32,000 bases of DNA, taken from contig CP149973.1 of assembly GCA_029269845.2 (NCBI GenBank), forward strand, positions 1,980,001 through 2,012,000. The letters are read 5' to 3'. The translations under genes and the position numbers were made by a program. Below are positions 1-32,000 of this stretch, piece by piece. Source of the DNA: Opitutia bacterium KCR 482 (GTDB lineage Bacteria; Verrucomicrobiota; Verrucomicrobiia; Opitutales; Intestinicryptomonadaceae). The notes under the pieces were generated by a model that saw only the letters and a list, made by a program, of their open reading frames with translations, was not told the origin of the DNA and ran no database searches. How positions within the stretch are numbered: position 1 is the first letter of the stretch; each line of letters opens with the position of its first letter.

Positions 1-1
1 G

Positions 2-460
2 AACAATATCCTGAAAGTAAAAAAGCTCGATATTGCGGAAATATTCAAGCCAGAAAAGTTCCAAGATGAAAAGGTATTAACCGCTACAGCAAGCGACGGA
101 AAAGAAGTTGTGATTGTCCGTAGTAGAACTGTCGATATTTCAGACAACGCCGACGAGCCGAAAATAGAAAGCTTTCCCGAAGAAAACGTTAAGATTGACG
201 AACCCACATCCGACAATGATTGGAAGAATCTAAACATCGGCACGCGAAAATCTCGATGGATAGCGCAACTAATCGAGAAGATGAAATCCGAACCGTTTAC
301 TGGGCAATTCATCGAGAAAGTCGGCGAGAGAAAATTTGTCGAACAGGTTTTGAGGGATACAAATTCCAAACGTCGCGGAGGAAAAGTTTACAGTTCCATC
401 GAAACCGCAATGACAACTTGGAATTCCCGCATTATGAAAGGATTCGGCTATGCCGAGTAA
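2..460 (+). CDS. hypothetical phage protein, 5' end cut by window edge
   Basis: The frame of track ORF 110..460 stays open with no stop back to nt 2, so the GTG at 110 is probably internal. No family motif recognised. Confidence 0.4.
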   Translation, partial: NNILKVKKLDIAEIFKPEKFQDEKVLTATASDGKEVVIVRSRTVDISDNADEPKIESFPEENVKIDEPTSDNDWKNLNIGTRKSRWIAQLIEKMKSEPFTGQFIEKVGERKFVEQVLRDTNSKRRGGKVYSSIETAMTTWNSRIMKGFGYAE

Positions 461-803
461 TAATTTCTACCACATATTTTGCACTGCCGGCGAACGCGTA
501 ATATACGAAGGGCGTTTCCAATGTCCTTCAAGAAAAGCCGCAATAACGCTCTTGCGCGAAAAGGTCGGACGACGAAATTTATCGGGCTTAACGTATTCCA
601 TAACGGAAATCCCCGTCGATATAATCAAGGAAGTTGTCGATTCGATAATCAATAAGAAGCCCGTTCCCGAAGGCGACATTATCACACACGACAAAACAAA
701 ATCAATCCCGCCAGCTGGGTTTGCTTCGATAATTTGCAATAAACGCAATCCAATGGCGGCGCACGGAATTGCCAATACAAGGAGAAGGCTTGGAGGGTTT
801 TGA
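450..803 (+). CDS. hypothetical protein
   Basis: 117-aa ORF. Its start overlaps the stop of the upstream ORF and its stop overlaps the next ATG (operon-style packing). No recognisable motif. Confidence 0.4.
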   Translation: MPSNNFYHIFCTAGERVIYEGRFQCPSRKAAITLLREKVGRRNLSGLTYSITEIPVDIIKEVVDSIINKKPVPEGDIITHDKTKSIPPAGFASIICNKRNPMAAHGIANTRRRLGGF

Positions 804-1219
804 TGAAATACCTTCTCGACCTAAACCAGACGCTTGTCGACCGCGAGAAAGACGCGCCGAGAATTCGACCGTTCGAGCTTCAAATTGAGCGCGAAACATA
901 CCGCCAGTGGCTCGTTGAAATCTTGCGAAATAGCTATGTAATTCTGATAACGGCGCGCCCCGTAAAATACAAACAAATGACACTCGAGCGGATTTTGGCA
1001 CTCACAAATTGGCAGCCTCGGGAAGCGTATTTCGCGGAAATTAAAACGCTCCCACACCTAAAAAAGGAACATCTCTTGCGCAAATACATTCTTCCAAGAT
1101 TTAACCCCGACGAGCTTTTCGGGATAGAGAGCAATCCTAAAACCCGCGCGATATATTCAAATTACGGAATAAATTCAACTCCCGCAATCGACGAAAACGG
1201 CGTCAAAATATCGCTCTAA
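803..1219 (+). CDS. HAD-like fold protein (weak), paralog A of a duplicated gene
   Basis: The ATG at 803 overlaps the upstream TGA. The N-terminus MKYLLDLNQTLV resembles HAD motif I (DxDxT, with the second Asp as Asn). ILITARP resembles motif II. Clear paralog of 3373..3805 (QIERETYRxWLV, ILITARP, TNWQPxEAYFAEI, FGIESN). Confidence 0.5.
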   Translation: MKYLLDLNQTLVDREKDAPRIRPFELQIERETYRQWLVEILRNSYVILITARPVKYKQMTLERILALTNWQPREAYFAEIKTLPHLKKEHLLRKYILPRFNPDELFGIESNPKTRAIYSNYGINSTPAIDENGVKISL

Positions 1220-1220
1220 A

Positions 1221-1245
1221 TTTGACACTTCCGCCGTTATGTATG
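1221..1245 (+). promoter_or_regulatory. module-start element copy 1 (TTTGACA-N15-ATG)
   Basis: tttgacacttccgccgttatgtATG. The ATG at 1243 is in frame with the ParB-like ORF. Lies in the gap after the stop at 1219. Confidence 0.5.
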
Positions 1246-1881
1246 GCAGAAGACAAAGCACGCATTTTGGCGGACGGAATTGAAGTTTGGTGCGCCTACG
1301 ACAAACTCGTAAAGGTTGACGAACTCATTCCCCACCCGAAAAATCCAAATACCCACCCGCAAAACCAGATAAAGATTCTGGCGCAAAATATCCGCTACCA
1401 CGGCTGGCGGCACCCGATTGTAGTTTCAAAGCTTTCGGGCTATATTGTGGCTGGGCACGGCAGACTCGAAGCCGCAAAAGAATTGGGCGTTTCAATCGTT
1501 CCCGTGGAGTTTCAAAAATTTTCTTCCGAAGACAACGAACTTGCCGTTCTTGTCGGCGACAACCGCTTGGCGGAGCTTTCGTCGCTCGACTTAAACGGGC
1601 TTCAAGACATCGTAGACGGCTTCAAGGAAACGAGCTTCGATACAATCTTAGCAGGCTTTGAACCCACCGATTTGAACGCTCTTCTTGGCGAAAAAACTCC
1701 CGATTTTAAAGACGAAGCCGAAAAGGAGCTTACCCAGTCGGAAGTCACAATTCAGGCTGGGAACTACCGATTCCGCATAAGTCAGGAAGATTTCGGGGTA
1801 TGGATTGACAAGTTAAAGCAGGAAGTCGGGTTCGACAAGGAATCGGTAATTGCGGAACTTCGCAGGAGGCTTTCCATATGA
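1243..1881 (+). CDS. ParB-like N-terminal (ParB/Srx nuclease-like) domain protein
   Basis: LIPHPKNPNTHP...HGWRHPIVVS...YIVAGHGRLEAAKELG matches the ParB/sulfiredoxin signature (GHxR box). Start placed at the ATG inside the repeated element rather than the track's TTG at 1222. Confidence 0.75.
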   Translation: MAEDKARILADGIEVWCAYDKLVKVDELIPHPKNPNTHPQNQIKILAQNIRYHGWRHPIVVSKLSGYIVAGHGRLEAAKELGVSIVPVEFQKFSSEDNELAVLVGDNRLAELSSLDLNGLQDIVDGFKETSFDTILAGFEPTDLNALLGEKTPDFKDEAEKELTQSEVTIQAGNYRFRISQEDFGVWIDKLKQEVGFDKESVIAELRRRLSI

Positions 1882-3389
1882 TAAAAATTGAGCCTCTTTC
1901 GGCGGTAAACCCGTCAACCTACAATCCGCGAACCGCCGATCCGAAGCGGCTTGATTTGATTGAGCTTTCGCTTCGCAAATTGGGATTTATCGCGCCCATT
2001 TACGCCGACGCAAACGGCGAAATTCTTTCGGGACACCAACGCCATTTTGTGGCAACGCGAATGGGCGTGAAAAACGTTCCCGTTTTCAGAATCCCGCCGA
2101 TGGAATTGGATAAGCGCAAGGCGTTGAACATAGTCTTTAACCGCGCCACAAACGACGGCGATATTTGCCAGACACCCGAAAAGGCTAAGCGCATTTTGGA
2201 AAGTCTAAATCTCTCGGAACTCGCCGAAAATATTCAAGACAAGGAGCTGGAGAGCAAGGAATTTTTCCGTTGCGCTTATCCTGCCAATGTGTCGGTGGCA
2301 AAACTTTGCAAGATAAATTCTGGCAGATGGATTCAATACGCAAAGAGTATTGCAAGGACTCTCCGCAAGGCTGGCATTATTATGCCGATAGTCTGTACTC
2401 CCGACGGCAAGGTTATAAACGGTATTGGGCGTTTGGAAATGCTCGCCGAACTCAAGGCGGATACTTGTGATGTTGTATATATTTCAGAGGAAGAAGCCAA
2501 ATTCGCGGACGCTATGATGAACCTGCTTACGATGGAATTCGACATTCACACGCGCTACGCCGATTTGCTTCGCTATAATTCGTTCCGACGCGCCCGCAGA
2601 GTTCGCGAAGAGTTGGGGCACGGCTTTGTGTTTGCCGTTCACGGCAACAAGCCCTGCCATAGTTTCGATATTTTCGACAACTCGCAACAGGCGAAATGGC
2701 GCAGAGAACACGGCAATTCCATTCTCGATTTCGGCGCGGGACACCTTACGGAGACAAATATTTTGAAGTCCGCGGGCTTTGATTGCGTTCCGTTTGAGCC
2801 GTATCACATAAGCGTTTCGGAAATCGACAAAGAAAAGTCCTTGGCAATATCGAGAGATTTCCTGAAAGCCGTCGGAGATGGCAAGGATTTTACGAGCGTG
2901 TTTATTTCAAGCGTATTAAATTCCGTTCCGTTCGCAAGGGATAGAGAGCACATAGTCTGCATATGCGCGGCATTGTGCCGACCTTTCACAAAGCTTTACG
3001 CCTGCGCTTCGTCAACGGCGGAGACTGGTTATAGGCAGGTAAACGGCAAGGCCTTTCATAATGAGTCGAATGCGGGTAATATCGCATTTAGACTTGAATA
3101 CGAATCGGGAGTTCGTATTGGCGATTTTCAGGACAAGCCGAAAGTTCAGAAATACCACACAAAAAAGGAATTCTACGAACTCTTTTCTCCGTTTTTTAGA
3201 AATGTTCAGATTTCGGAAATGACAGGCAACGTAAACGCCAAGTGCGAAAATGTAAGGCGCATTCCGTGGGAACGCCTCGAAGAAGCATTGAGATTTGAGT
3301 TTGACCTCCCGTATCCTGACGGTAGCCGTATGGGATTGGTAGACGAGGCAATTTCGGCATTCAAGCACCGCTATGAAATACTTGGTTGA
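1878..3389 (+). CDS. ParB-like domain(s) fused to a class I SAM-dependent methyltransferase
   Basis: N-terminus: NPRT...GEILSGHQRHFVATRMG (ParB GHxR box). A second degenerate ParB-like segment follows (IVCTPDGKVINGIGRLEMLAEL). C-terminus: ILDFGAGHL (SAM motif I), then VPFEP (acidic motif II) and VFISSVLNSVP. No DPPY/SPPY-type amino-methyltransferase motif seen. Confidence 0.7.
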   Translation: MIKIEPLSAVNPSTYNPRTADPKRLDLIELSLRKLGFIAPIYADANGEILSGHQRHFVATRMGVKNVPVFRIPPMELDKRKALNIVFNRATNDGDICQTPEKAKRILESLNLSELAENIQDKELESKEFFRCAYPANVSVAKLCKINSGRWIQYAKSIARTLRKAGIIMPIVCTPDGKVINGIGRLEMLAELKADTCDVVYISEEEAKFADAMMNLLTMEFDIHTRYADLLRYNSFRRARRVREELGHGFVFAVHGNKPCHSFDIFDNSQQAKWRREHGNSILDFGAGHLTETNILKSAGFDCVPFEPYHISVSEIDKEKSLAISRDFLKAVGDGKDFTSVFISSVLNSVPFARDREHIVCICAALCRPFTKLYACASSTAETGYRQVNGKAFHNESNAGNIAFRLEYESGVRIGDFQDKPKVQKYHTKKEFYELFSPFFRNVQISEMTGNVNAKCENVRRIPWERLEEALRFEFDLPYPDGSRMGLVDEAISAFKHRYEILG

Positions 3390-3805
3390 TTTAAACTACA
3401 CGCTTGTGGGAAATTCCCCGAAATGGGGAGAACCGCGCGCGCATTACGCCGTTTTCAAAACAGATTGAACGGGAAACATACCGCAAGTGGCTTGTTGACT
3501 TTCTGCGGGATAAATACGCAATCCTTATTACTGCGCGTCCTATTCGATACAAAGAACAAACGCTTGAAAGGATTTTCTCTCAGACAAATTGGCAACCGCA
3601 GGAAGCATATTTTGCGGAAATTTCCGCTACCCCTCCCGAAATCAAAAAAGACCTATTGTTGCGGTATATTTTCCCGAAACACGGCAAAAATAGCGCGGAC
3701 TTCTTCGGAATTGAAAGCAATCTGAAAACGCGGGCGATGTATGAACGATATGGAATAAAATCATTAAGCGAAAAAGATTTTAGAAATATCGTAAACCTCC
3801 GATAA
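3373..3805 (+). pseudogene. HAD-like paralog B, interrupted by a +1 frame change near 3410-3440
   Basis: The ATG at 3373 encodes MKYLVDLNYTLV, homologous to the paralog A N-terminus, but that frame stops at 3466-3468. Homology resumes in the +1 frame (track ORF 3404..3805: RITPFSKQIERETYRKWLV...). The C4 and G4 runs in attccccgaaatgggg lie at the junction. Confidence 0.55.
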
Positions 3806-3810
3806 TGTTC

Positions 3811-3840
3811 TTGACATCTTTGAGCACTTTTGAGCATATT
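3811..3840 (+). promoter_or_regulatory. sigma70-like promoter of the toxin-antitoxin pair
   Basis: TTGACA at 3811-3816, an 18-nt spacer, then CATATT at 3835-3840. The ATGs at 3842 and 3848 follow within 1-7 nt, so the transcript would be leaderless or nearly so. No Shine-Dalgarno sequence. Confidence 0.4.
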
Positions 3841-3841
3841 C

Positions 3842-4078
3842 ATGTCTATGAAAGAAGAAACAACATTGATAAGGGCGAGAGTTGATTCTCGCAAGGCGAA
3901 GAAAGCCGAAAAGGTATTTTCACGTCTCGGATTGAAAATGTCGGATGCCATAAATATTTTCATTTCCCAAGTAGACCTTAGGGATGATTTGCCTTTTATG
4001 GTTACGACAAAACCTGAAAGATTGCTATCAAACGAAGAACAGGGTAAAATCTGGAACGAGGCTCTCGGTGAATACTAA
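3842..4078 (+). CDS. RelB/DinJ-family antitoxin
   Basis: IRARVDSRKAKKAEKVFSRLGLKMSDAINIFISQVDLRDDLPFMV matches the DinJ/RelB ribbon-helix-helix pattern. The start is ambiguous (ATG 3842 or 3848). The stop overlaps the toxin start. Confidence 0.75.
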   Translation: MSMKEETTLIRARVDSRKAKKAEKVFSRLGLKMSDAINIFISQVDLRDDLPFMVTTKPERLLSNEEQGKIWNEALGEY

Positions 4079-4397
4079 GCAAAAACCTCGGGCTGGCGAA
4101 ATATGGATTGCCGATTTAGGAATGATTGGGAAAATTCGCCCAGTTCTTATCCTTTATTATCCAAATCCCGACGATTCGCGAATGCTCGTAATTGTAGCTC
4201 CGCTTACATCGCAAATACGGGGTTGTAATGGCGAAATTGACATTACACATATCAAGTGGTTGCCCAAGCCTTCCGCAATCAATATTCAAGGATTGGCAAG
4301 CGTGGATAAAAATTGCCTTTCAAGAAAACTCGGCATTCTGCCTGCAACAGATTTTAATAATGTAAAATCTGAAATTAAAAAACTTTTGAATCTCTAA
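4068..4397 (+). CDS. MazF/PemK-family toxin (endoribonuclease-like)
   Basis: GEIWIADLG...IRPVLIL...VIVAPLTSQIRG...PSAINIQGLASVDKNCL is a PemK/MazF signature. The GTG at 4068 is in frame and overlaps the antitoxin stop by 11 nt. The track start at 3984 would add an unrelated extension inside the antitoxin gene. Confidence 0.8.
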   Translation: MNTKQKPRAGEIWIADLGMIGKIRPVLILYYPNPDDSRMLVIVAPLTSQIRGCNGEIDITHIKWLPKPSAINIQGLASVDKNCLSRKLGILPATDFNNVKSEIKKLLNL

Positions 4398-4398
4398 T

Positions 4399-4422
4399 TT
4401 TGACACTCCGCCGTCTTGTATG
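4399..4422 (+). promoter_or_regulatory. module-start element copy 2 (TTTGACA-N14-ATG)
   Basis: tttgacactccgccgtcttgtATG. The ATG at 4420 is the ORF start. Shares the CCGCCGT core with copies 1 and 6. Confidence 0.5.
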
Positions 4423-5115
4423 GAATTACATACGGACGACAGGATTATTTCGCGGCAGAGCAACTGGGTATTTGACGAGCACGTCGCTCCCGAATTCGAC
4501 AAGCACGTCAGAAAGAGCGTGCCCAACTACGTTCACGTTCAGGATTTGGCGGAGACATTTTCCGACTGGTTCACATACCCCGATTCAACGGTTGTAGACT
4601 TCGGGGCTTCCACAGGCGAAACCCTGCGCAGAATAAAACGCCGCCATTCGAAAACGCTCAATCTCATCGGTTATGACAATTCGCAGGCGATGATAAATCA
4701 GGCGAAAACAAAAGGCGTAGACATTACTTTTGCCGACCTCGAAAAGCCGTTTGTTCTGCCCAATTTTTCCTACGCGGTTTCGCTTTACACATTGCAATTT
4801 CTGCGCCCAGACGCGCGGAACGCGCTCTTAAAGCGCATATTCCACAGCATTGAAAATTGCGGCGGAATGTTCGTCGTCGAGAAAGTTCTCGGCTCTACCT
4901 CGCAAATGCAGGACATTTTGCAACAGCTCTATTGGGAAATGAAAGCAAAAAACGGCTTTTCTTCCGAGCAAATTATCAACAAGGCAAAAGCCCTGAGAGG
5001 CTGTATGTATCCCAAAACCGTAGCCGACAACGAAGCGGAATTCTGCGCTATCGGATTCAATTCGGAAATAGTTTTCAAAGAATCGCAGTTCTGCGGCTGG
5101 CTGCTCACGAAATGA
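4420..5115 (+). CDS. CmoA-family SAM-dependent enzyme (carboxy-S-adenosylmethionine synthase-like)
   Basis: Collinear by eye with recollected E. coli CmoA. [23 protein letters not shown] matches [33 protein letters not shown] is motif I. [19 protein letters not shown]...GGMFVVEK matches FTLQFLEPSERQALLDKIY...[26 protein letters not shown] matches RANGYSELEISQKRSML. Confidence 0.7.
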   Translation: [231 protein letters not shown]

Positions 5116-5130
5116 GCGGAAGTTCTGCTT

Positions 5131-6912
5131 ATGCCCCGCAACCCGCTTTCATCAATTTTAAGGGACGCTTGGACTCCCGCCGACCGCCGTGAGCCTTGGC
5201 GTTGGTGCGAAGACCACATAAAAAGCATTCCGTATTCGCCGCTTCCAGGACCTTTCAGAAGCGAAAATTCGCCGTGGATACGCGAAGTTATGGAGGCTAT
5301 CGTAGACCCGAAAATCCGCCTCGTCTCGATTATCGCCGCCGTTCAAAGCTCGAAGACTACAAGCCCCGAGCTTACGCTTTGCTACATAATCGCAAACCTT
5401 CCTGGACCTTGCCTTTGGCTCGACCAGACGGACGAGGACGCAAAAGACGAATCTGAAAGCCGCCTGCAAAAACTTTTTGAAAGCTGTGAACCAGTAAAGA
5501 AATTGTTCCCGAAAAACAAGAATAAACAGCGCAACTGCACAATCCATTTTTCAAACGGGATGACGCTTTGGCTGCTGGGCGCGTATAACAAGACCAACCT
5601 CCAACGCCGTTCAATCCGCTGGCTTTTCGGAGACGAAACTTGGCGATGGCCAGTCGGACATATGGCGGAAGCGGAGGCGCGAACTACGGCTTTCGGGTGG
5701 CTCGGCAAATGCGTATTTATGTCGCAAGGCGGAGAGGAAAACGACGACACCCACCGCAAATTTGAAACAACCGATATGCGCGAATGGCACTACAAGTGCC
5801 CCAAATGCGGCAAATACATTCCCTACAAGTGGGAAAATATTGAGTGGGACGACGACTGCAAAGACGAAAACGGCGAATACGACTTTTCAAAAATCAACCA
5901 TTCAACCGCCTTGAAATGTCCCGAATGCGGAGAATATTTTGAAGATTCCGACAGAATGAGGCGCATTCTAAACAAAGACGGAAAGTTTATCGCGCTTAAC
6001 CCAAACGCTTCAAAAGAAAACGTGGGCTTTCATTGGAATGCGCTTGCTTCGATGAGTTGGGGTAAGCTTGCCGAGCTTTACCTTCGCGCGAAAATTGCCG
6101 CGAGAAAAGGCGACAGTTCCTTGCTTCAACAATTCTACCAGAAACGTCTCGCGCTTGCTTGGAGGGAATTTGCCGAAGACTATCGCCTTGAAATCGCATC
6201 TGGCAGCTACAATTCGGGCGACGCTTGGGGCGATGAAGCGGGCTTCAACAAGCTCGGCGAAATCATCGCTCCGCCTTTTGCCGAAAACGAGGTTATCGCG
6301 CCACTTCGCATAATGTCGGTTGACGTTCAGATGAACTGCTTTTACTTGGTCGTCCGCGCTTGGAGCATTAACGGTTCGAGCCGTCTTCTATGGCACGAAA
6401 AGGTGTTGACGTGGGAAGACATAGAGGAAATCCAAAAGCGTTTTAAAATTTTGAACAACCTTGTGTTTGTCGACGCAGGGTATAATTCGTTCGAGGTATA
6501 CAAGCATTGCGGAGAACGGAATTGGATTGCGCTTATGGGCGACAACAGGGCAAACTTCTTCCACAGACTTCCGAACGGCAAGACGGTTTTGCGGTTTTAC
6601 TCTCCCGTAAAGCACATATTTATTTCGCGCTACGTTAAGTGCCGTATGCATTTTTGGAGCAACCTCAACGTAAAAGACACCTTGGCGAGAATCAGGCGAA
6701 ACCAGAATCCCGCCGACGGCGCAACTTGGGAAGTTCCGACGGATATTTCCGAAGACTATTTAAAGCAAATGGAGTCCGAACACCGCATAAAAAAGGGCAA
6801 CTCGTGGATATGGGAGCAAATCGGCAACCGACCCAACCACTACCTCGACTGTGAAGCTATGAACTGTGCAGGCGCGTTGATGTTGAAGATTGTGGGGAAT
6901 GCAGCAACTTGA
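5131..6912 (+). CDS. terminase large subunit, GpA (lambda) type
   Basis: 593 aa. P-loop-like AAVQSSKTT, Walker B-like WLFGDE, an internal CPKCG...CPECG zinc ribbon typical of GpA-family terminases, and position just upstream of gpW-like and portal genes. Confidence 0.9.
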   Translation: MPRNPLSSILRDAWTPADRREPWRWCEDHIKSIPYSPLPGPFRSENSPWIREVMEAIVDPKIRLVSIIAAVQSSKTTSPELTLCYIIANLPGPCLWLDQTDEDAKDESESRLQKLFESCEPVKKLFPKNKNKQRNCTIHFSNGMTLWLLGAYNKTNLQRRSIRWLFGDETWRWPVGHMAEAEARTTAFGWLGKCVFMSQGGEENDDTHRKFETTDMREWHYKCPKCGKYIPYKWENIEWDDDCKDENGEYDFSKINHSTALKCPECGEYFEDSDRMRRILNKDGKFIALNPNASKENVGFHWNALASMSWGKLAELYLRAKIAARKGDSSLLQQFYQKRLALAWREFAEDYRLEIASGSYNSGDAWGDEAGFNKLGEIIAPPFAENEVIAPLRIMSVDVQMNCFYLVVRAWSINGSSRLLWHEKVLTWEDIEEIQKRFKILNNLVFVDAGYNSFEVYKHCGERNWIALMGDNRANFFHRLPNGKTVLRFYSPVKHIFISRYVKCRMHFWSNLNVKDTLARIRRNQNPADGATWEVPTDISEDYLKQMESEHRIKKGNSWIWEQIGNRPNHYLDCEAMNCAGALMLKIVGNAAT

Positions 6913-6929
6913 AATAAACTAAAATTATG

Positions 6930-6956
6930 TTGACATAAATTTATATTCTTTAAAAT
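6930..6956 (+). promoter_or_regulatory. possible promoter of the DUF2513-like gene
   Basis: TTGACA at 6930-6935 and TAAAAT at 6951-6956 (only a 15-nt spacer), 8 nt before the ATG at 6965. Confidence 0.3.
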
Positions 6957-6964
6957 TTCATTTT

Positions 6965-7366
6965 ATGAAGATTGAAATTGATTACATAAAACAAATATTA
7001 GATTCTCTGGAAGATTGTGATAATAACGACTATCCATCTCTTAATTATTTGATGAAATCACTTAATATAAGTATGTCTCATGGTAGAGAAATTATAAAGC
7101 TAAGATTTCATTTAAATATTTTGAAAGATGGAGGATTCGTTGAATGTATTTCAGATGATTTTGGAATATCAACGGGAATGAATGGAGATTTAATTATAAA
7201 TTCTTCTGTTGGGACGAGAATTACGCTATTAGGAGCTCAATTATTGGAATCTTTGAAAAATGATACAATATGGAACAAATCTAAGGTGTTGTTAAAAGAA
7301 ATAAGTGTTGAAACGTTAAAACAAATTCCAGGATTAGCCTTAAATATCTTAATGTCCTTTAAATGA
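6965..7366 (+). CDS. DUF2513-like winged-helix protein (accessory gene)
   Basis: AT-rich 133-aa ORF. N-terminal IDYIKQILDSLED and central RFHLNILKDGGFVECI resemble the DUF2513 pattern (DLIRxILLxlE ... yHlxLLxeaGfI). Confidence 0.4.
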   Translation: MKIEIDYIKQILDSLEDCDNNDYPSLNYLMKSLNISMSHGREIIKLRFHLNILKDGGFVECISDDFGISTGMNGDLIINSSVGTRITLLGAQLLESLKNDTIWNKSKVLLKEISVETLKQIPGLALNILMSFK

Positions 7367-7409
7367 TCAGATTTTTGTTCGCATTTCGATAAAATGAGAT
7401 GACATGAAT

Positions 7410-7442
7410 AAGGTCGTAAGCGACTAAACCGTTTACGACCTT
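7410..7442. terminator. 10-bp hairpin after the DUF2513-like gene
   Basis: aaggtcgtaa-N13-ttacgacctt is a perfect 10-bp inverted repeat. No T-run follows, so terminator function is uncertain. Confidence 0.35.
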
Positions 7443-7466
7443 ATCCGCATCGGTATTTAGCAAATT

Positions 7467-7490
7467 TTTGACACTTGCCGAGTGTGTATG
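7467..7490 (+). promoter_or_regulatory. module-start element copy 3 (TTTGACA-N14-ATG)
   Basis: tttgacacttgccgagtgtgtATG. The ATG at 7488 is in frame with ORF 7482..7745. Confidence 0.5.
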
Positions 7491-7745
7491 TCCAATTACA
7501 TTTACACACGCGGGTATACAGTGGCGGAGCTTGAGGCTTTGCTTGTTCGGGTAAAAGCCGAAAGGGAAAAATATCTTCAATCGGCTTCAGATAGCGGAAG
7601 CTCGTATTCGCGCATAGCACTTTCGGAAATCGAGAAGAAGTTCAACGGCATAATGGACGCGTTGGAACTTCTCGCGCCCGAAAAATACCCCAAAACAAAC
7701 CGCCGAATTTTCCTAAGCGGCGTAGTCGGAGGAGTTATCCAATGA
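7488..7745 (+). CDS. gpW-like head-tail joining protein
   Basis: About 85 aa, sitting between GpA terminase and portal as lambda W does. Helical N-terminus (AELEALLVRVKAEREKYL) with a basic tail. The stop overlaps the portal ATG (ATGA). Confidence 0.45.
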   Translation: MSNYIYTRGYTVAELEALLVRVKAEREKYLQSASDSGSSYSRIALSEIEKKFNGIMDALELLAPEKYPKTNRRIFLSGVVGGVIQ

Positions 7746-9157
7746 CGCTGCGGAGGAAAATTGCCAATATGTTCTACGGAATCGGGCACGCGTTCGAGTC
7801 GGCAAAAGTTTCGCTTTCGCGCGGCAACCCAAATACGCTAAACCCTACGGACGCGAGCGCGGAATTGCCCTCATACACAAGAAGCGAACTCGTCCGCAAA
7901 GCCCGATACCTCGAAAAGAATTCGGGACACATTCGCGGAATTCTGCGCGATTTGAAAGTCTACGGAATAGGCAAGGGAATTTATCCTAACGCGAAATCCG
8001 ACAACCACGCTTGGAATAAACAGGCGGAGGACTTCTTCTTCAAATGGAGCAGACATTGCGATATCACAAACCGCTTTTCTTGGCGCGAATGCCAGTCGAT
8101 GATTCTGCGTTCGCTCATCGTCGACGGCGAAATCTTCGTAATAAAAACGTTCGACAGCTTCGGCATTCCCAAAATCCAGCTAATCGAAAGCCACCGCCTG
8201 ATGTCGCCAAGCTTTTCTGATAACGGGCGCATTGTTGACGGAATGGAGTTCGACAAATTCGGGCGGGTTAAAAATTACTACTTCGTTGTAGACGATAATT
8301 CGCAAACTACAAAAGTTCCCGCAAACGCGGTTTTGCATATTTTCGACCCAGAACGCGTTTCGCAGATTAGAGCTTACCCGCAAATCCAACACTCGATTAA
8401 CGACGTAATCGACCGAAAGGAAATTCTCGCGCTCGAAAAAAAGAAGGTGAAGGCGATTTCCGACATCGTCCATATCCTGAAAGGCGGTCAGGGAATGACG
8501 CTCGACGGCGACTATAAAGTTGACGTCGGCAACCGCCCCGAAGGAACGTCTACGGCAACGCTAAACCGAATCTTGGGCGGAAAAAATATCCGAATCGACC
8601 CCGACGAAAGCATAGACGTTCACGAAAGCAATATTCCCTCTCCCACGTTTTCGGGTTTTTTGACGGAGCTTGACAGAAGCGGCTCGCTCGGCGTTCTCCC
8701 ATATGAATTCGTCATAGACCCCTCGAAAATCGGCGGGGCTTCGGTGCGGCTTATCGCCTCAAAAACACAACGATACATCGACGACATCGCGCAAATCATA
8801 GACGAACGCTTCAACGACGCCGTATGGTTCTTTGTAATCGGCTGGGCAATCGACAGCGGAACTTTGCCCGCTCAAAATTGGTGGTGGTATTGCTCTTGGA
8901 CTCACCCGCGCAAACTCACCGTCGACGCGGGGCGCGAGGAACAGCAAAACCGCGCGAACGTCGAAACGGGCTTGAAAACGCTCGAAGAAAGCTTCGCCGA
9001 ATGCGGGCAGGACTTCGAGGGCGAAATGCGCACGCGCGCCGACAACGCCCGTTTCATTATGCGTTTGGCGGGAATCCCCGACAGCGAGCCGATTCCGCTT
9101 TATATGCTCTACAAGGTAAACGGCACACAGGTAATCGAAAAATCCGATGGCAAATAA
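7742..9157 (+). CDS. portal protein (lambda gpB-like)
   Basis: 471 aa, positioned between gpW-like and S49 protease genes, in the terminase-W-portal-protease synteny of lambda-like heads. Confidence 0.8.
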   Translation: MTLRRKIANMFYGIGHAFESAKVSLSRGNPNTLNPTDASAELPSYTRSELVRKARYLEKNSGHIRGILRDLKVYGIGKGIYPNAKSDNHAWNKQAEDFFFKWSRHCDITNRFSWRECQSMILRSLIVDGEIFVIKTFDSFGIPKIQLIESHRLMSPSFSDNGRIVDGMEFDKFGRVKNYYFVVDDNSQTTKVPANAVLHIFDPERVSQIRAYPQIQHSINDVIDRKEILALEKKKVKAISDIVHILKGGQGMTLDGDYKVDVGNRPEGTSTATLNRILGGKNIRIDPDESIDVHESNIPSPTFSGFLTELDRSGSLGVLPYEFVIDPSKIGGASVRLIASKTQRYIDDIAQIIDERFNDAVWFFVIGWAIDSGTLPAQNWWWYCSWTHPRKLTVDAGREEQQNRANVETGLKTLEESFAECGQDFEGEMRTRADNARFIMRLAGIPDSEPIPLYMLYKVNGTQVIEKSDGK

Positions 9158-9971
9158 CATCTTTCTAAACGGCATTTGCAGACCGTGGAATATCCACGCG
9201 GGAACGTTCCTTGCGCTTTCGCTTAGAACGCTTGCTGAGGCTTCGGGCGGAAATTCCCTCGAAACTTGGCGGGAGAAATTCTCGCAATTCGTTCCGCAAC
9301 GAAGCCCGCTTTCAATAGACGAAAACAGCATAGCGCATATTTCAATTCACGGAACGCTTTTTAACAAGGAAGCCCCGTATTTTGTGGCAGGCTATGGCGG
9401 AACCGACTACGCGGAAATTCTGCGCGACATTGAAACCGCTTCCGAAAAAGCTAAGGCGATTTTCCTGAAAATAGATTCGGGCGGCGGACACGCCTGCGGG
9501 AACGACAAAGTGGCAAAAGCCGTTTCGCAATGTCCAAAGCCCGTATTCGCCTACACCGACGAAATGTGTTGTTCTGCGGCATACGCGATAGCTTCGGGAG
9601 CTTCATACATCTGCGCGTCGGCGGATTCAACCGTTGGCAGTATCGGAACAATTCTTCCGTTAATGGACGTTTCGGGACTTTGGCAGTCGCTCGGGATAAA
9701 GCCCGACTACATTACAAACCGCGAGGGAACGCTCAAAACGGCGGGCTATCCGCCGAGCCAGAACGAAGCCGAACGCGCAGCTTTGCAAGCCGAAACGCAG
9801 GAGTATTTCGAGCTATTTAAATCACACGTTTTGGCAAACAAGCAAATTGCAAACGACGATATGCGCGGACAGGCGTTTGTAGGTATTGATGCGTTAAAGC
9901 GCGGGCTTGTCGACGAAATCTGCGACGAAAAGACCGCCTACAACAAACTCAAAATTTTGACAACCTGCTAA
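9147..9971 (+). CDS. S49 (SppA/ClpP-fold) head maturation protease
   Basis: FLKIDSGGGHACG, PVFAYTDEMCCSAAYAIASGA and STVGSIGTI match S49 peptidase blocks (IDSPGG, ASggY, GSIG). Confidence 0.85.
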   Translation: MANNIFLNGICRPWNIHAGTFLALSLRTLAEASGGNSLETWREKFSQFVPQRSPLSIDENSIAHISIHGTLFNKEAPYFVAGYGGTDYAEILRDIETASEKAKAIFLKIDSGGGHACGNDKVAKAVSQCPKPVFAYTDEMCCSAAYAIASGASYICASADSTVGSIGTILPLMDVSGLWQSLGIKPDYITNREGTLKTAGYPPSQNEAERAALQAETQEYFELFKSHVLANKQIANDDMRGQAFVGIDALKRGLVDEICDEKTAYNKLKILTTC

Positions 9972-9976
9972 GAAGT

Positions 9977-10381
9977 ATGGACGAATCTAAACAAAAAACA
10001 CTTGCCGATGCCATCGCGAAAATCGAGACGCTTTCGGCGGAAAATACGAATCTTGCTTCGGATTTGGAAGTGGCAAAGGCGCACATCTGCGAACTCGAAA
10101 ACGAATTGTCTGCCGAAAAGTCAGCGCACAATTCAACAAACGAAAAGCTCGCCGCGCTCGAAGCAAAGCACCGAGACATCGACAAAGAGGTTTCGGCAAA
10201 AGTCGCAAAAGTTGCGGCGCAAAGCGGAGTTTCACCGATTGCGGACGTTTCCAACAGTATCAACAATGAAAGCCTTGAAGAGCTTGCAAAGCGCATTGAC
10301 GCCGCCCACGGAATCGAAAAGGCAAAACTCATCGAGGAAAACTACGAACGCATTATGTCGGCAATGAAAGGAGCGTGCTAA
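9977..10381 (+). CDS. scaffolding-like coiled-coil protein
   Basis: 134 aa, Ala/Glu/Lys-rich heptad-like sequence, positioned between protease and capsid genes. Confidence 0.6.
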   Translation: MDESKQKTLADAIAKIETLSAENTNLASDLEVAKAHICELENELSAEKSAHNSTNEKLAALEAKHRDIDKEVSAKVAKVAAQSGVSPIADVSNSINNESLEELAKRIDAAHGIEKAKLIEENYERIMSAMKGAC

Positions 10382-11275
10382 GTGAACACAATTCCCGCAG
10401 CATTAAGGCGTTCGCTGATTTTGAAGTCGGCGATGGAGGAATTTAAGCACAAGCTCATTCCGCTTGGCTTGTTTTCAACGGTTCTTCGCAACGTTCCGCT
10501 CGAAGGCAACAATGAAATTGACATTCCGTATATCCCGCTTGCCACGAGCGCGAGCAAGGATTTTGACGTAACGTATAAGTTCGACAAGGGCGATATGGAG
10601 TCCCGCAAAATCACGGTAGATAGGCGCAAATACCAGTCGCTTACATACACGTCGGAGGAAAAGGCGCGCCAGCCGTATTTCGACCCGATTACGTTGGGTC
10701 GCCTCAAAGGTGCGAAGCTTGCCGAAGACGTATTGCTCGACATCTTGTCGGTAATCACCAAGGCGAATTTCGGCGAGGCGATTCTCACAAGAAACGCGAC
10801 CGACTTCGACACCGATGACATCATAGACCTCGAAACGAAGATTGACGAGCTTGAATGGCCAGACTCTCCGCGCGGAATGCTTTTGAAGTCGTCGTATATG
10901 GCGAACGTAAAAAAGGACATCAAAACATCTGGCGGGCTTGCAAACTTCGGGTTTTCGGCGTTGGGCGAACTGCCGAACCTTTTGGGATTTAGCTTTTCCA
11001 AGTTCAACAGGCTTCCGCACAACAACGAAAAGTTGCAGGGCTTTGTTGTGTATCCTTCGGCGATAATGGTTGCCCTTGCGCCGATTCAGCCTACGGCAAA
11101 CGTTATGAAGCAGCTTTCGACATACACGACCTACACCGACCCGCAGACTGGGCTTACGCTTGAATACCGCGCTTGGGGCGACGCAGATACGGACGCTTCA
11201 AAGGAAATTATCGAGTGCAATTACGGCTTCGGCGTTGGCGAAAGCAAGGCATTAAAGCGCATAGTTTCGGAATAA
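10382..11275 (+). CDS. putative major capsid protein
   Basis: 297 aa directly after the scaffold. GTG start preceded by AAAGGAG about 10 nt upstream. Called from position and size only. Confidence 0.55.
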   Translation: MNTIPAALRRSLILKSAMEEFKHKLIPLGLFSTVLRNVPLEGNNEIDIPYIPLATSASKDFDVTYKFDKGDMESRKITVDRRKYQSLTYTSEEKARQPYFDPITLGRLKGAKLAEDVLLDILSVITKANFGEAILTRNATDFDTDDIIDLETKIDELEWPDSPRGMLLKSSYMANVKKDIKTSGGLANFGFSALGELPNLLGFSFSKFNRLPHNNEKLQGFVVYPSAIMVALAPIQPTANVMKQLSTYTTYTDPQTGLTLEYRAWGDADTDASKEIIECNYGFGVGESKALKRIVSE

Positions 11276-11493
11276 TGAACTCGTTTATAACAGTGGCATA
11301 CAAGGCAAACGGAGCATCGGAAATTTTGGCAACGCCCGATATTCCCTATGCCAAGCAGCGCGAAATCTTCAAAACCCTGAAAGGCGGCTACACCGAAGTT
11401 GAAGTTTGGAGCCGTTCAATGGGCAAGATTAAACAGCGCAAAGTTTCAAAAGAATCAAAAGTTCCCAAAACTTCAAAAACATCAAAGGAGTAA
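11275..11493 (+). CDS. hypothetical small head-module protein
   Basis: The ATG at 11275 overlaps the capsid TAA by 1 nt and is in frame with track ORF 11173..11493. Lys/Ser-rich C-terminal tail. Confidence 0.45.
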   Translation: MNSFITVAYKANGASEILATPDIPYAKQREIFKTLKGGYTEVEVWSRSMGKIKQRKVSKESKVPKTSKTSKE

Positions 11494-11496
11494 AAA

Positions 11497-11745
11497 ATGA
11501 GAGAAAACGACATTTTAAGAATCAGACCCGAACACACCCACGCGGGCGGCTTGCAAATTTGCGACGACGGCGCGGACGGAACGGTTCAAAAACTGGGCTT
11601 TTTCGGTGCGACACCTACCGTTCAGCGCAAAAACGCCGCGCAGGCAAAACTTGCCGAAAACGCGACAACTGCGCAGATTGTAACCCTCGTAAACGAACTG
11701 CGAGAAGCCCTTGTAGAAAAAGGCCTGATAAAAGGTTCGGCGTAG
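11497..11745 (+). CDS. hypothetical small head-module protein
   Basis: 82-aa ORF, 3 nt after the previous stop, with composition matching the core genes. Confidence 0.45.
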   Translation: MRENDILRIRPEHTHAGGLQICDDGADGTVQKLGFFGATPTVQRKNAAQAKLAENATTAQIVTLVNELREALVEKGLIKGSA

Positions 11746-11843
11746 TAGATTTATTGTTTCTGTATTCATATAACTACAGGCTTCTGGAGAACAGGAGACT
11801 CCTTTTTGCTTGAAAAATATGTTAATCTATTTATGACAAAAGT

Positions 11844-13109
11844 ATGTCGATTAATAAAGATGAATTTAAAGAATTTGTTAAAGATTTAATATTCCCACTT
11901 TTTACGGGGTTATCTATATTAGAAGAAGATCTTCCTATTCCTAAAAACAACAGAGATAAATTAGTCACAACTTGTAAAGATAAAGGCGATACAATCTTAC
12001 GTTTAATGCCAGAAAAGGATGCCAAATTCGTAGTATCAATCCAACGTTCTCAAAAATTCAATAAGTCTGAAATAGAACTGATACGTCGTTTATTGAAACA
12101 TACAAACGAATACGGCTTGTATCAAGTTGATTACAAAAAAGAACTTGTTGATTTTATACATAATAAATCTGTCGCAGAAACGCTTTCAACTACAGCAGAT
12201 AAATCTATCCTGGAAATAATAAATATTTTCATGTCTCTTTCGCAAGAAACATACGAGGGACATCATATTTCATATGCAGTTGCTATTTCTGAAGAGGAAG
12301 TTGGAAATAGTGAAATTTATTTTAAGGACATTATAAAAGAAGATTTCGGGAAAACGCTTACAAATTCAATTGATTCTTTATTGTGCTTGGATAAAAATTG
12401 TATGCTACTGTCACATATGCAAATAGAGAGTATTGAGCAAAACTCTGAATTCAAACAATGTTATTATCCTTTGAGATTTGAGAAATTGGCAAATAGATCT
12501 TTAACGAAAAAATTACTAGTTATTGTTTTGACTAGAGATGGAGAAATTTTAATATTTAAAGAAGGTAATTTGATTTTTTCAAGAAGAAGAGGGATATGGA
12601 CTTATTATCTACACGACATTCTAATTAAACAGATGGGTATAATTCGTAATCAAGAAGTAAAAAAATCTATATATTCAACAATTCTAGATGCTTCTTTTTC
12701 AAAGGGCGGAGCCTGTATTGCCGTAGTAAATAGTGAAACATATTTACAAGATTTATATGACAAGAAAAATTTCATTGGAAACAATGAAGATTCGCCATTA
12801 AAGTCGAAATGTTGCTATTGCTTAATATTAAACAGTGAAAAAACATTGAAATTCAATCAATTGCCTAGAATCTTACGCTTAGAATTTTCCTCAATGGACG
12901 GTGCAGTCCTTTTAAAAACAAACGGTGATATTATCGCTATTGGTGCGATTATAAATATTAAAGATGGAGAAATTTCAGAAGGAGGTAGAACGGCTGCCGC
13001 AAGAAAGCTAGCCGAGAAAGGAATTGCAGTAAAGGTGTCTAATGATGGATATATTAGAGCGTTCAAAAAAAAGGATAAGAGATCAAAAGAATCATTCAGA
13101 ATAGCATAA
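11844..13109 (+). CDS. accessory protein with diadenylate-cyclase-like (DisA_N/DAC-fold) C-terminal domain
   Basis: AT-rich 421-aa ORF. Its C-terminal third is collinear with recollected CdaA/DisA blocks. SKGGACIAVVNSETYLQDLY matches REGALIVFEKETGLQDYI. MDGAVLLKTNGDIIAIGA contains the DGA motif at nt 12897-12905. EGGRTAAARKLAE sits in place of LGTRHRAAVGISE (nt 12981-13001). IAVKVSNDGYIRAF matches VIVSEETGDISV. Confidence 0.6.
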   Translation: MSINKDEFKEFVKDLIFPLFTGLSILEEDLPIPKNNRDKLVTTCKDKGDTILRLMPEKDAKFVVSIQRSQKFNKSEIELIRRLLKHTNEYGLYQVDYKKELVDFIHNKSVAETLSTTADKSILEIINIFMSLSQETYEGHHISYAVAISEEEVGNSEIYFKDIIKEDFGKTLTNSIDSLLCLDKNCMLLSHMQIESIEQNSEFKQCYYPLRFEKLANRSLTKKLLVIVLTRDGEILIFKEGNLIFSRRRGIWTYYLHDILIKQMGIIRNQEVKKSIYSTILDASFSKGGACIAVVNSETYLQDLYDKKNFIGNNEDSPLKSKCCYCLILNSEKTLKFNQLPRILRLEFSSMDGAVLLKTNGDIIAIGAIINIKDGEISEGGRTAAARKLAEKGIAVKVSNDGYIRAFKKKDKRSKESFRIA

Positions 13110-13115
13110 TCTGAT

Positions 13116-13139
13116 TTTGACAAAGCCCATATTCGTATG
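13116..13139 (+). promoter_or_regulatory. module-start element copy 4 (TTTGACA-N14-ATG)
   Basis: tttgacaaagcccatattcgtATG. The ATG at 13137 is the ORF start. The spacer and ATG form the terminator hairpin. Confidence 0.45.
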
Positions 13140-13148
13140 GGCTTTTTT
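13122..13148 (+). terminator. intrinsic terminator of the DAC-like gene
   Basis: aaagcccata-ttcg-tatgggcttt is a perfect 10-bp stem with a TTCG loop, running into a T6 tract, 13 nt after the stop at 13109. Confidence 0.75.
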
Positions 13149-13448
13149 CGTGAAATTAAATCGGCGTTGGTGGAAATCTTTTCCTCTTTTTCGCAGCCTG
13201 TCATTTGGCGCGGGCGCGTTATGAATGCGATAATAGCCGAGGGGCAAGAGGCGGTCGAATTGGAGACTGGCGGGTTTGTTCCCGATTCCACTTTTTATAT
13301 GAAATTTTTGGAGTCGGAACTTGACGGCGAATATCCCCACATCGGCGAAGTTGTCGAATATAATGGAAGACAATTCCGCATACATTGGGTGTCGGTTCGC
13401 GTAAAGCGCGGGCAAGTCGAAATAACCCTAAAACCAATCGACAAATGA
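13137..13448 (+). CDS. putative head-tail joining / head-closure protein
   Basis: 103 aa. The C-terminal GEVVEYNGRQFRIHWVSV...VEITL resembles the Phage_H_T_join pattern (G..Y.I..V....r..l.l). First gene after the head module. Confidence 0.45.
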   Translation: MGFFREIKSALVEIFSSFSQPVIWRGRVMNAIIAEGQEAVELETGGFVPDSTFYMKFLESELDGEYPHIGEVVEYNGRQFRIHWVSVRVKRGQVEITLKPIDK

Positions 13449-14185
13449 GCGTGAATTTTGAAATCATCGCAAAAGACTTTGAAGACGCCCTCGCAAAATA
13501 CAAAGTAGCCTGCCGCAAGGATTGGCAATTTGTGGTTCGGCAACAGTCGCGTATTGTCGGCGAAAGGCTTGTGAAATTTACTCCGCCTAAAACTGCGGCA
13601 ATAGGCAAGCGCAATGTCGCGCGGGACATTGGCAAGGTGTTTGCAGACCTAAGCAATACAAAATGGCACGACAAGTCTTTGGATAAAATGTGGCGCGCGG
13701 GAAACTTCGAGGGCGTAAAAAAGGCTCTCGAAAACAACCCTAATAAGCTTCAAATGCCCGTCTTTAAATACAAGCGGATTCTCGCAAAGCCAGTCCGCAA
13801 TATCCACAAAGCGGCAATCAGTAGAAGCGGAAGAGTCCCGAAGAATTGGCATACTACCTACGCAGTAGCAGCCAAAGGCGAACTTAAAAAATACGTCAAA
13901 AGGGTTCAGCTACAAGTTGGCGTTGCAAAATCTGGCTGGCTTGCGGCTCTTGTAAAATTGGGCGGCAAAACCCCAAGTTTTGTTTCGCGCCACGGCACAA
14001 AATACGGCGGATTTATCGACGGCAATAAGGGAGACAATCCATTTTTTACCCTAATCAACAAGGTTTCTACATTCCCGCAGGGAGGCACGCCCGCAAGAAT
14101 TTTGCGCCGCGCGTTCATCGCCCAAATAAAGGCTATGGAAAATAATATCAAACGCCTGATGGACAAATCAGGAAGGATTTTCTAA
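13445..14185 (+). CDS. hypothetical virion (neck/connector) protein
   Basis: ATGA overlap with the upstream gene, in frame with track ORF 13385..14185. Called from position only. Confidence 0.45.
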   Translation: MSVNFEIIAKDFEDALAKYKVACRKDWQFVVRQQSRIVGERLVKFTPPKTAAIGKRNVARDIGKVFADLSNTKWHDKSLDKMWRAGNFEGVKKALENNPNKLQMPVFKYKRILAKPVRNIHKAAISRSGRVPKNWHTTYAVAAKGELKKYVKRVQLQVGVAKSGWLAALVKLGGKTPSFVSRHGTKYGGFIDGNKGDNPFFTLINKVSTFPQGGTPARILRRAFIAQIKAMENNIKRLMDKSGRIF

Positions 14186-14583
14186 TGCGCGAAAAACTCG
14201 AAAATATACTTTTTACAAAGCTGAAAGCTTCGATTCCTGCGGAATTTAAAACAATGCTTGTTTGTGGACATTCCACGAACGACAGACACATTCCGTATAT
14301 CAGCCTCGATGTCGGCGAACTTCGCCCGTTCGGCGATTTGCAATCCTCCGACGGAATGTTTGAAGCCGATGTAAACATTGCCATAGCAGATTCCGCTCAC
14401 GACATCGAATATCCCGAACTCTTTAAACGCATTCGCTCCGTAATGGTGGCTTTCGAGAATTTTTCCTACACGGAAGACAATATCCTAATAAACGCCTTAT
14501 ATTACGAAAACGAAACGGACGCCAGAGACGACAACAACCTCGGCTGTGTAATGACATTCAAAGCCGTAGTTCAGTTTTTGTAA
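14185..14583 (+). CDS. putative tail completion/terminator-like protein
   Basis: 132 aa, with a TAATG overlap with the upstream gene. Size and position resemble DUF3168/gpU-like proteins. Weak call. Confidence 0.35.
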   Translation: MREKLENILFTKLKASIPAEFKTMLVCGHSTNDRHIPYISLDVGELRPFGDLQSSDGMFEADVNIAIADSAHDIEYPELFKRIRSVMVAFENFSYTEDNILINALYYENETDARDDNNLGCVMTFKAVVQFL

Positions 14584-14592
14584 CAGAAAAAT

Positions 14593-14616
14593 TTTGACAC
14601 CGTTCCCTTTTGTATG
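14593..14616 (+). promoter_or_regulatory. module-start element copy 5 (TTTGACA-N14-ATG)
   Basis: tttgacaccgttcccttttgtATG. The ATG at 14614 is the ORF start. tttgtatg-N7-catacaaa (14609-14631) can pair across the AUG. Confidence 0.5.
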
Positions 14617-14976
14617 AGCAATCCATACAAACTAAGAGGGACAAAACAGCCTGTTTCTTTCGGCGTTGAAAAGCTTGACGGCTACATTGTCGACGCCACC
14701 GAAGAGACTATCGAGGGCGAAGAGCTTGAAGTTGAAGACGAAAACAACAACGTAGTTGCGCATTTTTCGGGCTTCGGGATTCGATACAAACGCACTGCAA
14801 GCGTGATTCCGCTTGTAGGCGCAACCGCGCCTCTTCCTGGAGATTCGTTTAAAATCGGCGACAGCTTCGAATTCATCGTAAAGTCTGTCAAGAAATCCCG
14901 CGCCCGCAAGGACGTTGAAAAATGGGATTTGGAGGGCACATACTACCCCGAAGTCCCTATGGAGGGAATCGGGTAA
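14614..14976 (+). CDS. putative major tail protein
   Basis: 120 aa, two genes upstream of the tape measure. Positional inference only. Confidence 0.3.
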   Translation: MSNPYKLRGTKQPVSFGVEKLDGYIVDATEETIEGEELEVEDENNNVVAHFSGFGIRYKRTASVIPLVGATAPLPGDSFKIGDSFEFIVKSVKKSRARKDVEKWDLEGTYYPEVPMEGIG

Positions 14977-15506
14977 TGGAAGACTTCTACGAAGCCTTTA
15001 TAAATTGCTCGCACACGGCTTTGGGCAAACGCCTGAAGCCTTTTTGCTTGAAGCATTGCCTGTATTTGGAGGCTGTAAATTCGCCGATAATGCGCATTGT
15101 AAACGGCGAGGAAGCGGAAATTTCCCGCCAAGATTTGGAGGTAGCCGTTATTATTTGCTCGGCGGACGATATTCTAAAAAGCCTGAAATACCCGCATTTT
15201 GGAATGAAATTCCATTCATACAGACGCGGATTAACGGCGTTTCTTTCGTATCTGACAGACTTTGTAGCCGTTCCCGAACTCTGGGATAAAAGCGATTCGG
15301 AAACAACGCTCAACGCGCCTTGGATACTCTCGCGGGCGATGTTGCTTCTTTCAAAAACATCGCTAAGGCTTGACGAGGTTTGGAATATGCCGCTTGGAGA
15401 GCTACTCTGGTATTGCGCCGTGTTTGCCGAGCAGGAAGGAGTCGCGCAAATCCAGTCTGACGAAGAAAGGCGGATAATCGAGGAGGTGCAAAATGGCAAC
15501 AAGTAG
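14976..15506 (+). CDS. putative tail assembly chaperone
   Basis: The ATG at 14976 overlaps the upstream TAA. Lies immediately upstream of the tape measure gene and overlaps it by 14 nt. No slippery heptamer found. Confidence 0.35.
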   Translation: MEDFYEAFINCSHTALGKRLKPFCLKHCLYLEAVNSPIMRIVNGEEAEISRQDLEVAVIICSADDILKSLKYPHFGMKFHSYRRGLTAFLSYLTDFVAVPELWDKSDSETTLNAPWILSRAMLLLSKTSLRLDEVWNMPLGELLWYCAVFAEQEGVAQIQSDEERRIIEEVQNGNK

Positions 15507-16971
15507 CATTCTTGCAAAAATCGGGCTAAATTCGGCTGGATTTAAAACGGGGTTGGCGCAATGCCGAATGGCGGCGGGGAATTTCAAAAAGTCCGTCGGC
15601 GGTATGTTTTCGGGAATCGGTTCGCAGATTCTCGGAGCGTTGGGAGTGTCGGCTGGCATTGTTGGGATTTCCGCGCTCACGCAAAAAACAATCGAATTCG
15701 GCGGGCACATTGAGGATATGGCAAACCAGCTGCGAATGGGCAAAAGCGAATTTCAATCGCTTGCCTACGCCGCAAAGCTTGCGGGGGTTGAAGAATCGAA
15801 GCTTGTCCAGACTCTGCAAACCCTCAATCAGCGCACGATTGACGCCTGCGACGGCAACGATACCTACCGCGACGCCCTAAACCGCCTCGGCATAGACTTG
15901 AAGAATTTCGCCGACCAGTCTCCCGAAAAGCGTTTTGAAATGCTCGGCGTTGCCTTTAAGAATTCGGACGAATCGCTCACCGCGCTGAACGACATTTCGA
16001 CGATATTGGGGCAAAAGACAGCTCCGCAACTTTTGGAGGTTTTGGACAAGGTGGCGACGCAGGGAATGGAAAACATAACCCAGTCGGCAATCGAAGCGGG
16101 CAACGTTATGGACGAGGAAACGCTTGCCGCTCTTGCCCGCGCGGGAGACGAAATCGACAAATGGCAAAACCGAATCATAGTCGGATTCGGAGGGTTTCTC
16201 GCAGATATGGCCTCCGCAATCGGACGGCAAAAGTGGGGGCTTATGATTGGTATGAAGTTCGCCCAAGCGGGCGAATTTATCGAGGAGGCGTTGCGGGATA
16301 TTTCAAACTACATACTCGCGGTGTTTTCGAGCGTGTTTAGATACATAAACGGCGCGTTTTCGGGCTTTGTTGTTCCCATTCGCAACGCATTTGTGGGGTT
16401 TATCGAAACCGTCGGAAACGCGTTGGGGAAGTTCGTCGGAATGTTTTCCGACAGTTGGCAAAATGCGATAAACAATGCGCTTGACGGCTTACGCGAACTA
16501 AAAGACGAGGCAAACCTACTTTCCGCGAAAGACAAAAACAAAAGTTTCGGGCAGATTTTTGCAGAGGAAGTTTCCGACGCGTCGAATAGGAACAATTCGC
16601 GCAATCGCCAGAATTTGCTTACTTCAAAATCGGTTGATTGGTATAAGAAACAGCTAAAAAACGTCGAACAAGCCCGCGATGTCGAAAAGCAGTTGGCGGT
16701 TTCGGCGGAAAATGTGCGCAAGGCAAAATATCGAAAAGCCGACGAGTCGCCCGAAATCAAAAAGTCGGCAAAAGAGCGGAAGCTTGAAAAGTCGCTATCA
16801 AACCACAACGATTCGTCGCTTGCAAAAATCGGCGGAGGCGGACTTCTTGCCGCCCGCTACGACATCACCGCAAAACAGCTCTCGGAATCCAAACGCCAGT
16901 CGAAACTGCTCCAAAAGATAGCCGACAACACCGAACGCCAGTCGGTAAAATCGGAGTTGTTGATGAAGTGA
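15493..16971 (+). CDS. tail tape measure protein
   Basis: 492 aa. Gly/Ala-rich hydrophobic N-terminal segment (GIGSQILGALGVSAGIVGISAL), a long helical Ala/Leu/Gln-rich body, and the canonical position. Confidence 0.7.
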   Translation: MATSSILAKIGLNSAGFKTGLAQCRMAAGNFKKSVGGMFSGIGSQILGALGVSAGIVGISALTQKTIEFGGHIEDMANQLRMGKSEFQSLAYAAKLAGVEESKLVQTLQTLNQRTIDACDGNDTYRDALNRLGIDLKNFADQSPEKRFEMLGVAFKNSDESLTALNDISTILGQKTAPQLLEVLDKVATQGMENITQSAIEAGNVMDEETLAALARAGDEIDKWQNRIIVGFGGFLADMASAIGRQKWGLMIGMKFAQAGEFIEEALRDISNYILAVFSSVFRYINGAFSGFVVPIRNAFVGFIETVGNALGKFVGMFSDSWQNAINNALDGLRELKDEANLLSAKDKNKSFGQIFAEEVSDASNRNNSRNRQNLLTSKSVDWYKKQLKNVEQARDVEKQLAVSAENVRKAKYRKADESPEIKKSAKERKLEKSLSNHNDSSLAKIGGGGLLAARYDITAKQLSESKRQSKLLQKIADNTERQSVKSELLMK

Positions 16972-16973
16972 TT

Positions 16974-18269
16974 TCAGAGAATTTCCCAATGCCCGCCTTT
17001 GTCCGCTCCGACACGTTTTATTTTATTTTTGGCTTTTAACTCTCGTATGTGTTTTTCAATAGTAGAAGACCCTAATTGTAAAATTGAGGCAATTTCTCCC
17101 GTCGTTATGTCGGGATTTTCGCCCATCAATTTTAGGATTTTCTCCTTGCTTTTCTCCTTACCTTTCTCCTTACCTTTCTCCTTACCTTTTATCTGGTCGA
17201 AAGTGAAAGAGACTCGCAAATAATGGTCTGTAAATTCAAAGATTGACCTGTCATACTTTCTCATAATGCGGGTCATACCCGATCCCAAGTGTTCCACATA
17301 ACCCAGATCTTTGAAGATTCTCATCAGTTCCCGATTTCTGGGCTTTGATATTCCCCCGAAAAATTCTTCCCTACTAAGGCCGTCAATTAGTCCGCCGTAG
17401 GAAGTTATGACAAATTTGTCCGAGAATATTTCAAAAAGAGGAGTATCCTCCGAGGAGTAGTCGTTGTGGACAAAGGCGTTTATTATGGCCTCTCTTAACG
17501 CCACCTTATCAACCAACGGGCTGTCGATTCGTTGTCCAGAAGTAATCTCCGATCTTGTAATATTTTCCAGTTCAAACTTATCCAAAACGCTTTGAACGGA
17601 TTTTATAAGCGAACAATATCCGTATTCCTCGTTTTCACGCAAGTCGGCTTTGTCTTCGCCCCAATATTTGGCAACCCTAATTGAAGCCGAATTTTCGTCA
17701 GCCAATAGGAACGCGTCGTAATTAAATTTGCCCGACCCCGTCAGCAAATCCAGTGTTTTCGGGAAATTATCGTTTAGAGGCATCCCGCGTTCCTCATAGC
17801 AGATTTTCAACTGGCGAAAAGTCAAATCCTGCCGTTTGGATTCGATGTTTGCGATGGATTTTCTTACGCGCCTTATAAACAAATCCTCTATCATCGACTT
17901 CGTCATGGGGTGCGAAGAACTTCCTATTCTTATGAAACACCCGCTCTCCGACATTCCCTTGCGCTTTATGTAATACGGTTTTTCGACGCCGCTTGCCAAT
18001 GTTATTTTCAAAACGGTTTTTCCGGAAATTTCCTCGCACGCAATATCGAACAGCCCCATTGCGCTTGGAGAAATATTCGACATTAGTCTGTCTTTTATCT
18101 TCAACTGAACCTCGTCGCAATTATCGACACCGACGGCATTTCCGTTTTTGTCGATACCCACATAAACTACGCCGCCCTCATTGTAGTTCAAAAACGCGAC
18201 TATTTCCTTCTCGAAGTCGTCCGTTAGGCGTTCTTTAAATTCAACTCTGCTATTTTCGACCAAATCCAT
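16974..18269 (-). CDS. Schlafen/AlbA_2 - HATPase_c_4 - winged-HTH protein (accessory)
   Basis: N-terminal ENSRVEFKERL...VVYVGIDKNGNAVGV...KPYYIKRKG (AlbA_2/divergent AAA_4). Central REAIINAFVHNDYS...FVITSYGGL (HATPase_c_4). C-terminal ITTGEIASILQLGSSTIEKHIRELK (wHTH). Opposite strand to all neighbouring genes. Confidence 0.75.
   Translation of the reverse strand: MDLVENSRVEFKERLTDDFEKEIVAFLNYNEGGVVYVGIDKNGNAVGVDNCDEVQLKIKDRLMSNISPSAMGLFDIACEEISGKTVLKITLASGVEKPYYIKRKGMSESGCFIRIGSSSHPMTKSMIEDLFIRRVRKSIANIESKRQDLTFRQLKICYEERGMPLNDNFPKTLDLLTGSGKFNYDAFLLADENSASIRVAKYWGEDKADLRENEEYGYCSLIKSVQSVLDKFELENITRSEITSGQRIDSPLVDKVALREAIINAFVHNDYSSEDTPLFEIFSDKFVITSYGGLIDGLSREEFFGGISKPRNRELMRIFKDLGYVEHLGSGMTRIMRKYDRSIFEFTDHYLRVSFTFDQIKGKEKGKEKGKEKSKEKILKLMGENPDITTGEIASILQLGSSTIEKHIRELKAKNKIKRVGADKGGHWEIL
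17139..17190 (-). repeat. in-frame 12-nt tandem repeat encoding (KGKE)n linker
   Basis: cttttctcctta / cctttctcctta / cctttctcctta (17149-17184) plus degenerate flanks. On the minus strand it encodes KGKEKGKEKGKEKSKEK, between the HATPase_c_4 and wHTH parts. Confidence 0.8.
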
Positions 18270-18309
18270 TATACATATTAGAGTGAATGTATTTTAATAA
18301 ATCAAGATT

Positions 18310-18332
18310 TTTGACACCCGCCGTTTAGTATG
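18310..18332 (+). promoter_or_regulatory. module-start element copy 6 (TTTGACA-N13-ATG)
   Basis: tttgacacccgccgtttagtATG. The ATG at 18330 is the ORF start. acccgc (18316-21) and gcgggt (18332-37) are complementary. Confidence 0.5.
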
Positions 18333-19019
18333 CGGGTAAGATTGCAGAACGGCGAGGTATGTTTTTTGCGGGATTCGGGCGAGCGGATTGTTTCGGCGGA
18401 TTCGGTCGCGACGTGCTCCGCCACTTGGTTTTGCTATCCGTGTTCGGCGGCGCTTGCGCATTGCCCGATTGTAAACAAGTCTCCGCACCCGATTTGGTCG
18501 GATTTGTATTGCAAGTCGGTAGGCATTAAGCGGCACGGCGAAGGCGCGATAATCACCGCCCAATACGAGGGTTCGGAATTCGTCTGGGATTCGGACAGGG
18601 ATTCCTCCGAAAACACCGTCGAAGTCTCCTGCACGATGCGCGAAGAGCCGATAGAAAGCCACCCCGATTTCGAGAGATGGGCGGGAAGTCCCGACAAGCC
18701 CAACTGCGGAATATTCGACGACGACGGCAAATTCGTCGGCTGGAATTCCAAAACTCAGGGTGGCAAAATAATGGCGGGTGTTAAAAGCTACCTCGTGCCG
18801 TCGTATTCGGCGGCGGTAGGCTACATTTCAAGGGGAATTCCGAGCCTCGGCGGAATCGGCTCAATCGGCGGCGGCAGCGGACTGCCCACAGTCGGCGGAA
18901 ACCGCCAGTGGATGTGCACGGGAATTTCCTACAACAAAATGGCGGACGGCAAATACAAAGTCTCCATCACCTACCTTTTGAGCGGCCCGAACGGCTGGAA
19001 TAAATACATATACAAATGA
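18330..19019 (+). CDS. hypothetical tail protein
   Basis: 229 aa, with an ATGA overlap to the collagen-like fibre gene. Positional inference. Confidence 0.35.
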
Positions 19020-20749
19020 TTAACGATTTGGGAAACCAGAAACTGCCGCGATTCCGCGCGGGGTTGCCGCTACTTGAACAGGTAACGGCGGAACGGCTAA
19101 ACGACATCTGCGCAATGATAGAAGCCTCGCGCCTGCAAAACGGCGTGGGATACACAATGAACAGAAGCGCAGGCGGAACTACGCTTACGATTCTCGATAC
19201 GCTGATAACGAAAAATTCCAAGGCGTGGCGAATCTCCTTCGGCGATGAATTTTCCGAAATGGAAAAGTCGATGCTCGCAGTCTACATTGCAAAAGACACC
19301 GAGGAATTGCGCGACATCAAGTTTCCCGATTCGGCGACAATCCGTTCCAATATCGAAAACGCCTTCAAAACTTTCCAGAAAACGCCCAAAAGCGGCGATG
19401 TCATCTGGAACGAAACCGACGGATTGCGCTATCTTGTCTTCTCAGAAAAGATTTTGAATGACTGCGGCGGCGCGGTCGAAAAGAATTTTTACTGCATAAA
19501 GTTTTCTGTCGGCGAAAAAGAAAACGTAAAAACTTTCTACGCGCTTTACGTCGGCGAACACCCGCAACAACCTGCGGGAAGAACGCCTAGCCAGCCCATT
19601 GCAGGCCCTGCGGGCAGAGACGGGAAAGACGGCAAGGACGGCGAAAAGGGAGAAAAAGGCGACAAGGGGGACAAAGGAGACCGAGGCGAAAAAGGCGAGA
19701 AAGGCGAAACTGGGGATAAAATCGTCGAAAAGATTGTCGATAGCGGCGCGTATGACGATACCGAAATCCGCAACCAACTCGCAAACCTAAAAGCCCTTTG
19801 GGACGAGCACAACGCGCTAATCGCCGAACTCAACACCCTCACTAACGACGAACTCTACAAACGCCAACAGCTCGAAAAACGCGTCGGCGAAATCGAATCG
19901 CAAATAAAGGCGATTGTGGAATCTTTAAAAGCCCTCGCCAATGCCGACGAAAGCATAAAGGCGCAGATTTCGCAGCTGTGGGCTGCAATCAACAACCTGC
20001 CCAAGGGCGAGAAAGGAGACCAAGGCCCGGTCGGTCCGCAAGGCCCTCAGGGGATTCAGGGGGAACGCGGAGAGAAAGGCGAAAAAGGCGATACCGGACC
20101 TATGGGTCCGCAAGGTCCTGCGGGAGGCGGCGGCGGAACGCAAGGCCCGCAGGGTCCGAAAGGCGACAAGGGAGACAAAGGGGATAAGGGCGATACGGGC
20201 GCACAAGGTCCGATGGGGCCTCAGGGACCGCGCGGCGAAAAGGGAGATTCCGCCGACACTTCCGCGCTTGCCTCGGCGGTCGCATCTCTCGAATCGCGAA
20301 TGGGCAACATCGAAAGCAGAATGTCCTCCGCAGAGTCGATTATGGCATCTATGCGCCAGAACGTAGACTATGTGAAGCGCACGATTGATTCCGCCGTAAA
20401 CGTCGCCGTGATGGACGCAAACGGCAATCTCGCAACCCTCAAAGTTTTGCAGCACATCGACGGCGGCAACATTATGACCGACATTTACTATTTCGACCCG
20501 TCGACGAATATGATGAGCAAAACGCAGGTGTTTTCGACGGGGTCAAGGCAGGTCGATACGGGTTGGAAGCCGACGAATATCCAGTTTGTGCTCCCCAACG
20601 GCGAAAGCGCGGAAATCACGATTCTTGCCGACCAGAACACGCTAAACAATCTGGGAGCGGCGTTCTATTCCGAACCCTGCGAGGTTTGCGACGGCGGCTC
20701 TTCGACCGTAAAATACTTCCTTGTGAAGTCGGGGGAAGGTGGCGAATGA
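19016..20749 (+). CDS. collagen-like repeat tail fibre protein
   Basis: Two uninterrupted G-X-Y blocks (nt 19604-19717 and 20006-20251) separated by a predicted coiled coil, followed by a non-repetitive C-terminal domain. Confidence 0.8.
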
Positions 20750-21084
20750 TTCGGCTGAAATCAAAATGCGGCGACGACTGTTCGCAATGCGAGCCGAGCG
20801 TAATTGCAACTTATACCACAAACGGCGACAATCCGATGTGGGATTTGACGCCGTATCAGGGCGACGGCGTCGGTAAGCCCAACGCGCTTTGGCGTTTGTA
20901 TGAGCTAAGCGGTGGTGTTGAATACAATCGCGGGCGCATCGACGAAAACGGTAAACTTGAGGGATTGCCGAGCCAGTTTAAATCCAACTACACCTACGAC
21001 GGCTATATGGAGCTTCAACAGGGCTGCCCCGATGTCTGTTGCGACGACCTCTGGTGCGGCAACATCAAATGGCCCGAAAGTTAA
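20746..21084 (+). CDS. hypothetical Cys-rich small protein
   Basis: The ATG at 20746 (ATGA overlap) is in frame with track ORF 20563..21084. Nine Cys, including CGDDCSQC and [11 protein letters not shown]. Confidence 0.4.
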
Positions 21085-21087
21085 TTT

Positions 21088-22035
21088 ATGTTTGAATTCG
21101 ATAAAGGGATAAATTCGCATATGCCGTTTGTGGCTCGCGGCGCGCCGCCCGACTATGCGCCGAAGGCTTTTTGCTGTCTTAAAATCGGCGGCAAGTGGAA
21201 GCTTCACCACTATGAAAACGGCGAATGGAAGCGCGTTTACACAGGGCTTCCCGAAGACGCCACGGAGTGTTCGCCCACTGCCGAACTTGTAGACGGTAGA
21301 TGGAGAATTTCGTTCATAGCGGGCGGGCACGAAAGCGACAGGCGTTTTTATCTCTACAAGATTGACGGAATCGACAACGTTCCCGAAAGGGTTGTCGCCG
21401 CAGATGTAGGCTTTGTTTTCAAGAACCGCATTGTCTACGGCGGGCGTTCTGGCGGGCTTTACATTGTAAACGGCGAGCGTATTCAAAAGCTGGGTTTCCC
21501 CGACGCCGAATACCTCTACCGCGTTTCATACAATCCCGACAACCCGAGCGAGTGGCTGATTTCGGGGCAGACGAAATCGGGTGGGACTTTTTCGCGCGTT
21601 TGCAATGTCTTCGCGGGAACGTTGCAAGACCTTTGCGTAAACGGCAAGCCTGCCTACAAAGCGGCGTTGTTTAACGGCAGATGCTTTTACGCCGAACGCG
21701 GCAAAAACGGCTTTGAAGACAGGCGCATTGTGGAGGCTGCGGATTTTACCAGAACCGATTTGGAGTTTGAAAAATCGGCAATTTTGGAAACTTTGGATAC
21801 TTTGCCTACAACATTTCAAATGGTGGGGAAGTTTACAAAGGCAACCTACAACTGGGCAAAATCGGGCTTCAAACTTGCCGACGAAGCCGAATTAACAAGA
21901 AGAAAATCGATCTGCAATAAGTGCAACTTCTGGTATCCCGCCGCCCGAATGGGACTCGGCAAATGCCTAAAATGCGGCTGCTCCTCCGCAAAATTCAAAT
22001 TGGCTTCCGAAAAATGCCCAATCGGTAGGTGGTAG
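21088..22035 (+). CDS. hypothetical protein with C-terminal zinc-ribbon-like Cys cluster
   Basis: 315 aa. C-terminal CNKCNFW...GKCLKCGCSS...KCPIGRW. Confidence 0.4.
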   Translation: MFEFDKGINSHMPFVARGAPPDYAPKAFCCLKIGGKWKLHHYENGEWKRVYTGLPEDATECSPTAELVDGRWRISFIAGGHESDRRFYLYKIDGIDNVPERVVAADVGFVFKNRIVYGGRSGGLYIVNGERIQKLGFPDAEYLYRVSYNPDNPSEWLISGQTKSGGTFSRVCNVFAGTLQDLCVNGKPAYKAALFNGRCFYAERGKNGFEDRRIVEAADFTRTDLEFEKSAILETLDTLPTTFQMVGKFTKATYNWAKSGFKLADEAELTRRKSICNKCNFWYPAARMGLGKCLKCGCSSAKFKLASEKCPIGRW

Positions 22036-22038
22036 GTT

Positions 22039-22062
22039 AAAGACTGCAATTTTTGTCTTTTA
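22039..22062. terminator. weak hairpin between convergent genes
   Basis: aaagac-N10-gtcttt between the + gene ending at 22035 and the - gene ending at 22094. Short stem only. Confidence 0.25.
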
Positions 22063-22093
22063 TAGCGTTTTATAATAAAACTAGCAACTTGAA

Positions 22094-22858
22094 TTATTGA
22101 TATAAATCGGTAAAAATGCCCTTTAGCCCGACAGGATTTACCGAGATGATTTTCGTGTCAGGATAATACGTTTCGGCAAATTTTTTTAACATTATCCAGT
22201 TGCCGATTAGTTTGTTCATTGAAGTTGTCGACTTTGTTTTATCGAAATATCCCGAAGAGCAATCGCAGCCTACAAGATAAATCTTGTCTGGGTTTGTCCA
22301 AAGAATAAATTGCATGGCCGAGAAACTTACCGAATTAAAATCTCCCAACATTGTAGATGAAATATCATATGCAAATTGATGAGGTTTACATATTTCGTCA
22401 GTAAAGTAGCGGCTGGCTTTTAATTTTAACGCTAAAGATTCGGGGATAATCAGATTTGATTGCGGAAGAACGCCAATGAACTTTTTTATGTGCGAGTATT
22501 TTTCTTCTAAGAGGTAGCAAATATAGTCTTTTGAATTAAAATCTTGAATAAAAAGATAATCCAAATTCAATTTATCAAATAAGAATGACTTATTTACTCC
22601 AACATTAACTACATTTGGTATTTGCTTATACTGCGATAGGGTTGGCCCAGTAGCAATTAGTGCAACTGACTTGCCTTCATTAATATTTTTATATTTATCA
22701 AAAGAATGTGAATGAATTTTTGCCACACTATTTGCCAGCATGGTGGCTCTAATTGCCAGCCTGTAGTCGGATTTATCGAAAACTCTTTTATGAAATTTGA
22801 TTCCCATAAAATTGTAAGTTTTATGGACTCCGTCTTCTGAAATTTTAAATAGTTTCAT
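22094..22858 (-). CDS. DUF115 / sialyltransferase-like glycosyltransferase
   Basis: VALIATGPTLSQY (compare the IAGNGPSL box of GT42/DUF115 proteins) and IYLVGCDCS (compare IYLxGxD). AT-rich. Confidence 0.45.
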   Translation of the reverse strand: MKLFKISEDGVHKTYNFMGIKFHKRVFDKSDYRLAIRATMLANSVAKIHSHSFDKYKNINEGKSVALIATGPTLSQYKQIPNVVNVGVNKSFLFDKLNLDYLFIQDFNSKDYICYLLEEKYSHIKKFIGVLPQSNLIIPESLALKLKASRYFTDEICKPHQFAYDISSTMLGDFNSVSFSAMQFILWTNPDKIYLVGCDCSSGYFDKTKSTTSMNKLIGNWIMLKKFAETYYPDTKIISVNPVGLKGIFTDLYQ

Positions 22859-23630
22859 TTGTCAAAAGGATTTCAAAAAAGTTGCCAAATTTTGTGCCCC
22901 AACTTGGAGTTTTTATATCTGATGTTAGCATGGCAAATAACTTTTCGTTATTTAGCGGGTTCATTTTAGCGTCTCTCATATTTTTCCATTTACTGGAAAC
23001 GCTTACGATTTTTTCGGATGTATTTTTCAAGTCCTTAAAAAACGGAGGGTGTAGTGCTAAAAAAACTGTATAATCCGAAAGATTTTTCAAATCGTCTAAA
23101 ATAAGTTCTTCAGCGCCTTCAATGTCTATTTTTATTATTAATTTTTTCCCGAATAGGTTTTTGTTTTTAATAAAGGAGGAGAGTTTTGTTGATGGAATTT
23201 TCCAATCGTGCCCTCTAATACTCGACGCAGAAGATGTGCCGTTTTTTATTTTCCCTCCAAAATCTACTATACCGCCGTCTACATTTGTAACGCATAAATT
23301 ACTTAAATCTGCAGAAAGCGTGCTTTTATTGTATGCGCAATTCTGTTTTACGATAGCAAAAGATTCGGGGTTTGCTTCAATCCCATATATTTGTTTGTAT
23401 CCCAATTCTGCGGCAAAAAATATTGTCATGCCAACCCATGTTCCGACATCTATATAAACGGCGTCTGGAGAAACAAACTGTTTAAAAATATTGTAAGTTT
23501 GAGGTTCCCATCCCGTTTTGTCGTATTCATTCCAAAACCAATGATTTTGCACTTTGAAATATGTTTTATTTATTTCAATAAAGCGCGTTTGTGTGTATTT
23601 CTTTGAATTAAACCAAGTTAGTTTTAACAT
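22845..23630 (-). CDS. FkbM-family methyltransferase
   Basis: VYIDVGTWVGMTIFFAAELGYKQIYGIEANPESF matches the FkbM motif (DVGAnxG...EP.P). Confidence 0.65.
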   Translation of the reverse strand: MLKLTWFNSKKYTQTRFIEINKTYFKVQNHWFWNEYDKTGWEPQTYNIFKQFVSPDAVYIDVGTWVGMTIFFAAELGYKQIYGIEANPESFAIVKQNCAYNKSTLSADLSNLCVTNVDGGIVDFGGKIKNGTSSASSIRGHDWKIPSTKLSSFIKNKNLFGKKLIIKIDIEGAEELILDDLKNLSDYTVFLALHPPFFKDLKNTSEKIVSVSSKWKNMRDAKMNPLNNEKLFAMLTSDIKTPSWGTKFGNFFEILLTNETI

Positions 23631-23634
23631 ATTT

Positions 23635-24741
23635 TTAATATTTTAACTTTTTGCCGAACAGGCGGTTGAAAAAGGAAAGAGATTTTTTTCTTTCGTTCTG
23701 CCAATGTAGATCATATAGATCCTTGTATAAAAATCGCTTTGCCTCTGCAAACTTATCCGAATCAGTCCTGAGAACTTCTTCGCCTTTTAAAACACGTTGA
23801 TAGAAATCAACATGATGGCAAACAAGATTTTCTTCGTTATAGTATTTCGTTATCCAATCCCTTGAAAAATTTCCTATGTCGGATAATAAATTTTTGTTTT
23901 TCAATAAATTTTTTAAAACAATTTCTATGTCGTTTATGGACGTGTTTACGAATGGGCAATCGTTGCATTTGAAGTAGGAGATAAAGTTCTGCATAGAACG
24001 ACCGTCAAGAAAACAGAAAACTACTTTCCCTTGCGAAAGGCCTTCAAATTCCGTAAGGTGAAATGAACCCGTTACAATATCGCCAATAAGGATATCGGCT
24101 TCTCTTCGAATTTTAATCGCTTCGTTATAGGGTATTCCGAAAATTTCCACATATTTAAAACCCAATTTTGTTGATAACTTTTTTAGCTTGGAGGAAACCT
24201 CGGGATATCCTTTTGTGTCCCATCTACGTTCAAATCTTTTCCGTTTTGTAGATGCAGAAAATGCAACTATTGGAATTTCATTCCATGTCTTTTTCGGGGA
24301 TAATTCTTCGGATTGTGTCGGAATAATGTTTGGCAGAATTTCGACATCTAAAAAAGATCTTTCGGGATAGTGTGGAATGACTGCCCGTGCATTAAACCCC
24401 TTTAAACATGGATTCGAAAGGCCATATACAAAGCGATTCGAATGAAAGTGCTGTATGAATTTACAAGAAGGTTTGGCGAGTTCTTTTAGGCTTATGCCAA
24501 ACTTATTGTTTACCAAATCCATTGGGTGATGACATACAATTATATCTGCTGCGGAAATTAACGAAAGAGCAATGTTCTTGTCTTGCTGCCAAATTAAATC
24601 TTCGGGGAAAACTCTGGAATTATAGGCGTTTGGATTCAAATTAATTAAACGAGCTTTCACATTTGTAAAAGCGTTTAACGCATTTACAATTCTTATAGGA
24701 GCGCCCGCCAATGGTGTATATGTTAAATGAACAACCAACAT
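23635..24741 (-). CDS. putative glycosyltransferase (GT-B-like)
   Basis: 368 aa within the glycan gene cluster. The N-terminus (LVVHLTYTPLAGAPIRIVNAL) is typical of GT-B N-domains. Weak call. Confidence 0.35.
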   Translation of the reverse strand: MLVVHLTYTPLAGAPIRIVNALNAFTNVKARLINLNPNAYNSRVFPEDLIWQQDKNIALSLISAADIIVCHHPMDLVNNKFGISLKELAKPSCKFIQHFHSNRFVYGLSNPCLKGFNARAVIPHYPERSFLDVEILPNIIPTQSEELSPKKTWNEIPIVAFSASTKRKRFERRWDTKGYPEVSSKLKKLSTKLGFKYVEIFGIPYNEAIKIRREADILIGDIVTGSFHLTEFEGLSQGKVVFCFLDGRSMQNFISYFKCNDCPFVNTSINDIEIVLKNLLKNKNLLSDIGNFSRDWITKYYNEENLVCHHVDFYQRVLKGEEVLRTDSDKFAEAKRFLYKDLYDLHWQNERKKSLSFFNRLFGKKLKY

Positions 24742-25577
24742 TATACAAAGTCTTTCACAAATATATTTCTGATAAGAAAGTTATATATTTTTTGTGGGGT
24801 ATGCAAAGAGTTCACAGTATACAACGACAATGATTCATATTTATACCACAGAATTTTTACTCGATTTAGTGTAAACTTCCGCCATGGTTTACTCGGTCCG
24901 ACGTAGTGGATAATTTTTGCCGAGGGGACTTTTTCGGGAAAGGCCTTTTGGTGGGCGCGTTTGAAATTATAGATACAGTCAAGTTCCTTAATTTTGCCGT
25001 TGAAGGTTACGTTGATTGTGTCTTGGTCTTGGTATTTGAAATTGTTTTCGGCGGTGAGTTTGAAGAGTTTTTCGGCGATGTCGGTTTTGCGCATTTCGTC
25101 GAGGTTGAAGAGAATCACCCCAGCGTTTATATACAGCCCGTCAAGCCCGAGTGTCTTTTTATAGCCGACGCTTTCTATGTAGATGTCGCTTACGCCCGCG
25201 CAGTAATAGTTTGTTAAATCGGTATCGAAGAGTTCGCAAATGTCGCCGTTTACGATTGTGTCGCCGTCCAGATACAAAACACGGGAAATATTAGGCAAAA
25301 CTTCGGCTATCATATAGCGGAAGTATGTCTCCCTTGTGATATGCCCGATTGTCAGTCCGAACTTTTCAAAGCGCGAATCGTCTATTTTGTGGAATTGGAT
25401 TTTCGCGTTTTTATAGCGCGTTTCAAACATCTTCAGGCGCGCGGTTGTAGCTTCGCTTAAATCCGAATGTAATATGTGGACAACCACATTGCGCGAAGCG
25501 TTGTTTTCCAAAAGCGACACAATGGAAACCGCCATGTACGGCGCAAAACTTTCATTCGTGGCGTAGCAAATGTCCAT
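24741..25577 (-). CDS. family 8 glycosyltransferase (LgtC/RfaJ-like)
   Basis: ICYATNESFAPYMAVSIVSL, DxD at YLDGDTIV, GVILFNL and HYVGPSKPW are GT8 hallmarks. Start set at the ATG at 25577 (MDICY), 1 nt after the upstream stop, with GGGGGA upstream. Confidence 0.8.
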   Translation of the reverse strand: MDICYATNESFAPYMAVSIVSLLENNASRNVVVHILHSDLSEATTARLKMFETRYKNAKIQFHKIDDSRFEKFGLTIGHITRETYFRYMIAEVLPNISRVLYLDGDTIVNGDICELFDTDLTNYYCAGVSDIYIESVGYKKTLGLDGLYINAGVILFNLDEMRKTDIAEKLFKLTAENNFKYQDQDTINVTFNGKIKELDCIYNFKRAHQKAFPEKVPSAKIIHYVGPSKPWRKFTLNRVKILWYKYESLSLYTVNSLHTPQKIYNFLIRNIFVKDFV

Positions 25578-25578
25578 T

Positions 25579-26394
25579 CTATTTCCCCCTGCATATTGAG
25601 GATATTGCGTATCTGAACTTGTAAACCAGACGAGCGAACGGATAGTGATATTGTTTCTTGCGTGAAATTCCCGAGGGAGTATCGGCAAGTTCGCAACATG
25701 GCGGCAGCAGACCTTGCACATCGAGTTTGGTTTCCCAAGTGTATTGCAGATCTACGTCTATCGGACGGAAAAAGCGCGACCGCTTTTCAAGAAATTCCTT
25801 TGCGCCGTCTTTCGTGATTGCGTATGCCTGTGTTCCCGCCGGCGGTTTTTTCCATCGAACAAGTTCAAATGCAATCGGAACGGTTATGCTTTTTGAAGTT
25901 TTTGTTATCTTGGGCGCATTTGGCGGATTGTCCGACGTCCAATTTTCTATATCACAAGTTGCGGGAATTTCAAAAGCGACGGGTTTGCTTGAAACTATCT
26001 TCTTCCTCTTAAACGGCGCAATTAGTTTGATGTAATTCCAATTCGTGATTGAATCCAGTGCGTGCGGAACAAGGGCGAAAGAATCCTTCAAAATAATATC
26101 GTCTTCAAGTATAATTACGTAGTCGAGGTTTTCGGAGAGGATTTTTTCGCAAACCCTCAAATGGCTGATATAACAGGCTATTTCCGACCTGCTTAAGTCT
26201 ACATAATATTTGCGCCTGTTGAGTTCCGCCGAGTAATAATGGCGCAAAAGCTCGTCGGATATTTCGCGGCCGTCGACCGCCGAGAAGCGCTCATAGGGTA
26301 GCCCCAACTTTTCAAGTTGCGCACGCATGGCGCACCACCTCGACACATCCCTATCGAGATTGATTACGAATATCTTATATTTCATATGCTCCAT
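25579..26394 (-). CDS. family 25 glycosyltransferase (LOS/LPS beta-glycosyltransferase-like)
   Basis: KIFVINLDRDVSRWCAMRAQLEKLGLPYERFSAVDG and EIACYISHLRVCEKIL...YVIILEDDI match GT25. The start is ambiguous (ATG 26394 or 26385; the track uses GTG 26418). Confidence 0.8.
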   Translation of the reverse strand: MEHMKYKIFVINLDRDVSRWCAMRAQLEKLGLPYERFSAVDGREISDELLRHYYSAELNRRKYYVDLSRSEIACYISHLRVCEKILSENLDYVIILEDDIILKDSFALVPHALDSITNWNYIKLIAPFKRKKIVSSKPVAFEIPATCDIENWTSDNPPNAPKITKTSKSITVPIAFELVRWKKPPAGTQAYAITKDGAKEFLEKRSRFFRPIDVDLQYTWETKLDVQGLLPPCCELADTPSGISRKKQYHYPFARLVYKFRYAISSICRGK

Positions 26395-26442
26395 TTGTTG
26401 CCGTTGGGGTACAAACACACTTTTCCCACAACAACGAGCGTA

Positions 26443-26458
26443 GTATTAAGAATACGAT
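26443..26458. repeat. inverted copy of the integrase-proximal palindrome
   Basis: gtattaagaatacgat is the exact reverse complement of atcgtattcttaatac at 26605-26620. Confidence 0.7.
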
Positions 26459-26598
26459 ACCAGACAAATATTCTTCAAGTGCCTAAAATATAAATTGATG
26501 TGTAAATATGAACGAAGATATTTTGATAAAATCTTGAAAAATCCACCAATTGAATCCCGCCTTTTATATTTTTATTTCACGTGTTTGAAAAATAAAAA

Positions 26599-26623
26599 TT
26601 GACAATCGTATTCTTAATACGAT
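26599..26623 (+). promoter_or_regulatory. TTGACA box plus 19-bp palindrome overlapping the integrase start
   Basis: TTGACA at 26599-26604, then atcgtatt-ctt-aatacgat (26605-26623, 8-bp arms), whose last two bases are the AT of the ATG at 26622. Confidence 0.5.
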
Positions 26624-27617
26624 GAACACGGAATACATTTCAGCTAAAAGGATTTTGACGGGGACTGACGTTTCCGTTTTGGACGCGGCAAGAATCGCAA
26701 AAAACATTTTGGACGCAAAACCGAAAAACTTCGCCCTTACCGACCTCCAATTTTGCGCAAAAGTCATTGAAGTAGGGTTACGACATATCCGCACAAAGGA
26801 AATGTCCCTCGCCGACGGATTTGCTCTATATTTAAAGAGCAAGCAACATTTGCGTCCAGATTCGATACGGGACATTCGCTGTATTGGGAATAGGCTTTTG
26901 CGGATAACCCCCGAGTTTGGCAAACGTAATTTTTCAGAGCTTAGCGTAACGGAATGCGAGGAATGGCTGAACGCTGCGTTTCATACGGATAGTCAATTCA
27001 ACAAAGCGAGGACTATGTTGCACGGATTGTTTGAATTCGCCCGCCGCCGCGAGTGGTGCGACAAAAACCCGATAAAGCGAATCGAACGCCGTAAAGTCGT
27101 CGAAAAGGAAATCCAGCCGTTGAAACTTGCCGAAACAAAGCGGTTAATCAAAAACGCGCAACGCGAAAGCCCCGTATATGCTGTTGTCGCCGCGCTTTTG
27201 GTCTATACTGGAATCCGTCCGCGAGAAGTCCGACGCCTTACTTGGCGAGACATTGACACCGAAGAAAAAACAATCACAGTTCGTTCGCAGTGCTCGAAAA
27301 CAGGCGGCGTCCGCCAAGTGGAAATCCCTCCCGTTTTGAACAGGCTTTTGATTGTCAATAAATCCGAAAACACTTCCCATATCTGCCCGACAGACTGGCA
27401 ACGCCGCTGGCGCAAAATCCGTGACAATTCGGGCTTTCGCGGGCGTTGGGTTCAGGACGTTTTGCGCCATACCTACGCAAGCTTTCACGCAAAAAACTAC
27501 GCCGACTTGCCGCGCCTTCAACTGAACATGGGACACCGCGACCAATCGCTACTGCGCTCCCGCTACATCAATATGCACGGTATTTCCCGCGCCGAGGCAA
27601 AAAGCTTTTTCAACTGA
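26622..27617 (+). CDS. tyrosine recombinase / phage integrase
   Basis: GIRPREVRRLTWRDID (box I Arg), VLRHTYASFHA (HxxR region) and LNMGHRDQSLLRSRYINM (His plus the catalytic Tyr). Confidence 0.9.
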   Translation: MNTEYISAKRILTGTDVSVLDAARIAKNILDAKPKNFALTDLQFCAKVIEVGLRHIRTKEMSLADGFALYLKSKQHLRPDSIRDIRCIGNRLLRITPEFGKRNFSELSVTECEEWLNAAFHTDSQFNKARTMLHGLFEFARRREWCDKNPIKRIERRKVVEKEIQPLKLAETKRLIKNAQRESPVYAVVAALLVYTGIRPREVRRLTWRDIDTEEKTITVRSQCSKTGGVRQVEIPPVLNRLLIVNKSENTSHICPTDWQRRWRKIRDNSGFRGRWVQDVLRHTYASFHAKNYADLPRLQLNMGHRDQSLLRSRYINMHGISRAEAKSFFN

Positions 27618-27620
27618 TAA

Positions 27621-27644
27621 TTTGACAAGTCTGCTTCTTGTATG
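27621..27644 (+). promoter_or_regulatory. module-start element copy 7 (TTTGACA-N14-ATG)
   Basis: tttgacaagtctgcttcttgtATG. The ATG at 27642 is the ORF start. gacaag..cttcttgt (27624-41) pairs with acaagaagcttgtc (27667-80). Confidence 0.5.
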
Positions 27645-29855
27645 ACTCTTTTTATAGACGTTGAGAACAAGAAGCTTGTCCAGAGTTTGACTTCCGACAG
27701 GAGTGTGCCCGCGCCCGTATTTATGCAGGGCGACAACGAGCCGCTCGAAATCTTCCTCCTGCAAAAAGGCGGAGAATCGCTCTATCAAGTAAAGCCGCTT
27801 GTTGTCGGCACGGATTTTTTGCGGGTTGCGATTGCGCGTTTCAAAGGCTATCCGAAATCACTCACTTATGTGGCAGGCTACGCGTTGAATCCGAACGGCG
27901 GTGCGGAAGTGGTATTGCCGCTGAACACCACGGCAATCGAAAACGCCGTTCAGGAGAGCGAATACATTACCGCTTTTTTGGAGGTGGAATATTTCGACAC
28001 TACGGGCAGAATCGTTACGATTTTGCAGACCGCCTGCCGCGTAAAGAACGACCTCATCGAAAACGCGCCCGCAGTCGAACTTCAGGAGCAGTTCTACGAC
28101 AAAGTTTACACCGACACCGTCTTCTCGAAGAAATCCGCCAATCTTTCGGACTTGGCTGACAAGTCGGCTTCAAGGAAGAACCTCGATGTCTACGCAAAAG
28201 GCGAAGTTTACAACAAATCGCAAATCGACGCGCAGGAGGCAAAGAACCTCAAAAAGGCTTCCAACCTTGCAGATGTTGCCGACAAATCAGCAGCCAGAAC
28301 AAATCTCGATGTTCCGCAGAGGCGCGACCTGTTCAAGTATATGAAGTGCGGAATCTGGTCGGACACTTCATTGTCCGTTCCATCGGAATACGGCGCAACA
28401 CTCGGCGATGATTTCGTGTCGGGAAATTGCTCGACATTTCTTACGATTTATTTGCCCGAACCGACAGCCTATTATACGCAACTTTACGCCGTTTCATACG
28501 CAGACAGCGGAATGTTCACGCCCGAAATTTCCGCAGACGGCAATATGCTTAAACTCGGCTACATCTATCGGGAAAGCGAAAGCGGCGGAACTGAAACTGT
28601 CGAGAAGACGGCGGCGATTTCAAAGGCAATCGAATACGGCGACAAAATCGCACTAACCGTAGACGGCAGGAATTTCAAGCTATACAAGGGCATAGAACTT
28701 GTTTCCTCGGGCACGATTCCCGACGAACTTTCCATAACGGGCGCGTCTTCGTTCTTGGGCTGGAAAGGCTTGAAGCAGGTTATGGCGTATTCCAATTCGC
28801 TCCTGTTGCCGCTTACCGCAAGCGAAGGCAAGACCGCGAAAATAAACTACTCGATTGAAGACTTCGCTAACGGCAATTTCCCGCCGAAGGGCATTCTGAA
28901 CTCGCGCTATCACTATTTCAGAAGCACGTTCGCAAGCTCGTTTACGCGCAACAGCGTGCATTCGAAGGGCGTCGGCGGCGCGGAAATCGGCGGCAAGAAG
29001 AACGCGCTGAAAATTTCGCTCGTGCCCGACACCTACAACACTTCGCACGAATACGAACTTCCCTCAAAGTATTTCAGCGGCAACGGAATGCTGCACAAAA
29101 TCAGGTTCTCGATTTACCTGCCGACAACAAACCCGAACATCACGAAAGTCCAGCTGAGGCTCGGAAGCATTGCTTCCACAAGCGCGGGGACGATAGTTTC
29201 AAAGACCGACAACATCGACAAGTCGGGCGTGATTCTGCCAAAGGACGAGTGGCAAACCGTGGAAATGACGCTCACACTCAAATGGTCGGGTTCGTTCAAG
29301 CTCTACTTGTATAAGGGCACAAGCTCCTACTTCAAGCTCGAGGAGGAATCGACCGACGCGGTTTATCTGCATTCGATTACCTGCTCGTGCTTGCAGGGCT
29401 TCGAGGGATTTTTCTACGGCGCGGGGAATTCGGGATTTTGGAAGAACCACGGCGCGTCGAGCAGGGACTTGGCGTTTTACGGGTGGTCGCTGCCGTTCGA
29501 GGGAAACGGAAGTTATACAAAGCACATTGTGGTTTCGTCGTTTTCGAGCACGACGTATCTTTACGCGGAGGGCTTCCCGACGGGCTTGGAGCTTTCGCAG
29601 ATTGTCCTGCGCTTCGATTCGGAGCTGCCCGACACTTCGAGTGCCGAAGAGGAAATCCTGAAGAACGTCTTCCGCCTCAGGACAAACGACGACACGGTTT
29701 GCGAGGAACAGCTTCCCGCAATTCCCGCAAACAGGCCTTATTACATATACCCCAAGCGCGGACTTCCCGAACTCTACTATTCGCTGGAAGTCGCGCCGAT
29801 GTATGCGTGCAACTGCGGCGGCTCGGTAGATTTAATTTTCACAAAGGTAAGTTAA
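27642..29855 (+). CDS. tail fibre / receptor-binding protein
   Basis: 737 aa. Duplicated SANLSDLADKSASRKNLDV and ASNLADVADKSAARTNLDV (about nt 28135-28312) match the NLSDLxDxxxARxNLG repeat common in phage tail fibres. Confidence 0.7.
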   Translation: MTLFIDVENKKLVQSLTSDRSVPAPVFMQGDNEPLEIFLLQKGGESLYQVKPLVVGTDFLRVAIARFKGYPKSLTYVAGYALNPNGGAEVVLPLNTTAIENAVQESEYITAFLEVEYFDTTGRIVTILQTACRVKNDLIENAPAVELQEQFYDKVYTDTVFSKKSANLSDLADKSASRKNLDVYAKGEVYNKSQIDAQEAKNLKKASNLADVADKSAARTNLDVPQRRDLFKYMKCGIWSDTSLSVPSEYGATLGDDFVSGNCSTFLTIYLPEPTAYYTQLYAVSYADSGMFTPEISADGNMLKLGYIYRESESGGTETVEKTAAISKAIEYGDKIALTVDGRNFKLYKGIELVSSGTIPDELSITGASSFLGWKGLKQVMAYSNSLLLPLTASEGKTAKINYSIEDFANGNFPPKGILNSRYHYFRSTFASSFTRNSVHSKGVGGAEIGGKKNALKISLVPDTYNTSHEYELPSKYFSGNGMLHKIRFSIYLPTTNPNITKVQLRLGSIASTSAGTIVSKTDNIDKSGVILPKDEWQTVEMTLTLKWSGSFKLYLYKGTSSYFKLEEESTDAVYLHSITCSCLQGFEGFFYGAGNSGFWKNHGASSRDLAFYGWSLPFEGNGSYTKHIVVSSFSSTTYLYAEGFPTGLELSQIVLRFDSELPDTSSAEEEILKNVFRLRTNDDTVCEEQLPAIPANRPYYIYPKRGLPELYYSLEVAPMYACNCGGSVDLIFTKVS

Positions 29856-29856
29856 T

Positions 29857-30117
29857 ATGGGTAAATATATCACAAAAATCACTCTCGGCGAAGACGCAAA
29901 CGACTTCGCACAAATTGTCGGCGTTCTGGGCTTTTGCGGCAACCGCTACATCTGCCAAGCACTCGACGGCGATTCAAACATTATGCACTCGCAGACGTTT
30001 TCACTTCCGAAGAACATCGATGGGCTTCCCGCCAACGATTCCGCATTGGAAGCCGATGTCCTGAAATCTTGGAAATCCGAAGAGCTCAAACGCCGCAAGG
30101 CGCAAGGAATGGAGTAG
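29857..30117 (+). CDS. hypothetical protein
   Basis: 86-aa ORF, 1 nt after the fibre stop. Confidence 0.4.
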   Translation: MGKYITKITLGEDANDFAQIVGVLGFCGNRYICQALDGDSNIMHSQTFSLPKNIDGLPANDSALEADVLKSWKSEELKRRKAQGME

Positions 30118-30119
30118 AA

Positions 30120-30587
30120 ATGGAAGCAATATCATCATTATGGGACAGCGGAGTTCTGGGCGCGATTGCGACAATGGTTGTCACGATACTCGGGCAGCTT
30201 TCCGCATTGAACAACCAAAAGTTTACGGCGGTTCTGGAAACTTTGCAAAAGCAACAGTCTTCGGACTCGGCGGTTCACGATTCGGCGTTTGCAAGAAGCG
30301 GCGACAAGGGCGTTGTAGTTAGGCGAATTATGCTTTTTATGGCGTTCTTCGTGCTGGCGGTATGCCCGTTTATCTTCGCATTTTTCGGGGACATTCCGAT
30401 AGCCGTCGAAACCGTCAAACAATCGGGAGGCTGGCTCTGGGGACTTTTTCCGGAAAAGGAAACGTTCGCCGTCGCCTACATAAACGGCTTCTACTTGGCT
30501 GATGTCTGGAAGGAACTTATGGCAAATTTAATTTCCGCATACATAGGAGCGGGCATAACGAGAAAGGCGTTTACACTCGGCAAATGA
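30120..30587 (+). CDS. holin-like membrane protein
   Basis: ATG at 30120 with GGAG 6 nt upstream. Three hydrophobic segments (GVLGAIATMVVTILG, IMLFMAFFVLAVCPFIFAFF, LMANLISAYIGAGI). The track start at 29934 lies inside the upstream genes. Confidence 0.45.
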   Translation: MEAISSLWDSGVLGAIATMVVTILGQLSALNNQKFTAVLETLQKQQSSDSAVHDSAFARSGDKGVVVRRIMLFMAFFVLAVCPFIFAFFGDIPIAVETVKQSGGWLWGLFPEKETFAVAYINGFYLADVWKELMANLISAYIGAGITRKAFTLGK

Positions 30588-30790
30588 ACGAAGTCTTTGA
30601 AAAGGAAATCGAGCACATCGTAAAACGCTTGGAAACACTCGAACACACAGTCTACGGCAACGGACATAAGGGACTGAAAGCGGAATTAATCGAACTAAAA
30701 ACCGAAATCGAGACCTTCAAGAAAATCGCCGTCTGGCAAGTGGGTATCCTCCTCGCCATCCTCTGCGCCGTTCTGAAGATTCTGATTTAA
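30584..30790 (+). CDS. XhlA-like tail-anchored lysis-associated protein
   Basis: 68 aa. N-terminal coiled coil (IVKRLETLEHTV...LKTEIETFKK) plus a single C-terminal TM segment (VGILLAILCAVLKILI). ATGA overlap with the holin-like gene. Confidence 0.4.
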   Translation: MNEVFEKEIEHIVKRLETLEHTVYGNGHKGLKAELIELKTEIETFKKIAVWQVGILLAILCAVLKILI

Positions 30791-30886
30791 ACAAAAGTCT
30801 CATACGGAAAAATCTTTACTTTGTTAAAGATAATGTTTTGACTTTTTTAACAATATATGCAGTATGTGTCAAATAAAGGAGTTACT

Positions 30887-32000
30887 ATGCAAACATCATA
30901 CGATAAGCTTTTTTGCCTGTTGGAGGGGAAAGATATAAATAAAACCTCTCTTCAAAAGATGACACGCATTAGTTCTCGTTCTATTGCAAAATTGGGGCAT
31001 AACGAGGATGTTTCAATGGGGGTTCTTCGAAAAATATGCGAAGTTTTGGAGTGCGATATTTCTGACATTGTTGAATTCAAGCCAGATGTTCCCGAAAAAG
31101 TTTTAAAATACCGCCATAAGAATACCGATATGTTTAAATTTATAGATTTATTCGCAGGTATAGGTGGGATAAGATTAGCATTTGAACAGAATGGAGCCAA
31201 TTGTGTTTTTTCATCGGAGTGGGATGAGAATGCAAAAAAAACATACGAAGCAAATTTTCATGAGAAACCTTTCGGTGATATAACAAAAATTGCGCCTGAT
31301 TCCATTCCTGATTTCGATATTTTGACAGGAGGATTTCCCTGTCAACCGTTTAGTATGATAGGGAAAAGAGAGGGCTTTAATCATAAAACGCAAGGTACCT
31401 TATTCTTCCACATAGCTGAAATTTTGAGGGTTAAATTTCCAACTTCATTTTTGTTGGAAAATGTGCCGGGACTTTTAACCCATGACAATGGGAGAACGTT
31501 TTCAATCATCATGGAAACATTGGATGATTTGGGGTATGATGTAAAGACTTCCGTTTTAAACAGTGCTGACTTTGGACTTCCTCAAGTGAGAAAACGTCTT
31601 TATTTTGTAGGATTTAAAAAATCATTAAAAACAAATTTTGTATTCCCAAAAGGGCGAGGGAAAATTGTAGGTATAGGACCTTTTATAGAAAAGGATGCCG
31701 AAGGTCCTTCCATATCCAAGAGATTACAAGAAAGTTATATTTTTAAAAAAGACGATGGGCATCCTGAAATCGTCGATGAAAACTCAAATTTTCCAGTAAA
31801 AACCCTCTGTGCTTCATACCACAAAATCCAACGTATAACAGGAACATTTGTTAGAGGCGGGAAAACAGGATTAAGACTGTTGACGGAAAAAGAGTGTAAG
31901 GCAATAATGGGGTTTCCTATGGATTTTAAAATCCCTGTTTCTCGGACGCAAATGTATCACCAATTCGGAAATTCGGTAGCAATCCCCGTTGTAGCCGAAA
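30887..32000 (+). CDS. C5 cytosine DNA methyltransferase with N-terminal XRE-type HTH, 3' end beyond window
   Basis: AAGGAG 6 nt upstream of the ATG at 30887. HTH: INKTSLQKMTRISSRSIAKL. Dcm motifs: DLFAGIGG (I), GGFPCQPFS (IV), ENVPGL (VI), QVRKR (VIII), QFGNSV (X). No stop before nt 32000. AT-rich. Confidence 0.9.
   Translation, partial: MQTSYDKLFCLLEGKDINKTSLQKMTRISSRSIAKLGHNEDVSMGVLRKICEVLECDISDIVEFKPDVPEKVLKYRHKNTDMFKFIDLFAGIGGIRLAFEQNGANCVFSSEWDENAKKTYEANFHEKPFGDITKIAPDSIPDFDILTGGFPCQPFSMIGKREGFNHKTQGTLFFHIAEILRVKFPTSFLLENVPGLLTHDNGRTFSIIMETLDDLGYDVKTSVLNSADFGLPQVRKRLYFVGFKKSLKTNFVFPKGRGKIVGIGPFIEKDAEGPSISKRLQESYIFKKDDGHPEIVDENSNFPVKTLCASYHKIQRITGTFVRGGKTGLRLLTEKECKAIMGFPMDFKIPVSRTQMYHQFGNSVAIPVVAE

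Follow-up and report, generated by a model that had tools for sequence, protein, structure and literature searches.

A TTGAC box at a short fixed distance from late-gene start codons: a candidate class of leaderless promoters in Verrucomicrobiota prophages

Eight box-ATG units in the window

The window, by which the whole analysed stretch of 32,000 nucleotides is meant (Opitutia bacterium KCR 482, CP149973.1:1980001-2012000), is prophage DNA carried by a gut bacterium of the Opitutales (Verrucomicrobiota). The motif wTTTGACA-N13-15-ATG is found in it eight times, always on the plus strand, which is the gene strand. The excess over shuffled sequence on which a preliminary description of this DNA depended is indeed there, 0.29 copies being expected from 100 dinucleotide shuffles, of which the richest held 3. 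That description had counted seven copies; all seven were recovered, box and ATG alike, and an eighth had been overlooked, with its box at 9956-9962 and its ATG at 9977 (site 4 below). Each of the eight ATGs opens a long ORF on the plus strand (8/8, 85-737 aa), as had been described for the seven. The sites are the following.

Site 1, 1221-1245, plus strand: aTTTGACA-N15-ATG, opening a ParB_N-domain gene (1243-1881), with orthologous sites in 30 loci
Site 2, 4399-4422, plus strand: tTTTGACA-N14-ATG, opening a SAM-methyltransferase gene (4420-5115) upstream of terL, with orthologous sites in loci L001-L004 and L048
Site 3, 7467-7490, plus strand: tTTTGACA-N14-ATG, opening an 85-aa gene (7488-7745) directly 5' of the portal gene
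Site 4, 9956-9979, plus strand: tTTTGACA-N14-ATG, opening a 134-aa gene in the scaffold position (9977-10381), the box lying within the 3' end of the S49 protease gene
Site 5, 13116-13139, plus strand: tTTTGACA-N14-ATG, opening a 103-aa gene (13137-13448)
Site 6, 14593-14616, plus strand: tTTTGACA-N14-ATG, opening a 120-aa gene (14614-14976)
Site 7, 18310-18332, plus strand: tTTTGACA-N13-ATG, opening a 229-aa tail-region gene (18330-19019), the upstream neighbour lying on the opposite strand
Site 8, 27621-27644, plus strand: aTTTGACA-N14-ATG, opening a 737-aa tail-fibre-like gene (27642-29855)

The box is preceded by A or T in 8/8 copies and directly followed by C in 5/8, and CCGCCGT is common to the copies at 1221, 4399 and 18310, as previously noted. 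All eight copies end in GTATG; the spacer ending in GT, presented earlier as a shared property, thus holds throughout the window but belongs to this clade and not to the wider family. The reported lack of a Shine-Dalgarno (SD) sequence also stands: nothing SD-like precedes any of the eight ATGs, while internal genes of the window carry GGAGG, AGGAG or GGAGGAG 7-9 nt upstream of 1878, 7742, 10382, 11497 and 15493.

Conservation of the signal and its relation to a phage HTH gene

The comparison set consists of 48 related prophage loci together with the window, the hosts ranging from 43 to 65% GC. Across this set, an ATG-opened ORF begins 12-17 nt after TTGACA for 184 of 285 hexamers on the gene strand, with spacers of N13 (79), N14 (63), N15 (20) and N16 (33); the corresponding figure for the opposite strand is 15 of 74. 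The element recurs at the same gene boundaries in related genomes: the sites fall at orthologous genes in these 48 loci, and the corresponding genes that bear them in Verrucomicrobia prophages number in the hundreds. At the 84-86-aa gene preceding the portal region, for example, the signal is kept family-wide, and outside L044 and the Opitutales clade no sequence similarity to the site-3 gene can be detected. At orthologous terS sites, box and ATG alone are conserved and the flanks have diverged. The A/T-rich 5' flank of the box is a property of the low-GC clade, GC-rich relatives reading cgg/gcgTTGACA. The family core is K-TTGAC-(A>G,T), a spacer of 13-16 nt and ATG. TTGACA is by a wide margin the leading hexamer 13-16 nt upstream of candidate starts (113/274), and only its sixth position varies (TTGACT 10/80, TTGACG 16/211), all remaining one-mismatch variants scoring 0-3. 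GTG serves as start codon at 23 sites.

A perfect -35 hexamer, TTGACA, is present at all 8 window sites and at the 184 family sites, and the host uses canonical promoters, as does the Puniceicoccales phage P8625. Ordinary sigma-A promoters could be imagined on these grounds, with the -10 element lying in codons 2-4, transcription beginning about 15 nt inside the ORF and the ATG being used solely on read-through RNA. We find this barely credible. A consensus promoter scan detected no -10-like hexamer 16-18 nt after the box at 8/8 window sites, and at spacings of 16-19 neither an A at the second nor a T at the sixth hexamer position emerged in either GC class. The resulting transcripts would moreover be devoid of a start codon, and the ORF begins at an ATG that is itself conserved; the 86-aa gene even has an N-terminus that is alike from the first residue in several loci (MARGLFITGF, MAQGLF...).

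Other known layouts were looked for as well. Position tables anchored on box and ATG describe the spacer as A-poor and C-rich, then G- or T-rich. They contain no -10 box 5-8 nt before the ATG, as found in the leaderless layout of Deinococcus, Actinobacteria and P8625, and an SD-like 4-mer occurs in 10 of 152 N13-15 spacers. No conserved GG or GC flanks the box at the fixed spacing of the sigma54 -24/-12 element (GG-N10-GC, TGGCAC-N5-TTGC), and the family sites do not carry the Bacteroidetes-type pattern (TAnnTTTG at -7, TTTG at -33). The misfit with all three standard promoter types, stated beforehand, was thus confirmed. Rfam yielded 0 matches at gathering score within the window. Some low-GC inserted genes (morons) of the window do carry ordinary -35/-10 boxes.

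The signal had been proposed to mark every module boundary. It instead marks a temporal class, namely the genes downstream of a conserved phage gene, located immediately before terS and the first box, whose product is a putative helix-turn-helix (HTH) protein of LuxR/sigma-region-4 type. In 12 of the 14 loci with this gene the first site falls between -77 and +12 nt from its end; in one clade it lies 1-5 kb away. Ahead of the HTH gene, 4 sites were counted over 78 kb, and beyond it 90 over 217 kb; 71 viral contigs selected solely for carrying this gene gave 17 in 474 kb and 129 in 546 kb, respectively, so that sites are about 7-8 times rarer upstream. The HTH gene is co-oriented with the early operon and ends it, is preceded by an SD in L029, and lies outside any lysogeny module. 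Its product has a near-invariant recognition helix (TRAAVSKR) and belongs to no described family, with no match in Pfam or PHROG. The top fold matches of its AlphaFold model (pLDDT 84) are the DNA-binding domain of NarL (rmsd 2.1 Å over 48 residues at a probability of 0.97), GerE and region 4 of SigD/SigA, all with non-significant E values of 0.24 or higher against solved structures. The TTGAC late-gene class probably depends on this protein.

Asymmetric TTGACA-containing sites, numerous, in one orientation and in short intergenic gaps, also recall the stoperators of Cluster A mycobacteriophages, where the repressor (L5 gp71) binds a 13-bp site, CTTGACAKCCACC, oriented along transcription at many gene boundaries. 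A prophage repressor would likewise block lysogen transcription at many boundaries from asymmetric TTGACA sites. The density of about 8-9 mostly intergenic, orientation-specific sites per 20 kb would suit such silencing, as would the C-rich flank that comes after the shared TTGACA core (three window copies have CCGCCG) and a weak, non-significant local match of the HTH family profile to the Cluster A immunity repressor (7r6r, E 0.88). Stoperators are, however, spread over early and late arms without regard to start codons. The present boxes keep a fixed distance of 13-16 nt from the ATG, for which silencing offers no reason, and are restricted to genes that follow the HTH gene, the early region being nearly devoid of them. 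With TTGACA serving as the -35 consensus as well, the 6-7 bp conserved family-wide would not suffice to give a repressor its specificity. The motif is furthermore invariant over phages whose proteins share only 25-60% identity, unlike immunity specificities, and the position of the HTH gene at the end of the early operon is not that of a lysogeny gene. Silencing of this kind therefore seems distinctly improbable.

Hairpins, divergent units and the start of transcription

In several window copies the spacer pairs with the first codons of the gene, and at site 5 an intrinsic terminator overlaps the start.

1228-1252, plus strand: site-1 hairpin, spacer with codons 1-3 (CTTC.GCCGT/ATGGC.GAAG; z = -1.9)
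4407-4444, plus strand: site-2 hairpin, spacer with codons 1-8 (GTATG/CATAC, CGTC/GACG; z = -3.3)
7478-7513, plus strand: site-3 hairpin, spacer with early codons (GTGTGTA/TACACAC; z = -2.8)
13123-13148, plus strand: intrinsic terminator overlapping site 5 (stem GCCCATA/TATGGGC, UUCG loop, T6 run)
14604-14641, plus strand: site-6 hairpin, spacer with early codons (TTGTATG/CATACAA; z = -2.7)
18317-18367, plus strand: site-7 hairpin, spacer with codons 1-9, then a T6 run (z = -2.8)

Hairpins joining spacer and coding start are enriched across the family (61/188 against about 25 in controls). Among six orthologues the site-2 stem shows two compensatory pairs and, on the sense strand, a U-G wobble, and relatives of site 3 with a different N-terminus have a changed spacer that still pairs (TTCGCC/GGCGAA). 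The enrichment and the site-2 changes indicate that spacer-containing RNAs exist and matter, and they also fit a function at the RNA level. UUGACA, 13-16 nt ahead of an SD-less AUG, could indeed be a translation enhancer, or the site of a translational regulator, on long polycistronic late RNAs, the adjacent hairpin gating the AUG with the help of a Com-like activator or through coupling to upstream ribosomes. In many cases the box begins only 1-10 nt past the end of the upstream ORF, or lies inside it, which leaves no room for termination, and upstream ACA motifs reportedly enhance translation in enterobacteria (PMC3879156). We nevertheless hold this explanation to be rather unlikely. Stem mismatches amount to 3 G-T versus 8 A-C, hence there is no general sense-strand wobble signature, and both the presence and the position of the hairpins vary among loci. 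In E. coli, no accessible stretch of 16S rRNA is known to be complementary to UUGACA. The invariance of TTGAC+N and the onset of sites right after a gene of DNA-binding HTH type fit a DNA reader better.

The base preceding the start codon is C or T in 82% of the sites and in 37% of the SD-led starts of the same loci. This pyrimidine, which has no obvious translational role, agrees with the Y-1/R+1 rule for transcription start sites (PMC4782308). In five loci, GC-rich divergent pairs of the form CAT-N13-TGTCAA-N7/8-TTGACA-N13/14-ATG place two start codons about 47 bp apart, and beyond the two units nothing between the start codons is conserved. Each unit must thus carry its own promoter, which an RNA-level element would not provide.

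The hairpin at site 5 has the GC-rich stem, UUCG loop and T6 run of intrinsic terminators. The ATG of site 5 lies within its 3' arm, and codons 1-4 of the following gene are formed by this arm and the U-tract, which sets the hairpin apart from other intrinsic terminators overlapping a downstream start. Any RNA containing the spacer would consequently be terminated there, and the transcript of the downstream gene must start inside the hairpin. The terminator tracks a co-oriented low-GC moron upstream, being present in the window, L002 and L004 and absent in L001. Together, the divergent units and the terminator overlap point to a self-contained promoter starting at or beside the ATG. The preliminary description had left the choice between a compact leaderless promoter and an RNA-level site undecided; the comparative evidence favours the former and weakens the latter.

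A putative compact late-gene promoter

The sequences show the motif with its spacing and conservation, its placement with respect to genes and to the HTH gene, and that -10 and SD elements are missing; the start point, the reader and the role of the hairpins are what we infer. Sequence comparison makes it moderately probable that TTGAC box and ATG form a self-contained, DNA-level class of late-gene promoters giving leaderless mRNAs in a prophage family widespread among Verrucomicrobiota. An HTH reader of sigma-region-4/LuxR type would bind K-TTGAC-N; the -35 box is read by sigma region 4 in the same TTGAC+N conservation pattern. The likeliest reader, working together with host RNA polymerase, would be the conserved phage protein whose gene immediately precedes the first box; region 4 of the host sigma-A is an alternative candidate. 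Transcription would begin 13-16 bp downstream of the box, at the A of the ATG or a few bases from it, and the leaderless or nearly leaderless message would be translated without an SD. The hairpins would act only on read-through RNA from upstream, which the one at site 5 would terminate and in which the others would bury the AUG; RNA born at the ATG would not contain the 5' arm and would escape the hairpin. That a polymerase led by a region-4-only phage protein, or a sigma-A remodelled by it, starts exactly at the start codon with no -10 element is a more tentative proposal, which we regard as doubtful. We know of no bacterial holoenzyme that initiates 13-16 bp from a -35-type box, which counts against the promoter reading, as do the 23 GTG-start sites and the clade in which the first site is 1-5 kb from the HTH gene; melting of a GC-rich spacer devoid of a -10 element is another difficulty. 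The counts cover phage loci, and host genes may use the signal through a host alternative sigma factor.

Leaderless promoters of sigma70 type (Deinococcus-Thermus, Actinobacteria, lambda PRM, P8625, some inserts of the window) share with the present sites the TTGACA consensus, the missing SD and a fixed distance between promoter and start. Their box lies about 30 nt from the ATG, however, instead of 13-16, and a -10 hexamer stands 5-8 nt before the ATG, where the present spacers are GC-rich and A-poor. P8625, a phage without this HTH protein, has TTGACA-N30-ATG four times at exactly 30 nt, which is the canonical geometry for a leaderless message. Akkermansia has canonical promoters, with 10% leaderless start sites.

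A short invariant box repeated before late genes only, together with a small regulator gene that closes the early region and directly precedes the first box and terS, is reminiscent of late systems that depend on phage factors. Examples are the T4 late promoter TATAAATA with gp55/gp33, SPO1 gp28 and the RinA/ArpU-type late activators encoded just upstream of terS; the T4 middle MotA box at -30 is used with AsiA/MotA. In contrast to these, the present box is identical to the host -35 hexamer, occupies roughly positions -19 to -14 relative to the presumed start and has no -10 partner, the messages would be leaderless and the regulator is of no described family. [quoted passage not shown] The present sites differ in having no SD and in the distance of 13-16 nt between box and start, and the evidence for them favours a role in transcription. 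The SAS, in comparison, spans 13 bp, contains the ribosome-binding site and stands a few bases ahead of the start codon.

A compact late-gene promoter of this layout looks undescribed. If the more tentative proposal of a start exactly at the start codon is true, it would represent a new bacterial promoter geometry, with initiation 13-16 bp from a single -35-type box and without a -10 element, and the starts of transcription and translation would be coupled for a whole late regulon across the prophages of a phylum.

The TTGAC box and its start codon

The window contains eight matches to TTTGACA-N13-15-ATG, every one on the + strand, where dinucleotide shuffles would lead one to expect 0.29. The preliminary description had listed seven copies, all of which are indeed present, but its count was short by one:

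9956-9979, + strand: site 4, the eighth copy, its box in the final codons of the S49 protease gene, its ATG at 9977

The ATG at 9977 starts a gene in the scaffold position. At all eight sites the motif ATG opens an ORF (85-737 aa) and no Shine-Dalgarno (SD) sequence is seen, as had been proposed for the seven copies; operon-internal genes of the window do have one, of the GGAGG type, 7-9 nt before 1878, 7742, 10382, 11497 and 15493. The eight copies all end in GTATG, with A or T before the box, and a consensus scan detected no -10-like hexamer 16-18 nt past the box at any of them.

Taken together, the window and 48 related loci have 285 TTGACA hexamers on the gene strand; for 184 of them, an ATG that opens an ORF of 50 codons or more comes 12-17 nt later, gene calls being crude in the GC-rich loci. 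The spacers are mostly N13 (79) and N14 (63), with fewer N15 (20) and N16 (33). On the opposite strand, 15 of 74 hexamers have such an ATG, belonging to divergent genes. Conservation at the same gene boundaries, which the preliminary description had left to be checked, is observed in loci with host GC contents of 43-65%: sites recur at orthologous genes, namely terS, a ParB-like gene, an 84-86-aa pre-portal gene, the scaffold gene, a 103-aa gene and one of roughly 120 aa.

When all hexamers were scanned 13-16 nt before candidate starts, TTGACA came out as an outlier (113/274). Only its sixth base may vary (TTGACT 10/80, TTGACG 16/211, other one-mismatch variants 0-3), and three lineages mainly use TTGACT or TTGACG. 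Sigma region 4 reads the -35 element likewise, TTGAC being strong and the last base weak. The family position tables give K-TTGACA-c (K being G or T, never C), followed by a spacer with few A and a C-rich first half, ending in five bases that favour G where the host is GC-rich and T where it is AT-rich; SD-like 4-mers occur in 10 of 152 N13-15 spacers. Over the three bases directly ahead of the ATG (-3 to -1), the tables show two G and then a pyrimidine, so the GT of GTATG is local to the window's clade. The TTTGACA...GT-ATG motif first described holds family-wide for the TTGACA box and the ATG but not for the GT; other clades read GGC, GTC or TAT before the ATG, and GTATG was rejected as part of the motif.

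Short lineage-specific repeats are also seen directly upstream of the terS box: GGAACTT three times in related locus L002 (3034-3063) and TGTAAA-N2-TGTAAA in L008 (9287-9316) as well as L028, while L003 has a TGTAACATGTTACA palindrome (4151-4180). They may be extra regulator sites for the first packaging gene.

The prophage and its inserted genes

The window is a prophage. Besides a pair of ParB_N-domain genes and a methyltransferase, it has genes for a lambda-type portal, an S49 protease, capsid and tail, one tail-fibre-like gene, and a large terminase:

5131-6912: large terminase

The relatives of this terminase place the prophage in Verrucomicrobiota. One, in a Hadza-gut Opitutales MAG, is 99% identical. 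Further ones belong to Chthoniobacterales, Verrucomicrobiales, Akkermansia, some strains of which have a prophage of the L025/L029 type, and Puniceicoccaceae Marseille-Q1082, a cultured lysogen with two of these prophages (L002 and L004).

The prophage is broken up by low-GC morons: a MazF/PemK toxin cassette, a DUF2513 gene, a DAC-domain-like gene, a Schlafen/AlbA_2 gene on the minus strand, and a glycosyltransferase operon with a tyrosine recombinase. The toxin cassette (3811-4397) comprises a small upstream ORF (3830-4078) and the PemK/MazF gene (3984-4397, Pfam E 1.7e-13), with a canonical-looking promoter, TTGACA-N18-CATATT; it is seen in the window only and is missing in 48 of 48 related loci. 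Since these loci keep the motif, MazF/PemK was rejected as an ACA-cutting reader of UUG-ACA. The moron at 11844-13109 (31% GC) has a 421-aa product whose C-terminus matches DAC (diadenylate cyclase) weakly, under the Pfam cut-off; in relatives this spot is occupied by different low-GC genes, one of 387 aa in L002 and a small-gene pair in L004. Between the tape-measure gene and site 7, the minus-strand gene at 16974-18269 has Schlafen AlbA_2, HATPase_c_4 and winged-HTH domains and may be a defence or regulatory moron; TAATAT/TATAAT hexamers adjoin its ATG.

A perfect 16-nt inverted repeat (26443-26458 / 26605-26620; GTATTAAGAATACGAT / ATCGTATTCTTAATAC) encloses a 146-bp AT-rich intergenic segment (26459-26604), which separates the minus-strand glycosyltransferase operon from the tyrosine recombinase gene (26622-27617). 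The layout is similar to that of an invertible promoter switch; no flipped copy of the segment was seen, and contigs L051 and L054 have it in the same orientation. At ~22094-30790, the fibre/86-aa/155-aa/68-aa block is reversed relative to the tail genes in five contigs (L050-L054) as compared with the window, the reversed block of L051 and L054 including the recombinase and glycosyltransferases. This could reflect a large inversion or another prophage arrangement. Lastly, a cytosine-5 DNA methyltransferase gene (GFPCQ motif) at 30888-32000 runs past the window end, with an N-terminal HTH-like region and its own SD (AAGGAG); the TTGACA palindrome lying within it (31322-31345) is unrelated to the motif.

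Proposed promoter geometry and hairpins over the spacer

The TTGAC-box signal is read, from the sequence, as a putative promoter with a deduced geometry in which transcription would start at the ATG and yield a leaderless late-gene message. Back-to-back units, CAT-N13-TGTCAA-N7/8-TTGACA-N13/14-ATG, occur in five loci, with about 47 GC-rich bp between the start codons and nothing else conserved there. Both divergent genes need a promoter and the boxes are the sole candidates, hence their reading as promoters. Motif starts have C or T at -1 in 82% of cases; for SD-led starts of these loci the figure is 37%. Such a preference agrees with the Y-1/R+1 rule at bacterial start sites, Akkermansia included (PMC4782308), and was thus counted in favour of a start at the ATG. 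At the site at 13116, the spacer and first codons form a predicted intrinsic terminator, GCCCATA-TTCG-TATGGGC then T6. Any RNA containing this spacer would end four codons in, so that the RNA of the 13137 gene would begin inside the hairpin; its predicted start must lie at most about 6 nt before the ATG. The terminator is present together with a co-oriented low-GC moron directly upstream in the window, L002 and L004; L001, a locus overlapping the window, has neither the upstream moron nor a hairpin of this type.

The preliminary view that standard sigma promoters do not fit is borne out, sigma54 and the Bacteroidetes -7 box being at odds with the position tables. Nor do these tables accommodate ECF-type, sigmaB-type or sigma32-type spacings, a canonical -10 hidden in codons 2-4, or a TRTG extended -10 using TATG. 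An ordinary -35 box with a hidden -10, which they exclude, is scarcely credible, and a host alternative sigma factor is left with the residual probability. Ordinary -35/-10 boxes are present on some window morons, most clearly at 3811 and 6930, and the Puniceicoccales phage P8625 has TTGACA-N17-TATTGG-N7-ATG, the box-ATG gap being exactly 30 nt at four genes. Hosts of this class therefore use the canonical geometry and tolerate leaderless messages; the 13-16 nt class differs from such promoters. P8625 promoters of this type also share a GTATCC...GGATAC inverted repeat between box and ATG (5412-5450, 10736-10774, 15558-15596), which may be an operator.

Strong stems between spacer and first codons were found at 61 of 188 sites, against about 27 with shuffled and about 23 with swapped spacers; for six of the eight sites in the window, the native sequence folds better than its own shuffles (z -1.9 to -3.3). 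In the site 2 hairpin, L003 has compensatory changes at two pairs, and five of the six sequences retain a U-G wobble; where relatives differ in N-terminus at site 3, their spacer differs too and matches it. Such hairpins are the best argument for an RNA-level enhancer or regulator site, which would also account for the boxes packed tightly behind upstream stop codons. This alternative nevertheless looks rather unlikely, as it accounts neither for the divergent units and the pyrimidine at -1 nor for the overlapping terminator and the link with a putative DNA-binding protein. No known RNA family matched in the window. Counting G-U versus A-C mismatches (3 versus 8) to tell RNA from DNA hairpins was abandoned, the numbers being too few and in the opposite direction. 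Because their position and presence vary, the hairpins are treated as accessories of the proposed promoter, where they might act on read-through RNA as terminators or AUG traps.

A candidate reader and relation to known systems

An uncharacterised phage protein of predicted helix-turn-helix (HTH) fold is encoded a few kb before the window's first base, as seen in L001, which reaches farther upstream:

L001, 1529-2050: HTH gene, encoding a 173-aa protein, just before the first box

Neither Pfam nor PHROG gave a match for this protein, which belongs to a family of more than 100 proteins, with a near-invariant helix, TRAAVSKR, within the helix-turn-helix. Its AlphaFold model (pLDDT 84) is closest to NarL/GerE DNA-binding and sigma region 4 domains, at non-significant values (E at least 0.24), and significantly matches uncharacterised phage proteins (E 1e-6). 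Of 14 terL-selected loci containing the HTH gene, 12 have their first gene-strand site between -77 and +12 nt relative to the gene's last codon. Relaxed sites in these 14 loci number 4 in 78 kb upstream of the gene versus 90 in 217 kb downstream; in an independent sample of 71 viral contigs, picked by the HTH gene alone, there are 17 in 474 kb versus 129 in 546 kb. The motif was not found at early genes (helicase, primase-like). This absence, the fixed spacing and the short conserved core speak against stoperator-like repressor sites, a very unlikely reading despite a sequence and orientation like those of the L5 site. The placement of the HTH gene, at the end of the early operon, resembles a late-activator layout and makes its product a likely candidate reader of the proposed promoter. 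P8625 has no homologue of this protein. In several lineages (L001:2036-2050; L002, L004, L024, L032) the final codons of the HTH gene contain the first TTGACA box, which in the window's clade encodes the conserved C-terminal Leu-Thr of the protein (AAT TTG ACA CGC).

The TTGAC-box signal shares its outcome with canonical leaderless-message promoters and differs from them in geometry. Phage late-promoter classes that use a phage factor follow the same logic, with the box at another position, and the signal here has no -10. The start-associated sequences of Cluster K mycobacteriophages are likewise linked to starts but include a ribosome-binding site. No description of the motif was found in the searchable literature. 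The signal is rated, on sequence grounds, as a probable phage late promoter with leaderless expression.

In the usual bacterial promoter the -35 element lies some 30 bp before the start, and melting of the DNA falls to a -10 box. If they are promoters, the TTGAC boxes break this spacing rule, and would show how one short box can run the entire late regulon of a phage without ribosome-binding sites; the deduced geometry, if true, could be a new mode of promoter recognition. The signal would also offer a compact expression cassette, perhaps a factor-dependent one, for use in organisms where genetic tools are scarce. The motif directs attention to an uncharacterised family of phage proteins as a likely late regulator. 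Easy to search, it flags both the starts and the temporal class of genes in Verrucomicrobia prophages, those of Akkermansia and gut Opitutales included, where better gene calling would follow.

What the first reader, a model, noticed from the sequence alone, without database searches (positions are those of the whole stretch)
4399..5115. CmoA-family (carboxy-SAM synthase-like) gene just upstream of the large terminase
The 231-aa product is collinear along its whole length with E. coli CmoA as I recall it (blocks listed in the feature entry). CmoA converts SAM and prephenate to carboxy-S-adenosylmethionine. In bacteria that product is used by CmoB for tRNA cmo5U34. The CmoA Arg that contacts the Cx-SAM carboxylate (in SQKRSML) appears to align with a Lys here (NKAKAL). 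No CmoB-like gene is evident. However, the genome encodes a ParB-fused class I methyltransferase with no amino-methyltransferase motif (1878-3389) and a C5 cytosine methyltransferase (30887 onward). Engineered C5 methyltransferases are known to accept Cx-SAM and make 5-carboxymethylcytosine. Hypothesis: the phage makes Cx-SAM to carboxymethylate its own DNA as an anti-restriction hypermodification. Alternatively, it may reprogramme host tRNA wobble modification. The gene also occupies the slot where a small terminase is usually found, and no TerS candidate is obvious upstream of TerL.
Basis: partly seen in the sequence, partly recalled or inferred. Interest (0 to 1): 0.75.

Follow-up and report, generated by a model that had tools for sequence, protein, structure and literature searches.

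The report
Phage carboxy-SAM synthase with ParB-methyltransferase partner
This prophage gene very probably makes the unusual cofactor carboxy-SAM, as recently proven for other phages, but here it is locked to a ParB-fused methyltransferase-like protein instead of the known DNA cytosine carboxymethylase, which points to a second, undescribed carboxy-SAM-using modification system.

Summary
The ORF is real (4420-5115, 231 aa) and is a full-length CmoA homolog (TIGR00740 E=5e-37; PDB 4GEK E=2e-24; phrog_4752 E=1e-57). It falls below NCBI's equivalog cutoff, but so does the biochemically validated phage enzyme SpCmoA, and both share the same pocket-Arg configuration.

The general idea, that phage CmoA supplies Cx-SAM for DNA carboxymethylation, was published in December 2025 (Yang et al., Nat Commun: CmoA + CmoX + CmoY). 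This window does not fit that system. Its only C5-MTase is an ordinary M.HhaI-like enzyme (GFPC, Asn at the CmoX-Arg350 column). It lies 26 kb away, has low GC, and is absent from related phages.

Instead, cmoA belongs to a conserved module nested between TerS and TerL: HAD phosphatase-like protein, small ParB, 503-aa ParB-fused class I methyltransferase-fold protein, then CmoA.
- 68 of 68 evaluable ParB-fusion loci carry a CmoA.
- No locus has both the ParB-fusion and a CmoX.
- The module recurs in Gordonia phage Evaa, Pseudomonas phage SM1 and Aeromonas phage HJ05.

The likely Cx-SAM consumer is therefore the ParB-fusion, a candidate new carboxymethyltransferase class whose target is unknown. 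This rests on computation only.

The parts
800..1219 (+). HAD-fold phosphatase-like protein, copy 1 (phrog_32036, 139 aa), intact
   Evidence: phrog_32036 E=1e-29. AF2 pLDDT 94.4. The best PDB match is the T4 Pnkp 3'-phosphatase domain, TM 0.73, RMSD 2.8 A. Motif I reads D7-x-N9-x-T11. Homologs are present in 87 of 93 ParB-fusion-type loci and in no CmoX-type locus. It is 43% identical to Gordonia phage Evaa gp4, annotated 'phosphatase' (copy 2: 47%).
1222..1881 (+). Small ParB-like protein (219 aa)
   Evidence: PF02195 ParB_N E=4.6e-7; phrog_498 and phrog_620. It lies upstream of the ParB-fusion in nearly all of the 79 loci and in Evaa gp1, SM1 gp051 and HJ05 gp1.
1878..3389 (+). 503-aa fusion protein with two ParB-N-like domains and a C-terminal class I Rossmann methyltransferase-fold domain (phrog_5475). 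Proposed Cx-SAM-dependent transferase.
   Evidence: phrog_5475 E=8e-102. AF2 pLDDT 83, pTM 0.70. Foldseek matches ParB/Noc N-domains and small class I MTases 3sm3, 1ve3, 3h2b and XrdM at probability 1.0. Invariant residues are NPR 16-18, GHQR 52-55, DFGAG 284-288, E307 and V346-x-N348-S349. A CmoA gene lies downstream in 68 of 68 evaluable loci.
3373..3805 (+). HAD-fold phosphatase-like protein, copy 2, interrupted by a +4-nt frameshift in a (CG)n run near 3434-3442. The listed ORF is 3404-3805.
   Evidence: phrog_32036 E=1.4e-29. Comparison with the intact 142-aa gene in L001 shows the 4-nt insertion.
3830..4397 (+). RelB-like and MazF/PemK-like toxin-antitoxin cassette. It is an insertion inside the module, not part of the system.
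   Evidence: phrog_2737 and phrog_1936; RelB and PemK_toxin Pfam hits in L001. It is present only in the window and L001; the other relatives skip window 3780-4397.
4420..5115 (+). CmoA-family protein (231 aa), probable carboxy-S-adenosyl-L-methionine synthase
   Evidence: TIGR00740 E=4.8e-37; 4GEK E=1.8e-24; phrog_4752 E=1e-57. The TLQF motif, E154/K155, K175 and K188 are conserved, and R193 matches validated SpCmoA.
5131..6912 (+). Large terminase (lambda GpA-like), 15 nt downstream of cmoA. It marks the 3' boundary of the module within the packaging operon.
   Evidence: phrog_15 E=3e-82; GpA_ATPase and GpA_nuclease Pfam hits in L001, where cmoA and terL overlap by 4 nt.

Best explanation
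Proposed mechanism:
1. The 231-aa protein is a phage-type CmoA. It converts SAM plus prephenate into carboxy-SAM (Cx-SAM).
2. The consumer is not CmoB (tRNA) and not a CmoX-type C5 cytosine enzyme. It is the neighbouring 503-aa protein, in which two ParB-N (NTP-binding, DNA-associated) domains are fused to a class I methyltransferase-fold domain.
3. That fusion protein, helped by the small ParB and a Pnkp-like HAD protein, transfers the carboxymethyl group to phage DNA. Timing is late in infection, just before packaging, because the module sits between TerS and TerL. The probable benefit is protection from host nucleases.

Shown here: the family membership of each protein, the folds, the strict gene linkage, and the absence of CmoX, CmoY and CmoB.
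Inferred: Cx-SAM synthesis by this particular enzyme, Cx-SAM use by the fusion protein, DNA as the substrate, and the anti-restriction role. The modified atom or base is unknown.
For: CmoA identity:
- Homology is full-length.
- The validated Cx-SAM synthase SpCmoA (PMC12783734) scores lower on TIGR00740 than the window protein (115.6 vs 127.9 bits).
- SpCmoA, the window protein and 49 of 50 CmoX-linked CmoAs share the same configuration: no Arg at the E. coli 199 column, and Arg at the E. coli 203 column.

Linkage:
- Starting from CmoA, 14 loci have the ParB-fusion adjacent on the same strand, with gaps as small as 3 nt. Fifty loci have an Arg-type CmoX. None has both.
- Starting from the ParB-fusion, 68 of 68 evaluable loci and 10 of 11 short loci carry a CmoA downstream. 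None of the 79 has a C5-MTase or a CmoY.
- The module recurs in Gordonia phage Evaa, Pseudomonas phage SM1 and Aeromonas phage HJ05, upstream of different TerL families.
- ParB-fusions 63-66% identical to the window's are paired with CmoAs only about 30% identical, and ParB-fusion-linked CmoAs are polyphyletic.

Fold and active site:
- The fusion's C-terminal domain has a class I MTase fold with intact SAM-type motifs.
- Relatives without a CmoA neighbour (Bacteroides phage BS-TP3, Yersinia phage vB_YpM_39) have Asp at the end of beta-4. CmoA-linked members have Ser, Asn or Ala there and additionally carry R356 and K422. That position maps onto CmoA F133, which contacts the carboxymethyl group (PMC4482062; register).

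Precedent: ParB-like proteins are required activators of a phage DNA-modifying dioxygenase on dsDNA (PMC13229309).
Against: - There is no biochemical evidence for any step in this system.
- The MTase domain has no sequence-detectable relative in Pfam or the PDB, and the profile-profile match to CmoA is weak (E=0.02), so the active-site mapping rests on the predicted fold.
- No coordinates were available, so I could not check that R356 or K422 face the cofactor.
- L054 carries a CmoA together with an 'unlinked-type' ParB-MTase that has Asp at the end of beta-4.
- In my alignment, the SM1 and HJ05 CmoAs lack Arg at both candidate columns.
- The window protein is below the CmoA equivalog cutoff.
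- DNA as the substrate is inferred only from the ParB domains and the position in the packaging operon.
- The role of the HAD protein is unexplained, and its motif I is D-x-N rather than D-x-D.
Confidence: 0.55

Rival explanations
1. CmoA supplies Cx-SAM to the phage's C5 cytosine methyltransferase (30887 onward), which makes 5-carboxymethylcytosine, as in the published CmoA-CmoX system.
For: The CmoA-CmoX pathway is real in other phages (PMC12783734). The window does encode a C5-MTase.
Against: The enzyme is M.HhaI-like (E=1e-64). Motif IV reads GFPCQ, and motif X reads QFGNSV, which aligns exactly on HhaI N304. In the CmoA-bearing loci collected, 50 C5-MTase-like ORFs have Arg at that column, and the window's is the only one with Asn. 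According to the paper, SpCmoX R350N is inactive with both SAM and Cx-SAM, which shows how critical this residue is. The gene is 25.7 kb from cmoA, beyond an integrase gene, has 36% GC against 46-50% for the phage core, and is absent from related prophages and contigs.
Confidence: 0.03
2. The phage CmoA raises Cx-SAM levels so that the host CmoB changes tRNA wobble cmo5U levels (translational reprogramming).
For: CmoA's classical role is in tRNA cmo5U34 synthesis. CmoB orthologs occur in some Verrucomicrobia (PMC4482062). The hosts here are gut Opitutales/Puniceicoccaceae.
Against: There are no CmoB and no tRNA genes in the window. The near-perfect linkage to a ParB-fused transferase-like protein across hosts as different as Gordonia, Pseudomonas, Aeromonas and Opitutales is not explained by a tRNA role. 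The gene is expressed within the packaging operon.
Confidence: 0.06
3. CmoA acts mainly as a SAM-consuming anti-defence enzyme. It depletes SAM, in the manner of phage SAM lyases, without a dedicated acceptor.
For: The authors of PMC12783734 raise this as a possibility. SpCmoA is ten times faster than the E. coli enzyme.
Against: It does not explain the obligatory co-occurrence with the ParB-fusion and the HAD protein, the 3-nt gene spacing in several loci, or the mutual exclusivity with CmoX. Late-operon placement is poor timing for an anti-defence depletion role.
Confidence: 0.06
4. The ParB-fusion is an ordinary SAM-dependent (or non-catalytic) protein. The CmoA-like enzyme serves another purpose in the module, for example making a different SAM derivative, or supplying Cx-SAM for modification of a protein, a small molecule or RNA rather than DNA.
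For: Relatives of the ParB-fusion exist without any CmoA (BS-TP3, vB_YpM_39), so the scaffold can work with plain SAM. CmoA homologs also occur in small-molecule clusters (L005; TglE and MccS). The substrate was not determined here. The HAD partner hints at chemistry beyond a simple transfer.
Against: The strict linkage and the charge-switch pattern at the cofactor's methyl side in CmoA-linked members favour Cx-SAM use by the fusion. The two ParB-N domains with conserved NTP-binding motifs, plus a separate ParB, point to DNA.
Confidence: 0.25

Closest known systems
CmoA-CmoX-CmoY 5-carboxymethylcytosine / 5gcxmC system of Synechococcus phage S-B43 (Yang et al., Nat Commun 2025; PMC12783734)
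   Same: A phage-encoded CmoA homolog with the same pocket configuration (non-Arg at E. coli 199, Arg at E. coli 203). No CmoB. ParB-domain proteins nearby. Presumed purpose is modification of phage DNA with a carboxymethyl handle.
   Different: There is no CmoX: the window's only C5-MTase has Asn, not Arg, and is unlinked. There is no CmoY ligase. The partner is instead a ParB-fused class I (small-molecule/RNA-type) MTase fold plus a HAD protein. The two partner types never co-occur in about 145 loci examined. That paper states that no non-C5 carboxymethyltransferase candidates were found associated with CmoA.
Bacterial CmoA/CmoB tRNA cmo5U34 pathway (E. coli; PDB 4GEK, 4QNV)
   Same: Same enzyme family and fold. 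The TLQF motif and K198-equivalent are conserved. Full-length collinearity at 29% identity.
   Different: Below the equivalog cutoff. R199 is replaced by Ala, with Arg moved one helical turn on. No CmoB partner. The gene sits in a phage packaging operon.
ParB-dependent phage T-dioxygenases (5mYOX176/ParB176; PNAS 2026, PMC13229309)
   Same: A phage DNA-modifying enzyme that works with a ParB-CTPase-fold protein. ParB and terminase genes are frequent neighbours of the modification genes.
   Different: The catalytic partner there is an Fe/2OG dioxygenase and ParB is a separate activator. Here ParB-N domains are fused to a methyltransferase fold, and a second free ParB is also encoded.
ParB-CTPase-fold fusions to methyltransferase domains in phages (Kaljevic et al., PNAS 2025, PMC12704722); for example Bacteroides phage BS-TP3 gp51-gp52 upstream of TerS/TerL
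   Same: Same architecture (small ParB plus ParB-MTase fusion next to the terminase genes), with distant homology (20-24% identity).
   Different: Those relatives have no CmoA, keep Asp at the end of beta-4, and lack R356 and K422. That survey does not mention CmoA.
TglE/TglF and MccS Cx-SAM pathways in natural-product biosynthesis
   Same: A CmoA homolog supplies Cx-SAM to a dedicated non-tRNA carboxymethyltransferase.
   Different: Those transferases are CmoB-like or act on peptides or nucleotides. Here the putative transferase is ParB-tethered and encoded in a virion-packaging operon.

Membership tests
CmoA, carboxy-SAM synthase (TIGR00740 / PRK15451) | Full-length homology to characterised CmoA (class I MTase fold with the CmoA-specific N- and C-terminal helices) | tested here: met
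   TIGR00740 E=4.8e-37 over residues 10-225; 4GEK E=1.8e-24 and 1IM8 E=3.7e-21; the next-best family, BioC, reaches only E=3e-7.
CmoA, carboxy-SAM synthase (TIGR00740 / PRK15451) | Score above NCBI's curated equivalog cutoff | tested here: not met
   127.9 bits against a cutoff of 193.3, and 90.9 against 285. The cutoff is uninformative for phage enzymes: validated SpCmoA scores 115.6 and 102.
CmoA, carboxy-SAM synthase (TIGR00740 / PRK15451) | Arg at the E. coli R199 position, the only side chain contacting the Cx-SAM carboxylate (PMC4482062) | tested here: not met
   Ala189 occupies that column. Validated SpCmoA has Glu there, and none of the 50 CmoX-linked CmoAs has Arg there.
CmoA, carboxy-SAM synthase (TIGR00740 / PRK15451) | Pocket configuration of the biochemically validated phage enzyme SpCmoA: Arg at E. 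coli column 203, plus TLQF, E164/K165, K185 and K198 | tested here: met
   R193, T124-L125-Q126-F127, E154/K155, K175 and K188 are all present. Arg occupies this column in 49 of 50 CmoX-linked CmoAs.
CmoA, carboxy-SAM synthase (TIGR00740 / PRK15451) | Catalysis: SAM + prephenate gives Cx-SAM + phenylpyruvate | not testable with these tools
   Requires an enzyme assay with LC-MS (m/z 443).
Phage CmoA-CmoX(-CmoY) 5cxmC system (PMC12783734) | CmoX: a C5-MTase homolog with the SPPC motif and Arg at SpCmoX position 350 (replacing HhaI N304) | tested here: not met
   The window's MTase reads GFPC and Asn (QFGNSV), identical to M.HhaI at both positions. No other C5-MTase is present in the window.
Phage CmoA-CmoX(-CmoY) 5cxmC system (PMC12783734) | CmoX adjacent to or near cmoA | tested here: not met
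   The MTase is 25.7 kb away and absent from related prophages. In CmoX-type loci the gap ranges from 0 to about 1,400 nt.
Phage CmoA-CmoX(-CmoY) 5cxmC system (PMC12783734) | CmoY asparagine-synthetase-like amide ligase (optional component) | tested here: not met
   No SpCmoY homolog is found in the window or in any ParB-fusion-type locus.
ParB-CTPase-fold / methyltransferase fusion proteins (1878-3389) | ParB N-terminal domain with conserved NTP-binding motifs (GxxR and others) | tested here: met
   PF02195 (weak) and phrog_620; Noc and ParB structures by profile (E=1e-5) and by Foldseek; NPR 16-18, GHQR 52-55 and N88/N92 are invariant.
ParB-CTPase-fold / methyltransferase fusion proteins (1878-3389) | Class I Rossmann MTase fold with the glycine-rich motif I and the beta-2 acidic residue | tested here: met
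   AF2 strand and helix order; Foldseek probability 1.0 to 3sm3, 1ve3, 3h2b, 8rdl and METTL6; DFGAG 284-288 and E307 are invariant.
ParB-CTPase-fold / methyltransferase fusion proteins (1878-3389) | Amino-methyltransferase motif IV (D/N/S)PP(Y/F/W), expected of N6-A or N4-C DNA MTases | tested here: not met
   The post-beta-4 motif is V-L-N-S-V-P-F.
ParB-CTPase-fold / methyltransferase fusion proteins (1878-3389) | Use of Cx-SAM rather than SAM, and DNA as the substrate | not testable with these tools
   Supported only indirectly: linkage and the Asp-to-Ser/Asn/Ala change plus R356 and K422 relative to relatives without CmoA.
HAD phosphatase, T4 Pnkp 3'-phosphatase type (800-1219) | Capless HAD Rossmannoid fold | tested here: met
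   AF2 pLDDT 94.4; 5UJ0 TM 0.73/0.71, RMSD 2.8 A.
HAD phosphatase, T4 Pnkp 3'-phosphatase type (800-1219) | Catalytic motif I D-x-D-x-T and an acidic motif IV | tested here: inconclusive
   The nucleophile Asp7 and Thr11 are conserved, but position +2 is Asn9, and motif IV reads E110-S111-N112. Phosphatase activity is therefore not assured.

The most novel reading that the evidence does not exclude
The ParB-fused class I methyltransferase-fold protein (phrog_5475 family, more than 1,000 protein clusters) is a second, CmoX-independent family of Cx-SAM-dependent DNA carboxymethyltransferases. Together with a small ParB and a Pnkp-like HAD enzyme, it installs an undescribed DNA modification on phage genomes as they are packaged. 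The target need not be C5 of cytosine. The system is spread across phages of Verrucomicrobiota, Actinobacteria, Proteobacteria and cyanobacteria.
Probability: 0.45. Interest if true: 0.85.

Novelty: new variant of a known kind. Interest (0 to 1): 0.72.

Why it matters
Cx-SAM-dependent DNA modification was shown to be natural only in December 2025, and only through C5-cytosine enzymes (CmoX). That study reported finding no other carboxymethyltransferase type associated with phage CmoA.

The module described here is a strong genomic candidate for exactly that. It pairs CmoA with an unrelated transferase scaffold, tethered to ParB domains, that always travels with CmoA and never with CmoX.

If it is confirmed, several things follow:
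- A new enzyme class and probably a new modified base would be added to phage DNA chemistry.
- ParB-MTase fusions, and the small ParB genes so often found next to terminase genes, would gain a concrete function.
- A new carboxyl-handle DNA-labelling enzyme would be available, with a specificity different from CmoX or engineered M.MpeI.

Three cultured phages (Gordonia phage Evaa, Pseudomonas phage SM1/PaMx31 group, Aeromonas phage HJ05) make the hypothesis directly testable by nucleoside LC-MS.

Tried and rejected
1. The C5-MTase at 30887 as the Cx-SAM user. Rejected on motif IV and motif X residues, distance, GC content and absence from relatives.
2. 'Below the equivalog cutoff means not a CmoA'. 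Rejected because validated SpCmoA scores lower.
3. An apparent ~590-nt insertion or intron in many ParB-fusion genes (matches spanning 2,093 nt). This is an artefact: tblastn joined the upstream small ParB paralog into the match.
4. A sequence search of the MTase domain against the PDB, both as a single sequence and as a profile, found nothing beyond ParB/Noc. Pfam and NCBIfam find no MTase model for it.
5. Profile-profile comparison of the ParB-fusion with CmoA gave only E=0.02. I used it for register only.
7. Promoter and terminator scans were at chance level.
8. MT835562 'Bacteriophage sp.', the closest CmoA relative among deposited phage records, has a small-molecule context (saccharopine-DH-like, PEMT-like, ABC exporter), so it says nothing about DNA.
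9. Literature on Samunavirus, PaMx31, Evaa and HJ05 contains no DNA-modification data. No paper was found that describes a ParB-fusion/CmoA system.
10. S-B43 coordinates 90-125 kb did not contain cmoA. The module was located at 147,082-149,704 through its 100% identity to S-B05.
Full report
OBSERVATION

The window carries an ATG ORF at 4420-5115 (+ strand, 231 aa). It lies 22 nt after a MazF-like gene and 15 nt before the large terminase gene (5131-6912). The product is a full-length CmoA homolog:
- NCBIfam TIGR00740, E=4.8e-37, residues 10-225 on profile positions 9-233 of 239.
- E. coli CmoA structure 4GEK, E=1.8e-24, and H. influenzae YecO 1IM8, E=3.7e-21.
- Phage family phrog_4752, annotated 'tRNA methyltransferase', E=1e-57.
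- Pfam sees only generic Methyltransf_25.

The score of 127.9 bits is below the curated equivalog cutoff of 193.3 bits.

WHAT IS ALREADY KNOWN

Yang et al. (Nat Commun, December 2025; PMC12783734) established the following for Synechococcus phage S-B43:
- It encodes an active Cx-SAM synthase, SpCmoA, with kcat 2.33 per second.
- SpCmoA supplies a C5-MTase homolog, CmoX, which makes 5-carboxymethylcytosine.
- CmoX is defined by an SPPC motif and by Arg350 replacing M.HhaI Asn304.
- An asparagine-synthetase-like ligase, CmoY, then adds glycine.

The authors found 5,615 candidate CmoX sequences, often with CmoA and with ParB-domain proteins nearby. They state that they found no candidate N6-adenine or N4-cytosine carboxymethyltransferases associated with CmoA.

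IS THE WINDOW PROTEIN LIKELY TO BE AN ACTIVE Cx-SAM SYNTHASE?

The CmoA-CmoY-CmoX module of phage S-B05 is 100.0% identical in DNA to that of S-B43. I used it as the validated reference.

The validated SpCmoA scores only 115.6 bits on TIGR00740, which is lower than the window protein. The equivalog cutoff therefore says nothing about phage enzymes.

In E. coli CmoA, only Arg199 contacts the Cx-SAM carboxylate (PMC4482062). In SpCmoA the same column is Glu, and none of the 50 CmoX-linked phage CmoAs has Arg there. Instead, 49 of those 50, SpCmoA and the window protein all have Arg at the column of E. coli Glu203 (window R193). That is four residues on, one helical turn.

The CmoA-specific TLQF motif and the residues E154/K155, K175 and K188 are conserved. 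I rate Cx-SAM synthase activity as likely, at about 0.8.

THE C5-MTASE IS NOT A CmoX

The gene at 30887, cut by the window end, encodes an HTH_26 domain fused to a PF00145 methylase. Its closest solved relative is M.HhaI (E=1e-64). It matches SpCmoX (8YF3) only at E=1.6e-14.

I aligned 55 C5-MTase-like ORFs from all the CmoA-bearing loci collected. Fifty have Arg at the R350 column: 43 with SPPC, 6 with GFPC and 1 with SFPC. The window's enzyme reads GFPC and QFGNSV, identical to M.HhaI at both sites.

Other features also set this gene apart:
- It lies 25.7 kb from cmoA, beyond the structural genes, a low-GC glycosyltransferase block and an integrase gene.
- Its GC content is 36%, against 46-50% for the phage core.
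- It is absent from related prophages and contigs.

It is an ordinary, separately acquired methyltransferase.

WHAT cmoA IS REALLY LINKED TO

A 34-kb contig whose CmoA-like protein is 99% identical to the window's (L001) has the same gene order. The order is: HAD-like, small ParB, 503-aa ParB-fusion, HAD-like, RelB/PemK, CmoA, TerL (GpA-type), portal.

The 503-aa protein (phrog_5475, 'unknown function', E=8e-102) has full-length homologs in cultured phages that also carry a CmoA-like gene right beside it:
- Gordonia phage Evaa: gp1 ParB, gp2 'ParB-N-terminal-like domain methyltransferase' (43% identity, E=1e-122), gp4 'phosphatase', gp5 CmoA-like, gp6 terminase.
- Pseudomonas phage SM1: gp051, gp052 and gp053, followed by TerL gp055.
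- Aeromonas phage HJ05: gp1 to gp3, followed by TerL gp5.

I then quantified the linkage in both directions.

Starting from CmoA, I took 80 IMG/VR loci plus reference loci. Fourteen loci, counting the window and the reference phages, have the ParB-fusion adjacent on the same strand, and in four of them the gap is 3 nt. Fifty loci have an Arg-type CmoX. None has both.

Starting from the ParB-fusion, I took 79 further IMG/VR loci. All 68 loci with at least 2.5 kb of downstream sequence carry a CmoA-like gene. So do 10 of the 11 shorter loci. None has a C5-MTase or a CmoY.

Two further observations suggest the fusion needs 'a CmoA' whatever its lineage. First, ParB-fusions 63-66% identical to the window's are paired with CmoAs only about 30% identical. 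Second, ParB-fusion-linked CmoAs fall in several places of the CmoA tree, interleaved with CmoX-linked ones.

A fourth component is the phrog_32036 protein, which the window encodes twice. It is present in 87 of 93 ParB-fusion-type loci and in no CmoX-type locus.

ANATOMY OF THE PARTNERS

The ParB-fusion family is large. There are more than 1,000 clusters, and identity stays at 53% or more across Verrucomicrobiota, cyanobacteria, Vibrio and Alphaproteobacteria. Sources name it only 'ParB N-terminal domain-containing protein'.

An AF2 model (pLDDT 83, pTM 0.70) shows two ParB-N-like domains followed by a class I Rossmann methyltransferase fold. Foldseek matches CTP-binding ParB and Noc on the N-terminal side. 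On the C-terminal side it matches small class I SAM methyltransferases (3sm3, 1ve3, 3h2b, XrdM, METTL6) at probability 1.0. No sequence method recognises the MTase domain.

Across members down to 24% identity the following stay invariant:
- ParB NTP-binding motifs: NPR 16-18, GHQR 52-55, N88 and N92.
- SAM-type motifs: DFGAG 284-288 and E307.
- A post-beta-4 motif, V-x-N-S.

There is no (D/N/S)PP(Y/F) amino-methyltransferase motif.

Distant relatives of the fusion sit with a small ParB directly upstream of TerS and TerL but have no CmoA. Examples are Bacteroides phage BS-TP3 gp51-52 and Yersinia phage vB_YpM_39. They differ at the site next to the transferable group:
- They keep Asp at the C-terminal end of beta-4. 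CmoA-linked members have Ser, Asn or Ala there (window S344).
- CmoA-linked members additionally carry R356 and K422.

By the AF2 secondary structure, and by a weak profile-profile alignment (E=0.02), S345 and VLNS align with E. coli CmoA F133 and TLQF. F133 contacts the carboxymethyl methylene. Loss of a negative charge and gain of two positive charges beside the cofactor's S-substituent is what a switch from SAM to Cx-SAM would require. It parallels the Asn-to-Arg change in CmoX. This is inference, because I had no coordinates to verify the geometry. One locus, L054, is an exception.

The phrog_32036 protein models at pLDDT 94 as a capless HAD fold. Its closest match is the T4 polynucleotide kinase 3'-phosphatase domain (TM 0.73). 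Its motif I is D-x-N-x-T rather than D-x-D-x-T, so its activity is uncertain.

CONTEXT

The closest genomic copies (89-96% identity) are prophages in human-gut Opitutales/Puniceicoccaceae (Hadza MAGs, strain Marseille-Q1082, Coraliomargarita sp. CAG:312).

In L001 a phrog_57 small-terminase gene lies about 1.3 kb left of the window's first base. The whole modification module is therefore nested between TerS and TerL.

In SM1, HJ05, Evaa and BS-TP3 the equivalent modules also sit just upstream of the terminase genes, although the TerL families differ. A ParB-like protein has been shown to be an obligatory activator of a phage DNA dioxygenase on dsDNA (PMC13229309). ParB-MTase fusions are catalogued as phage-enriched, without any link to CmoA (PMC12704722).

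MECHANISM PROPOSED

1. CmoA converts SAM and prephenate into Cx-SAM.
2. The ParB-fusion is loaded on or tethered to DNA through its ParB domains, with the small ParB.
3. It transfers the carboxymethyl group to phage DNA late in infection, before packaging.
4. The HAD enzyme performs an unknown accessory step.
5. The modified DNA resists host nucleases.

Shown here: family and fold assignments, gene linkage, and the absence of CmoX, CmoY, CmoB and tRNA genes. Inferred: every catalytic step, DNA as the substrate, and the biological role. Overall confidence is 0.55.

RIVALS

- The C5-MTase is the consumer: 0.03.
- Host tRNA reprogramming: 0.06.
- SAM depletion: 0.06.
- The fusion uses plain SAM, or the Cx-SAM goes to a non-DNA target: 0.25.

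NOVELTY AND VERDICT

The CmoA gene itself is a new member of a now-known kind. The system it belongs to is a variant that I could not find described in the literature: CmoA with a ParB-fused class I methyltransferase, a small ParB and a HAD protein, mutually exclusive with CmoX. It is widespread, and it is directly testable in three cultured phages. Interest is 0.72. All evidence is computational.

Noticed in passing
window 3373-3805: The second HAD-like gene copy is split by a +4-nt insertion (gcgc) in a (CG)n run near 3434-3442, relative to the intact 142-aa gene in L001. The N-terminal 22 codons, which hold the D-x-N-x-T motif, are in another frame. It could be a pseudogene, slippage or an assembly error.
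   Followed up: partly
window 3830-4397: A RelB-like / MazF(PemK)-like toxin-antitoxin cassette is inserted between the HAD gene and cmoA. It is present only in the window and in L001. The best promoter-like site of the region (3811-3840) sits just in front of it, although the scan overall was at chance level.
   Followed up: partly
window 11844-13109: A 421-aa protein with a weak DisA-type diadenylate-cyclase (DAC) domain hit (E=1e-5, below the gathering score) occupies a variable slot between the head and tail genes. L001 has a reverse-strand DUF3644 gene in the same place. It may be a defence or anti-defence moron.
   Followed up: no
window 16974-18269 (- strand): A reverse-strand gene for a Schlafen AlbA_2 + HATPase_c_4 + winged-HTH protein (phrog_12156, E=2e-60) is inserted directly after the tape-measure gene (15493-16971).
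   Followed up: no
window 22094-27617: A low-GC (38%) reverse-strand cluster of glycan-modifying genes (MptE-like, FkbM methyltransferase, an unknown 368-aa protein, GT8, GT25) is followed by a tyrosine integrase at 26622-27617. It may be lysogenic-conversion cargo or flanking host or other-element DNA. The prophage boundary was not determined.
   Followed up: no
window 30887-32000: An HTH_26-fused M.HhaI-like C5 cytosine methyltransferase, cut by the window end. It has 36% GC and canonical SAM-type residues, and it is absent from related phages.
   Followed up: yes
L001 4297-4974 (about 1.3 kb left of window position 1): A small terminase candidate (phrog_57, E=1e-13). The modification module lies between TerS and TerL.
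   Followed up: partly
L005 (MT835562.1) 12852-19792; also L023: The CmoA homolog closest to the window's outside its own clade (37% identity) sits among two saccharopine-dehydrogenase-like genes, two PEMT-like methyltransferases and an ABC exporter. This looks like a small-molecule pathway in a record labelled 'Bacteriophage sp.'
   Followed up: partly
L003 9500-10507 (Staphylococcus phage vB-SscS-F1); L011 6672-7679 (SPbeta-like): The C5-MTases next to CmoA have GSPC and Gly (VVGGVI) at the SpCmoX R350 column, neither Arg nor Asn. They may be a third cofactor-pocket solution.
   Followed up: no
L180 5267-9139 (Bacteroides phage BS-TP3); L181 5234-7230 (Yersinia phage vB_YpM_39): A small ParB plus a ParB-MTase fusion lie directly upstream of TerS and TerL (shown for BS-TP3) with no CmoA. 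This suggests the architecture is a general packaging-operon feature, of which the CmoA-linked form is one branch.
   Followed up: partly
L054 9926-14200: This contig has a CmoA-like gene followed 2 kb downstream by a ParB-MTase of the 'unlinked' type (Asp at the end of beta-4, no R356 or K422). It is an exception to the charge-switch pattern.
   Followed up: no
L173 and L175 (Puniceicoccaceae bacterium Marseille-Q1082, contig CAJGBI010000001.1): One cultured gut isolate carries two related prophages, each with the ParB-fusion/CmoA/TerL block. It is a possible experimental host.
   Followed up: no

Follow-up and report, generated by a model that had tools for sequence, protein, structure and literature searches.

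A 32,000-nucleotide stretch of DNA from Opitutia bacterium KCR 482 of the Verrucomicrobiota (the window) carries, among the late genes of a lambda-like prophage, a gene for a 421-aa protein with the predicted fold of a diadenylate cyclase (DAC). We propose, with a probability of about one half, that this protein is a horizontally acquired stand-alone sensor-cyclase for anti-phage defence, carried as a prophage moron and benefiting the lysogen. The gene is probably a new nucleotide-signalling defence gene, because it belongs to a large uncharacterised family whose members often lie within restriction-modification (R-M) operons. The fold, the conservation of residues, the insertion, the distribution and context of the family and its purifying selection were established directly; from there we infer a putative enzymatic activity, product, trigger, effector and defence phenotype.

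The insertion and its site in the prophage

Comparison with sister phages places the gene within a discrete insertion (Table 1). In L052 and L054, whose major capsid protein (MCP) is 94% identical, 33 bp stand where the window has ~1.3 kb, and the site is also empty in L057. Elsewhere it is filled with other cargo: HigB/HigA in L056, a RelB module in L053 and, in a third occupied sister phage, an uncharacterised 387-aa gene. The cargo sits within a T-run, with the backbone terminator on one side and, on the other, the TTTTGACAA motif found ahead of the next gene. The cargo gene is absent from most sister phages, and in 90% clustering the MCP cluster has 1310 members vs 9 for the cargo cluster.

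The gene has a GC of 0.307 and a GC3 of 0.235, compared with a GC of 0.502 (8000-11768) and 0.485 (13115-16900) for the backbone on its two sides. The preliminary description of this DNA had spoken of an AT-rich gene interrupting a morphogenesis operon, and both the empty sites in the sister phages and the difference in GC (0.31 vs ~0.50) bear out a moron-type insertion in the head/head-tail module. Its placing of the gene between head and connector genes stands for the head side, where the major head protein matches phrog_283/267, while for the connector side we found only a sub-threshold Phage_attach match (E = 3.9e-4). With a discrete insertion, conserved backbone flanks, absence from close relatives and a deviant composition, the cargo gene is best read as a horizontally acquired moron at a variable late-operon site. 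It resembles phage morons and the cargo of prophage defence hotspots in being an AT-rich gene, bounded by terminator-like elements, between conserved late genes at an exchangeable site, although DAC-fold cargo is so far unreported at such sites.

The TerL of the prophage is at most 27% identical to that of any known phage, and a blastn search with the module against known phages gave no match. The same prophage also has other conversion-type cargo, a GT8/FkbM block.

Table 1. Features of the cargo gene and its surroundings (positions in the window)
Feature	Position	Strand	Basis or remarks
Backbone gene, 82 aa, directly left of the site	11497..11745	+	Conserved throughout the sister phages
Degenerate copy of the backbone terminator	11779..11807	+	Hairpin 11779-11802, T-run 11803-11807
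Cargo insertion, ~1307 bp, GC 0.31	11808..13114	+	blastn and MAFFT against L052-L057 and L046; composition
ORF, 421 aa	11844..13109	+	WYJ07251.1 / MDF3287305.1, Opitutia bacterium KCR 482
N-terminal domain, ~aa 1-99	11844..12140	+	Near-invariant R68 and F72
Predicted degenerate DAC-fold domain, ~aa 100-258	12141..12617	+	Without DGA and without GxR
Predicted catalytic-type DAC domain, ~aa 266-421	12639..13106	+	Pfam DAC, Foldseek, matches of relatives
Codons D352-G353-A354 (DGA)	12897..12905	+	D and G invariant in 135 family members
Codons G380-G381-R382-T383-A384-A385	12981..12998	+	Aligned with G201-T202-R203-H204-R205-A206 of Listeria CdaA
Codons K397-V-S399-N-D401-G402	13032..13049	+	K397, S399 and G402 invariant
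Terminator-like hairpin AAAGCCCATA-TTCG-TATGGGCTTT	13122..13148	+	Hairpin 13122-13145, T-run to 13148
Backbone gene right of the site, 103 aa	13137..13448	+	Weak Phage_attach / head-tail attachment match

The span first assigned to the gene, 11746-13148, comprises the upstream intergenic stretch, the ORF and the downstream hairpin. On the upstream side, the element that is a strong terminator in the empty-site phages (GGGAGCTTTCGGGAAACTGGAAGCTCCC-T7) is degenerate in the window, with a folding energy of -9.4 kcal/mol (z -1.25) vs -21.9 kcal/mol (z -4.9) in L052. On the downstream side the hairpin folds with -13 kcal/mol (z = -3.0), whereas in the empty-site phages the homologous stretch gives only a weak fold (-6.9 kcal/mol, z = -0.4). 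A perfect 5' arm occurs solely in phages whose cargo is forward-oriented, and the 3' arm holds the ATG at 13137, the conserved start of the next backbone gene. The strong terminator credited to the gene is a real hairpin that consists in part of backbone sequence. Directly upstream of the ORF we detected neither a Shine-Dalgarno sequence nor a sigma-70-like promoter, whose consensus may not be that of Opitutia; this weighs against the proposal, and expression in the lysogen accordingly stays putative.

Domain layout and predicted folds

The AF2 model of the protein (pLDDT 85, pTM 0.86) was compared with known structures by Foldseek. The top 28 PDB matches are all DAC domains (CdaA/DisA/DacM/2fb5), with a probability of 1.0, ~165 aligned columns and target-normalised TM-scores of 0.5-0.6, and in this model the C-terminal part (~266-421) has a DAC fold, as had been supposed from the sequence. 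Pfam DAC (PF02457) matches residues 337-408 with E = 1e-5 and 25.5 bits, a score below the gathering threshold of 27 bits; among the relatives, 31 of 110 match it at E <= 0.01 (best 4.8e-7), and no other family recurs. All the motifs quoted in support of the DAC reading were found in place: GGACIAVV at 288-295, MDGAVLL at 351-357 (with DGA at 352-354), GGRTAAARKLAE at 380-391, with R382-T383-A384 in the RHR position, and VKVSNDGYIRAF at 396-407.

The N-terminal ~270 residues had been thought to match nothing recognisable, and this proved wrong for a large part of them. When a model of residues 1-265 was submitted to Foldseek, the top 18 PDB matches were all CdaA/DacA/DisA, and residues ~100-258 form, as modelled, a second, catalytically degenerate DAC fold (hereafter the pseudo-DAC), which has its own family-invariant residues: E138 in a TYEG motif, P209, R248 and W252. 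For the first ~99 residues, Foldseek with the AF2 model gave no fold match and no detectable relative; this domain is a candidate sensor or oligomerisation module. The fold assignments rest on Foldseek, and hhalign served for residue mapping only, its E-values not being significant alone (0.009 when the middle domain, aa 126-265, was compared with the C-terminal one, and 0.023 when the latter was compared with an alignment of two CdaA sequences). The family HMM retrieved no DAC sequences from the PDB sequences; this result, the hhalign values against CdaA and the sub-threshold Pfam score speak against the proposed sensor-cyclase. PADLOC and PHROGs searches gave no match for the protein. The family is under purifying selection, with a dN/dS of 0.147 overall and of 0.12-0.17 within each of the three domains.

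The same layout bears on whether the gene could be an ordinary housekeeping c-di-AMP synthase of the CdaA/DisA kind that happens to sit in a prophage. One NCBI record does name the protein 'diadenylate cyclase'. However, it has no transmembrane helices, HhH domain or other canonical architecture, the NCBIfam CdaA model is unmatched and the DisA model is matched weakly by one of 110 members (E = 0.049); in addition, the distribution is patchy and mobile, the GC is 19 points below that of the backbone and most sister phages lack the gene. Architecture and distribution effectively rule this explanation out.

Catalytic residues and known cyclases

D352, G353, G380, R382, K397, S399 and G402 never vary across 135 diverse family members; A384 and A385 are all but invariant, and at least 90% of the members keep D401. 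The hhalign mapping onto CdaA places D352, G353, G380, R382 and S399 at D171, G172, G201, R203 and S222, with D401 at E224; for the last two positions the correspondence is one of sequence alignment only. Among ~1200 DACs, only the D, the G and the G-x-R are reported as fully conserved (EcPanS D68, G69, G103, R105), and D68A and R105A each abolish PanS (PMC13640721). The 421-aa protein retains these four universally conserved residues as D352, G353, G380 and R382.

The RHR position is where the protein departs from the canonical enzymes. The family consensus is G-G-R-x-A-A, the complete RHR is replaced by R-T-A in the protein studied here (T383, A384), and the H and the second R are missing family-wide, which counts against cyclase activity. 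In M. tuberculosis DacA, changing RHR to AAA abolishes ATP binding and activity, though this triple mutant also removes the conserved first R. On the other hand, the catalytically active VcPanS carries 'DGF and GGR', and in EcPanS the positions of DisA T107 and T111 are taken by G104 and A108. Of the preliminary statement that the DGA is intact and the RHR degenerate, the first half is correct; 'degenerate' overstates the case, as the four universal residues are kept and the GGR is that of an active PanS. Judged by these residues, the protein may be an active enzyme with a nucleotide product.

An inactive nucleotide binder has to be weighed at this point: a protein whose pair of DAC and pseudo-DAC would bind ATP or a cyclic nucleotide without making it, and which would serve the phage as a decoy or sponge that counters the cyclic-nucleotide immunity of the host, or else function as a regulator or receptor. 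The reduction of RHR to R-x-A throughout the family would suit such a role, as would the presence in the same protein of one DAC-fold domain already without catalysis, the lack of a linked effector and the carriage by a phage. We consider it unlikely, since the four universal catalytic residues and the Ser/acidic pair are invariant over 135 divergent members, which is unexpected for a mere binder.

The role of DAC domains as immune enzymes came to light only in 2026, and the literature of that year on defence DACs describes only DS-2C/CdaG and PanS. DS-2C/CdaG (CBASS-DAC; DS-2, Liu-DS2) belongs to a validated defence system that requires the DAC catalytic residues. It is a DAC linked to defence and, like the window protein, has a sizeable N-terminal region; the DACNH within this region has been characterised as a far-removed DAC relative that is catalytically dead, which parallels our tandem of pseudo-DAC and DAC. 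However, DS-2C has ~550-575 aa in a DACNG-DACNH-DAC arrangement, compared with 421 aa here, and shares an operon with a CD-NTase and an effector of the phospholipase or 2TM-beta kind, whereas the window copy stands solitary among phage structural genes. The model of the DS-2 DAC protein, NF053872, is the only curated model repeatedly touched by family members: 28 of 110 match it weakly at E <= 0.1 (best 0.0016), and the window protein does so with 12.7 bits and E = 0.029 over residues 347-382, against a cutoff of 630. Neither DACNG nor DACNH gave a recurrent Pfam match among the 110 members.

PanS (Panoptoo/PanDA) is likewise a defence DAC, with DG(F) and GGR replacing DGA and (T)RHR, and G381/A385 of the window protein match G104/A108 of EcPanS. 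It differs in consisting of ~150 aa with a DAC domain only, in being constitutive and in being always paired with the 2TM-beta effector PanE, while in the window protein 265 further residues with two additional domains precede the DAC domain, and no effector is adjacent. CdaA, DisA and CdaS share the fold and the D-G, G-x-R and S-x-acidic positions, but our protein has no transmembrane, HhH or CdaS-type regulatory helices, carries T383/A384 for H204/R205, scores below the Pfam threshold and is encoded by a mobile, patchy, AT-rich gene. Compared by models, architecture and context, the family is not a member of CdaA, DisA, PanS or DS-2C/CdaG.

A more specific form of our proposal, which we put forward tentatively and regard as rather unlikely, is that of a single-chain asymmetric DAC, in which the pseudo-DAC would replace the second protomer of the head-to-head dimer and the protein would be a prophage-borne, R-M-linked, effector-less guard against anti-restriction or foreign DNA. 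With its own invariant E138, R248 and W252, the pseudo-DAC might then give rise to an asymmetric or linear nucleotide signal, or to auto-inhibition until a trigger swaps partners. Were this true, DAC-based immune sensors would gain a new class, separate from both CBASS-DAC and Panoptoo.

As a defence gene, the family would be the third DAC-based immune form, after DS-2C (CBASS-DAC) and PanS (Panoptoo/PanDA). These two act with an adjacent effector, whereas the family studied here is stand-alone with a pseudo-DAC/DAC tandem, and it is further set apart by repeated embedding in Type I and Type III R-M operons and, in the window, by its presence in a temperate phage, at a site where cargo is exchanged. 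If the protein is active, the nucleotide it makes, the cue it senses and the working of a cyclase defence without a dedicated effector become tractable questions, and the unexplained DACNH-type pseudo-cyclase domains gain a concrete handle; if it is inactive, it would represent a rare conversion of a cyclase fold into a nucleotide binder.

Family context and proposed function

The family comprises 534 clusters at 50% identity (E < 1e-30), and its homologs are patchily spread over 40 species of many phyla. In six Phycisphaerales loci and in L059 the gene is embedded in a Type III Mod-X-Res arrangement; in L022 it follows DrmD-like/Mod/Res genes, and in L009 it lies directly upstream of a Type I restriction subunit (HsdR), with two upstream ORFs not individually assigned. 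Other neighbours match CBASS cyclase, PglX, RmrA and mad2 models, those for the CBASS cyclase being matched by only one of 113 neighbours from 35 homolog loci. Homolog P0008 adjoins a ThsA_Macro gene on a relaxase-bearing element (ICE). Against the defence reading it counts that many homolog neighbourhoods consist of housekeeping genes. A survey for linked effectors had been suggested beforehand; there is none in the window, and all-against-all clustering of the neighbours at 40 loci gave no conserved operon partner, which weighs against that reading as well. A PanE-like 2TM-beta effector gene is absent beside the gene in the window, in L001-L005 and in L046.

This context favours defence over a sponge: family members that are mostly chromosomal, and R-M-embedded, are hard to fit with an anti-defence sponge, and so is the outcome of searches in viral collections, as we found no relatives in IMG/VR and no DAC fold in BFVD. 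A candidate phage relative from INPHARED (MT837587.1) was set aside, being an unverified 6.6 kb fragment with a large SLH-type wall protein and not convincingly phage. With this one unverified record, the earlier impression that a phage-borne version is uncharacterised holds.

The recurrence of the gene between mod and res, or beside a Type I restriction subunit, in independent lineages could also mean that it is an R-M accessory subunit or regulator, using a DAC-like fold for ATP sensing or control of Res, with the phage copy as an orphan. We regard this as very unlikely: R-M genes are lacking next to the majority of homologs, among them the window copy, L006 and the Hymenobacter loci L012/L013, the gene in the window has no R-M system on either side, and the conserved catalytic-type residues point to nucleotide chemistry. 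A further parallel is PrrC, a latent second-line defence within an R-M operon that is triggered by anti-restriction. The likeness of our family to PrrC/RloC is one of genomic logic only, namely a non-R-M gene between R-M subunit genes; PrrC/RloC is an anticodon nuclease whose fold and chemistry are unrelated to DAC.

For a defensive sensor-cyclase we envisage the following course. The DAC domain would be restrained by the N-terminal domain together with the pseudo-DAC until a phage-derived cue leads to productive DAC pairing; by analogy with the R-M-embedded genes, this cue may be restriction interference or foreign nucleic acid. The DAC domain would then convert ATP, with or without another NTP, to a cyclic dinucleotide, which may be c-di-AMP or, because G381/A385 are PanS-like, possibly cUMP-AMP. 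Growth arrest or abortive infection would follow, brought about either by a host receptor encoded elsewhere or by a drain on nucleotides.

Signal production could instead serve the phage, in counter-defence or host manipulation, if a constitutive DAC raised c-di-AMP or cUA and so either kept guard effectors of the Panoptoo/PanDA type repressed or re-tuned potassium/osmotic physiology as a form of lysogenic conversion. PanE effectors are repressed by DAC products and released once phage sponges remove them, so a phage-made signal could in principle silence PanE; the intact catalytic residues agree with this, and so does the presence of conversion-type cargo in the same prophage. We hold it to be quite unlikely. 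A simple constitutive enzyme is hard to square with so large and presumably regulatory an N-terminal region, family members across phyla are found chiefly in R-M and defence settings of bacteria, and sister phages carry TA modules at this site, cargo that is typical of defence or addiction; moreover, we know of no PanE-like gene in the host, which also counts against it.

Insertion of the cargo gene at an exchangeable site

Gene annotation assigns the window to a lambda-like prophage with the order ParB-like genes, methyltransferase, TerL (GpA), portal (Phage_portal_2), S49 protease, scaffold-like gene and major head protein (MCP), followed by a 72-aa gene, an 82-aa gene, the cargo gene, a gene with a weak Phage_attach match and then the tail genes. 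By exact protein look-up the window falls in Opitutia bacterium KCR 482 (Verrucomicrobiota), where the cargo product is recorded both as WYJ07251.1, a "hypothetical protein", and as MDF3287305.1, a "diadenylate cyclase". It had been described as a single AT-rich gene interrupting the morphogenesis genes, and both points hold: its GC content is 0.307 (GC3 0.235) vs 0.50 in the left flank and 0.485 in the right, and homology with the sister phages extends up to a T-run at 11803-11807 and resumes from 13115, with just 33 bp at the site in two of them (Table). A major head protein sharing 91-94% identity with that of the window occurs on six IMG/VR contigs, none of which encodes a relative of the cargo protein. 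The cargo gene has been inserted at a site whose content is exchangeable.

Table. Features of the window, of its cargo protein and of the corresponding site in related phages
Feature	Location	Strand	Basis or remark
Cargo ORF, 421 aa	window 11844-13109	+	gene call
N-terminal domain	cargo protein, ~aa 1-99		
Predicted degenerate DAC fold, without DGA and GxR	cargo protein, ~aa 100-258		Foldseek of 1-265 model
Catalytic-type DAC	cargo protein, ~aa 266-421		Pfam DAC, Foldseek
Second hairpin, 3' of cargo	window 13122-13148	+	-13 kcal/mol, z=-3.0
33 bp	site in L052, L054		
76 bp	site in L057		
HigB-like toxin + HTH antitoxin (HigB/HigA)	L056 7491-8113	+	
RelB antitoxin + unannotated 121-aa partner	L053 6195-6827	-	reverse orientation
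387-aa AT-rich protein, candidate defence cargo	L055 7452-8615	+	no Pfam match
Allele of cargo gene, 78% identical	L046 5383-6648		same site
DUF2513 gene in 31% GC pocket	window 6965-7366	+	composition; position between TerL and portal region
Schlafen AlbA_2 + HATPase_c_4 + winged-HTH protein, 431 aa (phrog_12156)	window 16974-18269	-	domain matches
AT-rich block: GT8 glycosyltransferase, FkbM-type methyltransferase, weak MptE-like protein, unknown 368-aa protein	window 22094-25721	-	
Integrase-family gene, then directly 737-aa tail-fibre-like protein	window 26622-29855	+	repeated "KSA(S/A)R(K/T)NLDV" segments

At 90% identity the MCP cluster holds 1310 members vs 9 for the cargo, so that the gene is present in only a small fraction of this phage lineage. 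Between the window and L046, the dS of the cargo gene is 0.97 vs 0.21-0.40 in the flanking backbone genes, and this 2.4- to 4.5-fold excess suggests that alleles were exchanged or that the cargo diverged earlier, and that the two phages did not inherit it vertically. In the same comparison all three domains of the protein are under purifying selection (dN/dS 0.12-0.17).

In phages with an empty site, a strong terminator lies directly 3' of the 82-aa gene (-21.9 kcal/mol, z=-4.9), and its copy in the window is degraded (-9.4 kcal/mol). The strong terminator formerly ascribed to the cargo gene itself does exist as a hairpin (13122-13148); however, the conserved start of the next backbone gene makes up its 3' arm. 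The hairpin AGCCCATA...TATGGGCT, overlapping the next gene's start codon, is common to all forward-oriented cargos and missing where the cargo is reversed or the site is empty, its 5' arm being perfect only with forward-oriented cargo. Neither a sigma-70-type promoter nor a Shine-Dalgarno sequence was detected upstream of the cargo gene.

Fold and catalytic residues of the cargo protein

The preliminary description had proposed a diadenylate-cyclase (DAC) fold from motifs that are each present at the residues it quoted. Pfam DAC matched with E=1e-5, although at 25.5 bits the match lies just below the 27-bit cutoff; PADLOC and PHROGs searches gave no match, and NCBIfam matches were at noise level. 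For an AF2 model of the full protein built with eight homologs (pLDDT 85, pTM 0.86), the best 28 PDB Foldseek matches were all DAC domains (CdaA, DisA, DacM, 2fb5; E 4e-5 to 8e-3, probability 1.0, ~165 columns), with nothing meaningful below them. The ~270 N-terminal residues, earlier said to match nothing, turned out otherwise: for residues 1-265 modelled alone (pLDDT 82, pTM 0.83), the best 18 PDB matches were without exception DAC domains (E 9e-4 to 6e-2, probability 0.90-1.0, 134-171 columns). The two sets of matches thus point to a three-part protein, in which the models place a degenerate DAC fold and a catalytic-type DAC in tandem. Within the protein, hhalign weakly (E=0.009) pairs IDSLL with MDGAVLL and RDGEILIF with SNDGYIRAF.

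When the protein was aligned by hhalign to CdaA sequences recovered from the PDB search, D352-G353-A354, G380-G381-R382-T383-A384-A385, S399 and D401 fell on D171-G172-A173, G201-T202-R203-H204-R205-A206, S222 and E224 of Listeria CdaA, respectively. Invariant columns in 135 diverse family members include D352, G353, G380, R382, K397, S399 and G402, while at least 90% of them conserve A354, A384, A385 and D401. The RHR motif had been called degenerate, and its H and second R are indeed missing (T383, A384). However, the only fully conserved residues in ~1200 DACs are those equivalent to D68, G69, G103 and R105 of EcPanS, whose activity is abolished by D68A and R105A, and T107 and T111 of DisA are G104 and A108 in EcPanS (Nabhani et al., August 2026 preprint, PMC13640721); the active VcPanS has catalytic sites "DGF and GGR" (Ragucci et al., August 2026 preprint). 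Judged by these residues and motifs, "R-T-A" belongs to a PanS-type GGR-x-A-A motif, and all four universal DAC residues are intact in the sequence. The older RHR-to-AAA mutant of M. tuberculosis DacA is no argument against activity, because it also loses the first, conserved Arg. With the universal four retained despite the loss of two classical RHR residues, we consider an inactive binder or sponge unlikely.

The family and its relation to known DAC systems

A word-indexed search found 8 clusters of relatives only, whereas an exhaustive profile search gave 1600 clusters (50% identity) at E<1e-3 and 534 at the stricter E<1e-30; almost all of the proteins are full-length, at 390-430 aa. A species-level genome scan located family members at 40 loci in Planctomycetota, Actinomycetota, Alpha- and Deltaproteobacteria, Bacteroidota (Hymenobacter), Verrucomicrobiota, Acidobacteriota, Spirochaetota, Bacillota and others. 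Among 110 members scanned, Pfam DAC was matched by 31 and was the sole recurrent Pfam family, so that neither DACNG nor DACNH was matched; 28 weakly matched NCBIfam NF053872 "DS2_3_antiphage" (the DAC protein of DS-2), and one matched the DisA model. By eye, two members appear to carry an extra N-terminal domain, HU/IHF-type DNA-binding-like in P0018 and AlbA_2-type-like with "GGLIFIGVNE" in P0088, which hints at nucleic-acid sensing. Three (P0086, P0119, P0074) have long low-complexity inserts within the DAC domain.

By analogy, the cargo protein seems most like the 2026 defence DACs, DS-2C/CdaG (CBASS-DAC) and PanS (Panoptoo/PanDA). It falls outside DS-2C/CdaG in length, in having no DACNG or DACNH match, in its NF053872 score (12.7 bits vs a 630-bit cutoff) and in its gene having no CD-NTase or effector operon. 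With PanS it shares the GGR-type motif, G381 and A385, but it is far longer than 150 aa and its gene has no PanE partner, so membership was rejected here too, as was identity with CdaA or DisA. It would be best filed as a variant among DAC-based immunity proteins. No characterisation of this type, nor of the phage-borne version that the preliminary description had supposed to be uncharacterised, was found in the literature searched; the architecture may, however, bear an earlier bioinformatic name. The phage databases and literature searched record no other phage-carried DAC fold.

Genomic contexts, proposed role and other prophage cargo

The linked partner sought among homolog neighbours did not emerge, as all-against-all clustering found no universal one. 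The family gene is repeatedly embedded in restriction-modification (R-M) operons: the order Type III Mod, family gene, Res-like protein occurs in six Phycisphaerales species and metagenomic contig L059; in L022 a DrmD-like helicase, Type III Mod, Type III Res and a 133-aa gene precede it; and in L009 ORFs of 691 and 403 aa lie upstream of it and a Type I restriction subunit (HsdR) follows. A role as an R-M accessory factor with chemistry other than signalling would suit these operons, but given the conserved catalytic-type residues we consider it very unlikely. Other neighbours match CBASS cyclase, PglX, RmrA, mad2, Type I MTase and Type IIG models; a Ser/Thr kinase gene adjoins member P0004, and P0008 sits between a ThsA_Macro gene pair (partner 202 aa) and a relaxase in a Bacillota mobile element. 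On the P0008 contigs (L047-L051), the homolog also lies next to an Agr-type quorum-sensing cassette (AgrB, HATPase_c_5, LytTR) on this relaxase/MobC element, with a giant SNF2/MutS_I-like protein (~2500 aa) nearby. Many other neighbourhoods resemble housekeeping genes. That the cargo gene itself encodes a housekeeping cyclase is hardly credible, given its architecture and patchy distribution.

Taking into consideration the fold, tandem architecture, residue conservation, insertion, selection and the R-M, mobile-element and defence contexts, the reading with the best support, at a probability of about 0.5, is that of a stand-alone defence gene of sensor-cyclase type, carried by the prophage as a moron. 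What we infer of its activity, product, trigger, effector and phenotype would be as follows: the N-terminal domain and pseudo-DAC would regulate the competent DAC, which upon a phage cue would make a cyclic dinucleotide, c-di-AMP or, because of the PanS-like G381 and A385, possibly cUA, acting through an unlinked receptor or a nucleotide drain. Carriage by a phage would also accommodate a phage-beneficial signal producer or host manipulator; beside the defence-type neighbours of its homologs, this seems quite unlikely.

The window prophage has further candidate cargo (Table). The AlbA_2/HATPase_c_4 gene, on the opposite strand and wedged between a tape-measure-like gene (15493-16971) and tail genes, resembles a second moron or a piece of defence-type cargo, and the DUF2513 gene a third moron-like insertion. 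Rather than marking the end of the prophage, the integrase and tail-fibre-like pair may form a host-range module linked to a recombinase. The GT8/FkbM block is probably surface-polysaccharide-modifying (lysogenic conversion) cargo; at the corresponding place, sister contig L001 carries an Mrr_cat gene.
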